Shown: positions 1-64,000 of the stretch, piece after piece
How the letters are laid out: each line of letters opens with the position of its first letter
Position numbering within the stretch: position 1 is the first letter of the stretch
Assembly (NCBI GenBank): GCA_050084515.1
Contig: CM114271.1
Span: 12,710,001 to 12,774,000 of the forward strand
Length of the DNA stretch: 64,000 bases
From: Blasia pusilla
Lineage: Eukaryota
Reading direction: 5' to 3'
Program-made: the position numbers and the translations under genes
Notes under the pieces: model-generated
The model's input: the letters and a program-made list of their open reading frames with translations, nothing else
What the model was told of the DNA's origin: nothing
Databases searched by the model: none

Positions 1-2464
1 TGGAGCCCTCACCCATTGCGTGGCCCACCATGGCTCGCATGAGCACTTACGGTCCTTATTTTTGTCCATTAGGACAAACATAAGTCTACGGACATGGACA
101 TGTCCGCGGACGCAAACTTTGTTCGTGTGCAACCTTGCAACCGATCATCAAGGCTCAAGACCCTGGAGGTAGAATCCAACTATAAAAATTGTATGGAAGT
201 CTACAAGCTTAGAGGACTTCTTTTTCGCTCTTCTTGAAATCTCAACATCAATCACTTTGAAAACTCATTAAGGCATCAAGCATATATTCTCAAGTCTCCA
301 AAATCTCTAAGATGAGATCAATATACCCCTTCAAAATCCTCCTTGATCTCTCTTAATTTCAAAAACCTTCAATCAACAATCAAAGTTTTCCACAACACCC
401 TTGCGCGTTTGACTTCACTTTCTGAGAGTTAAAGAAAGGATATGATAAGATTCAAATTCTGAAAGAAAACGCAACTTCCTATATTTCCAATGTTGTCTCA
501 ATCTCTTTACGCTCACATATAGAGCTCTCTCAAAGCTCCAAAATTTCTTCTTCAACTTTGTGCAACAGAATTCTTATGCCCCATTTCACTTCACAACGTC
601 TTTTGTGCTCTCTATTTTTTATCGTGATCTACAACCTAGTGTTTTGGAAGATTTTTTCTTCTTGGCTTTCCAATGTGCCTTTGATCTCCCCAAAAAATTT
701 CCATTTGCTCCTCTAAAAGGTGTTTTACTCTCGCTGAACTTATCTTTTCAAATCTATTTTAAGGAGCTCTTGCCATTTGACTACTTTTGAATGGTAAAGA
801 CTTTTAAAATCATCCTTGGTCAGTGTTAATACCTTGCCAATTTACTCAAGGTATTACGTTCTCTTTCTTTGAGATTTATTCTTGATCAAATCTTTACCAA
901 GATTCTTCGGCGGTCGACAGGGTAACATCGACACTGTTATTTTTTGGACGGCTGCTATGATGATTAACCTCCACCTTTTATCTTCTTTCCTTTTAAACTT
1001 TAGAAATCTTGTTTCTACTCTACGGGAGTATAGCCTTCATACTTGTTATGGGCTTCAACATCTTCTACCTTAGGTTTCAAAGGTTAGAAATCTCAATTTA
1101 GATGATCAAATTTACTTGTGGATTTAATCTTTAAAACCCATGTAAATTTAGAATATAGCTACACATTTACAATGCTATGATAATTAGACCGTATTGTTTT
1201 CTGAAGAGCTCAGCTACTATTTCATAGGTATAATCACTTGGAGACATACAAGGGTTGATTATAATGGCATTTGTTACACCCTAGTGTATAACTTCCTAAG
1301 ATGCTTAGAATCCAATAGCACCTTAAATTCCGTGTCATATTATAATTAGTACGTGGGCCAACACATAAGATGTTCGCCCTTTCCCCTAGGGGAAAGGTAA
1401 TCACTCGTAAAGGGGGCCGAGAGAATTTTTTTTTGGGGTTAAAAAAGCATGGTAAAACGTATTTACGAGAGAGGAGGAAACTCCTAAAGAGAAAAGAAGA
1501 TGTTTCTTTCTAATTCTAAGACTAAAATGAACAGGCGGGCCCAACTACGGTGGCGGTCCCACCGTAAGGCGAACTACTCTCTTCGTGGACGGAGGCGCTT
1601 GTCACGTGTCGTAGGCGAATCGGCTGATCCGGTTCAGCCGTAATCCGTGGCGGGAAGTGGTGGGTCCGGTGGGGCCCTCAGGGAAAGAAGCGAGGGGTCG
1701 TTTCATTTCATTTGACGGGGACAGTGACTGGCTACCACCACCTGCAGCTGAGCACATTTGCCTTTCATAGCAAAGCATGGAATCCCCGCCTTTCGTGCCG
1801 TATCTATGTCCGTATCTGTGCCCATTTATGAGCCTCCCTGCTACGACTAGCCTTGTGGCTTTCTGCGATTCTTCAAGCCTTTGGTTTGTATTCCGTTCCG
1901 GTCGGGACCGCACTCGCTTCATCTCACTCTGGTGGTTCGTCTCTTCTAAAATAATGAACTCTGGTGGTTCGCCTTTCTGGCCTGCAACGCTCCGCCTCGT
2001 TTGCTGATGAGTGAGTAGTGATTGGGTGGGTGGCGTTTCGTCGATTCTCTTGTGCTTCGCGATGATCTGGTGTCCGCGTTCTCATTTCTGGTAGCCGAGT
2101 CCACCGAGTGGGAGATCGTGCAGCAGCGATTGGTGGATTCTGCATGCGCAACGTCCTGGCCGAAGGCGAAGGGTTGTGTCGGCGCTGCTGTGGCTTCGAG
2201 ACTCGGTCTGTGCGTGAAGTTCTCTCGCCTTACATTTCGAGCGAGCTGTCGGAGACGGAGGATCGATTGGGATTGAGGAGCGGGTGAGTGAGGATTGGTT
2301 CTGCAGCAGCGGTGGGTTTGCTGGTGGTTTGAGCTGAGGAGAATCCATGGTCCCGTGAACGTTCGTGAGGTGGGAGGTAGAAGTGGTTCAAGTGGTTGGA
2401 GTAGCTCTTGAACCCGAAATCGCTTGAGATTTCCTTTGTCAGTGATTTAGTGCCGAGGGGTACC

Positions 2465-3826
2465 ATGGGTTTTGGTCCTGGAGATATACTGTCACTAATA
2501 TGGAGTCATCCCATAGCTTCGGTTATCGTGGCTCTTCTCTTCACCCCACCCTTGTTCCCAATCGTAGTGTTCTTCTCCCCGCTCCTGATTTCCACGGCCC
2601 TCGTCGTGCTCGCCATGGTTAGCATGGGCTCGGAGGTCGACGAAACTCCTAGTAACTACGGCAGCGATTCGCATTACAAGCGAGGTTGGCGGGAGCAGGA
2701 TTACGACGATGGCCGGGTATTCGATGACGACGAGGTCAAGAAGTCTCCAAAGAGACTCAGATCTTCGGCCCAGGAAGACGGATGGCTGAACAAGGTGAAG
2801 AGCTGGGAAGAAACTGGGCGAGCTTGGGTGGAGAGCGTCTTGCATCAGGAGGGATGGAAGGCCAGTCCGAACTCCAGCGGTGGAGCCGGAGAAACGCCAC
2901 CCCACACAATCGATCGCCAGAATGAGATCTTGAGCGTCGTATCAAACATCTCTCAGTCTATAAAGCAGACTTCTGATGCTTCGTCCAAAGTTTCGGATTC
3001 AAAATCCGAGTCCATATCTAAGCCTCTAGATTCCGCTTCCGATGTCACCCACAGAGGAGTGGCTTCCTCCAGCGACGCACCACGGGTCAAGCCAGAGAGC
3101 AGCCGGAAGATGAGCGAAATCACATCCGAGCCTGAACCCGAGGAAGAGCTGATCGAGTTAACTCCTCGCGACATGCACGGATTACCTCCATCGGCGAATT
3201 CGACCAGCAAGGGAAAGGAGAAGGTGGAGGATCTCCACCCCGAGGACAACAGAACTCAGGTGAAGTGGGACGAAGAACTACCAGTCAGCGGCGACGGCAC
3301 CAGCGGTGTCTTTGATCCCTCCAAGGAGTCAGCGATCGACAGCGCCTTCGGTGCGGCTCCTAAGACTGACACCGACGCCGCGGTCGAGCCGGATGCCTCT
3401 GGCGAGAAGACCAGCCATGGCGCTGGGGAAGCTCCTCCGGCCTCGGCGGCGGTGCGAGATCGAAGGGTGGAAAATATCGCGGTGAAGTCAGGCAGCGCTG
3501 AAGCGACGGGAGATTCCTCCGTCACTGCCGAGCACTCCTCCAGTCACCCCGCCGCCAAAGCGATCCGAGAACGTCGCGTGGAGCACCAGAGAACGCCGTC
3601 CGTCGCCGTGGAGCTTTCGGAGAAGCTCAACGTTCCTCTCGAGGATCTCATGTCGCTCCTCGCCGGAGACAAGGCCTCTACCTCCGGCGAGGTCCCTGTC
3701 GGCAAAGGTGTCTCGTCGTCGGAGACCACCACTTCGCAGGAGGAGGAATGGTCGAGCTCCGATGACGAGTCGTCTCAAGCAGCGCCCAAGGCCGACGAAA
3801 TTCAGCAGCCAGACAGGAAGAATTGA
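2465..3826 (+). CDS. Single-exon protein (~453 aa) with N-terminal hydrophobic membrane anchor and long acidic/Ser-rich disordered tail; function unknown
   Basis: Long uninterrupted GC-rich ORF. First ATG is at 2465 in accATGG context (the track's 2408 start is TTG). N-terminus SHPIASVIVALLFTPPLFPIVVFFSPLLISTALVVLAMVS resembles the HP...P...SP(V/L)L..TA.L anchor of some uncharacterised plant proteins. Confidence 0.75.
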   Translation: MGFGPGDILSLIWSHPIASVIVALLFTPPLFPIVVFFSPLLISTALVVLAMVSMGSEVDETPSNYGSDSHYKRGWREQDYDDGRVFDDDEVKKSPKRLRSSAQEDGWLNKVKSWEETGRAWVESVLHQEGWKASPNSSGGAGETPPHTIDRQNEILSVVSNISQSIKQTSDASSKVSDSKSESISKPLDSASDVTHRGVASSSDAPRVKPESSRKMSEITSEPEPEEELIELTPRDMHGLPPSANSTSKGKEKVEDLHPEDNRTQVKWDEELPVSGDGTSGVFDPSKESAIDSAFGAAPKTDTDAAVEPDASGEKTSHGAGEAPPASAAVRDRRVENIAVKSGSAEATGDSSVTAEHSSSHPAAKAIRERRVEHQRTPSVAVELSEKLNVPLEDLMSLLAGDKASTSGEVPVGKGVSSSETTTSQEEEWSSSDDESSQAAPKADEIQQPDRKN

Positions 3827-6800
3827 AACGGATGTACTTTTTGGTAGCTGGCAGGCCTCATCAAAATCTAAGAATAGCTATTTGGGAGCTCGGGCATCGG
3901 TGGGTAACGAATCGAGCTTCTTCTGAAGCTGGTTGTGAAGTGAGTCGGTCCTATCCCTCTCTATCTCTCTCACGCGGGGAGCCAGGGTTTCGTGGATCTT
4001 TCCACATTTTCCCGTCATGGACGGGCGTGAGCATTGGACTCGGAGCGATGCTTCGATCGTCGCCACGGACTGTTTTGTTCAGCTGGCTGAACCGAGCTGC
4101 CATCAAGCTGCCGTTGCGCGGAGCTTTAGGTGAAGAGTATGAGATGCCCGATCTGTCCATAGTTTTCATACGTCGGATCGGTATGGTGCGTCAGGTGAGA
4201 ATTTCCACCACAGGATGGTCATGAGGTTCTGAAGCTGGAAGTGGCTGCTGTGCAATGACGCGGTGGGTGATCGTGGAAGGTTCGGAACAGGCGCCTTCGA
4301 GTCGTTCGAGCACAATTTGGAGGAGTATGAAGTAGTTGTAGCATTCCGATGTCTTTTGTAGATGGCAAGTGTGTAAAGAATCTCTGATTGCTTCGGCGTG
4401 TAGCACTCCAGAATGGAACTGTATGCATATCAATGAGCTTTCAAACTTCTGACATCCTCTTGCGAATTGGGATCCGCAATCGGTTTGATAATGCGCAGTG
4501 TGCGTCTCCGCCTCCGTACTCGGATGGAAATGAAATCACATCTTCCAACTCTTTCCAATTATTCTGAGTGTTCGCATTCCCTACTCTGCCCATTCCTTGC
4601 ACCGGAAAATGTCGTACCCCTGACGTGCGATCATCATGTGTTTTGCTGGCATGGGTCGTTTCCGTTAGCTCCCTTCATGGTAAAGAGAGGAATGGCGATA
4701 GATGTCGAGGTTGTCGGCAGGGAAAATCCCAGCGAAAATGAGAGCTCTGGTCAGTAGGCAGCCGTCCGCACATTTGCCACATATTTGAAGCTGTAACAGA
4801 CGATTGGTCCGGAAGTCTTATTCTGTTGCCTCAATTCCGCATGCATCCAACTCCCTTAACCTTCAACCTTGTTTTCCTGGAAGGATTGAAGAATCTCATG
4901 AATGTAGTTGTAATTTCTTGTTGTAACCTTTTAATTTGCCGAAATTTACGCCTCTCTAGGTATTCGCACGAGCAAGGATGCTCGTGCGAGTACCTCCAGG
5001 CTGTTTTGAGATCTGGTATCGTACTTCCGAGGGTCTAGAGTGCAGTATTTACATATCCGTATGTGTTCTTTAAAAGCTGCATTCTCCAAGCGTATCCTTG
5101 TTACACACTTCGTTCAGTAATTCCCACCACCGCATACACCAGTAATTTTGTGCGTGCGAAATGCATTCAGCCATAGGAGTGTTGTCTAGAATACGTGAAA
5201 GTCCTTTCTTCTTTGTTCTTCGGATTGTCGTCTTAATGATCCCTTGTTCACTCTCGTTTTCTTTCATTCTCTTAATGATCCCTTGTGTTATTTACGTCAG
5301 GAAAGTCTCCATATGGAAGCATTCTTCAATTTATTCAAGTCGATGCTTGGGGCGGCTAGTTGTCATTTTCTTTCTCCATTCTATTATGGATTTTTTATTC
5401 ATTTTTGGAGATGTTCTTATTTTTTTGGGTCAACTTTTGAACTTTATTTTATAAAAAAGTGGATAGAAGAGAGAGAACGACTTTTGGTGTTGCTCTCTCT
5501 CTTCTACAATCGAAAGTCAAGTTTGAGGAATATTTCATATGGGCAGTTTTATTGATTTCTTCATCATTAAATGTTTTCGGACGCGATATGAACATCAAAT
5601 CTATCCACATTTCTCTTCAAAACTGAATCTCATCGATTTAAATAAAAATGCCAATTATTTGGTAGTATCTTCTGGTCTTCCTAGCAGGAAGATATTATCA
5701 AATATTTCTTTAAGAGATATGAAATGTATATATCTAGAAGAGGACGAGGTTAGAGTAATCCCTTTTTAGATGTAACACCTGTCTTGTAAGGGTTGAAAGA
5801 GTTGAATTAAGGAAATAACAAAATAAAATGGTACACCTGTCTTGTTAAGAGTTCTTATGGTGTGTACGCATGTCATTTTGAAAGAGCTGAATTAAGGAGA
5901 AATTATAAAATAAGGTAAGCATCATCACGGACATTGGCTAATGCTAATCAAACTTGTACTATCATGAGGTGAACAAAAATAAAGAAAATAATTGATGTAC
6001 AGAAAGGAGATAGAATGGAGAGCATTTTTCATTTTTGGTTGAAGAGGTTCAAGTGATATACATTCAAAGAAAGATGTGAAAACGTGGTAAGAAAGCACAA
6101 ATGAAATTCATTGACAAATGGGTAGGAAACATTGGTTTATCCCCATCTTTTCGAGTATGTAATCATTTTCATCAAACTTCCAAATCTGACTTCTATAGTC
6201 TAATCAGGTTACAATTTTTATATACATTAGCAAACAGCCCATGCCAGTTTATACCTCAAATTTCATCTTAAACCCTATTTGGCCTTTCCTCTTTTTCTTT
6301 CTGTCCTCTCTCTTTGCTCCTAAGCTCCCATCTTTTTTATTTTATTTTCTTGATAAATTACACATGTTTACATTAGAGGAATCCAAACACAATTTACGAA
6401 TCTCGACTCCTCTTCTTGACACCTGTGTTCGTAAATTCGTCCTCTTTTCATAATATAGAAGAATCAAGAGTAATATTTACTATCAAGATATCTATACAAC
6501 TAAGTATCTAATTTCACACTTTCATAATCAGTATTCTTGTTTTTAAAAATTTGTTTCATAAACAAGTGATTTTTTTTTATATCATACCCAAGTATACTAT
6601 GGTAGAAAAAAATGTACGATATGATTATATGATACATTTAGAGAAGGAGGAATCCTATGTGTGTTATTTTACCTTCAAGTTATGCTCTTAGACTAGTCTC
6701 ATATTCTTAGAGATGTGGAGGAATGAGTTTTCTTTGAGCCCATATTAGATTTCATTTTTGTCTCATTTAAGTCTTTTATTTTATTATTGTAAATATTTAT

Positions 6801-7358
6801 CTGGTTGTGACAACCATTCTTTGAATTGAATGAAATAGTTAAGAGATTTTTGCTAGAGAATTATTTTGTATTATATTTATAGATTTATTAAAAATAAATT
6901 AGTTATATTTTTAATTAAAAGATTCACTTCATAAAAGTCTAAAATTCAAGGGATTGAATAGTGATGTAGTGTTCAATATTGTCATTTCATTCTCACTAAA
7001 ATTTGGTTTAATTGTATTCTTTTAATTTGAATAAAATGGGAACATTTGTATGGATGACATATATCTAGAAGCACATGTGATAAAAAAGAACATTTTCACA
7101 GTTTTATAAATTAACTTGAAATTTTAGGCATATTCAGCCTTGATCAAGAGAAATGGAATAAATCAAATTTTGTGATAGGATAATCTACTCTTATGATAAG
7201 GTTGAATCAAGACTTTATCTATTCACAATCAAAAAATTACAAAACCTTAATTTCTACATAGTAGGGAGGGTGAGTTTGTCTATCTCAATATTTGGAATGG
7301 GGAGAGTGGCACTTTGAATGTTGTAGTCTCAAACTTATTTTTGATGCCTACAAAACCG

Positions 7359-7481
7359 TGTCGTGCGCATACACATCGCTACACATACATCGATGTCATT
7401 GAAGACACACACAAACACGCACGATCCCATGCTAACTCATGGCATCCAAATAACGAGACAAGAAGTACTAAAATATCTCCA
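7359..7481 (-). repeat. LTR segment A (123 bp, directly after the polypurine tract)
   Basis: On the minus strand the PPT GGGGAGAG-AT is followed by TGGAGAT...CGCACGACA. Closely similar to 18556-18681; its end matches 40351-40370. Confidence 0.85.
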
Positions 7482-7662
7482 ATCTCTCCCCTAGTTGGTG
7501 GTTAGGTCCCTCTAACTCCAGATAGCCATATATCCCTACCAACCATGACATCGGACACTAGGAGCAAGAAAGGCTGGGTGCTCATGTGGCCCCATCGTTA
7601 GTCGCCTTCCTGTCATCCATATTACAGAAAAAGTCGGAATCAAAACCTACCTAGTATCTCCT

Positions 7663-7815
7663 CTATGTATATCTGGGACACATCCATTGTCCTCGAGGAA
7701 CCCTAGTGAGAGGTGGTGTCAGACATGCCATATGCCAACCTCTCGAACATCCATCCCACACAAGCATCGTGGCCGCACCACGAGCAACACCACACAACAT
7801 ACAACGCAAGCCTGC
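7663..7815 (-). pseudogene. PHD finger at the integrase C-terminus
   Basis: LRCMLCG...MLVWDGCSRGWHMACLTPPLTRVPRGQWMCPRY fits the C4HC3 PHD pattern with two Cys mutated and the typical HxxCLxPPL..VP.G.W.CP. Confidence 0.85.
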
Positions 7816-7938
7816 ATGATCTACTGTACCATCAATGTTAGGAAGGTGACATGGCGCATAATTACGCACATGGTCCTTCCATACCATACCATCGCGTCCC
7901 TCCAGCAAGAGAACACCGGATGGAAAAACGCCACGCAC

Positions 7939-8700
7939 TCAAGGGATAGTGCGCCCAGGAGTCACATCCAACGTCGTCGGTACCGTCTGCTGCAAGTAGA
8001 CATAATCTCTCTGATGAAACCTTCGGATAGTTGGTCGACAACCACCACCCCCAATAGTCGCATACCTCAACGTATCCCGATGCTGCGCAATCGCCAAGTT
8101 CTCAAACGCCATGGGCATCACTCTCCAAAACAACTTAGCCCTCTGAGAACATGCTCGCATCAATACATCTGGGTCATCAAGGTCTAGCTCCTCATCAGCA
8201 TCTCGACGAATGGCCGCAGATAAATCTGGCTCTCGGCCATAAAGTAGCAAGTACGATGAAAAAGACGCTAAGGATGCCTGCCTGCTGAATCTGTATCCCA
8301 TCACCAACCACGGCAACCAGAGGTCCCAATCTCCCAGGTGACCTCTCTGTAAGCCATACTTGCGTAGACCCCTCTTCATCGTCTGCACAACTCTCTCCGC
8401 TAATCCATCCGCCTCAGGATGATCTCGTGAAGTCGTGCGGTGGTCGATCAACGCCTGATCACACAAGGCCTGGAACTCACCGCAAAACTTGGTACCCTCG
8501 TCTGTCAACACCTCAGCCGGTGCGCCATAATGACTCAACACTTTGTCAAGGAAGGCATAAGCTACTCCCTCACTCGCTTTGTCAGGAAATGCAACCAACT
8601 CGATCCACTTCGATAAGTGCTCGACCATCACAAGCCCAGAACGACTGTGACGCTCCGTCAAAGGCAAAGGTCTTGCAAAATCCAAAATCCATCTATACCC
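7939..8700 (-). pseudogene. Retroviral-type integrase core (rve)
   Basis: DFARPLP...VEHLSKW...GAPAEVLTDEGTKF...HPEADGLAERVVQT; D,D(35)E-type layout. Confidence 0.92.
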
Positions 8701-9263
8701 TTAGCCAATGATCGGTAATGGATGCAACTGTGGATTCGGAACATTGAACGATACTGAATCTGGAGCAAGCTGTACGTCCGCTTCACCCCAAAGTGACCCA
8801 ACTCCTCGTGGGCATGCTGCACTAGTCATGCTCTCTGTAGAGGATGTGGCACTACGCGTACTCTACCATCCTCTCAAACCCTCAAAACATGTGTCCCCTC
8901 CCAACTGAACCGTCTGGCCCGTTGTAGGATCTAATCCCGCTCTCTAGCACCCACGGTGCTTGCAACGCTGCATGAACGAAGGTACTCCAAGACTACTCCA
9001 TCATCATGAATATCTCAGCCACATGTCGTCTCCTCATTGGCCTCGGGATCCAAGGACTCTCTACTAGACCTCGCCATCGAAGTATCCACACTCTGGCTCT
9101 CCATAGCCAACATGCCTAAATAGGCTGATGCGTGCCATCCTGGAACTGACTCCTCATCACTCTCTCCATGCCATCGAGCTCTAGTCGCATCTCACTGACT
9201 CGGGCATGAGTTACGACTCAACCCAAATACATCTTGGTTGAGCATCCCAGATCTATGTACCAC

Positions 9264-10404
9264 CTAAAAATCATACTCCTGCAACAATAGAGCCCATCTC
9301 GCAAGCTTCCCTGTAAGCTTGTCGGACTCCATCAACCACTTCAGTGGTTGATGATCACTTATGATGATAAAGGGATTTCCGAATAAGTAACACCTGAAAT
9401 GCGCGAAAGCCCACATTGCAGCCAAGCACTCACCCTCATATGAGCTGTACTTCAACTTTGCAGCGTTGTTCGAGCGGCTAGCGTAAGCCACCACAAACTC
9501 TCTATCCTCCTCATCATGCTGGGTTAGCACCGCTCCAATCCCCAACATGCTCCAATATATGTGCAACTAGAAAGGACGCCCCCCCTGACTGGCCTCCTCA
9601 AGATGGGCGCAGACGTCAACCTGTCCTTGAGCAACTGAAATGCTTGCTGTTGCTCATCCCCCTAGTGCCACTCATGATCCACCTTGGTCAGCAAGGTTAG
9701 CGGCTTCGCAATCGAACTAAATCCCTTGACGTACCGCGGATAGAAGTTCGCCAATCCCATGAATGCGCGAACACGGCTCACATCTGTAGGGCGTGGAATG
9801 CATGAGATAGCCTCCACCTTCGTCTGCTGAACACCAAGGCCCCCTCGGTATATCGTATGACCCAAGTACTCAATCTGGTCGTAGAAGAACTTGCACTTGC
9901 CTGGATGTAGCTTCAGCCGATGTAATTGCAATCGTCAAAATGTCGCTCAAGCTCCTCAACCGTGGCGCTAAAGACTACGATGTCATCAAGATAACACCTA
10001 GCAAAATCCAGACCAGCCAAGATCCTATCAATGACGCTCTGAAACTCATCCGGGGCGTTCTTTAACCCAAATGGTAAGAACCGCCACTGGTACAAACAAT
10101 CCTTCCCGTGAGGATTGATGCCCCAAAATGCCGTCTTCTGCCTGTCATCCAATATGATAGGCAGCTGATGGTATCCGGCTCGCAAATCCAATGAACTGAA
10201 GACCTTTGCGTGACCAATCGCATCAAAGATCTTCTCAGGGGTGGGCATGGCATACCTATCAGACCTTGTCTGCCGATTGATAGGTCCGTAATCCCCACAC
10301 ATCCACCTATCGGTCCAGTTGCCATGCACATCCTTCTTGGCGGGCATGACAGTGGCAGATGCATACTCCCCATGGGACATCTCCACTAGTCCTGCTCTGA
10401 CCAA
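9264..10404 (-). pseudogene. Gypsy reverse transcriptase and RNase H (frameshifted)
   Basis: MCGDY, FSSLDLRAGYHQ, LPFGLKNAP, YLDD, KCKF...YLGH. RNase H: GIGAVLTQ...AYASR...YSSYEGECLA...SDHQPLKWL...GKLARWALLLQEYDF. Confidence 0.93.
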
Positions 10405-10979
10405 GTCTTGGCTCTACTCTGAATTAGAGCCCTCTCAATATCACTATACCTGTAGGGTCTTCGAAAGATCGGCGTATCACTCGACAACTCAATGCGGATC
10501 TCCGGTCCCTTCAGCGTACCCAAATCCTCCATGCTAAATGCAAAGCAGCTCCTATAACTCGTGAGGAACTGATGTATCCAGCGCTGCTCTCCTCCCGTCA
10601 ACTTAGGGCCCATATCTTGCTCCCAAGTCTCCATTGTGACTACGGTAGGACTCTCCGGCGCGGGTATCTGTGGTTTCTATGGTGCAACCCTGTCTCGAAC
10701 AACAACACTCGGTTGCTCTCTTGCAACCAACTGCAAACTCTCATCTCCCCCACATGCAGTGCCCGGAACCACGCTCGATGCTATGGCTATCATGTCCTGG
10801 CGTACTTGCAAAACATCCCAAGAAGTCCAAGGGTGTCTCTCCCAATCTCCCCTGGTGTGTAGATCTCCTTGGGTCTCGCCTCTAGCCCCTGCCTCCACCG
10901 TCTTGGTAGGCACGGGGCTCACCAACGCAACCACTGTGATCTGTCGCGATCTCATACAACGCTGCTCAGCCACTCCCAA

Positions 10980-11925
10980 GCTGAGGATCCATGTCAACCA
11001 GTTCAGGTCCATTGCCTGACCCAAGACATAGCGTCGTGATGCCTCTGACATTGACAGTACTGTCGTCACTCTTGTGGGAAATCCCATCGCTCGCTCTCTC
11101 TTGTTAGCATTGGGCTCCATCAACTGCTGAACCTGGTCATCCCAAACCAAGCCAGGACCGGCCTCCTTGTATGCATAGGAAGCGGGAAAAATCACAAACG
11201 TGGGCAAGGCTTCCCACGGCCTGCTTACCTCGTTGACCACAGTCAACGGTGGTCAATCATCGTGCCTCACTGCTTGTGATCGACGACCTGGATCCAAAAT
11301 GTAATCCAATAAAAAATGGGAGGGGCACTCCACCTCGCATCTGCCCTCCGTAACACCGCATGGGGCACCAAGTTGGTCCACCATAGACGTGGGCGATGGG
11401 CTATAGAACCTCACTCGCCACATCTAAGAACGCTATTGGGCTAATCCAGACACGCACATGATGAGCACTCGTCACCACCCGTGACTTGGAGTCTCCTAAG
11501 ATCAGCACATTCCTCAAGATTTAGGATGGAGAACGAGATTGGTGCTCATGCAACTGCCCTAAGACCCTCAACATCTCCCAAAACAACCTCGACCGAGTGT
11601 CAGCCAACTCGGTGCCTCGTCCAGCACTCGATTGGCCCTGACATGGCCAACCGAAAATGACCAAATCAATGGTCCCTACCCAATCTAAGTCCTACGCCCC
11701 CAACAACGGAATATCCCTCGGTAGGGAACTCTGGTACCCCTGTACCGCGGAGGCCGAGAATAAGTCAAGAAAACGTAAGCATAACTACGCCACATGTTGT
11801 AGTGAGATGTGCTTTGCAACATCATCACTCTCCACATACAGGTACTGATGCTCTCGCACTCCTGCCTGCAAAACAACAGCTAACCCGGGGCTAATCCCTC
11901 CAAAGAGATCTAACACTTGAATATC
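10980..11925 (-). pseudogene. C5-cytosine DNA methyltransferase domain (DNMT3-like) within the retrotransposon polyprotein
   Basis: Motif I VLDLFGGI (~11895-11920); IV IDLVIFGWPCQGQSSAG..L.D.RS.LFWE (~11575-11675); VI ILRNV for ENV (~11506-11520); VIII AHRPRLWWTNL (~11370-11402); IX RERAMGFP..T and X RRYVLGQAMD (~11000-11100). All are in canonical order. Confidence 0.88.
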
Positions 11926-12233
11926 TTCCTCCACGATACACCACACAATGGGTGTGGTATCCAAGGGTGTCATCATAGCACTCCCTGCTACCTCGGATTC
12001 CTTAAACCCGTCAAGCTCTGGTGCAAACGCCTCGCTCCACGCGGTCTGCACGTGCTCATCTGCCAATCGTCGAAGCTCCTCAGTCGAGCCCCATAACGAC
12101 ACCTCTCCTCCACGGAATCATGCGGCTACCATAACACTTCTCTCCATAGAAATGTCAGGAACGGGAGTATCCTCTGCATGGACATATCCCTCAATCAAAT
12201 CACCAGGCCAAGTGATGGCACTGCTAAATGCTG

Positions 12234-12630
12234 CTAAGGTTGCCACCTCTCACCTCTGCATCGAACGGGTAATGTGCTAAGGCGCCCATCACGTGACTGC
12301 CATCGTGGTCTGTAGGACGCTGACTCCTCCCAGTAATCCAGGGAAAACCCCATCGGGTATAACAGTGCTCCACCAACCAAGACGTCGTAGGACTCTACAT
12401 CAGTCACTATCGCCTTGGCTCGCACCACAGACTCATCAGTAGGATGTCTCGGGCGAATCCTCACCACGACCTCATGTCGGGTGATATACTGTGTGGTACT
12501 CGCTCCACCCAAGGATGTCTGTATCCGGAATGGAAAACGCTCCACATCAACTCTTGTCAAGCCCAATCCTCTGAATGATGCTTTCCCCACCATCAGGGGT
12601 TGTGCTCCTCAATCCAACAAGACGCGCTGT
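12234..12630 (-). pseudogene. Aspartic protease of the gypsy element
   Basis: RVLLD*GAQPLMVG (the sister copy at ~39575-39612 reads ILLDSGAQPLMLG) and YDVLVGGALL. Confidence 0.8.
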
Positions 12631-13518
12631 CGACTAAAAGCTCTACCTCCGGGACTCACCAACTGGAAGACCTCTCCTTGTTGATCCAGCTACACAACAC
12701 CAGGAGAAGCCATGGCACGCTCTATCGCGGGTCTAGCGGGGATCTCCGCCATCCTAGCAGCCGCAGCCTGCCATGAATATGACGTGGACGGCCTAAGCAT
12801 CCGCTCTAAGGGCAAGTCCATCACCTCCTCTGCAATCGCCTCTGAACGTGATGCAGGAACTCCAACTCCGCGCTCACATAATGAAGCGTCCAACGGAAAA
12901 GCCTCGGCGGGCGTACCCCCCAACGTCATAACATCGGAAGCAGAAAATAAAGGAGTGCGGTACACAACGGTGGCCACCCCCAACAACGTGCTTGACACAT
13001 GGCCCTCTTGAGCATAAAAAATAGGAGTTGTGGCACTCACTTCTCCTATTGCCCTCCGTGCGTGCACACCAACAACATTACCAATTGTCCAAGAACTTTG
13101 ATGCGGACCCATCGATGGAGTCCTCATCGCTTCGGACAACGTGAAAGACTTAAGAAGCTTAGTTTGTTTCTTGACTTCCCCTCGCTGTGGATCCAACTCT
13201 GCAACTGCTCCATGCATCTCAACTTTGGCTACCTCCATCTGGGCAACCAGGCACATCCAACCAGGATTCTCCATATCTCTGGCTGCTCCATATGATGTCG
13301 ATGCCACGGATACGGCATCGGGTAATCTCAATGCCATAACGACAATATGCTCATGTAGCTGATGTATCTGAGCAACCATCCTAGCCTCTTGCCCGGCATC
13401 TCCCTCGATGCATCTAGGTGGTAGGACTCTATCTCCTCTACGGGCAGCTCCACTACCGTGTCTGGCAACCACAGTTCCTCGTCCCCCAACGGGACTACCT
13501 GGTGCACGATTCTCTCTT

Positions 13519-14033
13519 TGTAAAGTAAGATCCAATCTCTCTCTACACCATCTCAGACCATAGCTCTCAAAGGTATGCACTCTCTCTCATGTCAAACCAA
13601 ACCCACTCTCCTAATGAAAGGCTTGTGTTACACTCACAAGGCAAGGGACCATAGCTCCGTTGCCTTATGCCAAGAGGTTCAACAAAGAGAGAGTGAGCTC
13701 TCAAGCTCTCTCTCTTGGAGGTATACTCCCTTCCCTCTCCCAAGCCCTCTCAACAGTAACCTATGCTCGCACGTCACCTCCTTGGCTCTTGAAAAACTAT
13801 AGCGGGTCAAGGGCCACTTCCCAAAGTGGAAAGTCAAGTATCCCCAACATGGAAACTTACTCGAAATAGTAAGTTTCTCTATATGGCTCCAAATGAGCCG
13901 AAACGAAGGGGAAACCTGCTCTCTCAGGTTTCGTGGGGTCTTGACAGGTCATCCTCGACCTCCTGGGTCTTTCCTACACTACTCGTGTAGACGCTCTGCT
14001 AGATCCCACCGATCTATCCTAATTGTCGTGACA
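13519..14033 (-). repeat. LTR segment B (~515 bp), 5' end of the DNMT-gypsy element
   Basis: Aligns along its length with 18683-19198. On the minus strand it begins TGTCAC and ends TTTACA, then runs directly into mid-gag sequence with no PBS. Confidence 0.85.
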
Positions 14034-14099
14034 ACCGCAACAATAGTTGACATACCATGATTACCAAATTGAGATTAAGTAATTGAAGAATTGGATTGC

Positions 14100-15550
14100 A
14101 CTAGAAAACCAGTTGAATTTTTTGGAAAACATGTTTTGCATCGCCAATTCTAATTGTTGTATTTTTGTATGATAGGCAAGTGCATCCATATATTCAAAAC
14201 CCAAAGTCTCTTTCACCAACCAAATTTTGAATCTAAATTAAAATAGTGGTGTTTGAGATCCCATTCTCAAATCCATCATTGTGATTGATTCTTGTGCTAA
14301 GTCCATCATTTCAATGAATCATACATATATCTAGAAGATTCTTGGTTCAAATTTAGTTATTTTAATTGAATTGAGTCAATTTCAATCTCATAAAAAAATA
14401 ACTAAATTTAAATATATTTCCAATCTTATAATTTGGATGTGGAACAAAATTTTATTTCTTTGATGATACAAAAGACCTTGTATTTTTGCACGTGGCACTT
14501 ATCAATTTTTTGTAAAGTCTTAGGGTTTTAAAAAAAAATTGCATACTCATTTTAAGACTTGCATAGCGGTGCATATACTTGGATCAATCAGAAGCAATAT
14601 TAGTCTTTGAAGGGAGGGTTGTACATGATAAAATAGTGGAACATGACCAACATCATCTATATTATCATGAGAGAGCGCCCTATTTGTTTTTGAACACTTG
14701 TACTTCTGACACATGGTGGTCTTAGCCACCATTAGCCTAACATGTGGCCTTAGGTCTGATGTTTAGGGTTGGTTTGAGAAGTCAATTAAGTTGACTCACA
14801 CGAGGTCAATTTTGGGATCAAGTCTATTGAAATGGCCAATCATAACCCTAACTCGTGCATAGACTAGTGATGAGGAAAAAAAGATTCACTATCCTCTATG
14901 TTGAGATGATGTGTCGCTCGAATGTCCCTATTTTCAGAATTTATGATAGCTCTTCTTTGGACATTTTTGCAGAGCTAGCCTTCCAATGCTAGCACCAAAA
15001 AAATTTCCATACCATTAGAATCTTGAAGTATGATCTCAACCTTTATTATTATTAGAGAAATTTTTTTGGATTTAGAAACATCCCTTTGATTGAAAAATGC
15101 CATTGGGGCAACAATATCTTATTTTGGTAATACTTGATAGAGAAATTTTCTGGCCACATGAGCAATAAGAATTTAAAGAAAATAAATTAACCATGATTGG
15201 CTTTGTACATATCATGTGTTCCATACTAGTGTTAGATAAACAAGCTTGCATGCTTGCATTTTGGTATCTAAAAAAAGGCTCATTGAAAGGTAAGAATTAC
15301 TTGAATGATCTAAAGCCAAATTATGAACAACTAGAAAATTGGTGATACTTTCATGAATTTCCCTTCGTTGGATGTCTCGCAACAAGATTCCATAAGTTCT
15401 CAAGCTTTTCAAAAGCTTTATGAGGATTTTCAATGTTGCTAGGAGGAGTGGAAGGTATTTCGAGTGTTGTCTCCGTGTAGGTGATGGATTCATTTTGTGA
15501 ATCCACACCTCCTTATTTTGCTTGTAGTCCCTTCCGTTCGGAAGGTAGTG
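14100..15550 (-). pseudogene. Possible heavily decayed hAT-like transposase remnant
   Basis: Only scattered fragments (e.g. RVMIGHF; HV...LQRLILL) loosely resemble hAT motifs; no intact frame. Confidence 0.25.
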
Positions 15551-18500
15551 GTATGGGAGGTCATGTTCTATTGATGAAGAATAACAATTAGTCTATGAGT
15601 TGTTAACAAGAGCCTTCAAGTAGACTTGCATCCTAACATTTTTAACTCAAAGAAAATCTAATAATTGAAAGAGGATGGGGTTAGAGAAACCTTCCTCCCA
15701 TGTTGCCACCTATCTTTTCAACATGTCCGATGTTGACATGTGTGACATGTTAAAGAAACAATAATTGAAAGACCAAAGATTGGACGGATGCCTAGAATCC
15801 TTTCCCCTCGCCAAACTAGAGCGGATCCCAAGAAATCATCGGTGTATGCTAGTACATACATATGTAAGTCACTTTCACAATCCCCAACATGTGCGCAAGC
15901 TCACTAGTTGTCAACATAGGTACATTTTAGCTTGTCTAAATTAAGAGCAAAATTCTACATGTTAAGAACATGTGTATAAACCATCTCCTTCTTGGGATTA
16001 CGTTAACTACAATAGCCACGCGAGATCCACTTCGGAAAAAAAATGCAAACATTGTGAATAGATGTCAAAACATGCCACAGAAATCAACCCCACTGCCATC
16101 CAATTCCTGACTATCGTTTCAAAGTTTTAAGTATGGAAGACTAACGAACAAATCGCCAGCACTGCACTTCCAATACCGAGCGAAAAAGTGTGAATCCAAA
16201 CCGCTACCATGTGCAAGGCTAACTGACAGCAGCACACTTCAAAAAAGATGACGGTAAACTATCACTCGTCCAATCTAATCTCTCTCGAAAAACGCACCTA
16301 AAACGATAACTCACTCGTCCAATTGCTGACTCTTGTTGCAATCTTGTACCTCGGCCATTCTCGGATTTGTGCTGATTTGCAGTTGAACTCCTCCATCGTT
16401 CCTCCGTGTCTAACAAAGGCTCCTGAAACACCACCTGCGGCTCGTGGCCGGTGAGCGGATCGTTACTCCGTGTCTAACAAAGGCTCCTGCTGTGGATGTG
16501 TTTTGGAATCTGGCACGCTTGTCAAACCCTAAAACCGAGGCAGAACCATCCGTTGTAGGGTATTAATACGACTTACCTTGGTTCTGTCTGTTCAGATGGA
16601 GGACGTAAAGTCTGCAAATGAATCAAGTCATTGAAAGGGCCGCTATTGCATTAATACTACTGTAGGAAGTTGGAACTCGATGGGATCTCGTGTGTCTGTT
16701 ATCGAACTGATAATATGTGCAATCCGTCTGTAAACTCCTTCTCTTTTCGCTTGTTTGAGAAACACCGCGGCTAACGCCTTTGAAGGAACTGACGGATGCT
16801 GTGCGGGATGCCTTTCGCCATCTGCCTTGAAGTGCCTTTCCTTCGTAAGGTTATGGCTGAGATTCGATTTACTGGATGGATCTGTTTCTTCCCGTTATGG
16901 ACTGTATTCCGAGTGCTACTGCGAGTGAATTCTTCCCATTCCGAGTATACAATGATCGTCTATGCCCGTCGCCAGTCGGGCAGAGCAGGAGCTGTGATAG
17001 AAGGTTACAGGATAAGAACTGGAACGTGAAGGAATCGGAATGGTTGCATTTGTGCTTCACTTACCGCAATCTGGCCGCTGGGTGTAGAAGTTGGGTCCGA
17101 TCGTGTTGTTCCGGAGGGTGCAGGTGAGGAGGCTGTTCGAGCGCTTCCTAGACGGACTGGAGGTGGAATGCTGATGGAAAGGAAGAGTGAATTGTGCGAT
17201 GAACACTCATAGAGATAACATTTGCAAGAGCGCATACAGCTTCCCGTGGTTTTTCGTATGTACGAAGCCCCTCCGGATCGTGACGAGTACTTGGATTTAG
17301 CGCGCAAGCTTGATCGATCACCAAACTTTTTGCTTCTGCGTTGCTCCGTCTCCGCAACAGGGAACGTGTGTCAGTCTCAGCTTCGCAAGGAGAACAGTAG
17401 GATTCAAAGGCGCTTCTTGCGAATTACCGACTATGTGCCAAATTCTGAAGGGCATGAATTCTCCTCGAGGAGCGGTTGTATCGGATCATGATCTGCAACA
17501 CGTGACCGCAGATTCCACTCCTGCACTCCTGCAGAAGTGGAATTGATATCTCGCGCATATGTCTGTCTGTTTCTTCCACTCGCAGCGATTCTACGGTCCC
17601 GACTCCATACTGCCCTCTAGAAACGGCTAAAATCTTTTTAATTCAAACGGGCTGCCGGTACCCGGTCCCTCCAGTTTCTTGCCGTTCAAACAATCAGGTT
17701 AGTCCAACCGGTGGACGAAGTCGATCGGTTTCACGCAACCGGGAAGTGAGTACTAGAACGATTTTCCGTGCACACAATTTTCTCTTAAATTAATACCAAA
17801 AATTGAGGGAGAATTTTCTTACTTGACTTAGCTCCTTGCAAGTCCCTGTTTGGGTCGGCGCGACCCCGCAAGGAGCTGGTTGGAAATAGTGGCGAGAGGG
17901 TCTTAAAACTCGTGCCCGGTGTATTCTGGGTGCGAATTTTATTGAGGTCCCAAGAGTTTCAACCGTTAGATAAGAAAAATCCGAACAAACATCTACGACC
18001 CTGGGGTCGGGTCCTAACAACCTCGGCCGCATGGGATTGGGTCCTTAGAGCCGGGTCCCATGGGTGGGATGTCGCAGCGACCTTCTTGGGTCGCCACTTT
18101 TTCTGCACATTTTTTGGGTGCAGAAATTGTCCAGCATCCTGGCGATGCTTCTCACTGTATATCTCTCGATTTCTGCTAAAAACTTGTGTACCTTCTTGGC
18201 TTGTCCTACGGAAATACAAATTGGTCCCGGAAATGAGGTTGCTGCGACCTCTACGGAGGCACCCGACCCTTATAATGTAGTTTTCCTTTTGAATCGCCTT
18301 GAGGCTTTCCTCCATACTCTCCAAGTTGCCGCACGGCAGTCTATGGACAAGCTACGGAATTGTGTATACGTATGAACTGACCGTAATGCCCAAGGGGTGC
18401 AAATGTATCTTTCCCAGACTTAGGCTTAGTCTCGTGCGACGCCATGACTTTGCTTGCATGGGTCAAAATGCACACGCAAAGGTACATCATTATATAAACG

Positions 18501-18555
18501 CTACCTCCAAGCATGATAATGTGAGCATGGTATATAGCGCCACCTTATAGTGAGA

Positions 18556-19198
18556 TGTCGTGCCCATATACATCGCTACACAACATACATCGATGTCAGC
18601 AAACACAGACACAAACACGCATGATCCCATGCTAACTCATGGCATCCAAACAACGAGACAAGAAGTACCAAAATATCTCCAATAAAGTAAGATCTAATCT
18701 CTCTCTACACAATCTCACACCATAGCTCTCAAAGGTGTGCACTCTCTCTCATGTTAAACCAAACCCACTCTCCTAATGAGAGGCTTGGGTTACACTCACA
18801 AGGCAAGGGACCATAGCTCCGCGGCCTCATGCCAAGAGCTTCAACAAATAGAGAATGAGCTCTCAAACTCTCTCTCCTTGGGATATATATCCCTCCCCTC
18901 TCCCAAGCTCTCTCCATGGTAACCTATTCTCCCAAGTCATCTCCTTGGCTCTTGACCTGATGTAGGAGGTCAAGGGCCACTTACCAAAAATAGAAAGTCG
19001 ATCCTATACTCAAAATGGTACTTACCTAAAATAGTAAGTTCCTCAATATGGCTCCAAATGAGCCAAAACGAAGGGGAAACCTGCTTTCTCAGGTTTCCCG
19101 GTGCCTCAGCAGGTCATCTTCGACCTCCTAGGACTCTCCTCCACTACTCTTGAAGACGTTCTACTAGATCTCACTGATCTATCCTAAAGGACGTAAGA
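18556..19198 (-). mobile_element. Non-coding 643-bp derivative (segment B joined directly to segment A) of the DNMT-gypsy family
   Basis: 18556-18681 matches 7359-7481 and 18683-19198 matches 13521-14033. Flanked by 4-bp TSD GAGA (18552-18555 and 19199-19202). Confidence 0.88.
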
Positions 19199-21510
19199 GA
19201 GATGTCTGCATTTGCATATTGTACATGCCAATGCACGAAATTGTCCCAACCATGATCCTCGGAAAGAATTTTTCGTGCCTACTAAATCCCACTGCTTGTG
19301 TAAGATCCGTATGCATTTAAGTTTCACTATGAGAATAAAATTCAAGAACACAATCCCCTTCTCACCACCAAAGAAACATAACTTCATATGAGTTGTGCAT
19401 ATATTTTACCTCGAGCAACATTGGAGCTTATTCTCCTAATATTATCAATGTGAAGGAAAATCAAAGGATGTCCCTATTTTGTCTTATTCTGTCACTATTT
19501 TATCTTCTTAGGCATGTGGGGTTGCCAATAATAGTATAGATGCGCAAACCTATGGCACGTTTCCCTTTCGTGCCTTTGTCTATCGCAAGGTTGAATTTGT
19601 GCGCCATTTCATGATAGATTAGGCGCGTACCACCATATCAAAATGATCAAGCAACATGTGTTGTGCAAGATGCAAATCACTAGCCTTTGTGATAGGCGGA
19701 GCGGCATATGCGACAAGAGACGTCATTAATGCCACTACTACACTCTGTCAATGTGTATACTACCCTTGAGATAGTGTATATAGCGTAGGTGGTGAAGGCG
19801 AACCTTAAAGAATAGTACACCATGGCAATGCAACACATTTAGCCACTTTCTTTTTGAATTCTCATTTTTTAATAAAAAAATATGGAAATGGAAAATATAC
19901 ATGAAAAAATTTGATATCAAATGAATGGATGGAGATACTCATGGAATATGGAAAATGAAGACCCTTGAAAAAAAGCAAATATGAAAATGGGAAAATCTGG
20001 TAAATGATGGGAATATGACATTTCAACAATGGAAAATGGAGACATAAAGTCATGGAGGAATTCCAAAATAGGTGAAATTTTCCAGCAGAAATAGGTGAAG
20101 TAAATTAAAAAATTGTAGGGAAAATTTCCCAGAAAATAATCATTCTGTCGCAAGCCTTTGGGATACACTCCAACCATGGAAATCTGATCGAAAAAGATTT
20201 TTGAGGGACATTCCAAAGATGGAAATATAGTTGTACAACTTTCCTACAACAAATTTTGGAGAACATTCTGAACAATCCCCTACAATCAAAATTTCACTCG
20301 TGTAACATCTTCGAAAATATGATCCAATCCTAGAAGTTAGCATACGATGAACTAATGAAGGAGTTGAAAATGAAAAAAGAAAAGACACAATCATTTTGGA
20401 CAGATACGCTCTTTATTTTTCATCCATTTGAAAGGGAAGGCAAAAAGGCTATCTTAATTAGACAAAAGATAAAATTATATGGAGTCCACAGCGAAGACAA
20501 TTATTAAGTGAATCTTATATCTTTTATAAAAGTTCTCTCCCAAAATGAGACATACGGGGTTATTCCTAGAATAAATCACACCGATGGCCACCACTTTAGG
20601 CCATAACGCATGATTCAACATGTAATTAGGAAGTAATGGGTATTACGACATGGCCAATGTACCGAGGAGATGGTTTTCATATCCTTGGCATATGTCGATA
20701 TGAGTTCTGAAGTGTTCATGATGAAGAATATTATTTTTGTATTACAACAATGCTATGTTTGGTTGGAGACTCGAGGTCTCATATTAGTCCCTTAGTGTGC
20801 AACCCTTGTTCGCGACTGGGCATGATGAGAATGTTGAAAACATTTGTTTGCAGCACATAATGGATTTTTGGAGCCCCTACTATGATAATTTCAATCAAAC
20901 AGTCATTCGGACATCAAGATAAGGTTCTCCAATTATAGTATAAATTAACCTGGGAAAGTCTGGACGAGCTGGGATCACAGGGATTCCTGGTGTTCACGCT
21001 ACTATTGATTGCCTTTTGAGACCAACTTTAATAGCGATTTTTAAAATGTCCATGGATCACATCCGCATGGTTATGTTTTCTCAAAAGAGAAGATTGATCT
21101 ACTCATCAGTCGCCATGTGGGTACAGATTCAAAACTGTGGGGCAGAAGGGGCATGGCCCCCATATTCTCATGGCCTGATCGAGCCCACTTCCATAGTGAG
21201 AACAACGTGGGCCTTCTAAGGAATCGAGCATGTGGTATGTGGTATGGACTCGGAAGAGTCGTGCTCCTCCAACAAGACAGCTATTAGAAGGCCGATTCTT
21301 AAATACCAATTGATCATTTAATGTGTTTGCTGTATTCTTCACATAAAAAGTCCCTTGGTAAAATTGAGTCATATCAGTGGTTGTGAGAGTATTTTTTACT
21401 TTTGCCCTTCTTGTTGTATTGTGATCATTCTGGTCGGTTTTCCAGGAGGAACGAAGAGTTCAAACGCAAAACATGGAGGGCGAGGAAGGCTATGCTCAAT
21501 TTACTGTCAA

Positions 21511-24500
21511 TCAGCCTTCCATGAGGGCTTTGGCCGCATCAATGAGTACAACACGAAGTTTGTCATTGGCCCTACCCAAGACTGAGTAGCCCTCCTTATC
21601 TTCCACATCCACCTCTGCTCCATTCCTCAGTAGAAGTAATGCAACCTGTTTGTAGGACAATTCATGTGTAAGAAAGAATGGCTTCTAGAATTGCTCACAC
21701 TTCTCTCTGTGGACAGACACCCATCTCTTCTCTATACTTGAATACCAAAATTCAGACAAAACTCGGTAACTTTGGTAGCCATGAATCTATCAAAAGAAAC
21801 ATCTGTAAATTGTAGTTTCCTGTGAACATAGCTATTTTGCATCCAGGGAGTCGCAATACATAATACTTTCTCAAGATTCTAAGAATTCACCTGACTAGAA
21901 GGTGCAGATTCCAGTGCTACAATGAAAAGAAGTTCATAATAGCCACACCATCCGAGACAGGTTTAACTGGAAAGCAGATAGACCCTTATATAAAGCAAGA
22001 AACTGACAATTTGAGCTGGGCCATTTCTAGAACACGAAGCATGACTTAGGCCTATGCTGTTAGACCTACTGGGTGTACAAGTCCCAAAACTATAAGAAGA
22101 TCAAATGGCAATAGCTATCGGGCAATGAAATTAAGCCATTGACAATCCCTAGTTGTGTGGGCCACCTCATGGACATGGGGACAAGGAGTGGTAGACTTCC
22201 TGAACAGAATGCCTGTAATGGCACCTGTTTACAATAAGAGTATACAGTAAGTGTGCACTGTTGAAATTTGTTAACATCTACTTTAGTCGTGCCCTAAAAG
22301 TTGTTAGTCAAATACTAACTTAGCTGGATACGAACTCAGTTAGCGGGAGACAACTTAGAGCTCCTTTATCTTTTTAGGGTGATCTCGAACTAGGCCTAGC
22401 CACCATCACGTATTTAGGATATGGATCTGTTCAAGAAGATGTAAGGGTCAGAAATGCTCACCCTCATGTATGTATTATCTCTACGTAGAGTCAGAAAATA
22501 ATTCTGCAGTATGCATAGCTTTTGGTGAGGACTCCTGGGGCTCTTGGTGTGTCATACAGCACTGGCCCTGCTGCAGAGTGATCCGAGAGAAGGAAGAGAC
22601 CCGAGACGAAGTTCTGCGCTCACTAGAGCCTCATTGGAAGGCACGTCGTTTTGTCTAGATAGCTAATGGAGATTGTTTGTGCTCAGTGATGTGAGCATGT
22701 GTGATAGTTGAGCTGGGTGACATCCGAGGATCTGTGTTGTGAGTGCAAGGTGTAACTGTAGAGTCTTCCTTAGTATCTGATATAACAAGGAGAGTCACAT
22801 CATGGTAGGGCTCTGATTTGACAAGCCACTTAGAAACTGATTTGCTGATTGTGTACATGCTGAAATCATGGATGGATTAGCCCATGCTAGTTCTGACTTT
22901 GTACAAGGACATACTTCTGCTGGTCAAGTTTTTTCTCATGCACCAGGAGTAGACTTGCAATCTTCTGTCGCTTGTATCCAGAGTGGTCAGAGAAAACTGA
23001 CAGCTTTTGAAGCTAGCTTAAAGCTGCATCATGCAGCTGTCCAGTAACCATCATCATTTGAGTTCCAGTAACCATCACCATTTTGGGGCTACAACTACTG
23101 ACAAAGATCATCCAGGAGACACATAATGGAGACAAAGAAGTAGGTATTGTTCCCAACATTGTAGGCCTCACCTGACGGTTGTCACAGATCACAGCATGCA
23201 TAAGTGGTGTTTGCCCAGTTATATCTGTGGCCTCAAGATCCGCTCCCTCCTCTATCAACACTTCACAGACTTCTGTATGTCCTGCGCTGGCTGCACGATG
23301 TAATGGGGTGCAGCCCACCTGTGGATTTCCCACTTTACATCAATTCAAACGATATTTTATATCCCAACCATAAACAAAGTCTATTTATGAACTTTAATAC
23401 CACCCGACATCACTGTTAAAGTTGGGTTTCAACATAGTCTTCAATTGCATGTCATCTGACCCCAGAAAATAAATCTAACTCGTTAGGCGACTACCAAATG
23501 GAGGATACCAACTAACCCATGATCATGATCAGGATAACATCCTAGTAAAGGACGTCATCTCTTGAGCAACAGGATTTACCTTTCCTGTGCTAAAAGGCTC
23601 CAGTTAGGGAGTTGTCTACATCAGCCTGATTCTTATGTTGCTCTATTAAACCCCAGATTTCTCAAACTCACAAAGTAGAAAGAACCAGAAGTAAGAAACT
23701 TATGATTATCTATTTCAAGGATGCTATAGGGTCTGCTATCATGCTGGCCAAAACAGTCACAATTAAGTGAAATTGATCTTGCAGCTGTGCGGGGAAAAGT
23801 AAAGTTGAGCAATCTCAAAACAGGGACCAATAAGCAGGATGAATGTCTGCTGAATTCAAATTTTCATCTTCCTTCCTCCAATAAAAGGCTTTTTCTCCAG
23901 TGTGGACTATACTCTCATTTCCTACACCTGTGTGGAATTTTCTCACTCATACCACTTATTGTGATCTTGATAGCCAGATTCCTGAGCATAATTTTGGCAC
24001 CCAAGACAAGGACTGCAGACTATCTTCACAGTTATTTGAACAAATGACATTTAGTAAGAAGACAGAACAGAGACCTTGCATTGTTCACAGAACAGCAATA
24101 ACATGACAAAACAAGAGAGAAAAACCTTGTCCTTTCGGTTAAGCTTTGCCCCATGAGAGATCAGCATTTGTGCTATATCACCATAACCTTTGCTGGCTGC
24201 GTAGTGAAGAGGAGTTCGACCTCCATTGTTGGTGCCAGCCACATCCGCCCCTGTATGTTCAGACAGTAACCCTTGTGCATCAGTATCATAATTTAGAGGC
24301 TTGAGATGCTCTGCAAGAATACAAACCCTAGACATAATCTGAGTCCGTCCAACATAACTAGAAGCTTCACCAGGATTGGTCTAATGCAAACATGTCCTAA
24401 ACCAAATATTTCAGGCAGTGTTGGACTATACTACTAATGAATGATAATCCTATCACATTCCAGGTGCTTGTTTTGAGTTTGTGAGTTCTCAGACATCTTG

Positions 24501-27500
24501 TGAGGCTGACTATAACATGTTAGTACCTGAAAACTAAAGACTTAACTTGTCTCCTATAAATATCTCCAAAACTCCAGTACACATAGAGGGTGGGCATTTC
24601 ATTTTGTTCAAGTAGCAGATTTCATCTTATCACAGATGAATTTACACACCAACATGCAAGGAAACTCACCTGCAGACAAAAGAGCCTCCACAACAGGGCC
24701 TTTCCCAGCACTCACAGCTGAATGAAGAGGAGTCCAACCCTCTTCATCACTTGCGTTGATTCCACTTGCGTTAGCATCAATGCCATCGCTAAGCAAGCTT
24801 ACAATCTGTTTTCAGTACCACGATTCAATAATGCTTCTTGGACAAGACATGAAGTTTGCTTTCCTAGCTGAAGAGTCAGCCCTAATCATCCACCTCCTTC
24901 ATGTAATATGTGTGCTTACAACCATTGGCCACTTCAGTGCATGTGTGATGAGAATCCTGTCCATTGGTCTGTTGGGTTCCTTTACTATACTAAGAATATG
25001 CGTTAGGCAAAACTCATTTTGTGAGGTAAGGGGTACAGATTCAGCCAACCCAATTGTGGACCACTGAAAGTGTCTCCCTATACTAGTGAAGGCAAGCACT
25101 CATTCAGTGGAACAAGAAAGGAGAGAGACGTGAAACAATGAATGAATAGGTTTATTGTCCACGGGGGCCCCACAGGGCCATGGGACTTAGTTTTGCAATA
25201 ATAACAGCAATTTGAAGAAAGACCCACCAAAGCACCAACAAGGGCTTAAGAGGTCCTTTGTGCCAGGTGAGTTTCCCTAGTCTTCACACAACAATGCAAG
25301 AATTTAGCAATCAGAATCTGATCCTGCCTAGCCATGAATTCGGAGACCCTGATGGCCGGGTGAGCAAAGAGATCTGGGAAGTCAAGTCTAATGTTATTGT
25401 GAAAGGTGCAGTGGAAGAGGTAATGATGTTTCATCATCAAGGGACCCCAAGTTGCAAAATCTACGTTATCTGTCCTCTCTTCTCTTCTGTGAGAATTCTC
25501 CTTTCTCAAACTCAAGGTCAGTTAGACCGCATTCAAATCTCGCAAATCCATGCCATATCTTAGTGGGAATAGGGGCAGAGAAGAAAGAGGCCTGCTTCAT
25601 GGAACTGTCAGTATTCATGCAGATGTGGTAACACCTCATCAGTTCACAAATTTTTTTAGAGGGAATAAATCTATAAAAAATTGTGAATGTTCTCCCAGTG
25701 CCCATGAGAACCACCTTCCTTCTCTAGGTGAAATGTGGTTGCAGTGTAGTTGCTCCGACAAGTCCTGGTTGGTGGCAGTTGGCAGGTCACTGATTGAAAT
25801 GCCCCACTTCATGAGCCATTCCTTGCAGTCATAATACCATTTGCCCCGGCGACTACACTACTCTTAGAGAATTCAAAATCTCTGGCTGCGTTTATCTCTG
25901 GCTGCAACGCGATTGGGATCGTGCTCACAAATATGCTGAATGCGTTCAAGGGATGTGATCAGATTTTAAATAGCATGAATCTCCATTGGAACCTCACCTA
26001 AAACAGCCAGTACTATGTCATGGGGAGTTTTCCTAATGCCCAAGCTCTGTTGCATGAAGAGCTTCTGAGAGCCCTCTAGACCTTGAGGCCATGCCTTGAG
26101 GCTGCAGCACTTCAGAGGCATAAAGTGTGGCCAGGATCAGCAAAGCTTTGAAGAGATGGAGTCTTTTGGTGAAATATGCCACAATTCCATCTTTCTGCAG
26201 TTGGATTGCAGCAAGTGTAAACACCTCAATCCTGCATTGATTTTGCTGTGACTTCCATTAGTTCTCCATTGGTTGTTGGGTTTGAGCTGTAACTCAAGGT
26301 AGATGTACTCACCCACAACCTTATTCCCTGGCTGAACATAAAAGTGTTTTACCTTTGTGCAGTTGAGAGAGAATGTACTCATGAAGTAGTCCCTGCCATA
26401 GCCTTGCCACCATAGACCCCACGCCCGGTTAGATGGTTTAGAGAAACTCTACTCATTAGGTCTGGTTTAGAGTATTTTAGAATTAAGAATAAGATTTCCG
26501 GTCCACCAGAAGCTTACTGGCCTATGGGACCCCTTCCATATCTGTGACAGTGACTTTGTATCCGACAGTCACCTTCATCTAGAGTTCAAACACTTCTGTT
26601 TTGGGTTCCTATGGAGGAGATTTGTTTTTTCAGTGTAGGTCTGGATTTCTTTCCAAATTATTGACCCAGGAGCATAGTCAAGTTATACACATGAAAGGCA
26701 CACAAGGCATACTGTGTCTCAAACATTCCTCATCCATGCCCTAGGTAGGGAACGCCACTGCCCTGGGGTTCAGACTGCCCCCCACTGTCCAAGGAGAAGG
26801 TTGAACCGGAGACCTCTTTGCGAAGATCTTATAAGAAATGAGAGGCAGAGAGAAACGAGGAAACACCTCTAAGGACAACAAGAATAGAAGGACCCCGCTT
26901 GATGTTTGTCCCAACCTAGCAACCAAATAGGAAGAAAGATATAAATAGCCTAGGGTTAGAGTTGGAGTGTGAACCATGGCTACCATGCTTCCTGTTATGT
27001 TGAGATGCCTTCTATGGCAACACCTCCCATGATAAATGAGAAAGGGATCATCCCTTCCTTTGCCTTCACTTAGGATGGTCTCATCAGATTCAAACTTTTG
27101 AACACTGATTACAATCCTTCCTAGACATTATTCTTCTGGTATGATTGCCAGTTCTTAGTGTCCTCAATGGACACTAAGAACTGGTAATCATACTAGCGTA
27201 ATTTCTATGCCAGCTCTTTCTTTCTCCCATTGGCACAAGTCACAAAGAGATATTCTTGTCCCTTGCTGGGCGGGGCCTTAAGTGCTATGATGTGAGGCAC
27301 ACATTGAAGATATTCCATGTCAAATTTTCCTGAAGAGATAACACTCTGTATATACAGTGAGACCGTTGAGGCAGTGTCGATTGAGCTCTCACTCCAAGGA
27401 ACCTTGGTTGAGGGAAGATTGGAGGTGCAGTTATCTAACACATAAGATAGATCAAAGTTGACCATGTCTTGCGGGCAAATACAACAGTGATTTCCACATT

Positions 27501-30073
27501 TAATTGAGTAAAGGACCAATCCACGGAAGAAAATTAGTGGTTCAGAGGGATGGGTCTTGGGTGACTTGACAGTGAGTGCTCCGGTAAAGTCACTGAGAAC
27601 TTGAGCCAAGTCAGGTACTGAATGGTAGATCACCACTAGATCAGATGTAGATGCATAATAAACTGATCTTGGCCGATGGTTACATGGTGAAGTGAATTAG
27701 TAGAGAGCACTGGGAATCAGTAAAGATTCAACTATTATTGCAACCACTCTTGAACTATAGAAAAGTTCAAGATAACTATAAGTGAAGGCTCAAACTGGAC
27801 AAGATGAAGACTCTTAACGATTGTTACATTACTTGTATGATTAGAATAACAAAAAAGTTCATGATATTCACTGAAAGTCCTGCATTATGACCTGCACCAT
27901 ATAAGAATAGGTGGTAAAGTTCAAACAGCGACATGTTAGATTCTATCTTGCACCCTTGTATTAACACAATCATTCTCATCACAACAATGTCTAACTCCCA
28001 TCCAGTCCATGCTCAGGGCAATTTTGGTTAAAGTTTCTTTAACACGTCGCCATAGTTGTGACATTGTCCTCTTGAGTGGATGCCATTGCACTCTCTGGAA
28101 AATATCTAGATAACATGCGAAACCTCCCAAACATCTTGTAAGGGTGCCTGGAATCACTCTTGGTTGCATCGGAAACCCAGGACCATGGGACAGATTGTCA
28201 AATAATAAGATAGCATGTGAGAAGTTTAGAAATAAAATACAGCAGCCCTAACTACACAGTGGCTTTCCCAGTTCAAAGGATGTTTGGAGTTCTCAAGAAA
28301 CTTCTCGTTTATGTTCTTGACTTGGATGTCATTTGGGAACAAGACTCTAGACACACCTCCCAACACTTTTGACACAAAAGAGGGACTGATGAACAGGTGT
28401 GTCTGCCTAACAATCCCATAGAGTCACCCTTAGATGTCAGATGTTTGTAAAGCAAGTCCCTTGTAGACCGTTCCGGGGCATACTCTCTAGATGATATTTC
28501 AGCGATCATGCACTAATCCAGACGAGATTTCTCACGTTGGAATTTGGTTTGGATATGACAGGCAATCCAGGAGCGACACAGCACACAGATCATTCATGAC
28601 AGGTCAGATAGTCTCCTGATGGCGTGGACTCGGTATGGTTGCCATAAAAATTGTGGACACAATTTTACCACTGCCTGTCCACAAGACTGGGAATTGGGAA
28701 AACCTTCATTTCGTGGTTCTAGGATGCAAGCAGACGGTCCACCAAAAACTTTGGAGTCACTCCCCTGTTTCCTGATATGTCTGAGCATCTCAGAATGGCA
28801 TGAATTTGGTTTGGTTTCCACAAAATATATGGGCAAAGTTCTACCACTGCCTGTTCGCAAGACTTGGCATGGGGAACCCTATATCTCTTGTACACTGTGC
28901 AGACAGAAGGACCAAAACCAAAAATTTCGGAGTAACTCACCTCCTTCATAATGTGTCAGGTCATCTCATGCTTGGCGTTCATTGATCTGGTTTTCATTAA
29001 ACTGGCTTCCCCATGGACTAGAAACGGTAAACCCCTCAATTACTGGCTCCAGGACACAATCATAATGATCACACAAGAAATGATTCACATCTCTACTCCA
29101 GACTCGGATCCACCTTCAAGAACGTACCCTTTTCCGGATTTGTGTTGCCGGAATGCGAATAGAAAATCCTCTGGCAAACAGGAGTTTGATTTTGGTCCTT
29201 TACGTGCTCCCCATCGCGGATTCCAGAAGTAGCACTGCCTACGCAGGGTCCAAAACTCGGGGTGCAGGCATCCAATCTCGCGACGAGGAGGAGGAGGAGG
29301 AGGAGGTGAGTCCAGTTTCCGAGAGGAAATGACGATGCGGGCACTACACGATTCATCGATTATGCACTTCTAGGTGCTCAAGGAGACTCTAGGACATGGA
29401 AAAGTGGAAAATCATTTCCTCACTCCTCAACGACTAAACACTTATCTGTTACCCGAAGGATCTACTGATATATATGAGATTCATTACGTTTCCGATATGA
29501 TCGCCCTAAGTCAGAGATGAAGGTAAGACGCGGGGGAGATGAATTCTCTGACAGATTCAAAGCGCTTGGTCTTCGTTGTTGTCATGAATTTTTAGCGAGA
29601 AAATTCAATGGTGCAGCGAATTCGCCCGTTCTCAGGTTCCCGGGAAGGACAAGTATATTGGACCTCTCTTGACATTTCCTCTGGCATAGACCCTCCGTTT
29701 CACAAGCAGAGCAAGAAGAGAGACGGTGGTGTGGTCGGACTTAACCAGAACCTTGCTATTCGTCGGAAATTATGGATCAAACAGAGCTGCCCGAGGGAAA
29801 AGAAGGCTGAACCTGAGTGTGTCCAGCGGCAGCCGCAACATGTAAAATTGATCTCCCATCTTCGTTCCTAAGAGTCAGTGCTTTGAGTATCTCCACCTCT
29901 GGAAACTTCTGAAAGTACGCACGATCGCCGTTGGCAGCTGCTTCGAACAATTCCTCATCCTGAGGCTTAGTAGGATTGGTTTGTGCATCTGACATGTTCA
30001 CATCCCCGGAAGCTAACGCAGTCTGATGCTGAACTGGTTGTAAGGTAGACATTCTGTCCGAATTGCTAGACAT
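21511..30073 (-). CDS. PSMD10: 26S proteasome assembly chaperone gankyrin/PSMD10 (Nas6)-like ankyrin-repeat protein, 5 exons
   Basis: Exons 30073(or 30052/29995)-29813, 24805-24670, 24250-24126, 23318-23172, 21645-21511. All junctions are GT-AG with consistent phases. Spliced protein: DEELFEAAANG...NEDGRSILHVAA...DEEGWTPLHSA...NNGGRTPLHYAASKG...VGCTPLHRAASAG...GQTPLMHAVIC...VDVEDKEGYSVLGRA...IDAAKALMEG*, matching plant gankyrin homologs. Confidence 0.92.
25250..26400 (-). mobile_element. Degenerate non-LTR (LINE; L2/RTE-like) ORF2 3' end inside intron 1
   Basis: Fragments in order: GEYIYLE (YxYLG-like), LFKALLILATLYASEV, GEVPMEIHA, ARFECG..DLEFEKG...REDR and HYLFHC..IR..FPDLF (C-terminal zinc knuckle region). 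Confidence 0.6.
27136..27196. repeat. 28-bp-arm inverted repeat, 5-nt loop
   Basis: CTGGTATGATTGCCAGTTCTTAGTGTCC-TCAAT-GGACACTAAGAACTGGTAATCATACTAG; two mismatches. Confidence 0.9.
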
Positions 30074-30338
30074 CCTCGCTCCTAATCTCACTCAAATTGC
30101 GATTGATCTGAACCAGCTTGGAACATTGTTGTCGTCGACGACATTGAAATCTGGCTAGAGCTCTTTGAATTTGCTTGGTTCGAGGGGTCTTGTGAGAGCT
30201 TCCGCGTCATCTACCACCTGAACCTAACTGCATCTGTCGAGCGCCGAGAGGATGCTTGGATAGTCTGAAGACCCGTTCCTCACAAGAAAACAGTTCTGCA
30301 TATTTCCCGCGACGAATGTTAGACTCGGTCAACTAGTC

Positions 30339-30369
30339 AACCCTAAATAGCTCGAGACTTTTTAGGGTT
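30339..30369. promoter_or_regulatory. Pair of telo-box-like motifs upstream of the gankyrin gene
   Basis: AACCCTAA at 30339 and TTAGGGTT at 30362, about 270 bp upstream of the first ATG. Telo-boxes are known in plant housekeeping promoters, but the motif is short. Confidence 0.3.
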
Positions 30370-31984
30370 GTGTCTGCACCGACTTGAACTGGAGTCCTGG
30401 ACAGAGCTGCGATCTCGTGCCCGGCATGCGGACTTACTTGAAAGACTCGTGGCAGATGGCTGCCAATCAGCCCCTGTAATTGGTTACCTTGTGTCCGTCT
30501 TCCTGACAGCTCTTGAGACCTTCCTGCACGTTTCGCTCCACGATTGAAAAAATTAACACGCGAGAGCACCTAGCGTAACTATTGAAGGGTCAAAGTTTCT
30601 GATTGTAGGTATGTTTTCTCACGTAATTGCGTTTTAAATGTGCATGTATTCAACAATTGTTACAAGCTTCGCCGTTGCTCATTGAAGTTTATTGCCTCGT
30701 CGGTAGAACACTCCAAGAATTAGCGCAGTGGAAGGGACAAATTTTCCTCGTTTCCCACCGTGTAGAAAATCCCACACCCTCCGCACTACAGACGTGTAGT
30801 CTTTAGAAGGTCATTGTACTTTCTGCAGACTGAATACTCAACTATCCATAGGCTTCTGCGCTATGGATAGTTGAGGACTGCACTTGCACGATTTTGGTTC
30901 GCTGGTTTCGAGGCGATTTATCTCCCACGGTCAGCCCACGGGCTTGCCAACTGGCTTCATCAAGGAAAACCGAGACACACTGTTCGGTAATGGGAATTGC
31001 AGGAGACAACCATGTGAAGTCTGCTCGAGTGAAATAGAGGTCTTCAGCAACCTCTTCCCTTTATCCGGGAAAGCGACTCAGACTGTTGACAATGGTATTT
31101 GCAGGAGAGACCCTTGTGCAGCTAGCTCGCGTGAAATAGAGGTCCTCGGAGTGCTTTACCCACTCACGTTTGCACTGTTTACGAACAGCTTTGGCCACGT
31201 GTTGTGGAAAAATGTGGTGTTCGAATGCTGCTTTTAAACACGCGATCCATCTACTTATTAAGGTCTTCCTTGATATCAGAGTCCATTAGCAAATATCGAA
31301 CACCCATGACATGAGCGGCATTCAACTGTTGTCTGACCTGAGCTGTAAGTGATTAGGTCACGTCATAACATCAAATCTACGAAACTACGATTTCGGTGTG
31401 TGTTTTACACCGAGATAGAGAATTTGAAGATTCAAGGTGACTCCAACGGTTAGTTGTACCGATCACGTTCACTATCGATTGAACCAACTGTTACGTAACT
31501 TGGCAGGCGAGGCTCACCTGTTCCGTCCAAGGCCTACCAGTTGAAAATAACTGACCCGGAGAAGAGAAATTAGGTCATTGACGACATGAAACTTTGCCAG
31601 TAAGTGCTTACCACAGAAAATACACATGCTGACCAACTACTACCTGATGAACCTGAAATGGCCGACTAATCAACAATGTACTGGTACACTACTGTGGGAA
31701 AGTGGAACAAACAATTGAACTCTATATTCCTCCAAGCTAGTCTTCTTACCGCGATTACGGCAATTGCATGCTCGTGGACCTGGCGAACTGATGGCCCAAA
31801 CGCAGCTCAACAAGTGCACGTCTGAAGTAACGGAGCAACAGAGAATATCGGGATAAATTACCGGACGCATCACAATCTCTGGAGTACAACAAAAGGGTAC
31901 ATATAGCAATCAAACAATACAAGCACACATTTTCCCTTCTGGGAAACTACTACACCAACCTTAAAGCACTATCAGAAATTGTGC

Positions 31985-32424
31985 AAGGATATGCTCGAAA
32001 CAGGTTGCGTCATCACAAAATTTCAGCTTTTAGAATTCGGTCAATACACAATATACAGACTCCTCCACCATCTCAACCGTTTTCTCATGGAGGGGAGGCG
32101 ACGGACATCACGCCTCCAAATTTAAAGCAGCGGAACAAGCCCGATACACAGCAACCTTTAACCATGCACTAGGAATTTGACTCGGGGAGAACATGAGATG
32201 AAGAAAGGATATGCTCGAAACAGGTTGCGTCATCACAAAATTTCAGCTTTTAGAATTCGGTCAATACACAATATACAGACTCCTCCACCATCTCAACCGT
32301 TTTCTCATGGAGGGGAGGAGACGGACATCACGCCTCCAAATTTAAAGCAGCGGAACAAGCCCGATACACAGCAACCTTTAACCATGCACTAGGAATTTGA
32401 CTCAGGGAGAACATGAGATGAAGA
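31985..32424. repeat. Tandem duplication, 2 x 220 bp
   Basis: 31985-32204 and 32205-32424 differ at two positions that I can see (GAGGCG/GAGGAG, CTCGGG/CTCAGG). Confidence 0.95.
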
Positions 32425-32852
32425 AAATCCCACCCAACAGTTCTTCGTTTTCGAAGCAAAGGTTTTTTCAGAAAGACCTAGACAGAAAATAGGTAGTGAC
32501 AAAGTGCCAGAGTTCGACCGAGTCACATCAGTCACATCCTAATCCAGAGAACGAGATACAACAATATGCTGAAGAGTAGTCTCAACGCACGACATGTCCT
32601 CGAGTTTCTACCGAGTTTCTACAAACTGGTTACAGCACTCTGCGAAGGACGAAAGTAGTCTAAGTCACAGGTGACTTCCAAGGAGTACATAGGGGGGAAG
32701 GCAACTCAGAGTGGCAGAGACGAAGAAGGCAGTTCCATGTATTAAAGATAGTTATTATCTATACATGAGAAATGTTGTTGAACGTTGGATATTTATGCAC
32801 AAGGACAAGAGTATGATGGCATTTAAAGTTGGTATCTTCAATGAATGTGAGT

Positions 32853-34826
32853 TTAGAAGACGGCTGATTCAGCCTTTTCCCCGTTCCCGGCATTGCGCAA
32901 GTATGACCGCCTGTAAGCAAAGCCGTGATTGTCGCTTGAACCAGTCTGACTCCTCGCCGGATGGTCACGAAAAATTGATAGAAGAGCTACGGCTTTCTCT
33001 CTAGCACGGGGTGTACCATTCTCTGCCAGGCGCTGTAGCGCCTCCAAGATACCGGGTTGCTCCAATACTTGGGATTTGGCCCGTCCACTGTGAGGGGATA
33101 GCTGGAGGAGTGTTGCTGCAGCATGCTCCCGCACCTCGGCCCAGTTCACAGTCCTCTCCTCGCCGCGGACGACTTCATCATCCCTCGTGAGCAATCCCGC
33201 CAGCACCGGGATACCATGCTTCTCTCCAATGGCAGCACGACCCTCCTGAGTGGCTGCAATGTTGCAGAGAATCAAAAGCACCCTACTCACGACATCACTT
33301 CTTTCGTCATGCGCAATCCCTAAAAAAATTGCCACTCCACCGGCTCTGATCAGCTTGCTACGGTTCAGTGGTGAAAAGGATAGATGATAAAGTGCCATAG
33401 CGGCATCCCCCCTCGCCCCATGCTGTTCCGATCGCAACACGTGAATCAACGGGGGAATGGCACCCAACACTCCGATTGCCAGTTTGTTATCGTCGTTGAG
33501 GGCGAGACTGAAGATGGCGCCAGCGGCATGCTCCTGCGCTTCGGAGGCGCCGCTCTTGAGCACGTCAATGAGGGCTGGGATTGCCCCGGCTCGCGCTACC
33601 TTGAGCTTGTTATCTGACTCCAGAGAAATATTCATAACAGAGGCCACAATGTTGACTTGCACCATTGAGTAGCGGGACTGCAAGAGATTCCCAAGAGCAT
33701 TGAGAACATCGGGTTGGCACAAATCCAACCGATTCTGCGCACTAATCCGAGTGAGCCGTCGAATTTCCATCGCTGCCTGTTCCTGCTCCATGATTTGCGT
33801 ATGTTTCAACCCTTGGATCAGACGGTGCACTGTCTCATCGTCCAGGCGTCCATCAATTCCTGCAGAATTCCTGTTTCCACCATTTCGTCCTTCTGAAAGT
33901 AACTCAGCGTCGTAAGATGAAGGGGTGGTCGAGAGGGGCAGCGGTACCGCGGCGCGTGGGCTCTGCGTGTGGTCGTCCTTTCTAGGACCGATAATCATTG
34001 TTGACGAGTGCATGTATCTCATTGGAGGGGTCTCAATTTCGCTGCTGTGTAGCCGACCGGACGGGTTTTTCGAACTACTGCAAATCCCTGATGGGACCTC
34101 CTGATTATCGTCGCTCGTTTCTGCGGAACAGATGACATCTTTGGACTGCAAACTGATGGGAAGATGCTCGGAAGGATGCTCCCCACTTCGAGAGGATATC
34201 GACCGCCTACCGCTTGACGCACTAGAAGAGGGAGTATCAGAAACAAACGCCTTACGGAATCCACATGCGCGATCGACAGCGCTCTTCGCTGCATCCGGAC
34301 TAGGAGGAACAGGTCTGCTAATATTTCGGGAATGACACCAGTTTCCAATGGTCGTCTTCAAAGCCATGTTCGGAATGATAACATTAGGCTGGAGTTCTGT
34401 CCCTGTCACGAAGCACTGGCTGTGGCCAAGTTCGAAGTATATCTCGATAACTTTGCATTCGTATGTGATTCCCGATGATACAAGCACTGGCTCAGCCATG
34501 GGAAGCTTCGAGATTGGACAGTTCCACTCATCCATCCATGCATCTCCTGACGCTTCAAAATCTCCAGAAAAACTACCAGAATGGACCTCTTTCGTTCCAT
34601 CCGTTATTGCCACATTCGGCGGACAGCCTTCATCTCGATGAGGGGCCGGTTGAGCTCGTAAACTATCTGAGACTCCCGCTGAGGAATCACGCGTACTGAC
34701 TGCTTCAGAAGTTTTGACCACCACTACCCCTCTCTTCGCTCTAGGTCTCACAACGTTCGAGAAAAACTTCCGAATCGATCCCTTCTCCGGTTGAGGAACT
34801 TCTGGCCTTTGCATGGCCACCTCCAT
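32853..34826 (-). CDS. Plant U-box / armadillo-repeat E3 ubiquitin ligase (PUB38-41-like), single exon, 657 aa
   Basis: U-box: EWNCPISKLPMAEPVLVSSGITYE...CFVTG...IPNMALKTTIGNWC. ARM repeats: GAIPALIDVLKSG.SEAQEHAAGAIFSLALNDDNKLAIGVLGAIPPL...NGTPRAREKA. Confidence 0.93.
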   Translation of the reverse strand: MEVAMQRPEVPQPEKGSIRKFFSNVVRPRAKRGVVVVKTSEAVSTRDSSAGVSDSLRAQPAPHRDEGCPPNVAITDGTKEVHSGSFSGDFEASGDAWMDEWNCPISKLPMAEPVLVSSGITYECKVIEIYFELGHSQCFVTGTELQPNVIIPNMALKTTIGNWCHSRNISRPVPPSPDAAKSAVDRACGFRKAFVSDTPSSSASSGRRSISSRSGEHPSEHLPISLQSKDVICSAETSDDNQEVPSGICSSSKNPSGRLHSSEIETPPMRYMHSSTMIIGPRKDDHTQSPRAAVPLPLSTTPSSYDAELLSEGRNGGNRNSAGIDGRLDDETVHRLIQGLKHTQIMEQEQAAMEIRRLTRISAQNRLDLCQPDVLNALGNLLQSRYSMVQVNIVASVMNISLESDNKLKVARAGAIPALIDVLKSGASEAQEHAAGAIFSLALNDDNKLAIGVLGAIPPLIHVLRSEQHGARGDAAMALYHLSFSPLNRSKLIRAGGVAIFLGIAHDERSDVVSRVLLILCNIAATQEGRAAIGEKHGIPVLAGLLTRDDEVVRGEERTVNWAEVREHAAATLLQLSPHSGRAKSQVLEQPGILEALQRLAENGTPRAREKAVALLSIFRDHPARSQTGSSDNHGFAYRRSYLRNAGNGEKAESAVF

Positions 34827-36013
34827 CGCCTACGCCTCTCGCACCTGCGTCCCGGTGGTTCCTCAACTCCTCTCTCTCACGGCCCTCAAATCTATGAGAC
34901 TGACTAGCGGGGGATATCGAACGTGTCCATAACGTATATACAACTTGACTTAAGGAGATCATCCATGTCGCCTAGAGTTTAAGACGTTGACAATTGAAAC
35001 TGAACGAGAGAAGACTACGGAGCAGTCTGAGAAACCACAGCAACTACCACACACACACACAGAAAGACGCTAATACCACAGATGGCTGGCGTAAGATAGA
35101 GGGGATAGGTGTAGAGAGTCAGGCAGCGAGCGGAACGGAGTACCTACGAGAAAGCCTCTCTGTGATAGTAGGGAACCGTGCGACACTGACCAAAGCGCGT
35201 TCGGAGTGCTCGGCCGGAAGAATAATAGGACGAACAGAGCTCAACTTCCACACCGATACCAAAATTAGATCGTTAATACAGCATGGACTCTCATTCTTGC
35301 ACATGGCTATCTTCCTTCCACGTCCCGAACGCCTGTATAGAAACAGCAAATTGCACCACTCCCTAACAAATGTTCCAACAACAACAGGTGAAGGAGTCGG
35401 CGAAGCACTTGATCCAAGGGAAACAACAATAAAATAAGTCAGCAGACAGAGCAGACGCGCGGAGCGCGGTTTGAAGCGCAGCGACTGGATGCCAATTGCG
35501 GGCCAGACACACAAGTGACCGAAAGACCCTGACTCCCGGCGCGTCTCCAGTCAAGTCCGCACCTCCCGAGTCAACCCCGGGAAAGCACGATATTCAGACG
35601 GCGGCATACTCCGATCAAGGAACGCACCTGGAAAATTCGCTCCGACGTTCTGACCGTGTTCGGGGATTCAGAGCGAGGCTCCGAGGGCTTCGGAACGAAT
35701 ATTTGACGGCTGGGGTGAGAGGCCGGTCGAGTGACTCTAGTCGACTGGGGTAACCGGGGGCCTATCCGCTCACCACAGTTGACTAACTCTCGTAAATTTG
35801 CTTTGATCATGTTATTAGCATGATATTAGAAGGTGTGTGCGCCAAATTTCTATGTTGGATTAGTTTGTGAAAAATAGGGATGTAGGCTTCGAAATTTACA
35901 TGATTTTAAATGGCATTTTAGGAGACGGAAGAGAACCCCAAATCACTTTAGACTCACAATATGGCCATAATCATAATATCAAAAAAAATTGGGATATTTG
36001 CTTTTAGAAGACA

Positions 36014-36180
36014 CTAGTTAGGACTGTGCTATGCACGCTCTAGTACATAGTCCCTAAAGCCCCGTTACTTGAATGCCCCCTTCCCCCTAGTCTTCCCTGT
36101 ACCCCCAACCCCTACCCATGTCACGTGATGAATTCTCATGTGTCGTCATCTGAAAACCACTCCTCTGTTAATAATATAGA
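36014..36180 (-). mobile_element. Non-autonomous mini-Helitron
   Basis: On the minus strand A|TCTATATTA...hairpin...CTAG|T (A/T insertion site, no TSD); homologous to 37517-37657. Confidence 0.65.
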
Positions 36181-36767
36181 TGCTCTAATAGTAAATTTCT
36201 GTCCGTAAGATTTCATCAGTAAATTGATTAATCTATATTACTATCGGAGAGTGTCTTCTTGTCTTCAAAATATGCTTGCTTGACATGCGACAATTGGGCG
36301 ACAAAAAATTCTCATACTATTATGTGCAAGAAAAAAATGTGAAGTTATCTTGGAGCATGATTAATCCCTTCACTCCAATGCATGGCACTTGTTGCACACT
36401 AGACTTTTGTGACTTTTAACCTTTTTAAATGTTCAAAAAACTTTCTCGAGAAGGCATACAAAAAATTGTGCAAAATTAATTTACATGGGTGTTTCCATAG
36501 AATATTAAAATCTTGAAAAAAAATCATGAATAAAGGAGAACATTTGATTTATGTAAACTCTGTTTTTTCGTTTCAAAATGGGACATGATGGGAGAAATTT
36601 GTGATAGGGTAGTTTCAAGTATAGTCTACGAGTCCAATAGAGAGCTTTTTCATCCTATGAAAGGTGCAAGGCCATGGCATGTCCTTCTTCCAAACATGTA
36701 AATGTAATCTTTCTTCATATGGATTATCAAGACGGAAGATAATTTCATTATTTTTCATTTATTTCTA

Positions 36768-36801
36768 CTAGTTAGCGTGCACATGCTTGAGTGCACGCTA
36801 A
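36768..36801 (-). mobile_element. Additional Helitron-type 3' end (hairpin + CTAG)
   Basis: Perfect 11-bp arms TTAGCGTGCAC/GTGCACGCTAA with an 8-nt loop, abutting CTAG|T on the minus strand. Confidence 0.6.
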
Positions 36802-37516
36802 AAATTATTTTTAATAGTTTAGAAATATTTTTAGTCTTACGTTTTCAATATTATTTTCAATTTTTTAAAATAGTAGTACATTTTCATTTTTTAATTAATT
36901 ACACTCCTAAATTTAATTTTAAATAATATCAAACTCCCCTAAATAATTTTACTCCTCCATGAAAGTTTAAAAAATACCTATTCTTCCCTTCCATTCTTCC
37001 CATCAAAACAACATCCACTTACTAAAATATTTTTAAATTTTAATTAATTAAATAATGTATATTTAACATTAAAATTATTTTTCCTTTCCCAAAATGTCAA
37101 ATATGAATTAATATGATTTTTTTTAAACAAAGATTTTTTAATTTTCAAATTTTAAATATAATTTCTATTTTATTAAATATTAGAAGAGTAATAACATTCC
37201 CCCCTCAATTAAAATTTAAATGATACCCCACTTCCCAAAATAATTCCACCTTTCCATAAAATTTAAAAAATATTTATTCCTTCTCAACTAAAATTAGTTT
37301 TCCCTTCCTATCAAAGATAAATTCATGGGGAAATTTCTAAAATTTTAATATTTTGTCTAGTTATCCCATTTCTCTTATTATGCACCTAGATCATCCCTCA
37401 AAATATAAATTAATCTAATTTAAAAAATAATTTTCTCAATCCACGTAATATTAATTAAGGAAAAAAAATTTCAAACATGTTACCATTTTTTTCTATCCTA
37501 CTATTATTATTGTACA

Positions 37517-37657
37517 CTAGTTAGGACCCATGGTCCCTAAAACCTCGTTACTTGAATGCCCCCCTCCCCCAAGCCCTCCCCTTACCCATACCACGTGGTG
37601 AATTTTCCCGTGTAGCCACCTGAAAACCGCTCCTATGTGAATAGTATATATATAAGA
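37517..37657 (-). mobile_element. Non-autonomous mini-Helitron, second copy
   Basis: On the minus strand A|TCTTATATATATAC...GGACCATGGGTCC hairpin...CTAG|T; aligns with 36014-36180. Confidence 0.65.
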
Positions 37658-38085
37658 TATTTATAAGTGTAATTATGGCTTCAAGTAGGTATGTAGTAAA
37701 GAAAATTAATCGATAATGACGACTACACCCGTCAAGAGGGGAAAACGTTGTTGAGTTGTCTAATTTGAGAATTGTCGCCATTGAATATGTGTTACACAAA
37801 AAATAGTATAAATACAAATGCTATGATATTTTCCTAACTTACAAATTTCGGCCTATTTCATGGATGCTAAACACTACTCTACTGTTTATGTGTAATTTTC
37901 TGAGTGAGATCTATCTAAGAAATTAGTTTGAAACAAAAATATACACTTTACAGTACATAATTATTTGGAATTTCCCACTCAATAAATTATTTTCTACTAC
38001 TTGGAAAATATATTTCCAATTTAAAGAATGAGAGATGGAAGGAAACATAAGAAATCCGAATAATAATAAAAAACTGATTTTTAAT

Positions 38086-38088
<3 letters not shown>

Positions 38089-38158
<70 letters not shown>
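38089..38158. repeat. (TC)35 microsatellite
   Basis: Perfect dinucleotide run. Confidence 0.98.
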
Positions 38159-38159
<1 letters not shown>

Positions 38160-38160
<1 letters not shown>

Positions 38161-40807
38161 GCACGCGACGGGACGTTGATGCTGCTCCATGTGAATTCAT
38201 CTATGTCTAGCGCAGACTCGACGAGCGAATGGCGGACAATCATCTGCACAGAGAGAGTGTGGTTGCATGTCGTAGCTCCCAGGCAACACAGAGCGCATGG
38301 GATCACTCTTGAGCTCGGAAGCACCGTAGATATGGATCGACTATCAGAGATGGGAAGCACGTGCACCACACAATTGTTGTTCGTTCACAGTTCCTTGTAC
38401 CACGCGAACGGGCCTGTGGGCCTAGACAGCAGCGCGAGTATCGTGAGCCCATGACGCAACCGCCTGTATCGACATATGTTTCCCACCAGGGACCTGGGTT
38501 GGCTTGTTGGACGTGTGATGGGCCACATAGGCAGAGGGACTGCCCACAACATGGGAGAGGGCCACGAGCGCCTCCGATTGCTCAGGAGCCATAGAGGATG
38601 GCCCCACCAGAGTTGCAGTGTGATCATTGTCACCAATATGGTCACACTAGGGATAGGTGTTATGATCTTCGCCGGGAAGTACGTCTAGAGGTAGGCAGAG
38701 GACTTGGGGGAGAGAGAGTTGGTGGAGATCGAGTAGTGGGTGATCGTGGTGGTAGAGTGCCATCACTAGTCACAAGAGATGGAGGACGTGCATCGGATGC
38801 AGCGCTCCTTACGCGCATCGATCAATTGGAGCGGAGGATTGCTGCCATGACGATGATGCACTTGCAAGCACGTGCAGAGTTGAGAGTATCTAGTGTGGCG
38901 CCAATCTCCACATCTTACCACGATGCTACTGAGGATTCTGTGGGGATGGGATTTATGTGTAGTGCGGCTAAGGTTGAGGCTGCTACGGTGGTGACTCATG
39001 ATGTTGCGAAAGTAACCAAGCCATCAAGAGGTATGGTTGAGATTGATCCACAGGAGGGGACCAATGGGCGGTAGGTCAGGGTTCCCCAATCGTTCACATT
39101 GTTGGAGGCACTATATACACCGTCGATGGTGCCTCGACGACCAATAGTGCCCATAGGTGAGGCACGTGGATCAACGTCACGAGGAGTTGGAGAGACGACT
39201 CCTATGCCGGATTGGGAGGAGCCAATGTTGAGCACGTTGTTGGAGGTGGCCACTAGGATGAGCCACGCTCCGTTGTTTTCCGCCATGGAGTTGGCGACGT
39301 TAGGAGTTTGACCAGCAGAGGTGTTCTGGTTGGCCACCACGTTGTATGAGCGTGGAGATATGATTTCCTCTCGTTCAGAGGTAGTTGAGGAGGTGGTGGA
39401 CTTGCCCTCGGAGCAGGTGCTCGGGACGTCCTCCACTGAGTCATGGCATGTGGCGGTGGCAAAGTTGGTAGATATGCAAGCTCAACCAGCCATAGAGCGA
39501 GCCATGATCACACCAGGTGTGGTGTTGTTGGATAATCGAGCATGAGTGTTTTGCTTGGTGTACCGCCCACAATGCATCCTACTTGATTCAGGAGCACAGC
39601 CCTTGATGTTAGGGAAGGGGGCGTGTTTGGCGTTGGGTTTACGGAAAGGTGACATTGAGCGTTGTCCCTTTCGTATATAGACCTCTATTGGGGGCGTATC
39701 ACCCATGCAGTACATGACTTGACAAGAGTTGGTGGTTAGACTCTAGCCACAACAAGTGATTACGACACCGAGCCATCTACCGGTGCTGTTTGCAGAGAGT
39801 AGTGGTGGTCGACCACGTGAGGATACGGTGACCACATTGGCAGCATTCATAGGTGGTGTTTGCTGATTAGGAGTGTTCGAGGAGAGGAGCACATATGCGA
39901 AGGATATTCTTGTAGCGGATAGTCCCACGGAGAGACATGCCATGGTGGGTGTCTGTTCCCATGGTGCAGAGTTGCTTTAATGTTATTGGGGATGAGCATT
40001 GAGATGTGTGGCGTGCAAACGAGCTCATAAGGCAGGTGTGGAGCCGCGTCTATGTTTGGAGCAGGGTACAAGAGTGTTAGATCTCTTCGGAGGGATCAAC
40101 ATGGCGGCTTACAACAATGTGGCATTGTTGCGGGGATGATGAAACCGATGGTGCTAGATGTGTGTAGGATAGGAGATCTTTTTGGATACATATGTGTGTG
40201 CTATTCTGGAGTTAGGGGGAACCAACTGCCAGCTAGGGGGGGGATTGTGGGGTCCCAGTGTATATGCGTGAGTATGTTTCATTTATAGATGGATCTACCC
40301 GTATGTTGGGGAATATTGGTGTTGTGTGGTATGTAGATAGATGTGACCAGCGATGTGTATGCGCACAACACCTGTCACATCTTATTTCGAGGTAGGTAGA
40401 GTCTTATCGAGTTGACGACATAGAGAGTCAGTGGGTTTTTTTAGTGTAACTTTGTCCCGAGATGTCGGATGAGGTTGGTGGCAGGTCTGTTGTGTAGGGA
40501 ACGTCGTTTATGGTGATTTCCCTATTTTGGTTTTAGTCCGTCATGTGATCCATTGACCGGGTCAACAGTCACCCGGTAACTTGTGCACGCATGTTACCAT
40601 TGCTAGGGCTTCTTTTGGGGGAAGAGCTTTTTGGCTCTTCCCAAGGATATAAGAGTGAGAGAGATGGCTTTCTCAAGCCATCTTTCTCATGTTGAGCCTT
40701 AGGAGCGCCTCTCTTGCATAGTGTGAATGTGTAGGATTTAGGGTGCTAGTGTCAAGATTCCCTCATAGCAGAGGATGGATGTGGTTTTATATGCTAATAA
40801 AGATACA
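38160..40807 (+). mobile_element. Truncated, internally deleted relative of the gypsy family (gag zinc knuckles, protease, PPT, 3' LTR)
   Basis: CWTCDGPHRQRDC and CDHCHQYGHTRDRC knuckles. Shares ELDPQ.G/EIDPQEG and PAIERAM..PGVV with 12690-13580. ILLDSGAQ protease motif. PPT 40235-40244 then TG at 40246; TATA-like ~40647; AATAAA...CA at ~40796-40807 (right end tentative). Confidence 0.8.
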
Positions 40808-42324
40808 TGAGTTGAATTTTAGGCCGGGTGAGCCGTTTTTACGGGGGCTGGTATTCTGGCATGAGAGAGTAAGAGAGGAGAGGAAGAGAGGAGAGTCTTT
40901 CTTCAAAAAAAAAGGTGGAATCCGCCTCCTCTCTTCAAAACTTTTTGATATTTTTGAAGTTTTTGTTTGCTTTCAAACTAATGAAGTTTTTAGAAGAGAG
41001 TACCAAGTGGACCACATTTGGGCCTAAACTGTGCTCCTTTTTCCAGGTTTGGAAAAACAAGTAGACATCAGAACACCACTGAAAACATCCTTCCATCACT
41101 CTCCATATGAGCCCAATTTGAATCACATTGCCTGTCTAAGCCAGCTCTATAATAAGTTAGGTTGATAATTTGATCAGAAGTAGCAATTTCATCTCAATGA
41201 AAGGTTCAAATAAAGACTGACTATAGTGTCAATAGACACCTGTGCCCTTCAAGGTTTAAATTTTCAGGAGATATGGTTGACATTATGGAGTTTTGACTCT
41301 TCATGCAAAAAGCAATAAATATGCCATCCAATCAATACTCATCCATGAGATGGGATTTTCCACAACACAATAAAACAATCATCATTGATGGTAGCCAAAC
41401 TCTTTCATGAAAACATTGGATGATGTTGTCTCATGAATGGGTGCATGAAGTATACGATGGACTGTTGTGCGATTGACAACTTGGTTTCACCATTGTCTCA
41501 GCCACTGCGAAATGTATGCATAAAGAAGACAAACGTGATCGGACTGAGAGGAGTGAAGAGGAATTGATGCACCCATGTCCATTCGCTCTTACTCTTAATA
41601 TCGGAATCCGGCAGGTTGCAACCCTTCCAACCCGTCGGAATCCGACAGGTTGAACCCTCTGCAACCCGGCGGCACCAGCCAATAGTTTGCAACTCTTGCA
41701 ACCCGTCGGAATCTGACAGGTTGCAAGACTGATGTCTCTCGTCTAGGTTATGTTGCAACCCATCGCTCTCTGACTCGTTGCTTGAAAATAGGAAAAATGG
41801 AAATGTGAGGAGACGTCAGATAACCCGTGAGGTTCCGATGGATTGCAAAAGCAGAAAAAGCCTCACGCCAATATCGGGTTGTGATCGAATATAATATCAG
41901 ACCATAAGCGTGAAGAGATTTGGGTGCGTTAAAAAATCCTCTTTATTTAAAACCCTATGCGAATTGGTTATTTATATCTGATTTCCTAAGCAAGAAAAAT
42001 CTAATCTATGATCTCTTCAGCCTCGTCATCGACAAAAATATTCCTAAGTCTTTCCCGTTCCTCTACAATAAACTTCTCAGGGCTAGTCAGCAACTCCATT
42101 GCACGGTTGTAGATTGGAATTGAGAAGGAGGGAGCATCTGAGAGCCTTGTCCCCTTAGGAACCCCGTATTTGTCCCATGTGATCCCAAATGAGTCCCAAC
42201 GCCTGCCTCGATAGTTGATTTTAAAGCTTCTGCAAAGTGAAACCCATTGAAATCAATATTTGGTCCTTCCCCGAGAACCACCACATCTCAACTCCAAAAC
42301 GCTTCAAATCCAAGGCACCAACAC

Positions 42325-45300
42325 TCACTCGTCATCATCCAACAAATCCTCCAGAATCATCGCTGGCCTCGCCCTTCCAATTTTTGGGATAGCTGGTAGT
42401 GAGGATGGCATCACAACCAGTGGCTCCAGTGCAGGTTCCTTTACTTGTGCAAGCAACTCGTAAACGCCAATCATCCTTTCATAGTCTGACTTTTCCTCCC
42501 GGAGAAGTACAAACAAGGTGTTCCTCGCCTCAAGGCAGAGAATGTTTCGTCCACTCTGCCAAGTAGTTCTAACACTTGCCCCAGAAAGATCGACCAAATC
42601 TAGCACCAAATCACTTGGCCTCGAACACAGCTCCATCAAGATGTGCAGGAGAGCGGGTGATTTTTCCCTCCCACCAACCATAGATACCCCTTCCTCGACA
42701 AGGATTCCACGAGTGACATTGACAGGTTGTTCAGAGTGTATCCATCTAAACATGGATCAACAAGATCGTTTACCTCAAAAACCTTGAACATATGCTCTAG
42801 TTTGACAACACAATATACGTAGGAGTATTTGATCTGCAAACAACACGTGTAAAAATAAGCTTAGAATCGATGGGAGGAAGAGGTCTTCCAGGAGCAACCC
42901 GACCGAATCCAACAGGTTGCAAATGAAAGACGTCACTGAGGAAATTTTCTTTTAGGGGTCTCTGAGCATTCAGACGCTTTGTTTCGCAACCGTGGATGCC
43001 CAAATTGCTGCCCATATGCAACCCGTCGGAGTCCGTCGTGTTGCTCTACACCCCAGAACGCAACGAGTGGTTGCTACAACCCGTCCAAGACCGACGGGTT
43101 GCAGGGGTTGCGGCAAGGCCTATTAGGGTGGGTGTTGCAACTCGTCGGAGTCCAACAGGTAGCAGGACCCACTCACTCTGTGGCGTGTGTTTTGCAACTC
43201 GTCGGAGTCTGTCGGGTTGCAGGAAACACTCCCTTTCTGGGTTGGGTTTTGCAACCCATCGAAGTCTAACGGGTTGCAGGACAAACTCCCTTTCTGGGCT
43301 GAGTTTTGCATCCCGTCGGAGTTTGACGGGTTGCAAGAAAGAACTACAAAAATTTTGGGTTTAAGTTATTGAACTTACTAAGCTTTGGTTTGAGGCCGAC
43401 CTTAGTGGGTAGTCATTCTTTACTACCCAAGATTGCACGGTTTGCCACTTCAACGATCGCTTCACACGCTGCAAGTTGAAGAGCTCATCCTCGCTTCCTC
43501 CGGTAAGAACTAGGAAACATCCAGTGTCACTAAGATACGCTTTGGCAAAGGAGAACATCATCGCGATCTGGTCATATATGAATGAATGTTCCAATCCGGG
43601 ACTGTGTCATGTGGATTTTCTGCCCACACTCTAAGGCCCGACGATAGATCACCAATGAGGAGGTCAACTGCAACCTCCTCACGGATCCCATTGACGGTCC
43701 ATGGGGCATGGCCACTTCACACAAGCTTACGTCCCAACAATGTCAACTTCTCCAAGGCAGGCGTGGACTCTTGTGCTGAGAACTTCTCTACTTCTTCCAA
43801 CAATGATGTCTGATGCAGGAGAATGATGATTTTTGCTGCTAAATCCTTGTGCTTCCCCAATGATGAGGGAGTCTAGGCAACATTCTTGTCCTCCCCCCCA
43901 CCCCTCGGAGAAATCGGGTGTCTCCCTCTTTCGCTTTTTGCGTGTGGGATGTCTGCTTGTTGGGATCTCCGTGATATTGAAATCCACTGGATTCGATTTT
44001 GGGGCCTCCTGTATCCGCCCTTCTTGTCTTGATGATCTTGCTTTGGATGGTTTGGGGGCCTTTACCTTGGCTTTCAACCCCGCAGTCGACTTGTCTTTTG
44101 CCGTGACTGTCTTTGACAAAACCTTTGCTGCCTCGTTGCTTGTGCCTCGGCATCTCCTTCGAAGTACTTCTCGATCTTGACCACAACTCGAACTCCTCCG
44201 CCAATTTGAGGCTAGCCTCCTCGCGAACCGGGTGAATTCTCTTTAAGTCGGCTTGAAGGCATTCAATCATGGACTTTCCCAGCAAGCGCAAGGCATCCGA
44301 GAACGACCACTCTCGTAGCCACTGGGAGATGATTGGGTCTGAAACCCCTCGGGGATGGTCTACCAATTTTTTCTCTGCCTCTATTCCGTGTAGATTGATC
44401 TTCATCACTTGGATTCGCCTGAATTCGGAAATCCCTAAAAGGGCAAATCAGTGAACTCGATCCAATGACACCTTTTCTACATTTGGTGCCTGGGGATCCC
44501 TCTTCCCTCTTTTGTTGCCTCTTGATAATGTCCTTCAACTCTTTGTAGAAGTTTGGCACAAGCTCGAGGTTCAGGACAGCGATATATTGCTACATCTTGC
44601 TTACAAGGTAATGGGTGGATGCCGACACCGCAACTTGAATGGACTTGGCTCTCTCAGAAGCCGAAACATTCCCTCTCTACTCAAGCTCCAATGTCGCGCT
44701 TCTTTTCACCGCCTGGATTTTTGAAAAGCCTCTTCCAAACAATCTGACAAAAACTGACGGTTTGCATCCGGGTCCATCGGGGCTGAGTTGCAACTCGTCG
44801 GAATCTGTCGGGTTGCACCTCGAGTCTAGTAAATTCAAAAATTCAACCCGTCAGAAACCAATAGGTTGCAAAGCCATCCAAAACAAGTTTGGGTTTGCAT
44901 GTATGTGCAACCCGTCAGAGACCGACGGGTTGCACATACACCCAAAGAAAGACTCATCACGTAAAGATCATGCAACCCATCGGAGTCCGACGGGTTGCAT
45001 GAAAGCCCACTCAAACCACGCCCTCTCCTGACTGAGCAACCCGTCAGACTCCGACGGGTTGCAATGCTAGTCTTATTGGGATTGCCGCAATTGAGATTGT
45101 GCAACCCGTCAGTCTCCAACAAGTTTCTAGGAAATACAATAGAGAGTCAAGAGAGTTCCACATATTGCAAATACGAGCATCAAGTTCTTCCTCTCGCAAT
45201 CCACCGGAGCTATTGTTAACGATGTTAGCAATTAAAACCCGTTCATTTTTTGGAAGAAAAGTTCAAGGATACTTACGTGTTCATGGAGTGCATGGCCATT

Positions 45301-46473
45301 TCCACCATGACCATGTGATTCGGGTAGGGATGGAGGACCACTGCCTTTACCCAAAAGTGAGCCTCAAGGGAGTTTGGACGCTCTGCTGCAAACTACGACC
45401 AAGCCTTGAATCGGTGGATGTCATCCCACATGAGAAGTACATAAAGTGCATCCATTTGTATTGGGTTCCTGCCACTGCCTTTCGGAACTCCACGTCCCTT
45501 AGCCTCCAAAAAGCATTGAGACTCTCCAGATCTTCCTCCGTTACCAACGCCTGGGTTCCATGCTCATCATACGATTGAACATAAAGTGGTGGGAAGCTAT
45601 CAACATATGAAGTTTTCACCACGGACTGCTTCAACTTGTCAATATCTTCCTCCGATTGGATTTCTCTAACGTATTCCATCATTCAGAGTCGGCATAGAGG
45701 AATCCTCGGGCCATTTGGGTCAACCACCAGTGCCATCTGCTTCACCACTTGCTCGAATGTCACACAGTCAATTCACATTTCCTAACGACGAGCACTAATG
45801 CAGTGCGGAGAGAACTGAAGAACAATGCTTACCTGCTCAAAAATTGGGTCCATGTCAAGTCCACCAAGCTACTCTTGAGCCTCATCTGGCAAGTCTTCTG
45901 GAAACTCTTCAATTTCAAAGAGATCGAATTCTTCAACTGGCTTTTGAGATGTCAAAGACTCTTCTCCTTCTCCTTCTCCATCCGAAATCTTCATGATCTC
46001 GACACTTGGGGTTTTAACAACTTCCTCATTGGTCTCTGGAAGCTCGTCGGTGTTGGTCTCCTGCATTAGACCACTCGACCTCATGGATGACACATCCTCT
46101 ATTTCCACACTCTCGGTGGGTCGTTCGGAGGGTTCTTCTTCTACTGCGACCGCCTTTTCCTCCCTGGCTTTTGCAAGTTCGGCTTTCCGAAAGGCGGTGT
46201 CTTGCTTCTTCTTCAACTTTATCTCCGACTCTATGCGTTTCTTCTCGGCCTTCTCCGCATTTGCAAGCAATTTTTCTTCCCGCTTCTCCTCTTGCTTCGC
46301 GAACTTCTCCAAATCAAGTTTTGCCAACATTTCCTGCTTCCTCATTTGGTTTCACACTCGCACTGCTCAATTTCCTCTCGCCGTACATCTACATGTGTCT
46401 GTCCGTCGCGTAACAGAAGACGGAGTACTGACAGACTTAGGCGAGTAGCTCCCGACCTTGCTGGCTTGGCCAT
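42325..46473 (-). pseudogene. Multi-exon TE-associated gene: K/E-rich coiled coil, ParB/Srx-like domain, helical region, degenerate N4/N6 (beta-class) DNA methyltransferase fold
   Basis: PRIPLCRL.MMEYVR...MWDDIHRFKAW (ParB DGxHR-like, ~45400-45715); VDLLIGDLSSG (~43637-43668) and AKAYLSDTG; EKSPALLHILMELCSRPSDLVLDLVDLSGASVRTTWQSGRNILCLE (~42530-42670), which follows the K-P..L...S.PGD.VLDPF.GSG.T......GR..IG.E template. Confidence 0.62.
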
Positions 46474-46828
46474 TTTTTTTAGTTATCCTGAAATAAGCGG
46501 AAAATTGAACACTACGCGAGGGGTTTTCACCTAAATTGTCGTTTCCTCTGAAAAGAATCGATTCAACTCAAACCGTCGTCACCAAATATTTTAGCCCCCA
46601 AATAAAGAGTCAACAACCAACCGTCAAAATGTCTAAGTAACTGGAAAGCCAATTTTCATAGTTGTCTGAAGAGGGGACCTGAAAGAAGCGCAGAAAAGTG
46701 TAGAATGGATAGTGAAAAGCCTCAAAACTGGTCCTCATATACTTTCAGAGCTGTTGGACTTGACCATTGGTACGATGGTCAAACGTTGGTGTCCAATGGA
46801 TAACTGGTTGTACAACGATGGACAGTTA

Positions 46829-48437
46829 CAATGCAAGTTCTGCGTGGTCCGCTTGCAACCCGTCGTAGTCCAACGGGTTGTTGGCATAGATCCCGCTCAG
46901 TTCTTGCAACACGTCGGACCCCGACGGGTTGCAAGGTGCCCATCCATCTTGGGTCCTATGCAACCCGTCGGACTCCAACGGGTTGCACGTGGACTGTAAT
47001 GTACTAGAATTATAAGAATTGATCTTTTTAAGGTGATTTATGGAGTTTGATCCCCAGGAGGATCACAATTATCTAAAAAGGAAGTTAAAGTCTATCATTT
47101 ACGTGAGTTTGATAGTTATGTTGATACAAAATAGATTCAAATATTCATCAACCTATTCTCCTTCTTACAAGTACCAAGATGTTCCTTTCCTCTATACTCT
47201 CCCGTGGAATTGAATTCATGCTGAGGCAGATCTTCACTCAACACCATAGAACCTCACAAAGATCTCAACAAGAAGATGGCTTCTCCTACTTTCGGAACTC
47301 AATCCGTCTTGGCATGCTACTCTCTGTCGAACATATGTCTTACAACTTGCCGTTGATTATTCTAATGGTGAAAGTGCTCTCCCGATCTATTCTTCACTCT
47401 GCAGACCGAATAAGATGATTCATGAATACATGCCGCACATCAGAATGGAGAAAGTCAGTTCTTTACTATTCCATCAAGAATGAGAAAGATTCAAAGTGTA
47501 TACAAGCATGAGAGGGTACTACTCCCTTGCTCAGACCATTCCTATAACATAAGGACTTCGTGAGCGAATGATGTTGATAGCTACTTTCATGCTTCTTAAA
47601 TATCCTTCGAGACAGTAATAGTCCTAAAGATATGAAGCGCTTCTTCTAAATCTAGTACCTATTGGGATCTTGTAACTACTTTGATCTACGTTTCTCTTAT
47701 CTTTTCCTAGGATCCTTATGAATCTTCTGGTTGTAACTGTCCTAACTTCTTATCCGGTCCAAAAAGTCACATCTCTTCCTAGCCGAACTACTCTAACGGT
47801 ATATTGCTTGAAATAGCAACCAATCTTAGTTTCGCTGCGAAGTTAGAACCTCTTCTTCTTCCCTTGAGGACGAAGCTCTTCCTCTTTGTCTGAGGATGAA
47901 GCGCTACATTCTTCGCCCTTGTTCCAAGTGCTTCGTTCTTCATTCTTCCATGAAGCATTGATGCTTTGTCTTAGTGCTTTGTTGAAGAGCGAAGTAATTC
48001 TTCCTCTTCTTCATCGTGCTTTGTTCAAGAGCGAAGCACTTATTAAACTTCGTTATCTTTGCCAAGCTTCGTTGTTGGTCTTTAGACTTTGTTACCTCAT
48101 TTTCCTCTCCTCCAAGGCAAGTCCTTGATTTTCCATCCCTCTCCCTTATCCTAGGAGCTTCATAGTCAATTCCATTACTCTTCATTCTTCAATCCGTTAA
48201 AATAATATCCAAGATAACTTTGTATATACAAACTTTACTTCAAATAGTCCTTAACCTTGAATCAAAATGTATAAATCTCCAAAATTACAAAATCTTGGGT
48301 ATCACATGGACTCCCTTGAGCCTGTATCTCATGCAACCCGTCTGACTCCGACGGCTTGCACAAGGACCATTCAACTTGATTCATGCAACCCGTTAGACTC
48401 CGATGGGTTGCACGCAGACCACGCGGAACATGCACCG
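46829..48437. mobile_element. MITE-like TIR element (about 290 bp once the nested LTR is removed), flanked by TA
   Basis: Left TA|CAATGCAAGTTCTGCGTGGTCCGCTTGCAACCC; right end reverse-complemented TA|CGGTGCATGTTCCGCGTGGTCTGCGTGCAACCC. The interior consists of five palindrome copies. Confidence 0.7.
46995..48306. mobile_element. Solo LTR (1312 bp) nested in the MITE
   Basis: TGTAAT...ATCACA termini with exact 5-bp TSD TGGAC (46990-46994 and 48307-48311); contains no palindrome copies. Confidence 0.8.
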
Positions 48438-48869
48438 TAATCTAGGCACTGAACCTATGCAATAATTCTGCAATCCGTCAGACTCCAATGGGTTGTATCA
48501 TCCCACCCAAACTCGATTCAACTCGACAAAATGCTTAGGGCTCGTTGCTTCAACATCCCTGCCGACGATTTCCAACCCGTCGCACTCTGACGGGTTGATC
48601 TTTCCCTTAAGTCGATATTCCAACCTGTCCGGCTCCCCATATTCAAGGAAGTTTGGCAAATCCTCGGCCACTATTGAGTAAACATCATGTCCAAATATTC
48701 CTTTCTGGAAGGTCTTGTCAACTAACTACCAACTGCATATTAGACATATTCTGTCCGAATTTAAACGGACACTGTTCACTATAAATTCAACATTCTTATT
48801 CTTATTCTTATTCTCATTCTCATTCTCATTCTCATTCTCATTCTCATTCTTATTCTATCTTGGCAATCA

Positions 48870-51800
48870 TTCATGGTCTGACCCAAATGGAGAATTATGT
48901 GAAACTCATATAGCAGCCATCTAGCGGGCCTTCCCAGAGATAATTTGAGCCAAACCTAGTGACATTCATATAATTGTCAAAGAACATTTCCTCTCACTCT
49001 GATTTCTTCTCCATATTGGAACCATTTTTGTATCCAAGGATGTCAAGGTTGATGGGCACGATGATGTTATTGGTGAAATAGTCCAACCGGAGATTGCAGG
49101 CTCCAAAGTTTGGAACCTCTTTCCCTACTCCAATGGAAAATTTAGAGTTTATGGCTTACATCTCATGACCACTTCCACTCATGAAGAGGGTTTAGTGCTC
49201 CATGCTCCACATTGGGCACGGATGCTTCAATCAATCGAGCATCGACTCCAATTTCACAAGCACGGAATGTCGCGGTTGAAGCTGTAGACATCTCGGATGT
49301 CTTCGATCTCACATGATCTTTTGGAAACATGTATGACCCAACATCTACTTACTCTTTCTTGCTTCGAGTTTCAGGGAATTCTTTGCTTTCTTCTCTTCCC
49401 TTGAAACTGTTCAAGCACATTATCGTGGATGAGCTGCCCACAACGTATGATGGAGATTGCATTTTTGAGTTGCCTCCACCTATCGATCCGGATCAGAAGA
49501 AAGATGGAGGCCGCCTGAAGGGTATGGACCAAAAATTGGACTATCATCGATGGTGCAGATTGAGTGCATCGACGAGCGCTTCAATCCTAGGTGGTCCTTG
49601 GATTGTGTCTCGTCGCCAATGCGTTGGAGCATTGGAATGCAAAAGTCCAAGATGCCCCTTCCTCGAGAGGAACGAAGTTGTGAATACTTCCCAATTCCAT
49701 CCCAAAAATGCAAAAACTCCTTACAATGTGGGTACGACCATAGTGCCATACTGCTAGCTGCAGCTGGCCATCGATGTCCGCATTGTCAAGCTTCCACTTT
49801 TTGTGTTAGAGCTTGTCTGGCTTATATTTTTTTCATAGTGCACGACTAAAATTCTACTTCCGAGTATACAAGGTTGGAAATTCATGTTGGGTCTCACACT
49901 CATCCTATCACGGGTGCAATTTAGAGACACATGAAGGAGGATATGGTAAAGAAAGTGGCCGAGATGTATCAAAGCCATGAGTGATCAAATTGACAAAAAC
50001 ATCACAAATTTGTGAACAACTATTGGCTATCCCTGGTAAAGGGGAGATCATGAGAGTTGAGGAGAAACAATTGTGGGAAAATCTTGCATTCTTGGTTGAT
50101 CCCGAAAGCTTCAGGAACTTACTGCATCAAATACAAATACTTGATGGAAAGACCACGGAAATGGATGCCATTTCCAAGATCAAGGCCAACTCACGGTTTC
50201 CATTCATCTAAAGATGGCAGTTCATGGGCCAAGGAGGCGAGGGATCTAGAGCTTATGTCTTCAAAATGTCTACTATAGGCCCGTCTAGCGGCTTGGATCT
50301 TATTGATAGAATGAGGGAGGGAGAGGATGTATTTGGGAGCTGGGTTAGCTTTGATATTTCCTACAGGGTGTTAAATGCATGGTTGACCATGGATGCACAT
50401 GTTTACAACCATGTGGAGAAGGGTCTCAAAATCATTTGTCTGTGAGGTGAAAGCGAAAGATGTTGGCAGCTTGAAGATGTGTTGGTTCCTCTTACTAAAG
50501 GTGGTGAAGGAAAACAAAAGACCTCCTCCTGAAATATATGGCTTCATGGTGGAAAATGCCCAACCGGGATGGATTTTGATTAGGGAAGTATTTTGGTGGG
50601 GGGGGGGAGGGGGGGCCAATTCAACCGGAAAGGGAAAGATTGGATGCTTTCCATGGGCAACAGTCCGTGACTTGCTACACAAAATCCTACATCAAGGAGA
50701 CTAAGTGAACAGAGCATATAGCTCTACTTCAACGTTGCAAGGATAGCAAAACCTTGAAACAAGCTATGGAGTGCCAAGAAGAGCTTCATGTGTGGTGGAG
50801 AAAGCATGTGATTGAGGGGAAATACAAAGAGTTGTGTTCGTGGCTGAGTTGGTGGACCGTCCGTATGAGGCAATGCAAAAACTTTATGCGCCAAGTGAGT
50901 TTTCTCCATTTTTGCAAAGTATGTGGTTGCAATTGTACAGGTTGCAAATGAGGTAGGTAAAGCAACCCGTAGAAATCGACAGGTTGCAATTATTTTCAAA
51001 AAATATTTCATAAGAAACTCGGTGGAATCCAACGGGTTGCGGATGTTTTTAATGAAAAAAAATCATTTTGCAACCTGTCAGAATCCCACGGATTGCAAGT
51101 TGAAAGATACTTTCATGCGAAAAAAAATCAACATGCAATCGGTCAGAATCCGACGGGTTGCAAGTTACTTTCTTGTGAAGAAAGTTCATCTTTCAACTCA
51201 TTGAATTCCGACGGGTTGCATGATGAATATTTTTCGCATGAAACTATCTTTCAACTTGTCAAAATCCGACGGGTTGCAAGATGAGCTTTTTTTGCTTGAA
51301 AGTATCTTTCAACCCGTCAGAATCCGGCGGGTTGCAAATTACTTTCTTCCGAAGAAATTTCATCATGCAGCCCGTAGAAATCTGACGGGTTGAAAGATAG
51401 TTTCTTGTGAAAAATGTTTATCATACAACCCGTCAGAAGTCGACGGGTTGCAAGCGTTCAAGCATTCAATTGATATGTTTTTGTATGTAGGGACTTAACA
51501 TTCACGAAAATTCCCTCTATCCCAACACAAGTGGAGCCGAGAATGTCCATTCCTCTTGAAGGTCATCACAAACATTTCAAAAAATATCTCTTCTTGAGGC
51601 ATGCCAACAAGACGAGGCAAGAGCGATGCTACAATCTACAACCTCCCACATCTTCCTTACAAAGGGCGTAACCAAGGGAACATGCCCTTCGATTTATGAG
51701 CTCTATGTTAGAGCCGCTACTAGATTTGGGATAAGACATTGTATGTGGAAGCTTTCAATCAGTGCGTAGCCGGAACTTCTCTTGAGAAATACATCCACAT

Positions 51801-52011
51801 TGGTGGGGACATTCACGGGCGTGTTTTGAGACGTCCCATACAGATGGTAGTAGAGCAGTCTGAACGAGACTCTTGGAGACCTCATAAGTATATTGACTTT
51901 AGGCAAGTCAAGCGTCAACATCGAGGAAAGAATCCGGTGATTGATTTGGAAGAAGAAATTACCTTGCCCAGGTATTCAGAAACCTTGGACACTGACCCAA
52001 TCTTTGAGAGG
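48870..52011 (+). pseudogene. Mutator(MULE)-like DDE transposase with N-terminal GCM-like zinc domain, copy 1
   Basis: RRQCVGALECKSPRCP...RCPHCQ...ACLAYIFF...HVGSHTHP (~49610-49906); WVSFDISYR (D1); GFMVENA (D2 position); DAFH; intron 50895-51490 (GT..AG); PNTSGAENVHSS (E motif, ~51521-51556). Confidence 0.7.
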
Positions 52012-52069
52012 GTAAGAAGAATTTGGGTTATATGAAAGCTCATTATGTAATACATTGGCAAAACACAGC

Positions 52070-52495
52070 CGCTTATTGACTTTGTCCCCATTGTGGCAGG
52101 TTGTTAAGCAGATGGTACTGATGGAGGGCCAAAAGTCCCCAAGAATTCCACTATGTCGACTGCAGAAAATGGAGTACATCTGCAAAATTCAGTCGGAGGA
52201 AGACATTGCAAAGCTGAAACAGTCGGCAGCGACGGCATCCTACGTTGACAGCTTCCCTCCGTTCTATGTTCAGCCTTATGATGAACATGGAACCCAAGCT
52301 CAGGTGACGGAAAAGGACTTGGAGACGTTTGATATATTTTGGAGGATGAGAGACCAGGAGTTCAGAAGAGCAATTGAAGGAACCCAATTTAGCTGGATGC
52401 GGAACCTCTACTTCTTCATCTGGGATAGGAACCACAAGTACATGGCGTGGACGCAGTTTGCAGAGGAGCGCCCAAAATCATTGGAGGCGCATTTT
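52070..52495 (+). pseudogene. Second copy of the ParB-like exon
   Basis: PRIPLCRLQKMEYICKIQSEEDIAKLKQS...SYVDSFPPFYVQPYDEHGTQA...FFIWDRNHKYMAW; clearly homologous to 45347-45750 (-). Confidence 0.75.
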
Positions 52496-55400
52496 CTTCA
52501 TACTTACATGAGAAGAAAATATCAATGTAACTACCACAAACCTCCAAGTAAAGTTGGATCCCGAGGCTTCTATCATGACGAACATCCATTCTCTTAAATA
52601 TATCCTGCAAACTAGCTTGCACTCTCTTTGAAGCAATTCGTCGAGGCCCAGCCCAATTTTGCGTGTCAGTCCTATTCACATCATCCCACTTTTAAGCCAT
52701 GCTGATGAATTTTGTAGTGGTTATAGAAATTTGTCACATATGACAAAGATGCGTGTTGATCTCCAAAGACACAAGTAGCTGAGCATCTATCCAATGGATT
52801 AATTGCTTTTTTCCCATTGTGAGGTGCATCCTGGTCTCCAAAGCCATACAAATCACCATTAGGAAGAATAGAGACAGAATACTGCCATCCTTCCCACCCC
52901 ACACTATACCTAGGTGTAGTAGAGTTAACACCCCTAAAATCCTCCATCATTAGTTTTCTACGACGAGCATCCTCGTCACTGGCATGTCCTAATAAAGGCC
53001 CGACATCACCTGAACAATACTCATCCCACACTACTTTCAGTTGCACCTAATGTTGTCTCACCCACTCTGCAATAAACTTGTTACACGTGGCAATAATACA
53101 GATGGCCAATTTAGGCATAGACTCAGGAAGAGGATTTACAATGATAAATATAGCATACATGCCTTTACTGTAATCCTAGAAAGTACTTACAATCTTATGG
53201 TAGCCCTCATCACCCTCCCCGACCAATACTTCCATTCCATATGAACATTGGTGTGCCTCTTTCGGCCCACAAAACCCAATCAGGATATCATACTTGGCCT
53301 CCCATCTGTCAGACATGACTCTGTAATATTAGGTTATATTCACAAGCATAAAATTATTCAGTGGCTTATAATTTGTTGTATTGAATCTCAAAACACTCAC
53401 CTAGGCCTCTCCTTAATCCTTGTTTCATCCTTTGCAAATATTACATGGACATCTCCTTCAATTCCAAGAGTTTGCTTTGATGCAGATAAAATTCTGCCAA
53501 CCTCCATGAATATCTCTTTGCTTAATCCAACTCTGAAAGGTGGTAACTTGGCTCTGTCTCGCTTCAATTTTTTTAGACTTGGACCATCTAAGTTCTACTG
53601 AAAGCAGTGGGCCACTTTCCTGCCACCTTATTGTAGCATTGCTTCGGCTATGGCTCTAGTTCTTTTACCGTACCTAAAACCCTTGGCAGCCCTAGTTAGA
53701 TTTCTAGCAACATCTGTCATGAAATCCCATAACCCTTCTTTGCCACCAAATGCTCCAGTCCTATGCCCATTCATTATATTCCTTAGGAAGAATCTGAGAT
53801 CCTCCCTATCTGTAGCTACTCCTAATAATTCCTCTAATTTCCTCCGCCTAGTACTCAAGGCAGGTACTTTGGCAGCATACTCAGATAGGAGCCATTGTTG
53901 CTTTCTGAATTTGGAAGTCACATTTGCAACGTGCTTTCTGTGCCCTGTCTTGGTGAAACAATCCAACCGTATCCCCCCACAGGTATCTCTGGCTCCTCTT
54001 GGCACTACAACTTATGCTTCTCTGTGCACCTGACCACGGAAATCATCCAATCGCCTTATTGACTCACATTCACTACACGTTAGGTTCATAAACCCGCCAC
54101 CATTGTAAGACAACCTTTCACATTGCTTGTGTCTAAAACAACCTTGAATGGTCACTAGAGACTCTAGAGTAGGATTTTACACATGTGCACAACAGGTTAA
54201 CTTGCAATCCCATAAGGCCAATCCCTCTTGATCATCAAGAACAGCGTTGACATCCATTCGATCTCCTCTCCACTTCACCATTTCATCCCACAATCCCCAA
54301 CAAAGCAAACATAGTCTTAGATCTATTGTTGGATCTGACCCACCTTTCCCAGATTGGCTGCCAACGTTGGACTTATCTCTTGTGAAGAACTTCAGGATTG
54401 ATCCCTATGATGGGCGTTGATCCCTGGTATTTGCTTTCCTTGATCTGCCTCTCTTCCCAGACCTCAATGAAATCTCCACAGAAGCCTCCTTGACCTCAGA
54501 GGCATCCAAGTGATCCGGACTAACCATGTGTTGCCTCAAATTATGATCCAAATTCATTTTTTATGGGCACATGTCTATATGCAACTTTCCACACACCCTA
54601 CACCTCACCTTAAACATGTATGACATATTGGCACTATGAGGATCCGTGGGAGATGGTGTCACAAAGAACACCTCCCTATCATCCCCAACATCATCATTCA
54701 GCTGGAAGACAATCTCTAGTCCTCTAGAAATGGCCTCACCTGATGATGGAACAGATGTCAGAGGACATCTAGAGTGTTTGGAGTGTAGAGTGAAATTTAG
54801 GTCTGTGAACAACGTCACTAGGTTGCAACAATGATGTAGGCAATTTTCTTCTCTTAGAAAAGCTATCCTCATGTTTTGGGTTAACTAGATGTTTTTTCCT
54901 AAAATTTCTAAAGCAATTTGCAATAGCTTTCATATTTTGGGAATTTTCTGCATTCCCATAGTTCACTCTACACTCCAAACACTCTAGATGTCCTCTGACA
55001 TCTGTTCCATCATCCCATGTCCTCACCCTCCAATTGTGATCCTTGTATCCATTCTTCTCAACCCACTTCCCTAATCTCATGAACTCATCATTCCAGCATT
55101 TTGCAGCAGGATCTGCCATCAACACTGACTCAAACGAGGCCCGGACGAACCCTTGGTTTGTGATATCAATTGAACCCACCGGATGTGCCTCAATTTCACT
55201 ATGGTTCTCAAACACTAGAGCTAAACCTATTACAATCTTGGCTATAATAGACAAGGTGGCTGCACAAGACTGGGAGGACACTTGGATTGTCCTCCCACAA
55301 GGGCCTATAGGTAATTTTTGAATGACACCTACTATACCATCCAATTCCATCAGCAGAATGACCTTCTCTGCATTCCGGTGCGTTCTACCAGGGAGCCCAA

Positions 55401-55563
55401 AGTCCCAGAAATCAAAATCAAATTCCACAATTGCAGAATATTTCAAGCGCAGGTCTGCTAGTGTATGCCCATCTAAGTAACCTAAAACACAAATAGGCTC
55501 ATCATTCTCTCCATCACCCCTCTTTTCAACCAATCTGATACTAGCTCTACTACAAGTCAACAT
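52496..55563 (-). pseudogene. P-element/THAP9-like DDE transposase remnant with N-terminal zinc-finger-like repeats
   Basis: VIFAKDETRIK (~53413-53445), LIGFCG, VNPL...PKL.....TCNKF, GHASDEDARRRKLM, DQDAPHNGKKAINPL (DxxH motif), QNWAGPRR. Upstream CxxC..H..H units (CLEC..KKHLVNPKH; CRVC..RQHMVSPDH). 3' end missing. Confidence 0.6.
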
Positions 55564-56826
55564 TGGAAACTATGGGGATATACACATGAACATGTTACAC
55601 AAACCACAACAGAGAATACAACACCACAAATCACATCCAAAGCAATTCTAGAATTAAATGCTACATTGCGTTCAATCTCACTTATGAGGGTAGTCGTGCT
55701 CATCCATTTTCTCATCACGTGGCAATGGTGGAAATGGCAATGCATGCGGTGAATACGCAAGTTTCCTCATCCTTATGTTTGATTGCTTCAACCCGTCGCA
55801 GTCCGAGGGGTTGCATAATTGGAAAGCTTGAAGATGGGCAGGAATGATTTGAATCTCTTGCCCCCATCCTCTTTGAGGTTAAGGTCATAGTCAAGCAAAC
55901 CGTCGTAGTCCGACGGGTTGCTTGGTGGCCAAGCACACCACATTAATCCGGGATACGGAAACCAATCGAACATCGACGAGTTGAAAAATGACTGCATGAT
56001 TTATTTGTTCTGCAATCCGCCGCACTCTGACGAGTTGCACAATGAGGGGTAAGAAATCATTGGACGCCTTAAAGTAACTCATTTGAGTCTGAAGAGTTGT
56101 TGGAATGTCCCCTATTTTTTGGATACTTTTGGCCAAAAGAAACCCATCGGAATCGCATTTCCCCGCTCGGTCAAGTGGTCAGAGTCCAACAGCTTACTCT
56201 TAGGCTTCCAATTCCATATTTATAGGGCCATTCCGCAACCCGTCGGCCTCCAACGGATTGATATGGGCAGTTTTTATCCGGAAACCTGTCTCGGAATGCA
56301 TTCTACAACCCGTCGGACTCCGACGGGTTGGAACCAAGGAATAGGAGTCATTCTCTTGTTGCACGAGAGAGTCAGGAACAGAGAGTGCAACCTTTCGGGA
56401 TCTGATGGGTTGCAACACTCATGTGAGATTTCAAGGATGCCCAATCCATTGGAGTTCAACGGGTTGCAACAATCGCTTTCACTTGCAGTCTCTTTGACAA
56501 AAAATGTATTATCTGCAACCCTCGGACTCCAACGGGTTGCAACACTTATCTATGTGTAACATTTTGGACCCCGATGGGTTGATAGAATTGCGACCCGTCG
56601 GACTCTCACGGGCTGCAAAAAATATATTTTTCATCGAAGAGACTCTAAGTCAAAGCGATTATCGCAACCCGTCGGACTCCGACAGATTGGGCATCCTTGA
56701 AATCTCCCGAGAGTGTTGCAACCCATCGGAGTCGGACGGGTTGCACTCTCTATTCATGACTCTCTGGTGCAACTAGACGGAAACCGATAGGTTGTAGTAT
56801 TCTTACCTTGTGTTTGGATTTGCAAG

Positions 56827-58190
56827 ATTGTATTTGAGGGGAACGTCATCCACCACTGGATCCAGAATTGCGACAGGGTCAAGAAGGTGGTTACGACACA
56901 CGCGGCAGAGAACAAGGGATTCCTGGGTGACAATCTCGTCGATGAGATGCTAGCAAAAGGAGCTCAAGTAAAGAATAAGACATGGGCAAATACCTTCATT
57001 TCCCAAGATGCAGCCGTCACAATCCTTATTGGTCCAAGATCCAGGCCGCCAAGAAGAGTGCTATGTTGGAACAGGAGGGAAGGGAGAACGTGTCCGCATT
57101 GGAACGGGAAAAAAATATTCAGGTTGCCGTATCTGTATAGACAAAGTACAATGAAAGCAAGATGCAGCGTCACATTGCAATTCTCAACCTCGAACTTGGC
57201 TCAGATTTTTACAAGGAGCTAAAGGCGATAATCAAGCGCCAACGGAAGAGAGACAAAAGACCCACAGGGTTGGATCGGAGAGAAAGTGTCTCTCGACCGC
57301 GTGCACACGTTTACACTGTCTGGCATATGCAAGTTTAGGCGAATCCGACTGATGAAAATCAATCTCGAGGGCACTTAGGCATAGAAGGAGGCTACACACC
57401 ACCCTCCGGGAGTTTCAGTTCTAGTGATCTCCCATTGGATATGAGAATGGTCATTATGGGACGCATTGCGCCTTCTCGGGGAATCCATGATCGTGGGTCT
57501 ACAAGTGGAGCTGAAGAAGATTGAGCCAGTTCCAGAGGAAGAAAACCTAGAGGCTATAGAAGATTTTGAATTCTACCTTGATGACATCAGAGATAAGCAG
57601 ACGAAAAACCCAGGATTTCGGATGATGTTCAAGAATCACATCCTCCTTCAGGCATATTTGGATGAGGAAATAGACGTGGAAAAAATGGGACTTTGCAAAG
57701 AAGATGCGAGCTCTTCAAGAGCAGGCGGCCGAGTCATCTGGACAAAGTGATGCCTTGCGGATGGTGTACAGATAGATCATCAATTGTGTGAATGCAAGTA
57801 CCTGGCCCAAATTTCTGGCAACGTGCAAATTGTGGGCTTCTCCGCCTGATGGAGAGGGATTCTCCATGTACGACATGGAGATGGGAGAGGGCATGTCCAA
57901 CTAGGAGGTAATAAATTGTCCAATCTGGTTGGACTTCAACAACCCAAAGGATATTACAGACAAAAATCAACGGGTGGTCTATGATGTAGTGGTCGTTGGT
58001 AGGGACGACATTCCAAACTTCGAGGCTTTACGAGGTTCACCTACGGAGGAGCAAGCCCTCAAGACAACGGAGTTGGTGGCAAAGTTCGTCACCGCCAAAG
58101 ACAAATCCACAGCGGGTTTGAAAGCCAAAGCAAGGGGATCGAGGAATTCCGAGGCCGAGTCTTCAAGAAAAGAGGCTGAATCTTCAACTT
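56827..58190 (+). pseudogene. Continuation (middle region) of the second ParB-like gene copy
   Basis: Homologous to 44050-44745 (-): FYKELK.IIKRQ, WSLWDALRLLGESMI vs WSFSDALRLLGKSMI, VTAKDKSTAGLKAK in both. Confidence 0.75.
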
Positions 58191-59569
58191 TTTATGAATT
58201 GTTTTACGTTCTTGTCGATTGTGTTGGTCTATCTACTCGATGCTGTTTATTTTGCAAATCGTCGGATTCCGACGGGTTGCGAACCATGGAACCAAGGACT
58301 GTTGGATTACGATCTGGTCGCAAATTGGGGCTATGGTTTGCAACCATAAAAATGAGGGACCAATGAGCAAGTTTGGAATTTCTCAGATTCCAACAAGTTG
58401 CAATTCCTGGACAAGGTTTGCAACCCATCGAAAATCAACGGCTTGCAAATCAAGAACTAAGTTTACGACATGTGGAATTCTGAGAAGTTGCAAACTGATG
58501 ATTGCTTGCTATTACAACCCTGTGGTTTCCGATGGGTTTTTTTTCTGCAAATAGCGAGCCGAGTTGAAATTTTTTCTTTTCTTGGGCATGTCTGTAATGT
58601 TTTCCTCATTGATTTGAATGATCTGTGTTTTTTTTCTGTAAACCCGTCACACGTCGATAGGTTGGAAGCCTAAAACGGAACTTGGATGAGTACAGATGTA
58701 TGCACAAATTATTGTGTCTTTTTTTAAACCCCATTCAGGCAACTTGTCGGATTCTGACAGTTTGGCTGCTTGAGTGGTCCCTCTCTTTTCCTGTTAGTCC
58801 AACTTTTCAGGCATTCTAGCAGGCTTCTTCACTTTCACCTCGTTCCCCCATAATGGTCACACCATTTTTCTCTACCATATTATTTCAGAGATGTGTTGGA
58901 TTCCTACTACCTATCGAATTCCGACAGGTTGCATGACTTAGGTAGATGCCCTTATGATCGTTTCATTTTTTGGGTTTTCTATTCTTCATTTGGCTCTTCT
59001 GCATCTTCCACTTTTGACGTCCTCCTGTACATTCCTAAAATCTGCTACAATACTAGCCTAGCTCTTCCATGCATGCCTACTCTAAGGTGACTCTAGGAAC
59101 ATCTTCCTCATTTTGATGCCACGTCTTGCAACAAGTCCGATTCAGAGAGGTTGTACAGGTTCAAACTTGTCAGAGGAAACCCCTGGTAAGAACTTTTTTT
59201 TTCTTTATCTTGCAACCCGTCGGATTCCGATGGGTTGGAAGATAAATAAATAAAAAGACAGTGAAGGCAAGCTGTGGGATTTTGACAGGTTGCAAGCGGT
59301 TCGTTTGCACCATGGACTTATCATATCTTCCAACCTGTTGGATTCTCATGGGTTGTAGGGAGAAATGGAATCACTTGTCAAGATCCTTCTTCAAATCAAT
59401 GTGAATTTTCCAAAACTTTGGAAGATGGCATGCAAGTTGGGAAGAATTCTATTATTGTTTGCTCTTGCTCCCCTATTTTCTTCAAAGCATACTTCTGGAA
59501 TATCTTTTTTTTTTAGAGGTTCCAAGCTTAGTACTGTAATTCCCTTGCAAAAATGAAATCTTAACACTG

Positions 59570-60121
59570 TCACTTTTCAGAATTTAAGTAAATAAGGTCG
59601 GTCAACTCGAATTTCGGCGCTTCTTCAGAGATGTCCACCATCTCTATACTTGCTGTCTTCATGACCTCATCGTCGGTCACTTGAACTTCGGCCATTTCCT
59701 CAATCGAATTTAGATTCATGGTATCCCCAGATCTCATCGGAGACATTTCTTGCATCTCAACACGGCCTGTTGGACAGGCACGGCTTTCTTCAATGGCGAT
59801 TGCTTTTTCTCTTCAAGCTTTCGCCAATTCTTCTCTTCTGATGGAGGCAGCAAGACGCTTCTTCTCGCGTTTCTCATCCGCAACTCTTTTCTTCAAGGCC
59901 TTTGATGCCTCATCCTTGGCGTTTTGCTTTGCAAGCTCCTCTTGAGCAAGTTTTTCCAGAACCTCATGTTTGTGCATATCTGCTTCCCTTTCATGCTCCT
60001 CTATTTCTTGTTGCCTTATTGCATTCGCCGAGCGAGGACCAGGAGATGGAGACGCAGGAGTCGTGATGGACTTGGGAGTGAAGCTCCCTACCTTCATTGC
60101 TTGTGTTTTCTTCCTCGTCAT
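59570..60121 (-). pseudogene. N-terminal K/E-rich exon of a third copy of the ParB-like gene (truncated)
   Basis: ELAKA*REKAIAIEE...PVEMQEMSPMRSG is homologous to ELAKAREEKAVAVEEE...VEIEDVSSMRSSG at 45869-46345. Confidence 0.65.
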
Positions 60122-61139
60122 GGTGCATGTTGGGTTAGTTCTTCCTCCTCGACAGTGTTATCTGCTCCTGTGCACAACAGATCCCTCGAAGCTTTGATGG
60201 AGTGCCTAAAACTAACTCTCCAAGCATTGTGCGGTGAAGCATCGTCACCTTCAAGCGGAGGGGCTTACGGAAATGGAACCCTCAAAGCATCGCGTGCGGG
60301 ATCGTCGTTACCTTCCAACAAAGGGGTCAATGTAACCAACTTGGCCAGCGGAGAAGGTAACCACAACTCCTAGGAGGAAGACCACCTGAGCGAAAAAGGG
60401 AAATGAGCGAAATCTCAACCTTTTATACTTTTTGAGCCGTTGAGCTGACCATTGGGTTGTTGGAACCGTTGTACCGATGGCGACGTTGCCCATTATGGAA
60501 CTTTGCACGTGGGAAATGTGCAACCCGTCGGAGACCAATGGGTTGCACACTTCCCTCGTCACATGTGCAACCCGTCGGAGACCAATGGTTTGCACCTTTT
60601 CCTCATCTTGGGGTAACAAGGCGAGGTACCCGGGAAAACCAAGGCATAGTCTTCGAATAACTCGTCTGTCCCTCACAGTTTGCACGGTTCACTACACAAG
60701 GGAAATCGACGCAAGATCCACCCGCAACTCGGTTACCTCCAAAAGGGAAAGTGAGGTGAGGTACCTTTTCAACCCGTCGCAGTCCTACGGGTTGCCGTAG
60801 GAAATCCATGCGAGGTCCCATGGATCCCGACTCCAACGAAATCACACAGGTTAGACAAGCAAGGGTACTGACTGACAACCGCCTTCAACCCCATGGAATC
60901 GGAAGGGTTGCAAGTTGCACTCGGACTCTAACAGAAGATGGTACTCCATGGCTTTGCAATCCATGTGTCCGTTTCCCAGAATTTGCAACCTGTCGGACTT
61001 TGACAAGTTACAACATGATTGAATCCATTGCGTCAGACAATCTTACCTACCAAACAACATCTTGTCAATAGGTACTACTAAACATTCACATTCTCATTCC
61101 CATTATTATTCTTATTCTCATTCTCCACCAGGTGGAATC

Positions 61140-63206
61140 ATTTGGGAATGGATAATTATGTAAAACTCACTTGTGGCAGTCATCTAGCGGCCCTTCCTCA
61201 ACCAAAAATAATTTGATCGCAAGCTCCAGAGTCTTATATACCAGTGGAGGAAAATTTTCTCTCAGTGCGATTTCTTCTCCAAATTGGAACAATCTATGTT
61301 TCCAAGGATGTTAGGGTGGACAGTACGGAGGACGTTGTGGGTGAGACAGTCCAACTAGTGATAACAGACTGTAAAGTATGAAATCTCCTACCTCTAAAAA
61401 ATGGACAATACAAAGTTTATGGCTTGCCTCTTAATTCCTCTGTTTCCCAAGTACACGGTCCAAAAATTTCTAATGCACCGAGCTCTACGTTTGCCACTCC
61501 CAGCTCTATAGATCCAGCATCAACTCCAACTTCACATGTTTGTAACAATGTTATACTTCCTAAAGACATTCCGGATGTCGATAACCTCAATGGATCTATC
61601 GGAAACCAACCGTGCCCTATCTCTGCCTACTCATTCCTCTTGCGAATATCAGGCAATAGTTTGCTATCGACTCTGCCTTTAAAAATTTTAAGCACATTCT
61701 TGTCGACGAGCTGCCATCCATGTACGATGGTCAATGCATTTTTGAGTTGCCTCCACTTGCTGGTCCTGCTCAAAAGAAAGATGGAGGATGCTTGAAGGGT
61801 ATGGACAGAAGGTTTGATTGTCATTGATGGTGCAGGCTTCAACGGACTAGTGCTTCAATTCCACATGGTCCTTGGATTGTTTTCGCCGCCAATGCGTTGG
61901 AGCCCTGGAGTGTAGAAGTCGAGGCTGCCCGTATCTAGAGCACAAGGGGTGAGTCAATACGTCACAATTCCCCCCAAAGAATGCAAAAACTCCATATGAG
62001 GTTGGTGCGACCATACCGCCGGGAGGCCATCAATGTCCTCATTGTCAGGTATCCTCTTTCAGCGTTGGAGTGTGTCATGCATACGTATTTTTCATTGTGT
62101 ACGACTTTAGCTCTACGTCCGAGTAGACCAGGCTGGCAGTTCATGTTGGCTCCCATATTCATCCTATTATCAGTGCAATTCAGAGACACATCAAGGAGGA
62201 TGTGGCAAAGAAAGTGGCCGAGGTACACAGAAACTCTCCGAGATCAAAGCCCGGAGTGATCAAGTTAACAATAACATTACAAATTTGTGAACAATTGCTT
62301 GGAATCCCTGGGCAGGGCGAGATCACGGCTGTTGAGGAGAAACAACTATGGGGAAATCTTGTTGGTCCTAAATACTTACGGAACTTTCTGCGTCAAATAC
62401 GAGTACTTGATGGAAAGACGGCCAAAATGACACCATTTCCATAATCAAGGCCAACTCCAGATTTCCATTTATTTAGAGATGGCAATTCATGGGCCAAGGA
62501 GGTGAAGGATCGAGGGCTTATGTCTTCAAAATATCAACTACATGGCCGTCCAATGGCCTTGATCTATAAGATCGAGGCCACTCGACGAGGCCAAGATCGA
62601 ATGAGGGAAGGGGAAGATCTCTACGGCAGATGAGTAAGCTTTGATATTTGCTACAGAGTGCTGAATGGATGGTTGATCATGGGTGCTCACATTTACAACC
62701 ATGTGGAGAAGGGACTCAAAACTATATTTGTCTGTGAGGTAAAAGCAGAAGACGTTGGTAGTTTGAAGATGTGTTGGTTACTCTTATTGGAGGTGGTGAA
62801 GGAAAACAAAAGGCCACTTGTGGAAATTTATGGATTCATGGCGGACAATTCACAACCTAGATGGATTGCTATCAAGGAAGGGTTCTGGGGTGGAGAGGTT
62901 AAACTAGAGAGGGAAAGGTCGGATGCTTTCCATTGGCAACAGTCTATGACCCGATACACCAAATCTTCCATCAAGGAGAATAAGAGAACAAAGCATGTCA
63001 CTCTACTCCATTGCTCTCAGGACAACAAAACCTTGAAAAAGGCCATGGAGTGCCAAGAAGAACTTTATGGAAGGTGGAGGAAGCATGCAATTGAGGGGAA
63101 GTACAAAGAGTTGTGCTCTTGGCTCAGTGGGTGGACTGTACGAATGAGACATGTTGAGAATTTTTTGAAAAGCTCATGTTTCGAGCTAATGTTGAAAATT
63201 GTTTGA
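61140..63206 (+). pseudogene. GCM-like/MULE transposase, copy 2 (runs towards the window end)
   Basis: Colinear with 48870-50894: FDICYR, GFMADNSQ, ERSDAFHWQQS, ELCSWLSGWTVRMR; followed by a palindrome-rich intron-like segment. Confidence 0.72.
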
Positions 63207-64000
63207 AAAGATGTAGCTAAAGTTGAGAAGCGTGGGAACTATAGGGATTTCAAACCGTAGAAACCAAACAACCCGTCGGATACGATTGGTTGTCTAAGTG
63301 TGCAACCCGTCAAAAACGGACACGTTGCATCAAGAATGTTTGTGCAACCCGATGGAACTTGACTAGTTGCATGAGTGTCACACCCGTCGGAGCCCGACAG
63401 GATGCATGAGGAATGTTTGTGCAACCCGTCAAAACCCGACTAGTTGTATGGATGTGCAACCCATCCAAACCCGGCGGGTTGCAAGTTGCATGTATACAAG
63501 GCTTGCAAATAGTTTGATCCGCATGGGTTGCAAGCCGCAAGGCTGAGATTTAACTCGCTCCGCAGCCCATCAGAATCTGACAAGTTGCGTCTGTCTGCAA
63601 CCTGTCGGATTCTGACTAGTGCGTTTGTATCCGAATCCTCACATTTAGACAGGTTGCGGCTGTCTCCAACTCCTCGCATCTAGACACGTTGCATCAATGC
63701 AAGTTAATTGGAACCCGTCGAATTCCGACAAGTTGCAAAGCTTCGTGTGTGGACACTTCTTGCAAGCCAACGGAATCTGACAGGTTGCACAAGGATTTTT
63801 GAGACCAGACCGGCCTGCTTCTCACAACCCGTCTAATTTCAACGAATTTTAGTAGCAGGTTCCTGGGTGTTGGGTTGCAATAAGAGGTTATTGGGACATT
63901 TCAGGGATGCCTACAACTTGTAACCCGTCTAAATCCAACGGGTTGCATTAGGTGGTTCCTGGGTGCTGAAACACGTCAAAAAATGGCGGGTTGCACAATC

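Follow-up and report, generated by a model that had tools for sequence, protein, structure and literature searches.

Introduction

The system closest to the one reported here is KnitGypsy-Dnmt3 of Klebsormidium nitens, an element with Gypsy domains and DIRS-like repeats in the order “A-coding region-B-A-B” (de Mendoza et al, 2018, PMC5890265, Fig. 4c legend). The passages of that paper compared here give the repeats a single sentence, and end sequences, duplications, priming and mechanism are absent from them; no description of KnitGypsy-Dnmt3-type repeats beyond this figure-legend sentence (PMC5890265) was found by title or passage. Elements of this kind are already known and barely described, and the family found in the present study adds a new member to them. 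The cited passages give the arrangement A1-internal-B1-A2-B2 for the tyrosine-recombinase elements with split direct repeats, namely PAT, Toc, Kangaroo, Ngaro and Viper (PMC4157794; PMC8969392), and describe the PAT/Ngaro-type elements as having a tyrosine recombinase and no target duplications (PMC8969392). As a rule, split direct repeats are regarded as diagnostic of elements that use a tyrosine recombinase and make no target duplications. TOC1 of Chlamydomonas is another split-direct-repeat element. The “LTR subparts” of the Chlamydomonas v6 paper were considered as a precedent and rejected, the term being curation jargon for LTR versus internal parts.

The abutting of two element ends is also known from DNA circles. 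The junction of the retroviral 2-LTR circle was the integrase substrate in the old circle-junction model, and the integrase of foamy virus cuts an LTR-LTR palindrome. The retroviral palindrome forms only on ligation of the outer LTR edges, and the circles are mostly dead ends. The circle junctions of IS3 and IS911 belong to bacterial DNA elements that move without reverse transcription.

The DNA analysed here (the window) is a stretch of 64,000 nucleotides from the liverwort Blasia pusilla. It contains a long copy, a short copy and a fragment of a distantly related family (Table 1), all three of which are decayed and belong to a Ty3/Gypsy clade that has a DDE integrase with a C-terminal PHD finger and, in some members, a DNA methylase.

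Table 1. Features of the two insertions and of their relative in the window.
Feature	Position	Strand	Remarks
TSD ACCG, left of long copy	7355..7358	.	identical 4-mer at 14034-14037
Long copy, 6,675 bp	7359..14033	-	B, PBS, gag-(protease/DNMT-like)-RT-RNaseH-IN-PHD, PPT, A; colinear with L002 ORFs from 13028 to 7672
A, 125-bp 3′-terminal block (U3 start)	7359..7483	-	directly after PPT; ends ...GCACGACA; 90% identical to 18556-18683
PPT, ..CTAGGGGAGAG	7484..7496	-	CTAGGGG.. motif also in L001 and L002
Integrase core (7942-8700) and PHD finger (7666-7938)	7666..8700	-	single frame, 1 intervening stop
Reverse transcriptase (9916-10413) and RNase H (9267-9566)	9267..10413	-	Pfam
Gag-protease region, stop-broken	10944..13028	-	tblastn, Pfam on L002, gag similarity to relative at 38161-40905
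Putative self-priming PBS ACAAAGAGAGA	13511..13521	-	adjoins B (U5) end; exact reverse complement of 13692-13682
B, 512-bp 5′-terminal block	13522..14033	-	begins TGTCACGAC; 85% identical to 18683-19187
Putative RNA start/primer arm, within B	13692-13682	-	followed by R-U5 in B
TATA-like GTATAC, within B	13726-13721	-	upstream of putative RNA start/primer arm
TSD ACCG, right of long copy	14034..14037	.	identical 4-mer at 7355-7358
TSD GAGA, left of short copy	18552..18555	.	matches 19199..19202
Short copy, 643 bp	18556..19198	-	B (19198-18684) joined directly to A (18683-18556)
TSD GAGA, right of short copy	19199..19202	.	matches 18552..18555
Fragment of distantly related family	38161..40905	+	gag homologue ~38577-39760, no pol
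PPT of relative	40233-40243	+	followed by A′ 40244-40370
A′, spacer and B′ of relative	A′ 40244-40370; CC 40371-40372; TGTCAC.. B′ 40373 to ~40905	+

Results and Discussion

Two insertions share their outer end points

The long copy is degenerate with many stops and frameshifts, and its coding strand reads in the order B, putative self-priming PBS, gag-pol, PPT and A. Its borders on this strand are CGGT/TGTCACGAC...GCACGACA/CGGT. An earlier note on this DNA had described a long element with non-identical ends, the termini TGTC...GACA and the duplication ACCG, and both BLAST and the reading of the boundaries agreed with this. The span 7355..19202 given there located the elements properly, but these two positions include the duplications and the true ends are 7359 and 19198. 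When the region 7001–19500 was compared with the window by BLAST, no second copy of either end was found around the long copy, and no internal copy of either end was found within it. A DIRS1-style internal complementary region was rejected, the long copy being without an internal copy of its ends. A and B were also searched for a shared R, and their similarity was not significant (75 of 300 shuffles matched it). The two ends of the long copy therefore share no similarity and differ from the two like direct LTRs that bound a Ty3/Gypsy element.

The short copy has the coding-strand borders TCTC/TCTTACGTC...GCACGACA/TCTC. In the same BLAST comparison, 18556–18683 matched 7359–7483 (90%) and 18683–19187 matched 13521–14022 (85%), from which the short copy is seen to consist of both long-copy ends, fused with an overlap of 1 nt; this bears out the earlier description of a 643-bp copy made of B joined to A, with the same outer end points and the duplication GAGA. 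The junction, ..CTTACTTT/ATTGGAG.., is the U5 end joined to the U3 start. It coincides exactly with the B/PBS and PPT/A borders of the long copy and leaves out the PBS, the coding region and the PPT. The short copy is the equivalent of a solo LTR in this family, and the “solo” form of such elements is the permuted unit B/A and not a solo LTR.

The outer end points are common to the long and the short copy. The long copy terminates in TGTCAC...GACA and the short one in TCTTAC...GACA, whose 5′ hexamer departs from TGTCAC at two positions. A perfect 4-bp duplication flanks each of the two window copies (ACCG and GAGA; chance ~1/256 each), and the boundaries were fixed independently, once from the alignment of the long with the short copy and once from termini conserved in other families. 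Short duplications (4–6 bp) with TG..CA ends, as known for Ty3/Gypsy elements, were present in 2/2 window copies, and the lack of target-site duplication that characterises the DIRS order was not seen in either, both having 4 bp. Phygy elements, which have 4-bp NCGN targets, were considered and rejected as ACCG and GAGA do not fit NCGN. Both window copies are old, being 85–90% identical to each other and degenerate.

The element ends are abutted in related sequences

The relative at 38161–40905 has the order int-PPT-A′-CC-B′, with CC-TGTCAC at 40371–40378. Its pre-PPT/PPT stretch (40200–40247) is 81% identical to the PPT of the long copy and ~40 nt before it, and 20 of the last 21 nt of A′ are shared with A (0 expected by chance), although the gag of the two families is only about 68% identical. 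The relative had been read earlier as PPT, A, CC and a B-like block; the PPT, the end of A′ and the CC-TGTCAC are solid, but the likeness to B beyond the hexamer did not withstand shuffling (local alignments matched or beaten by 101/300 and 23/300 shuffles) and B′ was rejected as a B homologue beyond TGTCAC. B′ and B have only this hexamer and their position in common. Neither a 5′ repeat nor a second A′ was found in the relative, and its upstream part contained no PBS complement of at least 9 nt. It seems to break off close to where B′ ends and to lack a second A′, an arrangement that a canonical 3′ LTR would fit too.

Five related sequences cover the region of the abutted ends, namely the relative in the window and L001, L002, L003 and L004, which are contigs from other organisms. 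The ends are abutted as ...ACA-NN-TGTCAC, 56–126 nt after the PPT, in 5/5 of them; by chance the strict motif would be expected 0.005–0.055 times in a contig and 0.28 times in the window. The site forms a palindrome of 10–20 bp, and it is kept down to integrases that are 44–47% identical. L001, a 2.9-kb contaminant contig that holds the right end only, reads PPT-A1-GC-B2-A2, where A1 and A2 are 100% identical and the sequence becomes unrelated exactly past the ..CACGACA of A2. The B/A junction of the short copy is also present in L001. The full right end A1-GC-B2-A2/flank was seen in L001 only, the window holding B-int-A, B/A and the int-PPT-A′-CC-B′ fragment, and no left end with its flank was seen outside the window. 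L002 and L003 have the order pol-PPT-A-GC-B-leader-gag, which would also result from the assembly of a canonical element whose LTRs were collapsed. The recurrence of the end points, which the earlier note had noticed, thus extends from the two window copies to the right end of L001, at an LTR-internal site kept in all five sequences.

Coding region and clade

Pfam searches on the long copy detected RVT_1 (1.4e-15), RT_RNaseH (6.5e-33), rve (5.7e-09) and PHD (2e-08). The order RVT_1, RT_RNaseH, rve on the minus strand is colinear with ORF1/ORF2 of L002, an element type whose ORFs are open, and the protease-RT-RNase H-integrase order with a DDE (rve) integrase is that of Ty3/Gypsy elements. The D,D35E columns were invariant in the integrase alignment, with the window row included. 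The stop-broken stretch 11970–10944 is 38–43% identical to the segment with the C5 DNA methylase domain (PF00145) in ORF1 of L002. Twenty ORFs of the long copy and the two ORFs of L002 yielded no tyrosine recombinase (Phage_integrase); rve is present where elements of the DIRS order have a tyrosine recombinase, and a PHD finger occupies the integrase C-terminus instead of the chromodomain of chromoviruses.

The integrase of the window is 55% identical to the RT-RNaseH-DNMT-IN protein of K. nitens (E = 1.7e-74), and chromodomain-bearing matches are only 31% identical and form the outgroup. In an integrase tree of 52 rows, the window groups with liverwort sequences inside a 100/100 clade, remote from chromodomain Gypsy, whose other members include L001 to L005 and the DNMT element of K. 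nitens; the K. nitens row is long-branched and its exact place is unsure.

Proposed provirus and integration route

We regard it as fairly probable that this clade has split, permuted terminal repeats with a full provirus of the form B-int-A-NN-B-A, of which the window copies are reduced forms. The full provirus would be TSD-B1-PBS-gag/pol-PPT-A1-NN-B2-A2-TSD, equal to A-coding-B-A-B in the published notation; no full copy was found in the window, and this layout is suggested by the right end of L001 together with one figure legend (PMC5890265). U3 would begin at A, directly after the PPT, and R-U5 would lie at the end of B, directly before the putative self-priming PBS, so that the reverse-transcribed “LTR” would read A-NN-B. 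The sites joined to the host would then be the internal ...ACA/NN/TGTCAC... and not the outer edges of A-NN-B, the ends being abutted as in a circle junction. The integrase probably cuts the abutted-end palindrome of circular or concatemeric cDNA, for which it would nick after each CA and insert with a 4-bp stagger. The reduced forms could arise by homologous recombination, A1×A2 or B1×B2, as an analogue of solo-LTR formation in which the duplications are kept; alternatively, a 1-LTR or 2-LTR circle could be cut at its palindrome(s) and the resulting DNA integrated directly. The circular intermediate considered in the earlier note is in keeping with recurrent ends at the abutted site, but its detail of a 1-LTR circle is not required because both copies can be derived from B-int-A-NN-B-A by direct-repeat recombination with the duplications kept. 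The other option raised there, head-to-tail junctions in a family without true LTRs, comes close to a split-direct-repeat layout.

KnitGypsy-Dnmt3 is alike in integrase clade and Gypsy domain composition, and its published A-coding-B-A-B (PMC5890265) matches the proposed B-int-A-NN-B-A and the right end of L001. The window copies differ from it in coming from a liverwort, in having a PHD finger, in being reduced (B-int-A and B/A) and in the broken DNMT-like region. In PAT, Toc, Kangaroo, Ngaro and Viper, the right and left ends likewise lie against each other within the element, an arrangement suggestive of a circular or end-joined intermediate; the PAT/Ngaro-type elements described differ in using a tyrosine recombinase without duplications, where the present clade has a DDE integrase and 4-bp duplications (PMC4157794; PMC8969392).

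The retroviral 2-LTR junction is similar in its palindromic ..CA-NN-TG.. and in having both ends abutted, and nicking after each CA would leave ends like 3′-processed viral DNA with 2-nt 5′ overhangs. Unlike in retroviruses, the palindrome here would be built into U3, 56–126 nt from the PPT, and the ligated U5/U3 edges would become an internal junction of the provirus. IS3 and IS911 share the short spacer between abutted ends and likewise use a DDE enzyme with the rve fold, but they are bacterial DNA elements, and a chromosomal copy-out is without support here.

The alternative that survives best, although we consider it unlikely, is that of an ordinary LTR retrotransposon with an LTR of A-NN-B that integrates by its outer ends, the window copies being rare mis-integrations at a cryptic internal CA/TG site. 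A-NN-B is contiguous between the PPT and leader/gag in the relative and in L002 to L004, the relative seems to stop near the end of B′, and the outer edges are readable as TG...CA. However, both copies (2/2) in a random 64-kb window would then be of the rare kind and none canonical; conservation of the palindrome down to integrases 44–47% identical is expected of an integrase site, the A2/flank end of L001 is left unexplained, and DIRS-like repeats have been described for the K. nitens relative (PMC5890265).

It is quite improbable that B...A units move as DNA, with the integrase excising a chromosomal donor at TGTC/GACA and pasting it elsewhere like a DDE transposon or by IS3-type copy-out. 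The abutted ends with a 2-nt spacer do resemble an IS circle junction, and the short copy duplicated its target while having no PBS or PPT of its own, but its exact U5/U3 junction is a product of reverse transcription or cDNA-end joining, excision footprints were not seen and the data do not call for such a route. Still less credible is that the 643-bp unit, which is solo-LTR-like in its TG..CA-type ends and 4-bp duplication, was left by another element as an ordinary solo LTR (TG...CA), the long copy being the same LTR with a nested LTR-less Gypsy body. The PPT-A junction is kept in the family of ~68% gag identity and in L001 to L004, which assigns A to the body; B, containing the complement of the adjoining PBS, is assigned to it as well; and the body borders show no duplication, the overlap being 1 nt. 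A last explanation would be canonical copies truncated or internally deleted at random, their 4-bp matches being due to chance, and the shortness of the duplications and the age and degeneracy of both copies could be cited for it. Its probability is negligible and it is effectively excluded, because the short-copy junction is exactly U5 end/U3 start and a deletion would have to span exactly PBS through PPT, and further by two independent perfect 4-mers at homology-fixed boundaries (chance ~(1/256)^2), four breakpoints at the same conserved site and the identical B/A junction in L001. The earlier note had already argued against random deletion from the shared end points, and its view of the family as non-canonical is supported.

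For the layout B-int-A-NN-B-A, a wider proposal is put forward tentatively, and we hold it to be somewhat doubtful: the whole Gypsy clade, from green algae to liverworts, would have to integrate through end-joined cDNA (2-LTR circle or concatemer), its DDE integrase cutting the built-in palindrome as IS3-type transposases cut circle junctions. If so, the end-joined route would yield split direct repeats with target duplications, would exemplify in nature the circle-junction route of retroviral integration, abandoned long ago, and might form a structural bridge from Gypsy to DIRS/PAT elements. Where this layout goes together with a DDE integrase and duplications, repeat arrangement and type of recombinase are uncoupled, which bears on the origin of DIRS-type from LTR elements, and the clade lends itself to testing directly whether a retroviral-type integrase can use an internal abutted-end site, the old 2-LTR-circle question. 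For annotation, tools that seek two matching LTRs would miss or mis-cut such elements.

Putative self-priming site

Tf1/sushi/Tcn1 and TAR are self-priming LTR retrotransposons (Neumann et al, 2019, PMC6317226). The present elements would resemble them in a putative PBS that directly follows U5 and is complementary (11–13 nt) to the predicted 5′ end of their own RNA, and they differ in belonging to another clade and in having no chromodomain. In the long copy, B is followed by 11 nt exactly complementary to an 11-mer within B, which lies 171 nt away and ~34 nt downstream of a TATA-like box, and a sliding control found such an 11-mer at 1 of 6,151 positions. L002 has the same layout with 13-nt arms 176 nt apart and a TATA-like box ~35 nt upstream, and an unbiased scan placed these arms 19 nt beyond the L001/L002 divergence point. 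In the long copy both arms are paired in the MFE and centroid folds. The folds that pair the arms gave z = −2.5 and −3.1, with fold end points chosen at the arms, and the arms lie in low-complexity CT/GA sequence. In L003 the sole candidate was a 12-nt pair, 350 nt apart and lacking a clear TATA, and no complementary pair of at least 10 nt was found in L004. The complementarity of the PBS to the 5′ region is thus rare by the control and present in 2/4 sequences examined, and we infer putative priming by the RNA's own 5′ end. No tRNA gene and no Rfam match was found in the window; the stretch just past the self-priming site appears to us reminiscent of a tRNA-Gly site.

Structure of the two window copies

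When region 7001–19500 was compared with the window by BLAST, 18556–18683 matched 7359–7483 (90% identity) and 18683–19187 matched 13521–14022 (85%), and the sole further match was a weak gag at 39231–39533. Thus, the 643-bp short copy consists of both ends of the long copy fused with a 1-nt overlap. The long copy's own ends, compared within the window, showed no likeness to each other. On the coding (minus) strand, the long copy reads CGGT/TGTCACGAC...GCACGACA/CGGT and the short copy TCTC/TCTTACGTC...GCACGACA/TCTC, so that each is flanked by a perfect 4-bp duplication (ACCG and GAGA, respectively, on the plus strand). The unlike ends, the joining of block B to block A in the 643-bp copy and the target-site duplication (TSD) of each insertion, all claimed in the earlier note, were therefore borne out. 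A mere 4.5 kb separates the two copies, which share their orientation and are each flanked by a separate duplication; their closeness could be due to chance, to local targeting (possibly through the PHD finger) or to paired products of one event.

Block A (125 bp) starts right behind a polypurine tract (PPT), ..CTAGGGGAGAG. The PPT and the preceding ~40 nt are 81% conserved at 40200–40247 in a distantly related fragment of the window (38161–40905, plus strand; the window's relative), where the final 21 nt of A are also kept (20/21 identical). The end of block B (512 bp) is directly adjoined by ACAAAGAGAGA (13521–13511), the exact reverse complement of TCTCTCTTTGT (13692–13682), an 11-mer located ~34 nt downstream of a TATA-like GTATAC within B. 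When a sliding control was run along the element, an 11-mer with a complement of this kind in the preceding 514 nt turned up at just 1 of 6,151 positions. The related retrotransposon contig L002 has the same layout, with 13-nt arms, a TATA-like box ~35 nt upstream and an arm spacing of 176 nt, against 171 nt in the long copy. Predicted RNA folds of the arm-to-arm stretches pair the arms in both MFE and centroid structures (z = −2.5 and −3.1), with end points set at the arms, which favours pairing. We read this arrangement as Tf1-like self-priming with a putative primer-binding site (PBS) after B; on this reading, U5 would end where B ends and U3 would start where A starts. The short-copy junction, ..CTTACTTT/ATTGGAG.., joins the U5 end exactly to the U3 start, which rules out a random internal deletion; the earlier note had argued against random deletion from the shared end points.

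Features of the window and abutted element ends in related sequences
Feature	Position	Strand	Basis or sequence
Long element proper	7359–14033	minus	bounded by TSD ACCG
PHD finger	7666–7938	minus	Pfam; shares integrase frame
Integrase core	7942–8700	minus	Pfam
RNase H	9267–9566	minus	Pfam
RT	9916–10413	minus	Pfam
Short element proper	18556–19198	minus	bounded by TSD GAGA
U-box/ARM gene	32856–34829	minus	Pfam
Abutted ends, L001 and L002			..CACGACA GC TGTCACG..
Abutted ends, L003			..CGTGACA GC TGTCACG..
Abutted ends, L004			perfect 20-bp palindrome about same core
Abutted ends, window's relative			..CACAACA CC TGTCAC..

Coding region and related contigs

The integrase is of the DDE type with invariant D,D35E columns in the integrase alignment, and no tyrosine recombinase was found by Pfam in the ORFs of the long copy or L002. 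Its best matches were liverwort proteins (79% at the top, Calypogeia fissa 77%, Marchantia 61%). Relatives were sought by scanning prokaryote genome contigs with the integrase alignment, which gave 10 loci; six eukaryotic retrotransposon contigs in MAGs (L001–L006, integrase identity 44–66%) were kept and four unrelated integrases (L007–L010, 28–30%) were left out. The presence of these six in public MAGs binned as bacteria or archaea (cyanobacterial, Mollicutes, Halorubrum and Halanaerobiaceae) reflects contamination.

L002 came out of assembly as a cycle whose ends overlap by 127 nt; its ORFs are open and align colinearly with the long copy over 13028–7672. ORF1 carries a C5 DNA methylase domain besides the protease, and ORF2 encodes RT-RNase H-integrase-PHD. 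The long copy has, at 10944–11970 (minus), a stretch with 38–43% identity to the methylase-bearing part of ORF1, interrupted by stops. On sequence grounds, the liverwort-type family may have descended from a methylase-carrying Gypsy resembling the Klebsormidium one. The leader is ~1.2 kb in L002 against ~0.3 kb in the window copy; that of L002 carries a run of ~25 A between U5/PBS and gag (8150–8176) in an otherwise intact element.

At 56–126 nt past the PPT, the element ends abut with a 2-nt spacer (NN) in all five sequences covering this region (L001–L004 and the window's relative); L005 and L006 stop short of it and are outside this count. The chance expectation for the strict motif is 0.005–0.055 occurrences per contig and 0.28 for the window. 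L001 shows the order integrase-PHD, PPT, A1 (2311–2416), GC, B2 (2419–2778), A2 (2779–2884), where A2 is 100% identical to A1 and 21 nt of unrelated sequence follow straight after its ..CACGACA. Its B2/A2 border aligns with the U5 end set by the L002 PBS and is another U5/U3 junction. In L002 and L003, B continues into the leader and gag, which is expected of a collapsed assembly graph for a canonical and a split-repeat element alike; beyond B, the L004 sequence is uninformative on layout.

Proposed provirus and alternative explanations

The predicted provirus TSD-B1-PBS-gag/pol-PPT-A1-NN-B2-A2-TSD fits these sequences. It would have ordinary replication competence, with RNA running from R of B1 to R of B2, and reverse transcription would place an A-NN-B unit on each cDNA end. 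The integrase sites would be the internal TGTCAC and ..ACA rather than the outer cDNA edges, and passage from cDNA to provirus would require joining of the outer ends (U5 to U3) and opening of one palindrome. Nicks after each CA of ..ACA-NN-TGT.. would presumably produce ends with a recessed CA-3'OH and a 2-nt 5' overhang, resembling processed retroviral ends.

The long copy would be this provirus without NN-B2-A2, and the short copy would be B-A2. Either could arise by homologous recombination of direct repeats (A1 with A2 or B1 with B2), the duplications being kept as in solo-LTR formation. Alternatively, a 1-LTR circle opened at the palindrome, or a 2-LTR circle cut at both, would be integrated; such a circular intermediate is what we infer as a possible mechanism. 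The sequence of both copies is compatible with either route and cannot tell them apart.

A canonical family of which the window copies are rare mis-integrations would suit the run of L002 and L003 from B into leader and gag, and the relative's apparent end near the end of B'. However, it is hard to square with both window copies (2/2) being of the odd kind, with the deep conservation of the abutted-end site and with the right end of L001, where A1-GC-B2-A2 is followed by unrelated sequence. DNA-level cut-and-paste is not needed and leaves the U5/U3 junction unexplained. A solo LTR interrupted by a nested body fails because the PPT-A and B-PBS pairs each stay together across families, and chance fails on the numbers.

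The window's relative reads PPT-A'-CC-B' at 40244–40905, without a second A' or an upstream B' copy, and GC skew falls at about 40900 on its right side; this right boundary is explained by neither the split-repeat nor the canonical model. A (CT)n microsatellite of ~35 units (38092–38160) lies exactly at its 5' break, and the R/PBS region of the family is also CT/GA-rich.

Integrase phylogeny and known systems

The integrase tree had 52 rows, comprising the window, 46 of 50 chosen matches (from 94) and 5 locus translations; the protein matches P0020, P0034, P0062 and P0078 were left out for having <150 aligned residues. All PHD-clade rows fell in one 100/100 clade, far off two chromodomain Gypsy rows. 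Rows from Marchantia and Calypogeia grouped with the window (100/97, 6 rows), and the 22-row clade around them (99/95) also took in L001 and L002. The K. nitens row, with its long branch, fell immediately outside that clade, and L003–L005 were further out. The palindrome is therefore old in the clade.

The layout is that of a non-canonical retrotransposon and is already known in kind, the same repeat order being reported in a figure legend for the element of a related alga, KnitGypsy-Dnmt3 of Klebsormidium nitens, with a DIRS-type arrangement "A-coding region-B-A-B" (de Mendoza et al, 2018; PMC5890265). A K. nitens protein of the order RT-RNase H-DNMT-integrase shares 55% identity with the window integrase. 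Among the titles and passages of the literature searched, no description of this layout was found beyond that legend. Elsewhere, split direct repeats (A1-internal-B1-A2-B2) characterise PAT, Toc, Kangaroo, Ngaro and Viper, which have a tyrosine recombinase and no target duplications (PMC4157794 and PMC8969392). The proposed provirus would share this split-repeat layout, whereas the window elements have a DDE integrase and 4-bp duplications, with no recombinase found. The finding probably carries the split-repeat kind over to a liverwort-type genome. It further supplies the sequences of the element ends, their 4-bp duplications, the palindrome of abutted ends built into the element, the exact U5/U3 junction and the likely self-priming site.

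Surrounding window

The window contains no Ns and has the character of plant nuclear DNA. For the U-box/ARM gene, the best matches come from liverworts (Marchantia, 48%; Calypogeia, 61% across part of its length; and Riccia). Together with the integrase matches, this makes a liverwort or a closely related bryophyte the most probable source. About 430 bp downstream of the gene, a 220-bp unit is tandemly doubled (31985–32424, 99% identity). A 473-aa open frame at 2405–3823 (plus) in a GC-rich island (57% GC) had no significant Pfam match. A direct repeat of ~1.5 kb occurs at 49399–50872 and 61676–63151 (73–81% identity, 12.27 kb apart); four ORFs sampled from 43.7–63.2 kb, two of them between these repeats, gave no Pfam match. 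Behind each repeat are short tandem repeats (58-bp units at 51034–51454 and 77-bp units at 63284–63437) that form hairpins and have a GCAACCCGTC-like core in common. Inverted repeats at 54742–55014 (60-nt arms, 95%, 153-nt loop) and 56354–56777 (168-nt arms, 82%, 88-nt loop) look like MITEs.

Follow-up and report, generated by a model that had tools for sequence, protein, structure and literature searches.

A decayed retrotransposon copy in Blasia pusilla, probably from an abundant Ty3/gypsy-type family with a DNMT3-type methyltransferase

Background

The closest described system is KnitGypsy-Dnmt3 of Klebsormidium nitens, in which Gypsy elements carry a Dnmt3 with Ka/Ks below 0.2 (de Mendoza et al. 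2018, PMC5890265). According to the legend of Fig. 4c of that paper, KnitGypsy-Dnmt3 combines a DIRS repeat structure with Gypsy domains, and in yeast it showed no methylation activity, a result that its authors call inconclusive (PMC5890265). Two later papers mention 'streptophytes (Gypsy-DNMT3)' with a citation of de Mendoza et al. 2018. According to a printed statement, land plants have no transposon-encoded methylases (PMC6338049), and element-borne DNMT3 is absent from the passages found in Yaari 2019. No printed report of bryophyte copies was found in the literature, supplements being outside the scope of the search.

We analyzed a stretch of 64,000 nucleotides of Blasia pusilla DNA (hereafter the window), for which a preliminary description had proposed a Ty3/gypsy retrotransposon encoding its own C5-cytosine methyltransferase and had pointed to a charophyte precedent. 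That precedent is real (PMC5890265): the kind has already been described in a charophyte alga, and the window family is another member of it. The element in the window is probably a copy, decayed and in part deleted, of a Ty3/gypsy-type family that is very abundant, has a DNMT3-type methyltransferase and is of the same kind as KnitGypsy-Dnmt3.

Structure of the window copy

The features of the copy are collected in Table 1. Its GC content is 0.51-0.52 versus 0.35 in the flanks, and the depth of genomic reads ranges from 1465 to 4134 within the copy and from 0 to 0.15 in six flank bins. The gene order of the family is gag, protease (PR), methyltransferase (DNMT), stop, reverse transcriptase (RT), RNase H (RH), integrase (INT) and PHD finger. 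The Ty3/gypsy identity proposed earlier agrees with this order and with the RT of an intact relative, P0101, whose best match is Ty3 (7q5b, E 2.3e-91). The placement of the enzyme between protease and RT on the pol strand is likewise borne out by the open reading frames (ORFs), by Pfam and by BLAST matches of relatives.

Table 1. Element features in the window
Feature	Position	Strand	Remarks
Whole copy, form A1-internal-B1	7359-14035	minus	GC, read depth, ends shared with the A-B unit at 18556-19200
Repeat A, 515 nt, 5' terminal	13521-14035	minus	85% identical to 18683-19187; 13 conserved bases at 14023-14035
Gag remnant, downstream of zinc knuckle	12690-13586	minus	298-aa ORF; with the protease matches P0177 residues 306-658
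Aspartic protease	12234-12608	minus	50-62% identity to the protease region in Sphagnum and Marchantia models
DNMT3-type C5 cytosine methyltransferase domain, motifs I-X	10980-11930	minus	4 in-frame stops and 2 frameshifts; DNMT3 typing at family level
Motif I, VLDLFGGIS	11890-11916	minus	
Motif IV, FGWPCQGQSSAG	11620-11655	minus	Followed by TRSRLFWE at 11575-11598
Motif VI, ILRNV	11506-11520	minus	Arg in place of the Glu of ENV in relatives
Motif VIII, AHRPRLWWTNL	11369-11401	minus	Different frame
Motif IX, RERAMGFP	11076-11099	minus	
Motif X, LGQAMD	11007-11024	minus	
In-frame TAG between methyltransferase linker and RT	10677-10679	minus	Homologous to the family's conserved stop
Reverse transcriptase, three ORF pieces with frame changes	9662-10676	minus	RVT_1 E 1.4e-15; YLDDIVVF at 9970-9993
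RNase H	9264-9566	minus	RT_RNaseH, PF17917 E 6.5e-33
Integrase core	7939-8700	minus	rve E 5.7e-9
PHD finger, C-terminal end of integrase frame	7663-7938	minus	PF00628 E 2e-8
Repeat B, 125 nt, 3', ending in ...ACGACA	7359-7483	minus	90% identical to 18556-18683
Stand-alone A-B unit, 640 nt, solo-LTR counterpart	18556-19200	minus	18556-18683 versus 7359-7483, 90%; 18683-19187 versus 13521-14022, 85%

The copy is without a downstream A2-B2 and without the capsid and zinc-knuckle part of gag: in a colinear alignment with the Marchantia gag-PR-DNMT gene model P0177, residues 1-305 of the model have no counterpart in it. It may be, therefore, that a non-autonomous form is the abundant one in this genome. 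The gag and protease pieces gave no Pfam match on their own and match relatives by BLAST; the protease ORF opens just 3' of a stop located at the active-site motif. The pieces of the methyltransferase, as stop-to-stop ORFs, span 12117-10677 on the minus strand. The RT is 63-81% identical to that of metagenome relatives, the zinc-binding N-terminal part of the integrase is damaged, and most family reads diverge from the copy at 8751/8752 (loose ends of 1652 and 1142 reads). Elsewhere in the window, an intronless U-box/ARM gene lies at 34829-32853, with nearest clusters that are all streptophyte.

Motifs and decay of the methyltransferase

All six C5-methyltransferase motifs listed in the preliminary description (I, IV, VI, VIII, IX and X) were found in canonical order on the minus strand. 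The 56-aa piece with motif IV matches PF00145 (E 3.4e-8, 33.7 bits, Pfam cut-off 22), and the three other methyltransferase pieces of the window, taken singly, gave no significant Pfam match. Read across frames, the alignment of the copy with P0177 begins in gag and ends with the methyltransferase linker: the model is colinear with 13484-10779 in three frames at 37-74% identity, far beyond chance. Five in-frame stops (12120-12118, 11787-11785, 11694-11692, 11523-11521 and 11255-11253) interrupt the stretch from the protease to the end of the domain, four of them within the methyltransferase part, and the methyltransferase frame changes near 11411 and near 11333-11342. RT and integrase are likewise broken. 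The copy is a dead relic without function, as the preliminary description had held on account of a stop before motif VI and of frameshifts.

Abundance and transcription of the family

Genomic reads of the same species (run X16) were mapped on 6500-15000 at a likeness of at least 80%. Altogether 144,525 of 12,434,590 sampled reads (1.2%) map to the element. Read depth is 1465-2207 in five methyltransferase bins (10760-12179), 1904-2504 over gag and protease and 2835-3372 over RT, so the family carries the methyltransferase segment at about the level of the rest of the upstream half. Most of the mapped reads (98,094 of 144,525) are less than 90% like the window copy and only 137 are at least 99% like it, which points to a large, diverse and mostly old family. 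No copy with open frames was seen from this genome, and its copies of the family may be mostly dead as well as old. Where the methyltransferase of the window copy changes frame, 376 of 1061 family reads at one place and 602 of 1123 at the other deviate from the copy in length by one base, and the frame breaks are thus private to part of the family. The differences between the window copy and the family reads are mostly transitions, an excess that would be expected from the decay of methylated DNA.

Reads of three RNA runs are spread over the whole element, with a strand bias of 10- to 100-fold. Most first mates map to the plus strand; for instance, their values in bin 11044-11327 are 56.7 versus 4.6, 52.8 versus 0.57 and 76.4 versus 4.26. 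If the libraries follow the usual convention, the transcripts apparently represent the sense strand of the element.

Relatives and the two layouts

With the 191-aa motif IX/X piece as query, a word-index search returned gene models of Sphagnum jensenii and Marchantia polymorpha, and the same kind of search with the 56-aa motif IV piece gave no match among longer proteins. In an exhaustive search, 424 proteins were related at E up to 1e-3. The named relatives are Sphagnum jensenii, Marchantia polymorpha (seven gene models), Calypogeia fissa and Closterium sp. NIES-68; among 30 protein clusters looked up, the last three species were the named ones and the rest were metagenome proteins. No K. nitens protein occurred among these 30 clusters and 24 named rows of the profile search.

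Three Marchantia models of 961-1167 aa, added by the profile search, contain gag, protease and nearly the whole methyltransferase and are 62-65% identical to the motif IV piece of the window. Another comparison, that of Marchantia P0176 with the window, gave 62-64% identity for the protease, motif IV and motif IX/X pieces and 47% for the motif I piece. Two relatives have open frames: P0101 is an open frame of 2188 aa with zf-CCHC, protease (Asp_protease_2), PF00145 (5.9e-12), RVT_1, RNase H and integrase, and in the metagenome locus L002 nothing but the stop parts one open frame of 1369 aa from another of 1047 aa.

A locus search with the closer alignment A2 collected 80 metagenome loci, and one with P0139 as the single query found no relative. 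The order PR-DNMT-RT is present in 71 of the 80 loci. A PHD finger was found in 18 of 22 near-complete loci and in the second ORF of L002 (E 2.6e-10). By local BLAST, 45 proteins with motif IV and motifs IX/X were divided into 12 with the layout PR-DNMT-RT, 22 with the layout RT-RH-DNMT-INT-PHD and 11 assigned to neither. In a tree of element-borne domains only, a single branch separates the methyltransferase domains of one layout from those of the other (support 100/99).

The window has a single copy with the segment, and the depth of the segment is below that of RT, as might be seen if a piece of another element, or of a DNMT3 gene of the host, had been captured or nested once in this copy alone. 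The preliminary description had named such a one-off fragment as the outcome that would overturn its reading. We regard it as exceedingly improbable, because the segment reaches thousands-fold depth, equal to that of gag and protease, the same gene order recurs in those 71 loci as well as among the gene models of four named streptophytes, and there are no insertion borders, P0177 being colinear from gag to the stop. Copies of the family carry the segment, and PF00145 matches it. The family has the methyltransferase as an integral and conserved component.

Relatives of the family are present in at least three bryophyte genomes, and the family is not rare there. This corrects the earlier remark that methyltransferase-carrying retrotransposons are not a standard feature of land plants.

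Type of the enzyme and selection

The enzyme was typed on the relatives and not on the broken window copy. Profile A1, made from the sequences of 12 relatives, matches DNMT3A at E 3.4e-22, and its first 29 rows are all DNMT3A/B/C. Its matches to tobacco DRM (1.8e-10) and to DRM2 and M.HhaI (both about 2e-8) are weaker. Along DNMT3A the profile matches first motif I, then motifs IV-VIII and last motifs IX-X; DRM2 is matched only over motifs I-IV, and this partial, weaker match is what a permuted enzyme would be expected to give. A model of the intact L008 domain, built with 30 sequences (pLDDT 92.8), found DNMT3A/B/C in all of the best 49 Foldseek ranks (E 1.4e-20, TM 0.74/0.82). A first model of whole A2 (695 aa, 7 sequences) was set aside at pLDDT 45.

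Profile and predicted fold together support a DNMT3-type domain that is colinear and not permuted, and they agree with the earlier view that the enzyme is DNMT3-type and no captured DRM. The catalytic domain is colinear with that of host DNMT3A through the motifs listed above. Unlike DNMT3A/B, to which identity is only 21-24%, it is embedded in a retroelement frame, and Pfam detected no host-type reader domain (PWWP or ADD as in animals, DUF as in plants) in P0101, L002 or P0177.

The methyltransferase domain is uninterrupted in 7 of the 80 loci and broken in 73. For the pair L002-L003, dN/dS is 0.12 (dS 0.27); it is 0.11 for L001-L002 and 0.18 for L008-L009, which are more distant pairs with dS near saturation. 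Motifs I, IV (Cys), VI (ENV), VIII and IX are retained across 22 diverse members. As judged from these comparisons, intact relatives keep the catalytic motifs under purifying selection.

A conserved stop between methyltransferase and RT

The ORFs on either side of TAG 10679-10677 share one frame. An anchor motif that marks the start of RT is present in 52 sequences, namely 51 loci and the window, and was not found in the other 29 loci. In 44 of the 51 anchored loci, TAG or TAA followed by CAA or CAG stands at the homologous codon. Of the remaining cases, L052 has two stops at the site, L019, L057 and L068 have a sense codon there, and in L066, L067 and L075 the nearest stop is elsewhere; the window itself has TAG AAA, not TAG CAA. 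The stop is common to lineages with methyltransferases only 47-53% identical (L001-L003 versus L008 and L009). Gene models of Sphagnum and Marchantia terminate at the site, and Sphagnum P0001 has at its C-terminus the residues found before the stop in the main locus group.

Three proteins (P0101, P0153 and P0158) have no stop between methyltransferase and RT, most loci are decayed anyway, and C-to-T type decay, transitions being dominant, easily makes stops. The stop could on these grounds be mere decay within one continuous polyprotein. This is decidedly unlikely, since the same codon is affected in lineages with such divergent methyltransferases, CAA or CAG comes next in nearly all anchored loci (44 of 51), L002 is open on both sides, and the Sphagnum and Marchantia models stop there. 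With a stop conserved between methyltransferase and RT, the enzyme belongs to the gag-protease reading frame. The preliminary description had the enzyme released from the polyprotein and on the same strand as pol; it does lie on that strand, but most relatives have it in the gag-protease frame, upstream of the conserved stop, and not in a continuous pol.

The readthrough context of tobamoviruses is UAG followed by CAR-YYA. If the stop of the family is leaky, the genomic RNA would be translated into Gag-PR-DNMT, and UAG or UAA followed by CAA would let ribosomes pass occasionally into RT-RH-INT-PHD. A leaky stop would mean that the methyltransferase is made in Gag-like amounts, above those of RT and integrase.

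Split direct repeats

An ordinary LTR pair was ruled out: positions 5000-16500 contain no direct repeats of at least 40 nt, and the window contains no LTR pair. Genomic reads show two junctions. The A-to-B junction joins 13521 to 7482/7483 (982 listed reads), the B-to-A junction joins 14022-14035 to 7359 (504 listed reads), and the loose ends of 1088 reads that leave B continue into the start of A. The depth of A is 4134, about twice that of gag (1904-2255).

Distant direct repeats are listed for 12 metagenome loci. The three with room downstream (L051, L072 and L070) have B on both sides of A2, with B repeats of 105, 111 and 71 nt at 95, 93 and 90% identity, respectively, and L008 has the same A pair, cut at the end of the locus. 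The family has split direct repeats in the order A1-internal-B1-A2-B2, not ordinary LTRs. Recombination between two Bs or two As would leave an A-internal-B copy, and an A-B unit such as that at 18.6 kb.

Repeats of the A1-B1-A2-B2 type are shared with the PAT-like and Ngaro elements of the DIRS order, of which they are a hallmark (PMC4157794), and taken alone they might suggest a DIRS-like tyrosine-recombinase element in place of Ty3/gypsy. We consider such an assignment very improbable. PAT-like and Ngaro elements have a tyrosine recombinase (PMC4157794), whereas the integrase of this family is of the DDE type (rve), with an H2C2 zinc domain, and neither the window nor P0101 or L002 gave a match to a tyrosine recombinase. 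In addition, the best match of the RT is Ty3 and the ends are TG...CA.

Comparison with known elements

The Ty3/gypsy-type family shares with Ty3 and chromoviruses the order gag-PR-RT-RH-INT, an RT closest to Ty3 and a chromatin-reader module at the C-terminus of the integrase. It differs from Ty3/gypsy LTR elements in having split direct repeats in place of two LTRs, a PHD finger in place of a chromodomain and an added methyltransferase, and in that an in-frame stop, not a frameshift or a single frame, parts the two halves.

The likeness to KnitGypsy-Dnmt3 is closer. Both have a non-permuted DNMT3-type domain inside a Gypsy-type coding region in a streptophyte host, both have DIRS-type repeats, and both show purifying selection, with Ka/Ks below 0.2 in the alga and 0.11-0.18 here (PMC5890265). 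Unlike KnitGypsy-Dnmt3, the window element has its nearest named relatives in liverworts and a moss, not in Klebsormidium. In the window family the enzyme is located between protease and RT, upstream of the conserved stop, and behind the integrase there is a PHD finger, a domain with no mention in the text of the KnitGypsy-Dnmt3 paper (PMC5890265). Kinship of the two is one of the same kind, based on shared architecture and not on a tree. Of the features described here, those not found in print are the presence in land plants, the share of about 1% of reads, the strand-biased (apparently sense) transcripts, the Gag-side stop layout, the PHD finger and the RNase H-DNMT-integrase layout.

Putative function

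We tentatively propose self-methylation of the new cDNA of the element, before or at integration, as the putative function of the enzyme; no other single function is rated higher. The methyltransferase would be released by the protease, and the PHD finger on the integrase would steer integration through the reading of histone tails.

It is unlikely, although less so than the alternatives considered above, that the domain is retained without methylating the cDNA of the element; its target could then be RNA or the DNA of the host, or it could serve Gag-PR only in binding DNA or as a structural part. The absence of DNA methylation by KnitGypsy-Dnmt3 in yeast, called inconclusive by its authors (PMC5890265), would fit such a role, as would the location of the domain in the Gag-side frame and the motif IV of many family members, which reads GWECQ and not the usual Pro-Cys. 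Against it are the catalytic motifs kept in the 22 diverse members, the low dN/dS values and a fold whose best match is DNA-bound DNMT3A; neither selection nor fold fixes the substrate.

Implications

Retrotransposons are normally targets of cytosine methylation, and an element with its own de novo methyltransferase therefore raises the question of who benefits. Our wider reading, which we hold with no more than even confidence, is that Ty3/gypsy elements with an integrase, split direct repeats and a DNMT3 in the Gag-protease frame upstream of a conserved leaky stop form a lineage that spans the streptophytes and has persisted into land plants (Marchantia, Calypogeia, Sphagnum and, with about 1% of its reads, the species of the window). 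If true, a land-plant lineage would contradict the printed absence of transposon-encoded methylases in land plants (PMC6338049).

In 2018 the kind was described in one charophyte alga, where the activity of its enzyme could not be shown. To this we add that the kind is abundant and transcribed here, that near-intact gene models are present in Marchantia polymorpha, that the enzyme is on the Gag side and that the integrase bears a PHD finger. If some copies are active, part of the de novo methylation of bryophytes could come from a DNMT3 made by transposons, which is testable in the genetic model Marchantia. These additions make the function testable in a tractable land plant and bear on how bryophyte methylomes are set up.

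Architecture and motif IV of related elements

Besides the PR-DNMT-RT arrangement of the window copy, methyltransferase-bearing elements occur in a second layout, RT-RNase H-DNMT-integrase-PHD, which was found in 22 of the 45 database proteins that retain both motif IV and motifs IX/X (P0135, P0106, P0089, P0151, P0148 and others) and in one of 80 metagenome loci (L035). In a tree of the methyltransferase domains, the two layouts separate into distinct groups, with a branch support of 100/99. In the alignment of relatives, motif IV of many family members reads GWECQ instead of GWPCQ, placing Glu where Pro is expected in the catalytic Pro-Cys pair. This variant is present in all second-layout domains except three, as well as in three domains of the PR-DNMT-RT layout; motif IV of the window copy itself is GWPCQ.

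Other coding sequences in the window

Among ten long ORFs scanned, the only clear host gene is a U-box/ARM-repeat E3 ligase of plant type. A further open frame lies within a GC-rich stretch (0.57) and gave only weak, sub-threshold Pfam matches. The window also holds a gag and protease relic of a related element, downstream of which methyltransferase, RT and integrase matches were absent.

Features of the window copy and other frames in the window
Feature	Position	Strand	Evidence
Open frame, 473 aa	2405-3826	+	Sigma70_r3, 8e-4
PHD finger, final zinc-binding pair	7663-7700	-	Damaged; ...WMCPRYT, then stop
Read divergence	8751/8752		1652 and 1142 loose ends
Read divergence	9357		1048 loose ends
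Read divergence	around 13792-13864		1376 and 1490 loose ends
Mid-gag	13484-13586		Joined directly to block A
Block A (5' terminal repeat)	13521-14035	-	
U-box/ARM frame, 658 aa	32853-34829	-	U-box 2.2e-9, Arm 4e-20, ARM_PUB 1.4e-13
Gag-protease relic	38424-39788	+	36% identity to P0177 residues 222-619

Decay of the window copy

The PHD finger of the window copy is damaged at its end. Most family reads, i.e. genomic reads of the same species placed on the element, diverge from this copy at three places, suggesting that it carries deletions or replacements of its own, including one in the zinc-binding region of the integrase. At the gag end, nothing in the copy corresponds to residues 1-305 of the Marchantia gag-PR-DNMT gene model (P0177), which comprise the capsid and zinc knuckle. 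Such a gag-deleted derivative may be the abundant form of the element in this genome.

Follow-up and report, generated by a model that had tools for sequence, protein, structure and literature searches.

Arrays of a 29-bp palindrome in a transposon complex of Blasia pusilla: candidate recognition sites of an element-encoded protein

A 29-bp palindrome is arrayed through a transposon complex at 41.6-64 kb of the window, that is, of the whole 64,000-nucleotide stretch of Blasia pusilla DNA that was analyzed. The sites are real and, within the window, exclusive to the complex; they are non-coding and are the only conserved feature of homologous introns. The preferred reading, to which a probability of about 0.6 is assigned, is that the palindromes are recognition sites of one DNA transposon family, probably Mutator-like, and are bound by a dimer that the element encodes. 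That a protein binds, which protein this is and what its binding does are what we infer from the sequence.

Results

The weight matrix used to scan the whole window was derived from half-sites, and its cut-off was the best score among 20 mononucleotide shuffles. The scan gave 70 full copies of TGCAACCCGTCGGA-N-TCCGACGGGTTGCA at 41626-63995 and none in the first 41.6 kb, a stretch that includes other transposons and host introns. The 29-bp pattern with at most 3 mismatches gave 21 matches, all at 41626-60547, and 100 dinucleotide shuffles gave 0. Half-sites with at most 2 mismatches numbered 85, all at 41607-63947, with none at 1-41600. An earlier note on this DNA had reported dozens of 29-bp palindromes with 14-bp arms and a variable center, often about 50-65 bp apart and tied to the element. 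This description holds within the window: every site lies at 41.6-64 kb, the same consensus was recovered, the center base is A in 25, G in 17, C in 16 and T in 12 of the 70 sites, and 29 of the 60 within-cluster gaps measure 50-65 bp.

The consensus is identical across all three parts of the complex. The information content is 0.8-1.9 bits per column within the 29 bp and mostly about 0 in the flanks, where the maximum is 0.28 bits. The center base is mostly uniform inside one cluster, and TRF detected arrays with periods of 57-58 bp (43126-43335, 51147-51454) and 34 bp (41601-41726). The 70 sites carry 337 mismatches to the consensus, a mean of 4.8 over 28 positions, which is about the load of neutral decay for copies 28% apart, so that there is no sign of present-day constraint on the sites. 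Each site has four CpGs, and CpG transitions form the majority of the mismatches. These transitions fit what would be expected of methylated, decaying sites, and to that extent the methylation link suggested in the earlier note is retained.

Judged from its sequence, the interval 41.6-64 kb comprises one transposon family in two or more copies, which have diverged, have been rearranged and are now broken; the copies within the window are dead relics. Each element has two divergently transcribed genes, denoted T and X. The first copy of T (48969..51700, plus strand) is frameshifted and has a coding block at 48969-50894, an intron at 50895-51490 and an exon from 51491 that contains ..NTSGAENVHSS.. 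on the same strand. The intron has a GTGAGT donor and a ..tgtatgtag acceptor; together with the further coding exon, these support the palindrome-bearing transposase intron that had been proposed here. The second copy, T' (61237..63203, plus strand), has 72% nucleotide identity to the first and an internal stop, and its plus-strand ORF at 62634-63203 contains ..SFDICY.. and ..FMADNSQ...

Copy A of X (42004..46486, minus strand) is a pseudogene, its reading frame broken by a stop and a frameshift. Its exons, which are approximate and all on the minus strand, comprise a charged coiled-coil exon (46486-45980), the exons of a ParB/Srx-like domain (45760-45434 and 45431-45276), a helical middle exon (44676-44018) and a weakly methyltransferase-like tail (43606-43364, 42756-42328 and 42252-42004). 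X' (52016..58177, plus strand) is a partial inverted copy, in which the ParB/Srx-like exon is an intact plus-strand ORF of 193 aa (52016-52594), followed by blocks at 55701-55757, 56839-57618 and 58070-58177. A minus-strand fragment, X'' (59624..60121), matches the coiled-coil first exon of X with 42% amino-acid identity and diverges from T' exactly as X does from T; X' is inverted relative to this fragment, and palindrome clusters lie near the candidate breakpoints. By codon position, the gene copies differ by 0.22/0.18/0.41 (T) and 0.20/0.22/0.53 (X). The excess at the third position indicates that both were real genes, under purifying selection, while the copies diverged.

X' contains about 3.1 kb of motif-free DNA (52600..55700) that copy A lacks. 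This insert has minus-strand ORFs at 52684-53046 and 54772-55569 that match no family, and its observed/expected CpG ratio is 0.28; it is probably a nested element of unrelated origin. A truncated palindrome marks the left edge, at about 41601. No element ends were found, nor any terminal inverted repeats or target-site duplications; the complex runs past the window end at 64000, and the inverted-repeat search of the complex was swamped by the palindromes themselves. Among the ORFs in 36-64 kb, 94 of which have a length of 80 aa or more, none matched a Pfam family.

The palindromes form 10 clusters. Cluster 1 (41626..41847, 4 sites) is preceded by a truncated palindrome at about 41602 and stands at the left edge of the complex, in the region of the 34-bp tandem array. 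Two clusters interrupt X: cluster 2 (42893..43335, 7 sites, with a 57-bp tandem array) is between exons 43606-43364 and 42756-42328, and cluster 3 (44738..45128, 7 sites) is in an intron with exons 45431-45276 and 44676-44018 on either side. Clusters 4 (46854..46987, 3 sites) and 5 (48332..48599, 4 sites) occupy the divergent X-T intergenic region, the latter upstream of T, and cluster 6 (51013..51452, 8 sites, with a 58-bp tandem array) is within the T intron. Cluster 7 (55787..56796, 12 sites) takes the intron position in X' that is equivalent to cluster 3 in X, cluster 8 (58253..59357, 9 looser sites) is downstream of X' exon 58070-58177, and cluster 9 (60519..61012, 5 sites) is in the intergenic gap that separates the X'' first-exon fragment from T'. 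Cluster 10 (63301..63995, 11 sites) lies downstream of the T' coding block, in a position homologous to cluster 6, and extends to the window end.

None of the 70 sites overlaps a coding block. The blocks, which the analyst drew from matches to paralogues and homologues, take up 8695 of the 22400 bp, and 10 clusters placed at random avoided all of them in only 2 of 20000 trials, in agreement with the earlier observation that exons are free of palindromes. The palindrome-bearing intron assigned to the ParB-like gene at 44.7-45.1 kb is likewise supported, as database homologues of X align on either side of the cluster. For the second such intron, at 42.9-43.35 kb, colinear matches to the homologue P0016 agree with the assignment; these are weak and are its sole support.

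One X intron holds a cluster in two copies whose exons are only about 70% identical. With the palindromes removed, the homologous introns cannot be aligned (Smith-Waterman scores of 19-23 versus null means of 19.5-20.1); the neighboring coding DNA gives an alignment score of 361. Spacers between palindromes are unalignable from cluster to cluster. Because the palindrome is all that the matching introns of the diverged copies have in common, it appears to be a cis site that was kept by selection.

These comparisons bear on a neutral origin of the arrays, in which a palindromic minisatellite arose once and spread by slippage or unequal exchange, or each cluster is a foldback or MITE insertion. 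The 57-58 bp tandem arrays and cluster-specific center bases do point to local duplication, and absence from exons is expected of any gene-breaking insert. However, slippage alone would have copied the spacers too, yet these differ wholly from one cluster or homologous intron to the next around a constant 29-mer. Neutral spread also accords poorly with the lack of sites (0 of 70) in the other 41.6 kb, with its other transposons and host introns, and with clusters that are marked neither by a conserved flank nor by a terminal inverted repeat or a duplication. We regard it as extremely improbable. Independent MITEs or foldback units, the opposing case named in the earlier note, were rejected on flanks of 0-0.28 bits per column, unalignable spacers and units that are in-phase tandem repeats.

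The folding energy is −11 to −12 kcal/mol for single sites (z about −5 to −6) and −26 to −35 kcal/mol for the arrays (z −4 to −5.4), and long foldbacks occur at 56354-56521/56610-56777 and 51190-51321/51323-51454. Such strong folding would suit arrays that work as nucleic-acid structures, either transcript hairpins acting as a source of, or a decoy for, small-RNA silencing or recombination-promoting cruciforms, with symmetry as the property kept. The inversion of X', with clusters near the candidate breakpoints, points the same way, as does the targeting of the same non-coding repeats by RdDM described in VANDAL21 (PMC10398659). A structural role, however, needs symmetry alone, and the same 28 bases are found in all clusters despite genes that are 30% diverged; an Rfam search also returned no matching family. 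This explanation is judged very unlikely.

T is probably a Mutator-like DDE transposase. Read by eye against the MULE catalytic residue pattern, it has D (SFDICY), D (FMADNSQ), C/H (AFHW) and E (SGAENVHS) in the MULE order. MULE clusters make up 24 of 30 ESM Atlas feature hits for T, with a top score of 0.93, and as only 159 features are shared, this match is taken as a lead only. No MULE domain was matched in T by Pfam at E ≤ 5, and two word-based homologue searches found no homologue. On the ESM Atlas lead, a Mutator-like identity of T is plausible and agrees with the analogy to VANDAL elements drawn earlier. The GCM-like domain that the earlier note had seen in the transposase was not recovered (no Pfam match at E ≤ 5, no usable ESM Atlas hit), and no DNA-binding domain was identified in T, the ORF at 49317-49754 giving neither a Pfam match nor a usable ESM Atlas hit.

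The MULE-like appearance of T raises the alternative that the palindromes are transposase-binding sites only, subterminal repeats of the kind known from En/Spm (TnpA 12-mers) and Mu (MURA sites), with X uninvolved; the internal clusters would then reflect a transposase that also regulates transcription of its own element. A dense array does start at the left edge of the complex, and T is flanked by clusters on both sides in both copies. Most clusters, however, are deep inside the element, in introns, rather than at its ends, and a matching right end was not found. The AtMu1 transposase alone is described as activating cognate copies sequence-specifically (2026 preprint), which favors this alternative; the search of T by Pfam and of its ORF by the ESM Atlas, which identified no DNA-binding domain, counts against it. 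We hold it to be somewhat doubtful.

The X exon has 95 relatives at E ≤ 0.001 (best 9e-18), and a profile search gave 155; the only named homologue is from the moss Ceratodon purpureus. The family consensus of 62 sequences, IPLCRL..VR..D..L..F..GY..FYVS..VWDGNHRL.AW, contains the ParB/Srx-type conserved motif after a beta strand, which in ParB/Srx proteins is of the type D/G-x-x-H/R-R (DGxHR or GxxRxxA). Within ..K.F.VWDGNHRL.AW.., the G, N, H and W are invariant or nearly so among the 62 sequences; the window copies depart from the near-invariant DGNHR, X' reading WDRNHK and X reading WDDIHR. For 52016-52594, an AlphaFold2 model based on 62 sequences has a pLDDT of 77.5, exceeding 90 at residues 81-160. 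Nearly all top Foldseek rows for this model against the PDB are ParB, Noc, sulfiredoxin, SbnI, KorB, serine kinase or PadC, and the best probability is 0.94 (6t1f_C); the best E value is 0.13, with 0 matches at E ≤ 0.001 and a TM of about 0.3 over 193 aa. Sub-threshold Pfam matches among the 62 family members were to DUF1015 (3/62, best E 0.0056), DndB (1/62) and DUF6551 (1/62), which we take to be members of the ParB clan. The window exon of X matched no Pfam family at E ≤ 5, and PDB sequence and profile searches with X gave nothing significant or relevant. On its model, the N-terminal domain of X looks ParB/Srx-like; the ParB-like identity proposed earlier is borne out in motif (DGNHR) and is probable in fold, for which no Foldseek row reaches E ≤ 0.001.

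The search of X for a helix-turn-helix or another DNA-binding fold found none. In the model of its homologue P0023, residues 330-555 are helical with good confidence, and the Foldseek matches are noise (best E 1.7). Regarding the tail, P0058 matched N6_N4_Mtase with an E value of 0.0098, below the cut-off of 26.7 bits, and exon 43364-43606 aligns to residues 976-1028 of P0016 (1191 aa; pairwise E 0.001). P0016 has ..FLDMPSG.. at the methyltransferase motif, for which DPPY is the comparable sequence, and the methyltransferase-like part of X may be inactive.

Discussion

In the proposed explanation, the element would consist of two divergent genes, a DDE transposase (T) and an accessory gene (X) with an N-terminal ParB/Srx-like domain, and its sites would be arrayed in every non-coding compartment: at the left edge, in the promoter region that the genes share and within the introns of each. 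Every site would be occupied by a dimer of a protein that the element encodes, as a 29-bp perfect palindrome implies a symmetric dimer. X is slightly favored as the candidate binder, with the transposase as the alternative; bacterial ParB reads parS with a part other than its N-terminal ParB/Srx domain, which counts against X. The dense arrays would load the binder over the regulatory DNA of the element. This could maintain expression of the element or label it as self, as with VANC in VANDAL elements and ParB or KorB at their own sites, or it could help transposase recognition. With four CpGs per site, host methylation would probably change the binding.

Bacterial ParB-parS, KorB-OB and Noc-NBS are similar in having palindromic sites, often several, together with a protein that has a ParB/Srx-fold N-terminus. 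The parS site is 16 bp and is read by ParB through a helix-turn-helix, for which no counterpart was found in X (P0023 model, Foldseek). One branch of the motif is DGQHR/DGHHR, as in DndB and SbnI, and another is GERRxR, the CTP-binding motif of ParB; the DGNHR of the X family is closer to the former. The Pfam search of the 94 ORFs in 36-64 kb gave no P-loop or ParA match that could indicate a ParA partner. A canonical ParB-parS system is therefore not supported: no helix-turn-helix was found with the P0023 model, no ParA-type ATPase among the ORFs and no GERRxR in the family motif. It is also unlikely that true ParB-like loading occurs in this land-plant transposon; if it did, an X dimer would load at the palindromes, spread from the dense arrays over the whole element in the manner of bacterial ParB, KorB and Noc, and shield it from silencing or mark it as self via the methyltransferase-like tail, with CpG methylation as the off-switch of the host.

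In Arabidopsis, VANC21 is described as binding YAGTATTAY arrays in the introns and upstream regions of VANDAL21, where the arrays turn over as tandem repeats (PMC5735166). As described, VANDAL elements (VANDAL21 and VANDAL6) and the window family are alike in being Mutator-like (here probably) with accessory genes and a short element-specific motif in tandem repeats. The motif avoids exons, its places being the introns of accessory genes and the DNA upstream of the transposase; in both, the arrays turn over fast and the motif persists (PMC5735166, PMC10398659). The VANC-type trait of a motif arrayed in non-coding DNA and absent from exons is thus present in the window complex. In contrast to the perfect palindrome found here, the VANC motifs in these accounts are 8-9 bp, asymmetric and in one orientation, and they vary between families, whereas copies 30% apart keep one consensus here. 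X has no known relation to VANC; the likeness described here is one of motif layout.

Among algae, PAG3 of red algal Plavaka elements is reported to have a ParB-like N-terminus and to adjoin tandem arrays of inverted repeats, and its authors proposed that it binds its own transposon (10.1101/2025.02.11.637652). Its best HHpred hit was 7BNR_B at E 0.29 (Petroll et al. 2025; 10.1101/2025.02.11.637652); 7bnr_A is also among the Foldseek rows for the X' model. Both PAG3, as described, and X are accessory proteins of DNA transposons with a ParB-like N-terminus detectable only by weak remote homology, and both families have tandem inverted-repeat arrays inside the element. They differ in superfamily (EnSpm/Plavaka versus probably Mutator-like), in partner domain (a 2OG oxygenase versus the methyltransferase-like tail), in host (red alga versus plant) and in array position, which is adjacent to PAG3 in that account; here the arrays fill introns in T and X alike, the DNA between the genes and the edge. 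X and PAG3 were compared by description.

Sola1-1_Ec32 of Ectocarpus is described as encoding a 1104-aa ParB-like and DNA methylase protein opposite its transposase (Genome Biol 2025, PMC12477816), and ParB-HTH-fused Dam-like methylases are reported from chlorophytes and chytrids (BioEssays 2016, PMC4738411). Compared by description, the Sola1-1_Ec32 protein and X both have a ParB-like N-terminus, a methyltransferase-type C-terminus (tentative in X), a length of about 1000 aa (1191 aa in P0016) and a gene on the strand opposite the transposase. Unlike that DNA methylase, the methyltransferase part of X is a weak lead (P0058 being below the cut-off); the superfamily is Sola1 rather than probably Mutator-like, and the available account of Sola1-1_Ec32 mentions no palindrome arrays (PMC12477816). 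The idea of a ParB-like gene with arrays is less new than the earlier note assumed, because ParB-like accessory genes of transposons and inverted-repeat arrays are already in print for algae.

Conclusions

To our knowledge, few transposons are known to use an accessory protein to recognize their own DNA and act on it. Precedents in print come from red algal Plavaka elements (ParB-like accessory genes and inverted-repeat arrays), a Sola1 element of a brown alga (a ParB-like and methylase gene) and Arabidopsis VANDAL elements (VANC motifs). The algal ParB-like accessory genes were first noticed in 2025, in accounts whose available text contains no experimental work (10.1101/2025.02.11.637652, PMC12477816). 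The long, unambiguous, CpG-containing palindrome, together with the relative in the moss Ceratodon purpureus, would provide a clean test system. If the preferred reading is true, the ParB-like accessory class would be shown to have reached land plants and Mutator-like elements. If ParB-like loading were true as well, a mechanism that organizes bacterial and phage chromosomes would enter the epigenetics of plant transposons.

Palindrome sites and their arrays

The 29-bp palindrome claimed in the earlier note, which consists of two 14-bp arms and a variable centre base, is real and abundant: 21 matches with three or fewer mismatches were found, against none in 100 dinucleotide shuffles. Half-sites with at most two mismatches number 85, and all of them lie at 41607–63947, with none in the first 41.6 kb of the window. 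A weight matrix was made from the half-sites and used to scan for two halves 15 bp apart, where the cut-off was the best score of 20 shuffles. The scan gave 70 sites over the cut-off, spanning 41626–63995 and grouping into 10 clusters. The spacing of about 50–65 bp described earlier was found for 29 of the 60 within-cluster spacings, and TRF reported arrays with a period of 57–58 bp, plus one of 34 bp.

The information content within the 29 bp is 0.8–1.9 bits per column and that of both flanks is mostly near zero (maximum 0.28), which indicates that the conserved unit is the palindrome and not a longer repeat. The consensus is identical across all parts of the complex; a role of the palindromes as nucleic-acid structure fits such a single fixed sequence poorly. 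The centre base is cluster-specific, which shows local tandem growth of the arrays. In the array at 51147–51454, the 29-bp spacer between palindromes is also roughly palindromic (ACTTTCTTC..GAAGAAAGT); therefore, this array is two inverted repeats alternating in a chain, and it makes foldback arms of 130 nt. The palindromic spacer is absent from other arrays, for example that at 43126–43335. Rfam returned no family for the whole window, and a literature search with a 13-base string from inside the palindrome returned no papers.

Layout of the transposon copies

Over its left 36 kb, the window resembles ordinary plant DNA, with a U-box/ARM ORF (32856–34829, minus strand), ankyrin repeats, and pieces of Ty3-type RT, RNase H, and integrase. 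Directly downstream of the U-box/ARM ORF, a 222-bp segment is tandemly duplicated at 31985–32426 with 99% identity. LTR-like direct repeats (13521–14022 vs. 18683–19187, 85%; 7359–7483 vs. 18556–18683, 90%) surround the Ty3-type RT, RNase H, and integrase ORFs at 7.9–10.4 kb, and the stretch at 7359–19187 is an LTR retrotransposon, nested or rearranged.

Pfam gave no family for the right 22 kb (94 ORFs of at least 80 aa at 36–64 kb), and nothing relevant was found for 20 chosen exons at E ≤ 5. Self-comparison revealed a 2.1-kb block in two direct copies, at 48815–50872 and 61083–63151, with 72% identity, and other blocks repeated in inverted orientation. At the protein level, two genes were resolved by self-comparison, namely a putative transposase gene, T, and an accessory gene, X. 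T lies at about 48969–51700 and its second copy, T′, at 61237–63203, both on the plus strand. X lies at 46486–42004 on the minus strand, its partial copy, X′, at 52016–58177 on the plus strand, and a first-exon fragment, X″, at 59624–60121 on the minus strand. X and T are divergent neighbors, as are X″ and T′, and X′ is inverted relative to X″. The repeated blocks therefore represent at least two diverged, rearranged copies of one element family, and the region runs off the window.

A flip of about 52.0–59.5 kb would give back the gene order of copy A, to which X belongs. Because palindrome clusters are located near both candidate breakpoints, the putative inversion may stem from recombination between palindrome arrays. 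X′ is interrupted by a palindrome-free insert of about 3.1 kb (52600–55700) that is absent from copy A. The insert has minus-strand ORFs at 52684–53046 and 54772–55569 (266 aa) that match no Pfam family, a 60-nt inverted repeat (54742–54801/54955–55014), and a CpG observed/expected ratio of 0.28, the lowest seen; the insert probably represents an unrelated nested element. A (CATTCT)n microsatellite lies immediately upstream of T (48791–48856) and T′ (61083–61125), which indicates that its position was conserved despite 28% divergence.

Positions of the palindromes and turnover of the arrays

As the earlier note had observed, the palindromes lie outside exons: the 70 sites show no overlap with the coding blocks, that is, the exon stretches of T and X copies drawn from paralogue and homologue matches, which cover 39% of the region. 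When the clusters were placed at random, all coding blocks were avoided in 2 of 20000 trials. The clusters are situated at the left edge of the complex, in the X–T and X″–T′ intergenic regions, in the intron of T and at the homologous position downstream of T′, and in two X introns, which agrees with the previous placing of copies in introns of both genes. One X intron, which falls between residues ~321 and ~326 in homologue numbering, has a cluster in both X (44738–45128) and X′ (55787–56796). The long relatives of X, P0009 (901 aa), P0016 (1191 aa), P0023, and P0031, align colinearly with X and X′ on either side of the clusters. The idea that each cluster marks the end of a separate small element was rejected, as the X and T coding sequences continue past the clusters.

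When the palindromes were deleted, homologous non-coding segments from the two copies gave Smith-Waterman scores of 19–23, compared to null means of 19.5–20.1 for shuffled sequence; the adjacent coding DNA gave 361, and the intergenic pair, with palindromes deleted, gave 98. Since the spacers are unalike while the consensus is constant and only the centre base differs between clusters, the arrays have turned over with the 28 specified bases kept. At the level of sequence comparison, such turnover is the signature expected of a selected cis site. A neutral minisatellite or MITE origin of the arrays fits poorly with the spacer turnover and the absence of conserved flanks.

Genes T and X

In the ESM Atlas, MULE transposase clusters accounted for 24 of the 30 hits of the ORF at 62634–63203, with a top score of 0.93, which is a lead only, because the 159 shared features are under the tool's comfort line. 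Inspection by eye shows D, D, and C/H motifs in this ORF, ordered as in MULEs. The T intron is canonical, running from a GTGAGT donor at 50895 to an acceptor at 51490, and the exon after it reads ..NTSGAENVHSS.., which we take to resemble the MULE catalytic E motif. No homologue of the T′ ORF came up in two word-based searches at near and longer lengths, and the PDB sequence search gave a chance match only (E = 0.052). The "GCM-like" transposase domain proposed earlier is unsupported, because Pfam at E ≤ 5 showed nothing of the kind and the N-terminal ORF of T gave no usable hit in the ESM Atlas.

The intact exon ORF of X′ (193 aa) has 95 relatives at E ≤ 0.001 in a library of 1.84 billion proteins, the closest at 9e-18 with about 30% identity. 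A profile from 62 relatives matched 155 proteins in a second collection, all unnamed or "hypothetical" and without a Pfam domain, including one from Ceratodon purpureus, a moss. The consensus of the family reads IPLCRL..VR..D..L..F..GY..FYVS..G..VT.E..WD..W..N..FE..K.F.VWDGNHRL.AW. The AlphaFold2 model of this domain (193-aa ORF) has a pLDDT of 77.5; Foldseek gave no match at E ≤ 0.001 (best E = 0.13), and the leading rows are almost all ParB, Noc, sulfiredoxin, SbnI, KorB, and related ParB/Srx-fold proteins, with a probability of up to 0.94. Family members gave sub-threshold Pfam matches to DUF1015 and DndB, which we take to be ParB clan members, and PDB sequence and profile searches with the domain were uninformative. 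X probably carries a ParB/Srx-like domain, with the DGQHR/DGHHR branch looking closer to it than partition ParB. The earlier label "ParB-like" thus probably holds for this domain, but no helix-turn-helix was found in X; the middle region of the P0023 model is confidently helical with fold matches at the level of noise, and a Foldseek search with the whole model, which gave nothing above noise, identified no DNA-binding domain.

The exon of X at 43364–43606 aligns with the tail of P0016. The sole Pfam match for the tail of the family is that of another relative, P0058, to N6_N4_Mtase (E = 0.0098), below the cut-off. A local BLAST for further methyltransferase-like tail relatives among 211 proteins gave weak, colinear P0016 matches only. 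Degenerate methyltransferase-like motifs of the family tail are ..FLDMPSG.. (P0016) and ..LGRVILDDRGCLIIL.., and the window has ..VLDLVDLSGAS.. at 43606–42004 on the minus strand. The P0016 tail and the P0058 match suggest that the C-terminus of the family may be a degenerate DNA N6/N4 methyltransferase-like domain, which is the weak part of the assignment. Residues 1–40 of P0058 (..ARNPIFHACTKHIE..) are presumably the end of a Ty1/copia polymerase; therefore, this gene model is probably a chimera across nested transposons.

Candidate reader of the palindromes

The most economical reading is that the palindrome is a putative binding site of an element-encoded symmetric dimer, the arrayed sites of which would give high local occupancy across regulatory DNA; we infer that binding occurs, which protein reads the site, and what effect this has. 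By analogy, X is slightly favored over the transposase as the candidate reader, because ParB/Srx-domain accessory proteins and inverted-repeat arrays recur together in algal transposons and because palindromic sites also serve the ParB family in bacteria. A serious alternative is the transposase; a 2026 preprint abstract reports sequence-specific activation of cognate copies by the AtMu1 transposase alone.

Decay of the copies

Every copy is damaged: the second exon of X has a stop and a frameshift, T and T′ can be read through only with changes of frame, and a stop lies inside T′. The differences per codon position are 0.22/0.18/0.41 between the T copies (378 codons) and 0.20/0.22/0.53 between the X copies (236 codons), and this third-position excess, towards which the choice of blocks by protein similarity is somewhat biased, indicates that T and X were functional through most of the divergence. 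The present sites are relics that depart from the consensus at 4.8 of 28 positions on average. Changes of the type G>A or C>T make up 179 of the 337 mismatches. The eight CpG columns contain 145 mismatches, 114 of which are CpG transitions; T has a CpG observed/expected ratio of 0.5, compared to 0.91 in the host U-box gene. This pattern is consistent with an element that was methylated in the germline and has decayed roughly neutrally since it died, and site conservation was accordingly rejected as evidence of present-day selection.

Relation to known systems

The closest published cases are PAG3 of Bostrychia Plavaka elements (10.1101/2025.02.11.637652), with a ParB-like N-terminus, tandem inverted-repeat arrays, and proposed self-binding; the ParB-like and methylase gene opposite the transposase in Ectocarpus Sola1-1 (PMC12477816); and VANC, whose motif is arrayed in introns and upstream regions of VANDAL elements (PMC5735166, PMC10398659). 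Literature searches for ParB-like genes in bryophyte or Mutator-like elements found none beyond the algal papers, with the single exception that the Bostrychia preprint mentions Chondrus Mutator elements. This kind of system is known, although very recently recognized, and the present family is not categorically new; the palindromes with X and T are of interest as a test system.

Follow-up and report, generated by a model that had tools for sequence, protein, structure and literature searches.

The window analysed here is a 64,000-nt stretch of the Blasia pusilla genome (GCA_050084515.1, contig CM114271.1, positions 12,710,001 to 12,774,000). On its minus strand, from ≈46486 to 42325, it carries a gene interrupted by introns, and it also holds two further, diverged fragments of the same gene and the remnants of a transposase (Table 1). 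The intron-containing structure expected from the sequence-only reading is borne out by a GTAAG donor that lies directly after the residues DPIFE(Q/R) in both the window gene and copy 2, and by the GTAAGT donors listed in Table 1. A 37-nt GT..AG stretch bridges the frame switch between exons 3 and 4 in the window gene. Conservation is highest in exon 2 (68% identity to copy 2 across 82 aa), and exon 1 is 42% identical to the third copy across 125 aa. A gene start had been placed at 46473, but the ATG at this position is out of frame; another copy begins 13 nt upstream, where the window gene reads ATA (46486-46484).

The protein strings quoted by the same reading are all present, and those of the 42325-46486 gene are read on the minus strand. 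WDDIHRFKAW lies in the window gene at 45428-45399 (-) and its counterpart WDRNHKYMAW in copy 2 at 52421-52450 (+), VDLLIGDLSSG is encoded at 43668-43636 (-), and the EKS..LVLD..SGAS..GRNILCLE stretch at 42666-42529 (-), within the last exon. As reconstructed, the family protein has ≈900 residues in four parts: a charged N-terminus comes first, followed by a conserved domain (that of the so-called ParB-like exon), then a basic linker, and last the C-terminal domain. Beyond the basic linker, a cluster of Lys and Arg residues looks like a putative nuclear localization signal. A UEV1-like resemblance of the middle exons is no more than a lead: UEV1 chains are their sole PDB matches, at E ≈1, and a two-copy profile did no better.

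Of the 152 window ORFs of at least 90 aa, 133 were included in the Pfam survey; the other 19 fall in 42328-46531, where only the pieces of the minus-strand gene were scanned. The window also encodes a U-box/ARM gene whose Pfam match, of the plant PUB type, marks the DNA as that of a plant; a PDB search with this gene was uninformative as to lineage. Rfam and tRNA scans of the window found nothing.

Table 1 Features of the gene, its related copies, and the surrounding element (positions in nt, counted from the first base of the window)
Feature	Position	Strand	Remarks
Palindrome array downstream of gene	41608-41846		Possible edge of element
Last exon and stop codon	42325-42748	-	AdoMet-binding half of N6/N4-type amino-methyltransferase (very remote homology); motif region 42666-42529
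Last intron	42749-43378	-	Carries palindrome array 42894-43334
Palindrome array, last intron	42894-43334		57-nt tandem unit at 43126-43335
Middle of methyltransferase-like region, another frame	43379-43606	-	GTAAGT donor at 43378
Start of methyltransferase-like region	43558-43872	-	Holds VDLLIGDLSSG, positional equivalent of the catalytic motif
Basic linker, conserved, third frame	44018-44125	-	58% identity to copy 2 (58070-58177) over 36 aa
Exons 3 and 4 (middle region)	44181-44589	-	Frame switch between them common to both copies
Palindrome array, intron between exons 2 and 3	44754-45112		This intron of copy 2 also holds an array, 55788-56744
Exon 2 (so-called ParB-like exon)	45276-45757 (5' limit approximate)	-	GTAAGT donor at 45275
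Exon 1	45833-46486	-	Charged, Lys/Glu-rich N-terminus; family start codon is ATA here; GTAAGC donor at 45832
Spacer between divergent genes	46855-48598		Palindrome arrays 46855-46986 and 48333-48598
Broken Mutator-like (lead) transposase remnant of window copy	48815-50951	+	72% nucleotide identity to 61083-63151
Palindrome array after transposase remnant	50962-51451		58-nt tandem unit 51147-51454; possible other edge of element
Copy 2, diverged and truncated	52016-58177	+	Exon 2, 52169-52500; middle exons, 57168-57618; basic linker, 58070-58177
Copy 3	59570-63206		Exon 1, 60157-59570 (-); array, 60520-60996; transposase remnant, 61083-63206 (+)

The window copy is a pseudogene. In addition to the loss of the family start codon (ATA), it contains six in-frame stops, three in exon 1 (46369-67, 46354-52, and 45871-69), two in exon 2 (45685-83 and 45395-93), and one at 43719-17, as well as at least two frameshifts, near 45437 (exon 2) and near 43590. 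The stop at 43719-17, a TGA, is CAA in related copies and is private to the window copy among the contigs of three DNA runs: the differences 43718 C>T and 43719 A>G occur together in one contig of run X2 and five of run X3, and run X1 has 43719 A>G only, in one contig. The locus itself is dead, and its worth is therefore that of a pointer to its family.

That this family is a transposon-type repeat, as first read, is supported by the three diverged copies in the window and by related contigs in the DNA runs, which number 130, 196, and 333 (short contigs from small shares of three runs of one sample). Copy 2 is broken up by ≈4.5 kb and is without the methyltransferase part. Between the compared copies, whose DNA differs by ≈30%, dN/dS is 0.16-0.21 in two exons (0.16-0.21 in exon 2 and 0.16 in the second frame of the middle region), which shows that purifying selection acted on older lineages of the gene.

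The gene and the transposase remnant are divergent, a layout that is seen twice, in the first copy and in the third. A lead to the identity of the transposase comes from an ORF of copy 3 (62634-63206), for which 24 of the 30 nearest ESM Atlas clusters are MULE (PF10551), with a best score of 0.93; the Mutator-like assignment rests on this language-model look-alike search, and Pfam finds no MULE domain in the transposase remnants. No pair of terminal inverted repeats flanks 41.4-51.5 kb, where internal palindrome arrays are the only such structures, and the copy is old, so that decay may conceal its terminal inverted repeats. The arrays are tightly associated with the element. We count 102 half-sites of the 27-nt palindrome against 2.2 expected, and all but one of these (101/102) lie within 41.6-63.9 kb, where they form 31 pairs. 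The palindrome was not found in viral and prokaryotic collections.

Mutator-like elements frequently capture fragments of host genes, and the gene might on that account be such a fragment, carried by a Pack-MULE-type element without any function for the transposon. We regard this as most improbable, given the multi-exon structure with conserved splice donors, a dN/dS of ≈0.2 between copies ≈30% apart in their DNA, and an unchanged placement with respect to the transposase in two diverged copies. Protein searches, in addition, found no host relative of the gene.

By sequence comparison, the last exon proves to be a very remote homolog of the AdoMet-binding half of permuted N6-adenine/N4-cytosine DNA methyltransferases. 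When 177,635 PDB sequences were searched with phmmer, the top match was M.RsrI (PDB 1eg2, E = 0.0055), and it sits exactly on the C-terminal HPTQKP..FAGSG..GRN block of that enzyme; residues 202-273 of its 319 align with last-exon residues 9-79, nothing aligns upstream of the block, and the other matches (7 of 9, at E ≈0.4) fall outside the motif. A full HMMER scan of 1.84 billion representatives returned P0001 as the sole relative of the last exon (E = 8.7e-4). With a profile of the two sequences, M.RsrI improves to 1e-4, DpnA (0.03) and M.MboIIA (0.79) appear, and methyltransferases account for 5 of the 11 PDB matches, including the top 4. In PHROGs, the last exon and P0001 each match three families, and all three are DNA methyltransferases in both cases. 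Hhalign against a phage family of 40 ParB-methylase fusions, aligned from IMG/VR contigs, gives E = 5.6e-5 and a probability of 66%. Shuffle controls were HMMER-based, with 2000 shuffles per segment, and none of the 2000 for the last exon reaches its observed score.

Pfam, in contrast to these libraries, reports no family at threshold for any piece of the window gene, even at E up to 10 and with PF01555 included; for P0001, PF01555 is the only match, at 13.6 bits (E = 0.063; the curated threshold is 26.7 bits). The claim that the SAM-binding part comes last stands, since the last exon matches the AdoMet-binding half and the resulting order is permuted as in the phage fusions. An AlphaFold model of the exon has a pLDDT of 41.5, too low for a fold search, although its order of helix, strand, strand fits. 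Individual E-values are modest throughout, with 5.6e-5 as the best; together with the silence of Pfam on the window exon and the lack of significance for the N-terminal half of the methyltransferase-like region, this could be taken to mean that the similarity arose by chance in an unrelated transposon ORF. We consider such a coincidence very unlikely, because independent libraries and two independent sequences give the same family, the same motif block, and nothing else, and because the shuffles never reproduce the score.

Farther upstream, the segment 43606-43379 is colinear with the phage family and aligns by hhalign to its columns 238-288, which have the DPPY block on one side and HPTMKP on the other (E = 0.03, probability 1.7). 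Its score is reached by 22 of 2000 shuffles, which lends weak support to its placement as the middle of the methyltransferase domain. The string VDLLIGDLSSG had been read as the catalytic motif, but the segment that holds it (43872-43558) shows no statistical similarity to the phage family and is indistinguishable from shuffled sequence (730 of 2000 reach its score). The canonical (D/N/S)PP(Y/F/W) is absent: its positional equivalent reads DLSS at 43650-43639 in the sole copy with this region, and a global alignment instead pairs TDPPYN with T-V-P-D-W-N, which is also non-canonical. In place of the F-x-G-x-G AdoMet loop, the window exon reads V-D-L-S-G, so that both DPPY and FxGxG are degenerate in this copy, just as had been claimed. 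The corresponding loop of P0001 is S-D-G-C-G, with the glycines retained and the aromatic residue lost, and an acidic residue after the next strand is kept in both sequences. Four residues of the HPTMKP block (H, T, K, P) and the F of the DPF block, found in 40 of 40 phage enzymes, are replaced in the last exon and P0001 alike; the motif divergence is therefore family-wide and not private to the window copy. With a single database relative to compare, the evidence that the odd motif variants are conserved comes from two sequences. Overall, we infer a single methyltransferase-derived domain that spans all of the C-terminal 270 residues.

The same motifs can be read differently, with intact copies encoding an active 6mA/4mC writer that works on its own element and the degenerate motifs being damage of this pseudogene. 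In a copy so heavily mutated by stops and frameshifts, both DLSS and the damaged glycine loop may be peculiar to that copy; the G-x-G loop of P0001, the shared acidic residue, and purifying selection on the gene would all suit an enzyme, and one report predicts algal transposon proteins with this domain to be writers (PMC12477816). This reading is rather unlikely, in that the residues invariant in all 40 phage enzymes are lost from both family sequences and the catalytic-motif region can be read in the window copy alone.

The description of exon 2 as ParB-like found no ParB support in Pfam, NCBIfam, PHROGs, PDB, hhalign, or shuffles. Against the 40 genuine ParB-methylase fusions, hhalign aligned the wrong region, with a probability of 1.8%, and against the ParB half of the fusion family 391 of 2000 and 152 of 2000 shuffles match or exceed the observed scores. 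This hhalign alignment sets SFPPFYV of exon 2 against TDPPYNV of the phage family, a match that was dismissed as chance given its 1.8% probability and its location, ≈400 residues upstream of where the domain otherwise lies. At the place of a Gly-x-His-Arg type motif after a strand, the phage family has G-H-G-R, but D-D-I-H-R and D-R-N-H-K stand in the two copies; the ancestral WDGNHR that had been deduced from them is a guess, a glycine-bearing ancestor being possible but unobserved. An AlphaFold model of exon 2 is mostly helical at a pLDDT of 46.9, a confidence too low to use, and the best ESM Atlas score of 0.78 is uninformative.

A true fusion of ParB-N and methyltransferase, whose direct source was a phage, plasmid, or integrative element, would match the phage domain order of ParB_N followed by methylase (PF02195 and PF01555 in 3 of 3 fusions checked). 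The W-D-x-x-H-(R/K) string retained in both copies would agree with it, and PMC12477816 gives algal transposon proteins a composition of ParB-like plus methyltransferase. We hold such a directly acquired fusion to be unlikely, in view of the missing ParB match in Pfam, NCBIfam, and PDB, the misplaced hhalign alignment, and the ease with which shuffles equal the scores of exon 2. The PP(F/L)YVQ strand and the motif are also ≈50 residues apart, farther than in the phage family, and the last exon has no tblastn match in phages and plasmids at E up to 10. Word-based protein searches gave no relatives, and pattern and tblastn scans of prokaryotic genomes and metagenomes confirmed none. In the literature covered, outside which lie most subscription journals and supplements, no such gene is reported in a land-plant transposon.

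Comparable accessory genes are described in algae. The Ectocarpus element Sola1-1_Ec32 encodes an accessory protein of 1104 aa with ParB-like DNA-binding and N4C/N6A methyltransferase domains, which its authors propose binds and modifies its own element (PMC12477816). Like the Blasia gene, it specifies a large protein on the strand opposite the transposase of a DNA transposon, with a prokaryote-type amino-methyltransferase domain on the C-terminal side. It differs in its brown algal host, its Sola1 superfamily, and the detection of its domains by standard annotation, whereas the Blasia gene has no Pfam match at threshold and an unconfirmed ParB part, and the two are likened here by description and not by sequence. 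Red algal Plavaka elements carry PAG2, a PF01555 methylase with a SET domain, and PAG3, a ParB-like protein with a 2OG oxygenase domain, and both genes also occur in Chondrus Mutator elements (bioRxiv 10.1101/2025.02.11.637652). These algal elements and that of Blasia have in common a PF01555-type domain within DNA transposons (giant ones in algae, Mutator-type included), internal tandem inverted-repeat arrays, proposed as binding sites in algae, and decay, most algal copies being degenerate and the Blasia copy dead. In the red algal genes, the methylase and the ParB-like domain are encoded apart, the one joined to SET and the other to an oxygenase; the Blasia gene has a green-plant host, and Pfam found neither SET nor oxygenase in it or in the surveyed window ORFs.

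Two sets of eukaryotic host enzymes with PF01555 have demonstrated 4mC activity, bdelloid N4CMT (PMC8885841) and Marchantia MpDN4MT1a/b, which reads TSPPY (bioRxiv 10.1101/2021.02.12.428880). They share with the Blasia gene a bacterial-type permuted amino-methyltransferase domain in an intron-containing gene of a eukaryotic nuclear genome, but they belong to the host, occur in single or low copy number, and have intact catalytic motifs, whereas the Blasia gene is a transposon-family pseudogene with degenerate ones. The phage ParB_N-N6_N4_Mtase fusions have the same permuted order, AdoMet-binding block last, and the last exon aligns with their HPTMKP..LDPFGGSGST..GR..E block. These fusions are ≈420 aa, intronless, and intact at DPPY and GSG; the Blasia gene, in contrast, is about twice as long, is split by introns, reads G(G/S)R(E/Q)(K/R)S and DL(V/S)D at the phage blocks, and has no detectable ParB_N.

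On balance, we think it fairly likely that a multi-copy DNA transposon, probably Mutator-like, bears an accessory gene whose C-terminal domain derives from a methyltransferase, and that this locus is one of the dead copies of that gene. It is a probable green-plant, degenerate member of the algal-type accessory genes with ParB-like and methyltransferase parts that were reported in 2025; like them it is carried beside and opposite a transposase, here a remnant, in a divergent layout found twice, with a PF01555-type domain recognized by homology. In working copies, the protein would enter the nucleus and act on the element's own DNA, with the 27-nt palindrome arrays in introns and spacers as the likely docking sites that it may bind. 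It could be a very divergent methyltransferase or, more likely because otherwise invariant residues are lost family-wide, a non-catalytic DNA-binding or anti-silencing module, a role that by analogy would mirror the accessory proteins of algal transposons. Distinctly unlikely is a fuller scheme in which the working amino-methyltransferase of young, intact copies docks on its own 27-nt arrays and writes 6mA or 4mC, as a self-marking anti-silencing system related to the brown and red algal accessory genes.

To our knowledge, few transposons encode proteins that bind their own DNA or mark it chemically. The known plant case is that of the VANDAL anti-silencing factors, cited in bioRxiv 10.1101/2025.02.11.637652. 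As a degenerate accessory gene of a plant DNA transposon, the Blasia family would widen to green plants a class known from algal transposons since 2025. It would also make it possible to study in a plant whether transposons use 6mA/4mC, or a dead methyltransferase fold, against silencing by the host.

At Pfam E values up to 10, no model matched any piece of copy 1, the gene under study; its last exon (42748–42325, minus strand) reaches methyltransferases in each test made outside Pfam. A phmmer search of the PDB with this exon places M.RsrI first (E = 0.0055, chain residues 204–273), and the remaining 7 of the 9 matches have E ≈ 0.4 and lie outside the motif. When 1.84 billion representative sequences were scanned with HMMER, a single relative of the exon was recovered (E = 8.7e-4): P0001, an unnamed protein of 107 aa from the Logan assemblies, whose sole Pfam match is a subthreshold one to PF01555 (profile positions 168–208 of 221). 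The two-sequence profile of the exon and P0001 retrieves M.RsrI (1e-4), DpnA (0.03), and M.MboIIA (0.79) from the PDB, with methyltransferases making up 5 of the 11 matches, the top 4 included; in PHROGs, DNA methyltransferases account for 3/3 families matched by the exon and 3/3 matched by P0001. As a phage reference, 40 ORFs of 400 to 480 aa were picked by a DPPY-coding pattern and then aligned; all three that we checked carry ParB_N and N6_N4_Mtase. Using hhalign, the last-exon profile aligns to this phage family over the HPTMKP..LDPFGGSGST..GR..E block (E = 5.6e-5, probability 66%), and the observed HMM score of the exon was reached by 0 of 2000 shuffles. The AlphaFold model of the exon is of low confidence (pLDDT 41.5). 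Taken together, the profile, hhalign, and shuffle results argue for a well-supported, though remote, homology of the last exon to the half of amino-methyltransferases that binds AdoMet.

The remainder of the methyltransferase-like region behaves differently from one segment to the next. Segment 43606–43379 falls where it should in the phage alignment, in the columns that separate the catalytic block from the AdoMet block (hhalign E = 0.03, probability 1.7%), and its score was reached by 22 of 2000 shuffles; this colinear placement points weakly to its belonging with the methyltransferase domain. The VDLLIGDLSSG segment is indistinguishable from shuffled sequence (730/2000 shuffles reach its score), and a forced global alignment pairs the phage TDPPYN with TVPDWN instead; for both reasons, DLSS can be placed at the catalytic position only by inference from its position. 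The sequence-only reading had proposed an N6/N4 methyltransferase spanning both blocks, of which the AdoMet-binding half stands and the VDLLIGDLSSG segment gains no statistical support. Residues invariant in 40/40 phage enzymes are replaced in the last exon of copy 1 and in P0001, with HPTMKP becoming G(G/S)R(E/Q)(K/R)S and DPFG becoming DL(V/S)D; P0001 retains both glycines, and the acidic residue that follows the next strand is present in both sequences. Judged from these two sequences, the motif divergence is family-wide and goes beyond the decay of copy 1 alone.

Exon 2 (45757–45276, minus strand) had been labeled ParB-like, a designation for which we find no support. Neither copy of the exon nor their profile gave a ParB match in Pfam, NCBIfam, PHROGs, or the PDB, and when exon 2 was compared by hhalign with the phage fusions, whose ParB_N is genuine, the alignment had a probability of 1.8% and fell in the wrong region. 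Scored with an HMM of the phage ParB half, the two exon 2 copies were equaled by 391/2000 and 152/2000 shuffles. A search of the ESM Atlas with this exon was uninformative, and its AlphaFold model has a pLDDT of 46.9. Exon 2 is nonetheless a real domain, because no other part of the protein is conserved as well. For the middle exon (44181–44447, minus strand; 57310–57576, plus strand, in copy 2), the only PDB matches are ubiquitin E2 variant 1 chains (4/5 matches with the single sequence, 4/4 with the two-copy profile), which are not significant (E ≈ 1) and cover a KIN..G...VD.PR..S...W block.

Within the window, copy 1 is a minus-strand gene with several exons, and every peptide string quoted in the sequence-only reading is present in the sequence. 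GTAAG-type splice donors lie 3′ of the coding similarity in copies 1 and 2. The ATG at 46473, previously taken as the start codon, is out of frame; copy 3 starts, with Met, 13 nt upstream, where copy 1 has ATA. Copies 1 (44426–44462, minus strand) and 2 (57285–57321) both change frame from exon 3 to exon 4. In copy 1 a 37-nt GT..AG stretch bridges this switch exactly, and copy 2 has GT..TG; as an intron, the GT..AG stretch would be unusually short for a plant. Copy 1 is a pseudogene, interrupted by stops and frameshifts.

Coordinates of the gene copies, quoted motifs, lesions, and neighboring features in the window
Feature	Position	Strand	Remark
WDDIHRFKAW	45428-45399	minus	copy 1
WDRNHKYMAW	52421-52450	plus	copy 2 counterpart of WDDIHRFKAW
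VDLLIGDLSSG	43668-43636	minus	copy 1
EKS..LVLD..SGAS..GRNILCLE block	42666-42529	minus	last exon, copy 1
In-frame stops (n = 6)	46369-67, 46354-52, 45871-69, 45685-83, 45395-93, 43719-17	minus	copy 1
Frameshifts	near 45437 and near 43590	minus	copy 1
Copy 2, truncated	52.0-58.2 kb	plus	39-68% identity over four matched exon pieces
Copy 3, exon 1	60157-59570	minus	tblastn
Broken gene	48815-50951	opposite to copy 1 gene	~2.3 kb upstream of copy 1 gene
Better-preserved paralogue of broken gene	61083-63206		beside copy 3 exon 1; identical divergent layout
Ty3-type retrotransposon remnant	7549-13586	minus	reverse transcriptase, RNase H, integrase
PHD finger ORF	7666-7938		within Ty3-type remnant interval
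U-box + armadillo-repeat gene, PUB-type	32856-34829	minus	intact, intronless, 658 aa; plant PUB-type Pfam match

The gene belongs to a repeat family. Searching the window by tblastn with exon pieces located two further copies, and short contigs from three DNA runs of one sample, placed on the gene at 80% likeness, yielded 130, 196, and 333 related contigs that together span the whole gene and are mostly 80 to 95% alike. These contigs have CAA at the position of the stop at 43719-17, which is therefore private to copy 1. Summed contig depth is 75 to 765 in bins 42464–42602, 44827–45104, and 45244–45382 and ≈0 to 60 elsewhere, and two contig joints (43222>45266 and 43336>45485) each omit ≈2 kb, which suggests high-copy deletion derivatives that arose between palindrome arrays. 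Between copies 1 and 2, dN/dS is 0.16 to 0.21 for exon 2 (82 codons) and 0.16 for the middle exon (86 codons); dS is saturated. The gene was thus protein coding during the diversification of the family and under purifying selection in the past. In the copy 2 intron (52600–57100), ≈4.5 kb of unrelated DNA is present whose minus-strand ORFs lack a Pfam match, for example one of 266 aa with a Cys/His-rich stretch (54769–55569).

A second feature of the locus is its setting. Neither the broken gene upstream of copy 1 nor its paralogue has a Pfam match; in the ESM Atlas, MULE transposases make up 24 of the 30 clusters nearest to the paralogue (best score 0.93), a lead to the neighbor being a MULE transposase remnant. 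No terminal inverted repeats were found around the copy 1 element. A 12-nt motif fills 41.6 to 63.9 kb, where 101 of its 102 matches in the window lie (≤2 mismatches allowed; 2.2 matches expected); it forms 31 inverted pairs, 30 of which have a 3-nt spacer and so make a 27-nt palindrome with 12-nt arms. The half-sites fall into ten clusters within 41608–63946, some as 57- to 58-nt tandem units, that sit in introns of the gene (one intron carries them in two copies), in the spacer separating the two divergent genes, and at presumed element edges. The gene is tightly associated with the palindrome arrays, and the palindrome is absent from the viral and prokaryotic collections searched. The sequence-only observation is borne out in part, and so is its interpretation; the transposon-borne, degenerate N6/N4-type methyltransferase remnant is real.

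Elsewhere in the window, the PUB-type U-box/armadillo gene is the clearest host gene, and it is on this gene that the assignment of the host to green plants is based; ankyrin exons are also present. A 473-aa ORF (2405–3823, plus strand) occupies a GC-rich stretch (57% versus ≈43% around it); its sole domain match, to Sigma-70 region 3, is subthreshold (E = 8e-4).

Two 2025 papers describe comparable accessory genes in algae. In one of these (bioRxiv 10.1101/2025.02.11.637652), PAG2 combines PF01555 with SET and PAG3 a ParB-like domain with a 2OG oxygenase, both carried by red-algal Plavaka elements and also by Chondrus Mutator elements, and tandem inverted-repeat arrays are the proposed binding sites. 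Similar to this algal class, the copy 1 locus has both a remnant of a prokaryote-type amino-methyltransferase domain and inverted-repeat arrays. Iyer et al. (PMC4738411) report few N6A methyltransferases in land plants; host-encoded PF01555 enzymes are described from bdelloid rotifers (PMC8885841) and Marchantia (bioRxiv 10.1101/2021.02.12.428880). In the incomplete body of literature searched, no gene of this sort turned up in a transposon of a land plant. The locus is probably a new green-plant member of these recently recognized transposon accessory genes.

The linker of the copy 1 gene contains a Lys/Arg cluster, from which the product of working copies would be predicted to be nuclear. 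There it may target the DNA of its own element, for which the palindrome arrays are candidate docking sites, acting either as a very divergent 6mA or 4mC writer or as a noncatalytic DNA-binding or antisilencing module. Because the invariant residues are lost across the family, the noncatalytic module seems the more likely. Copy 1 itself is dead.
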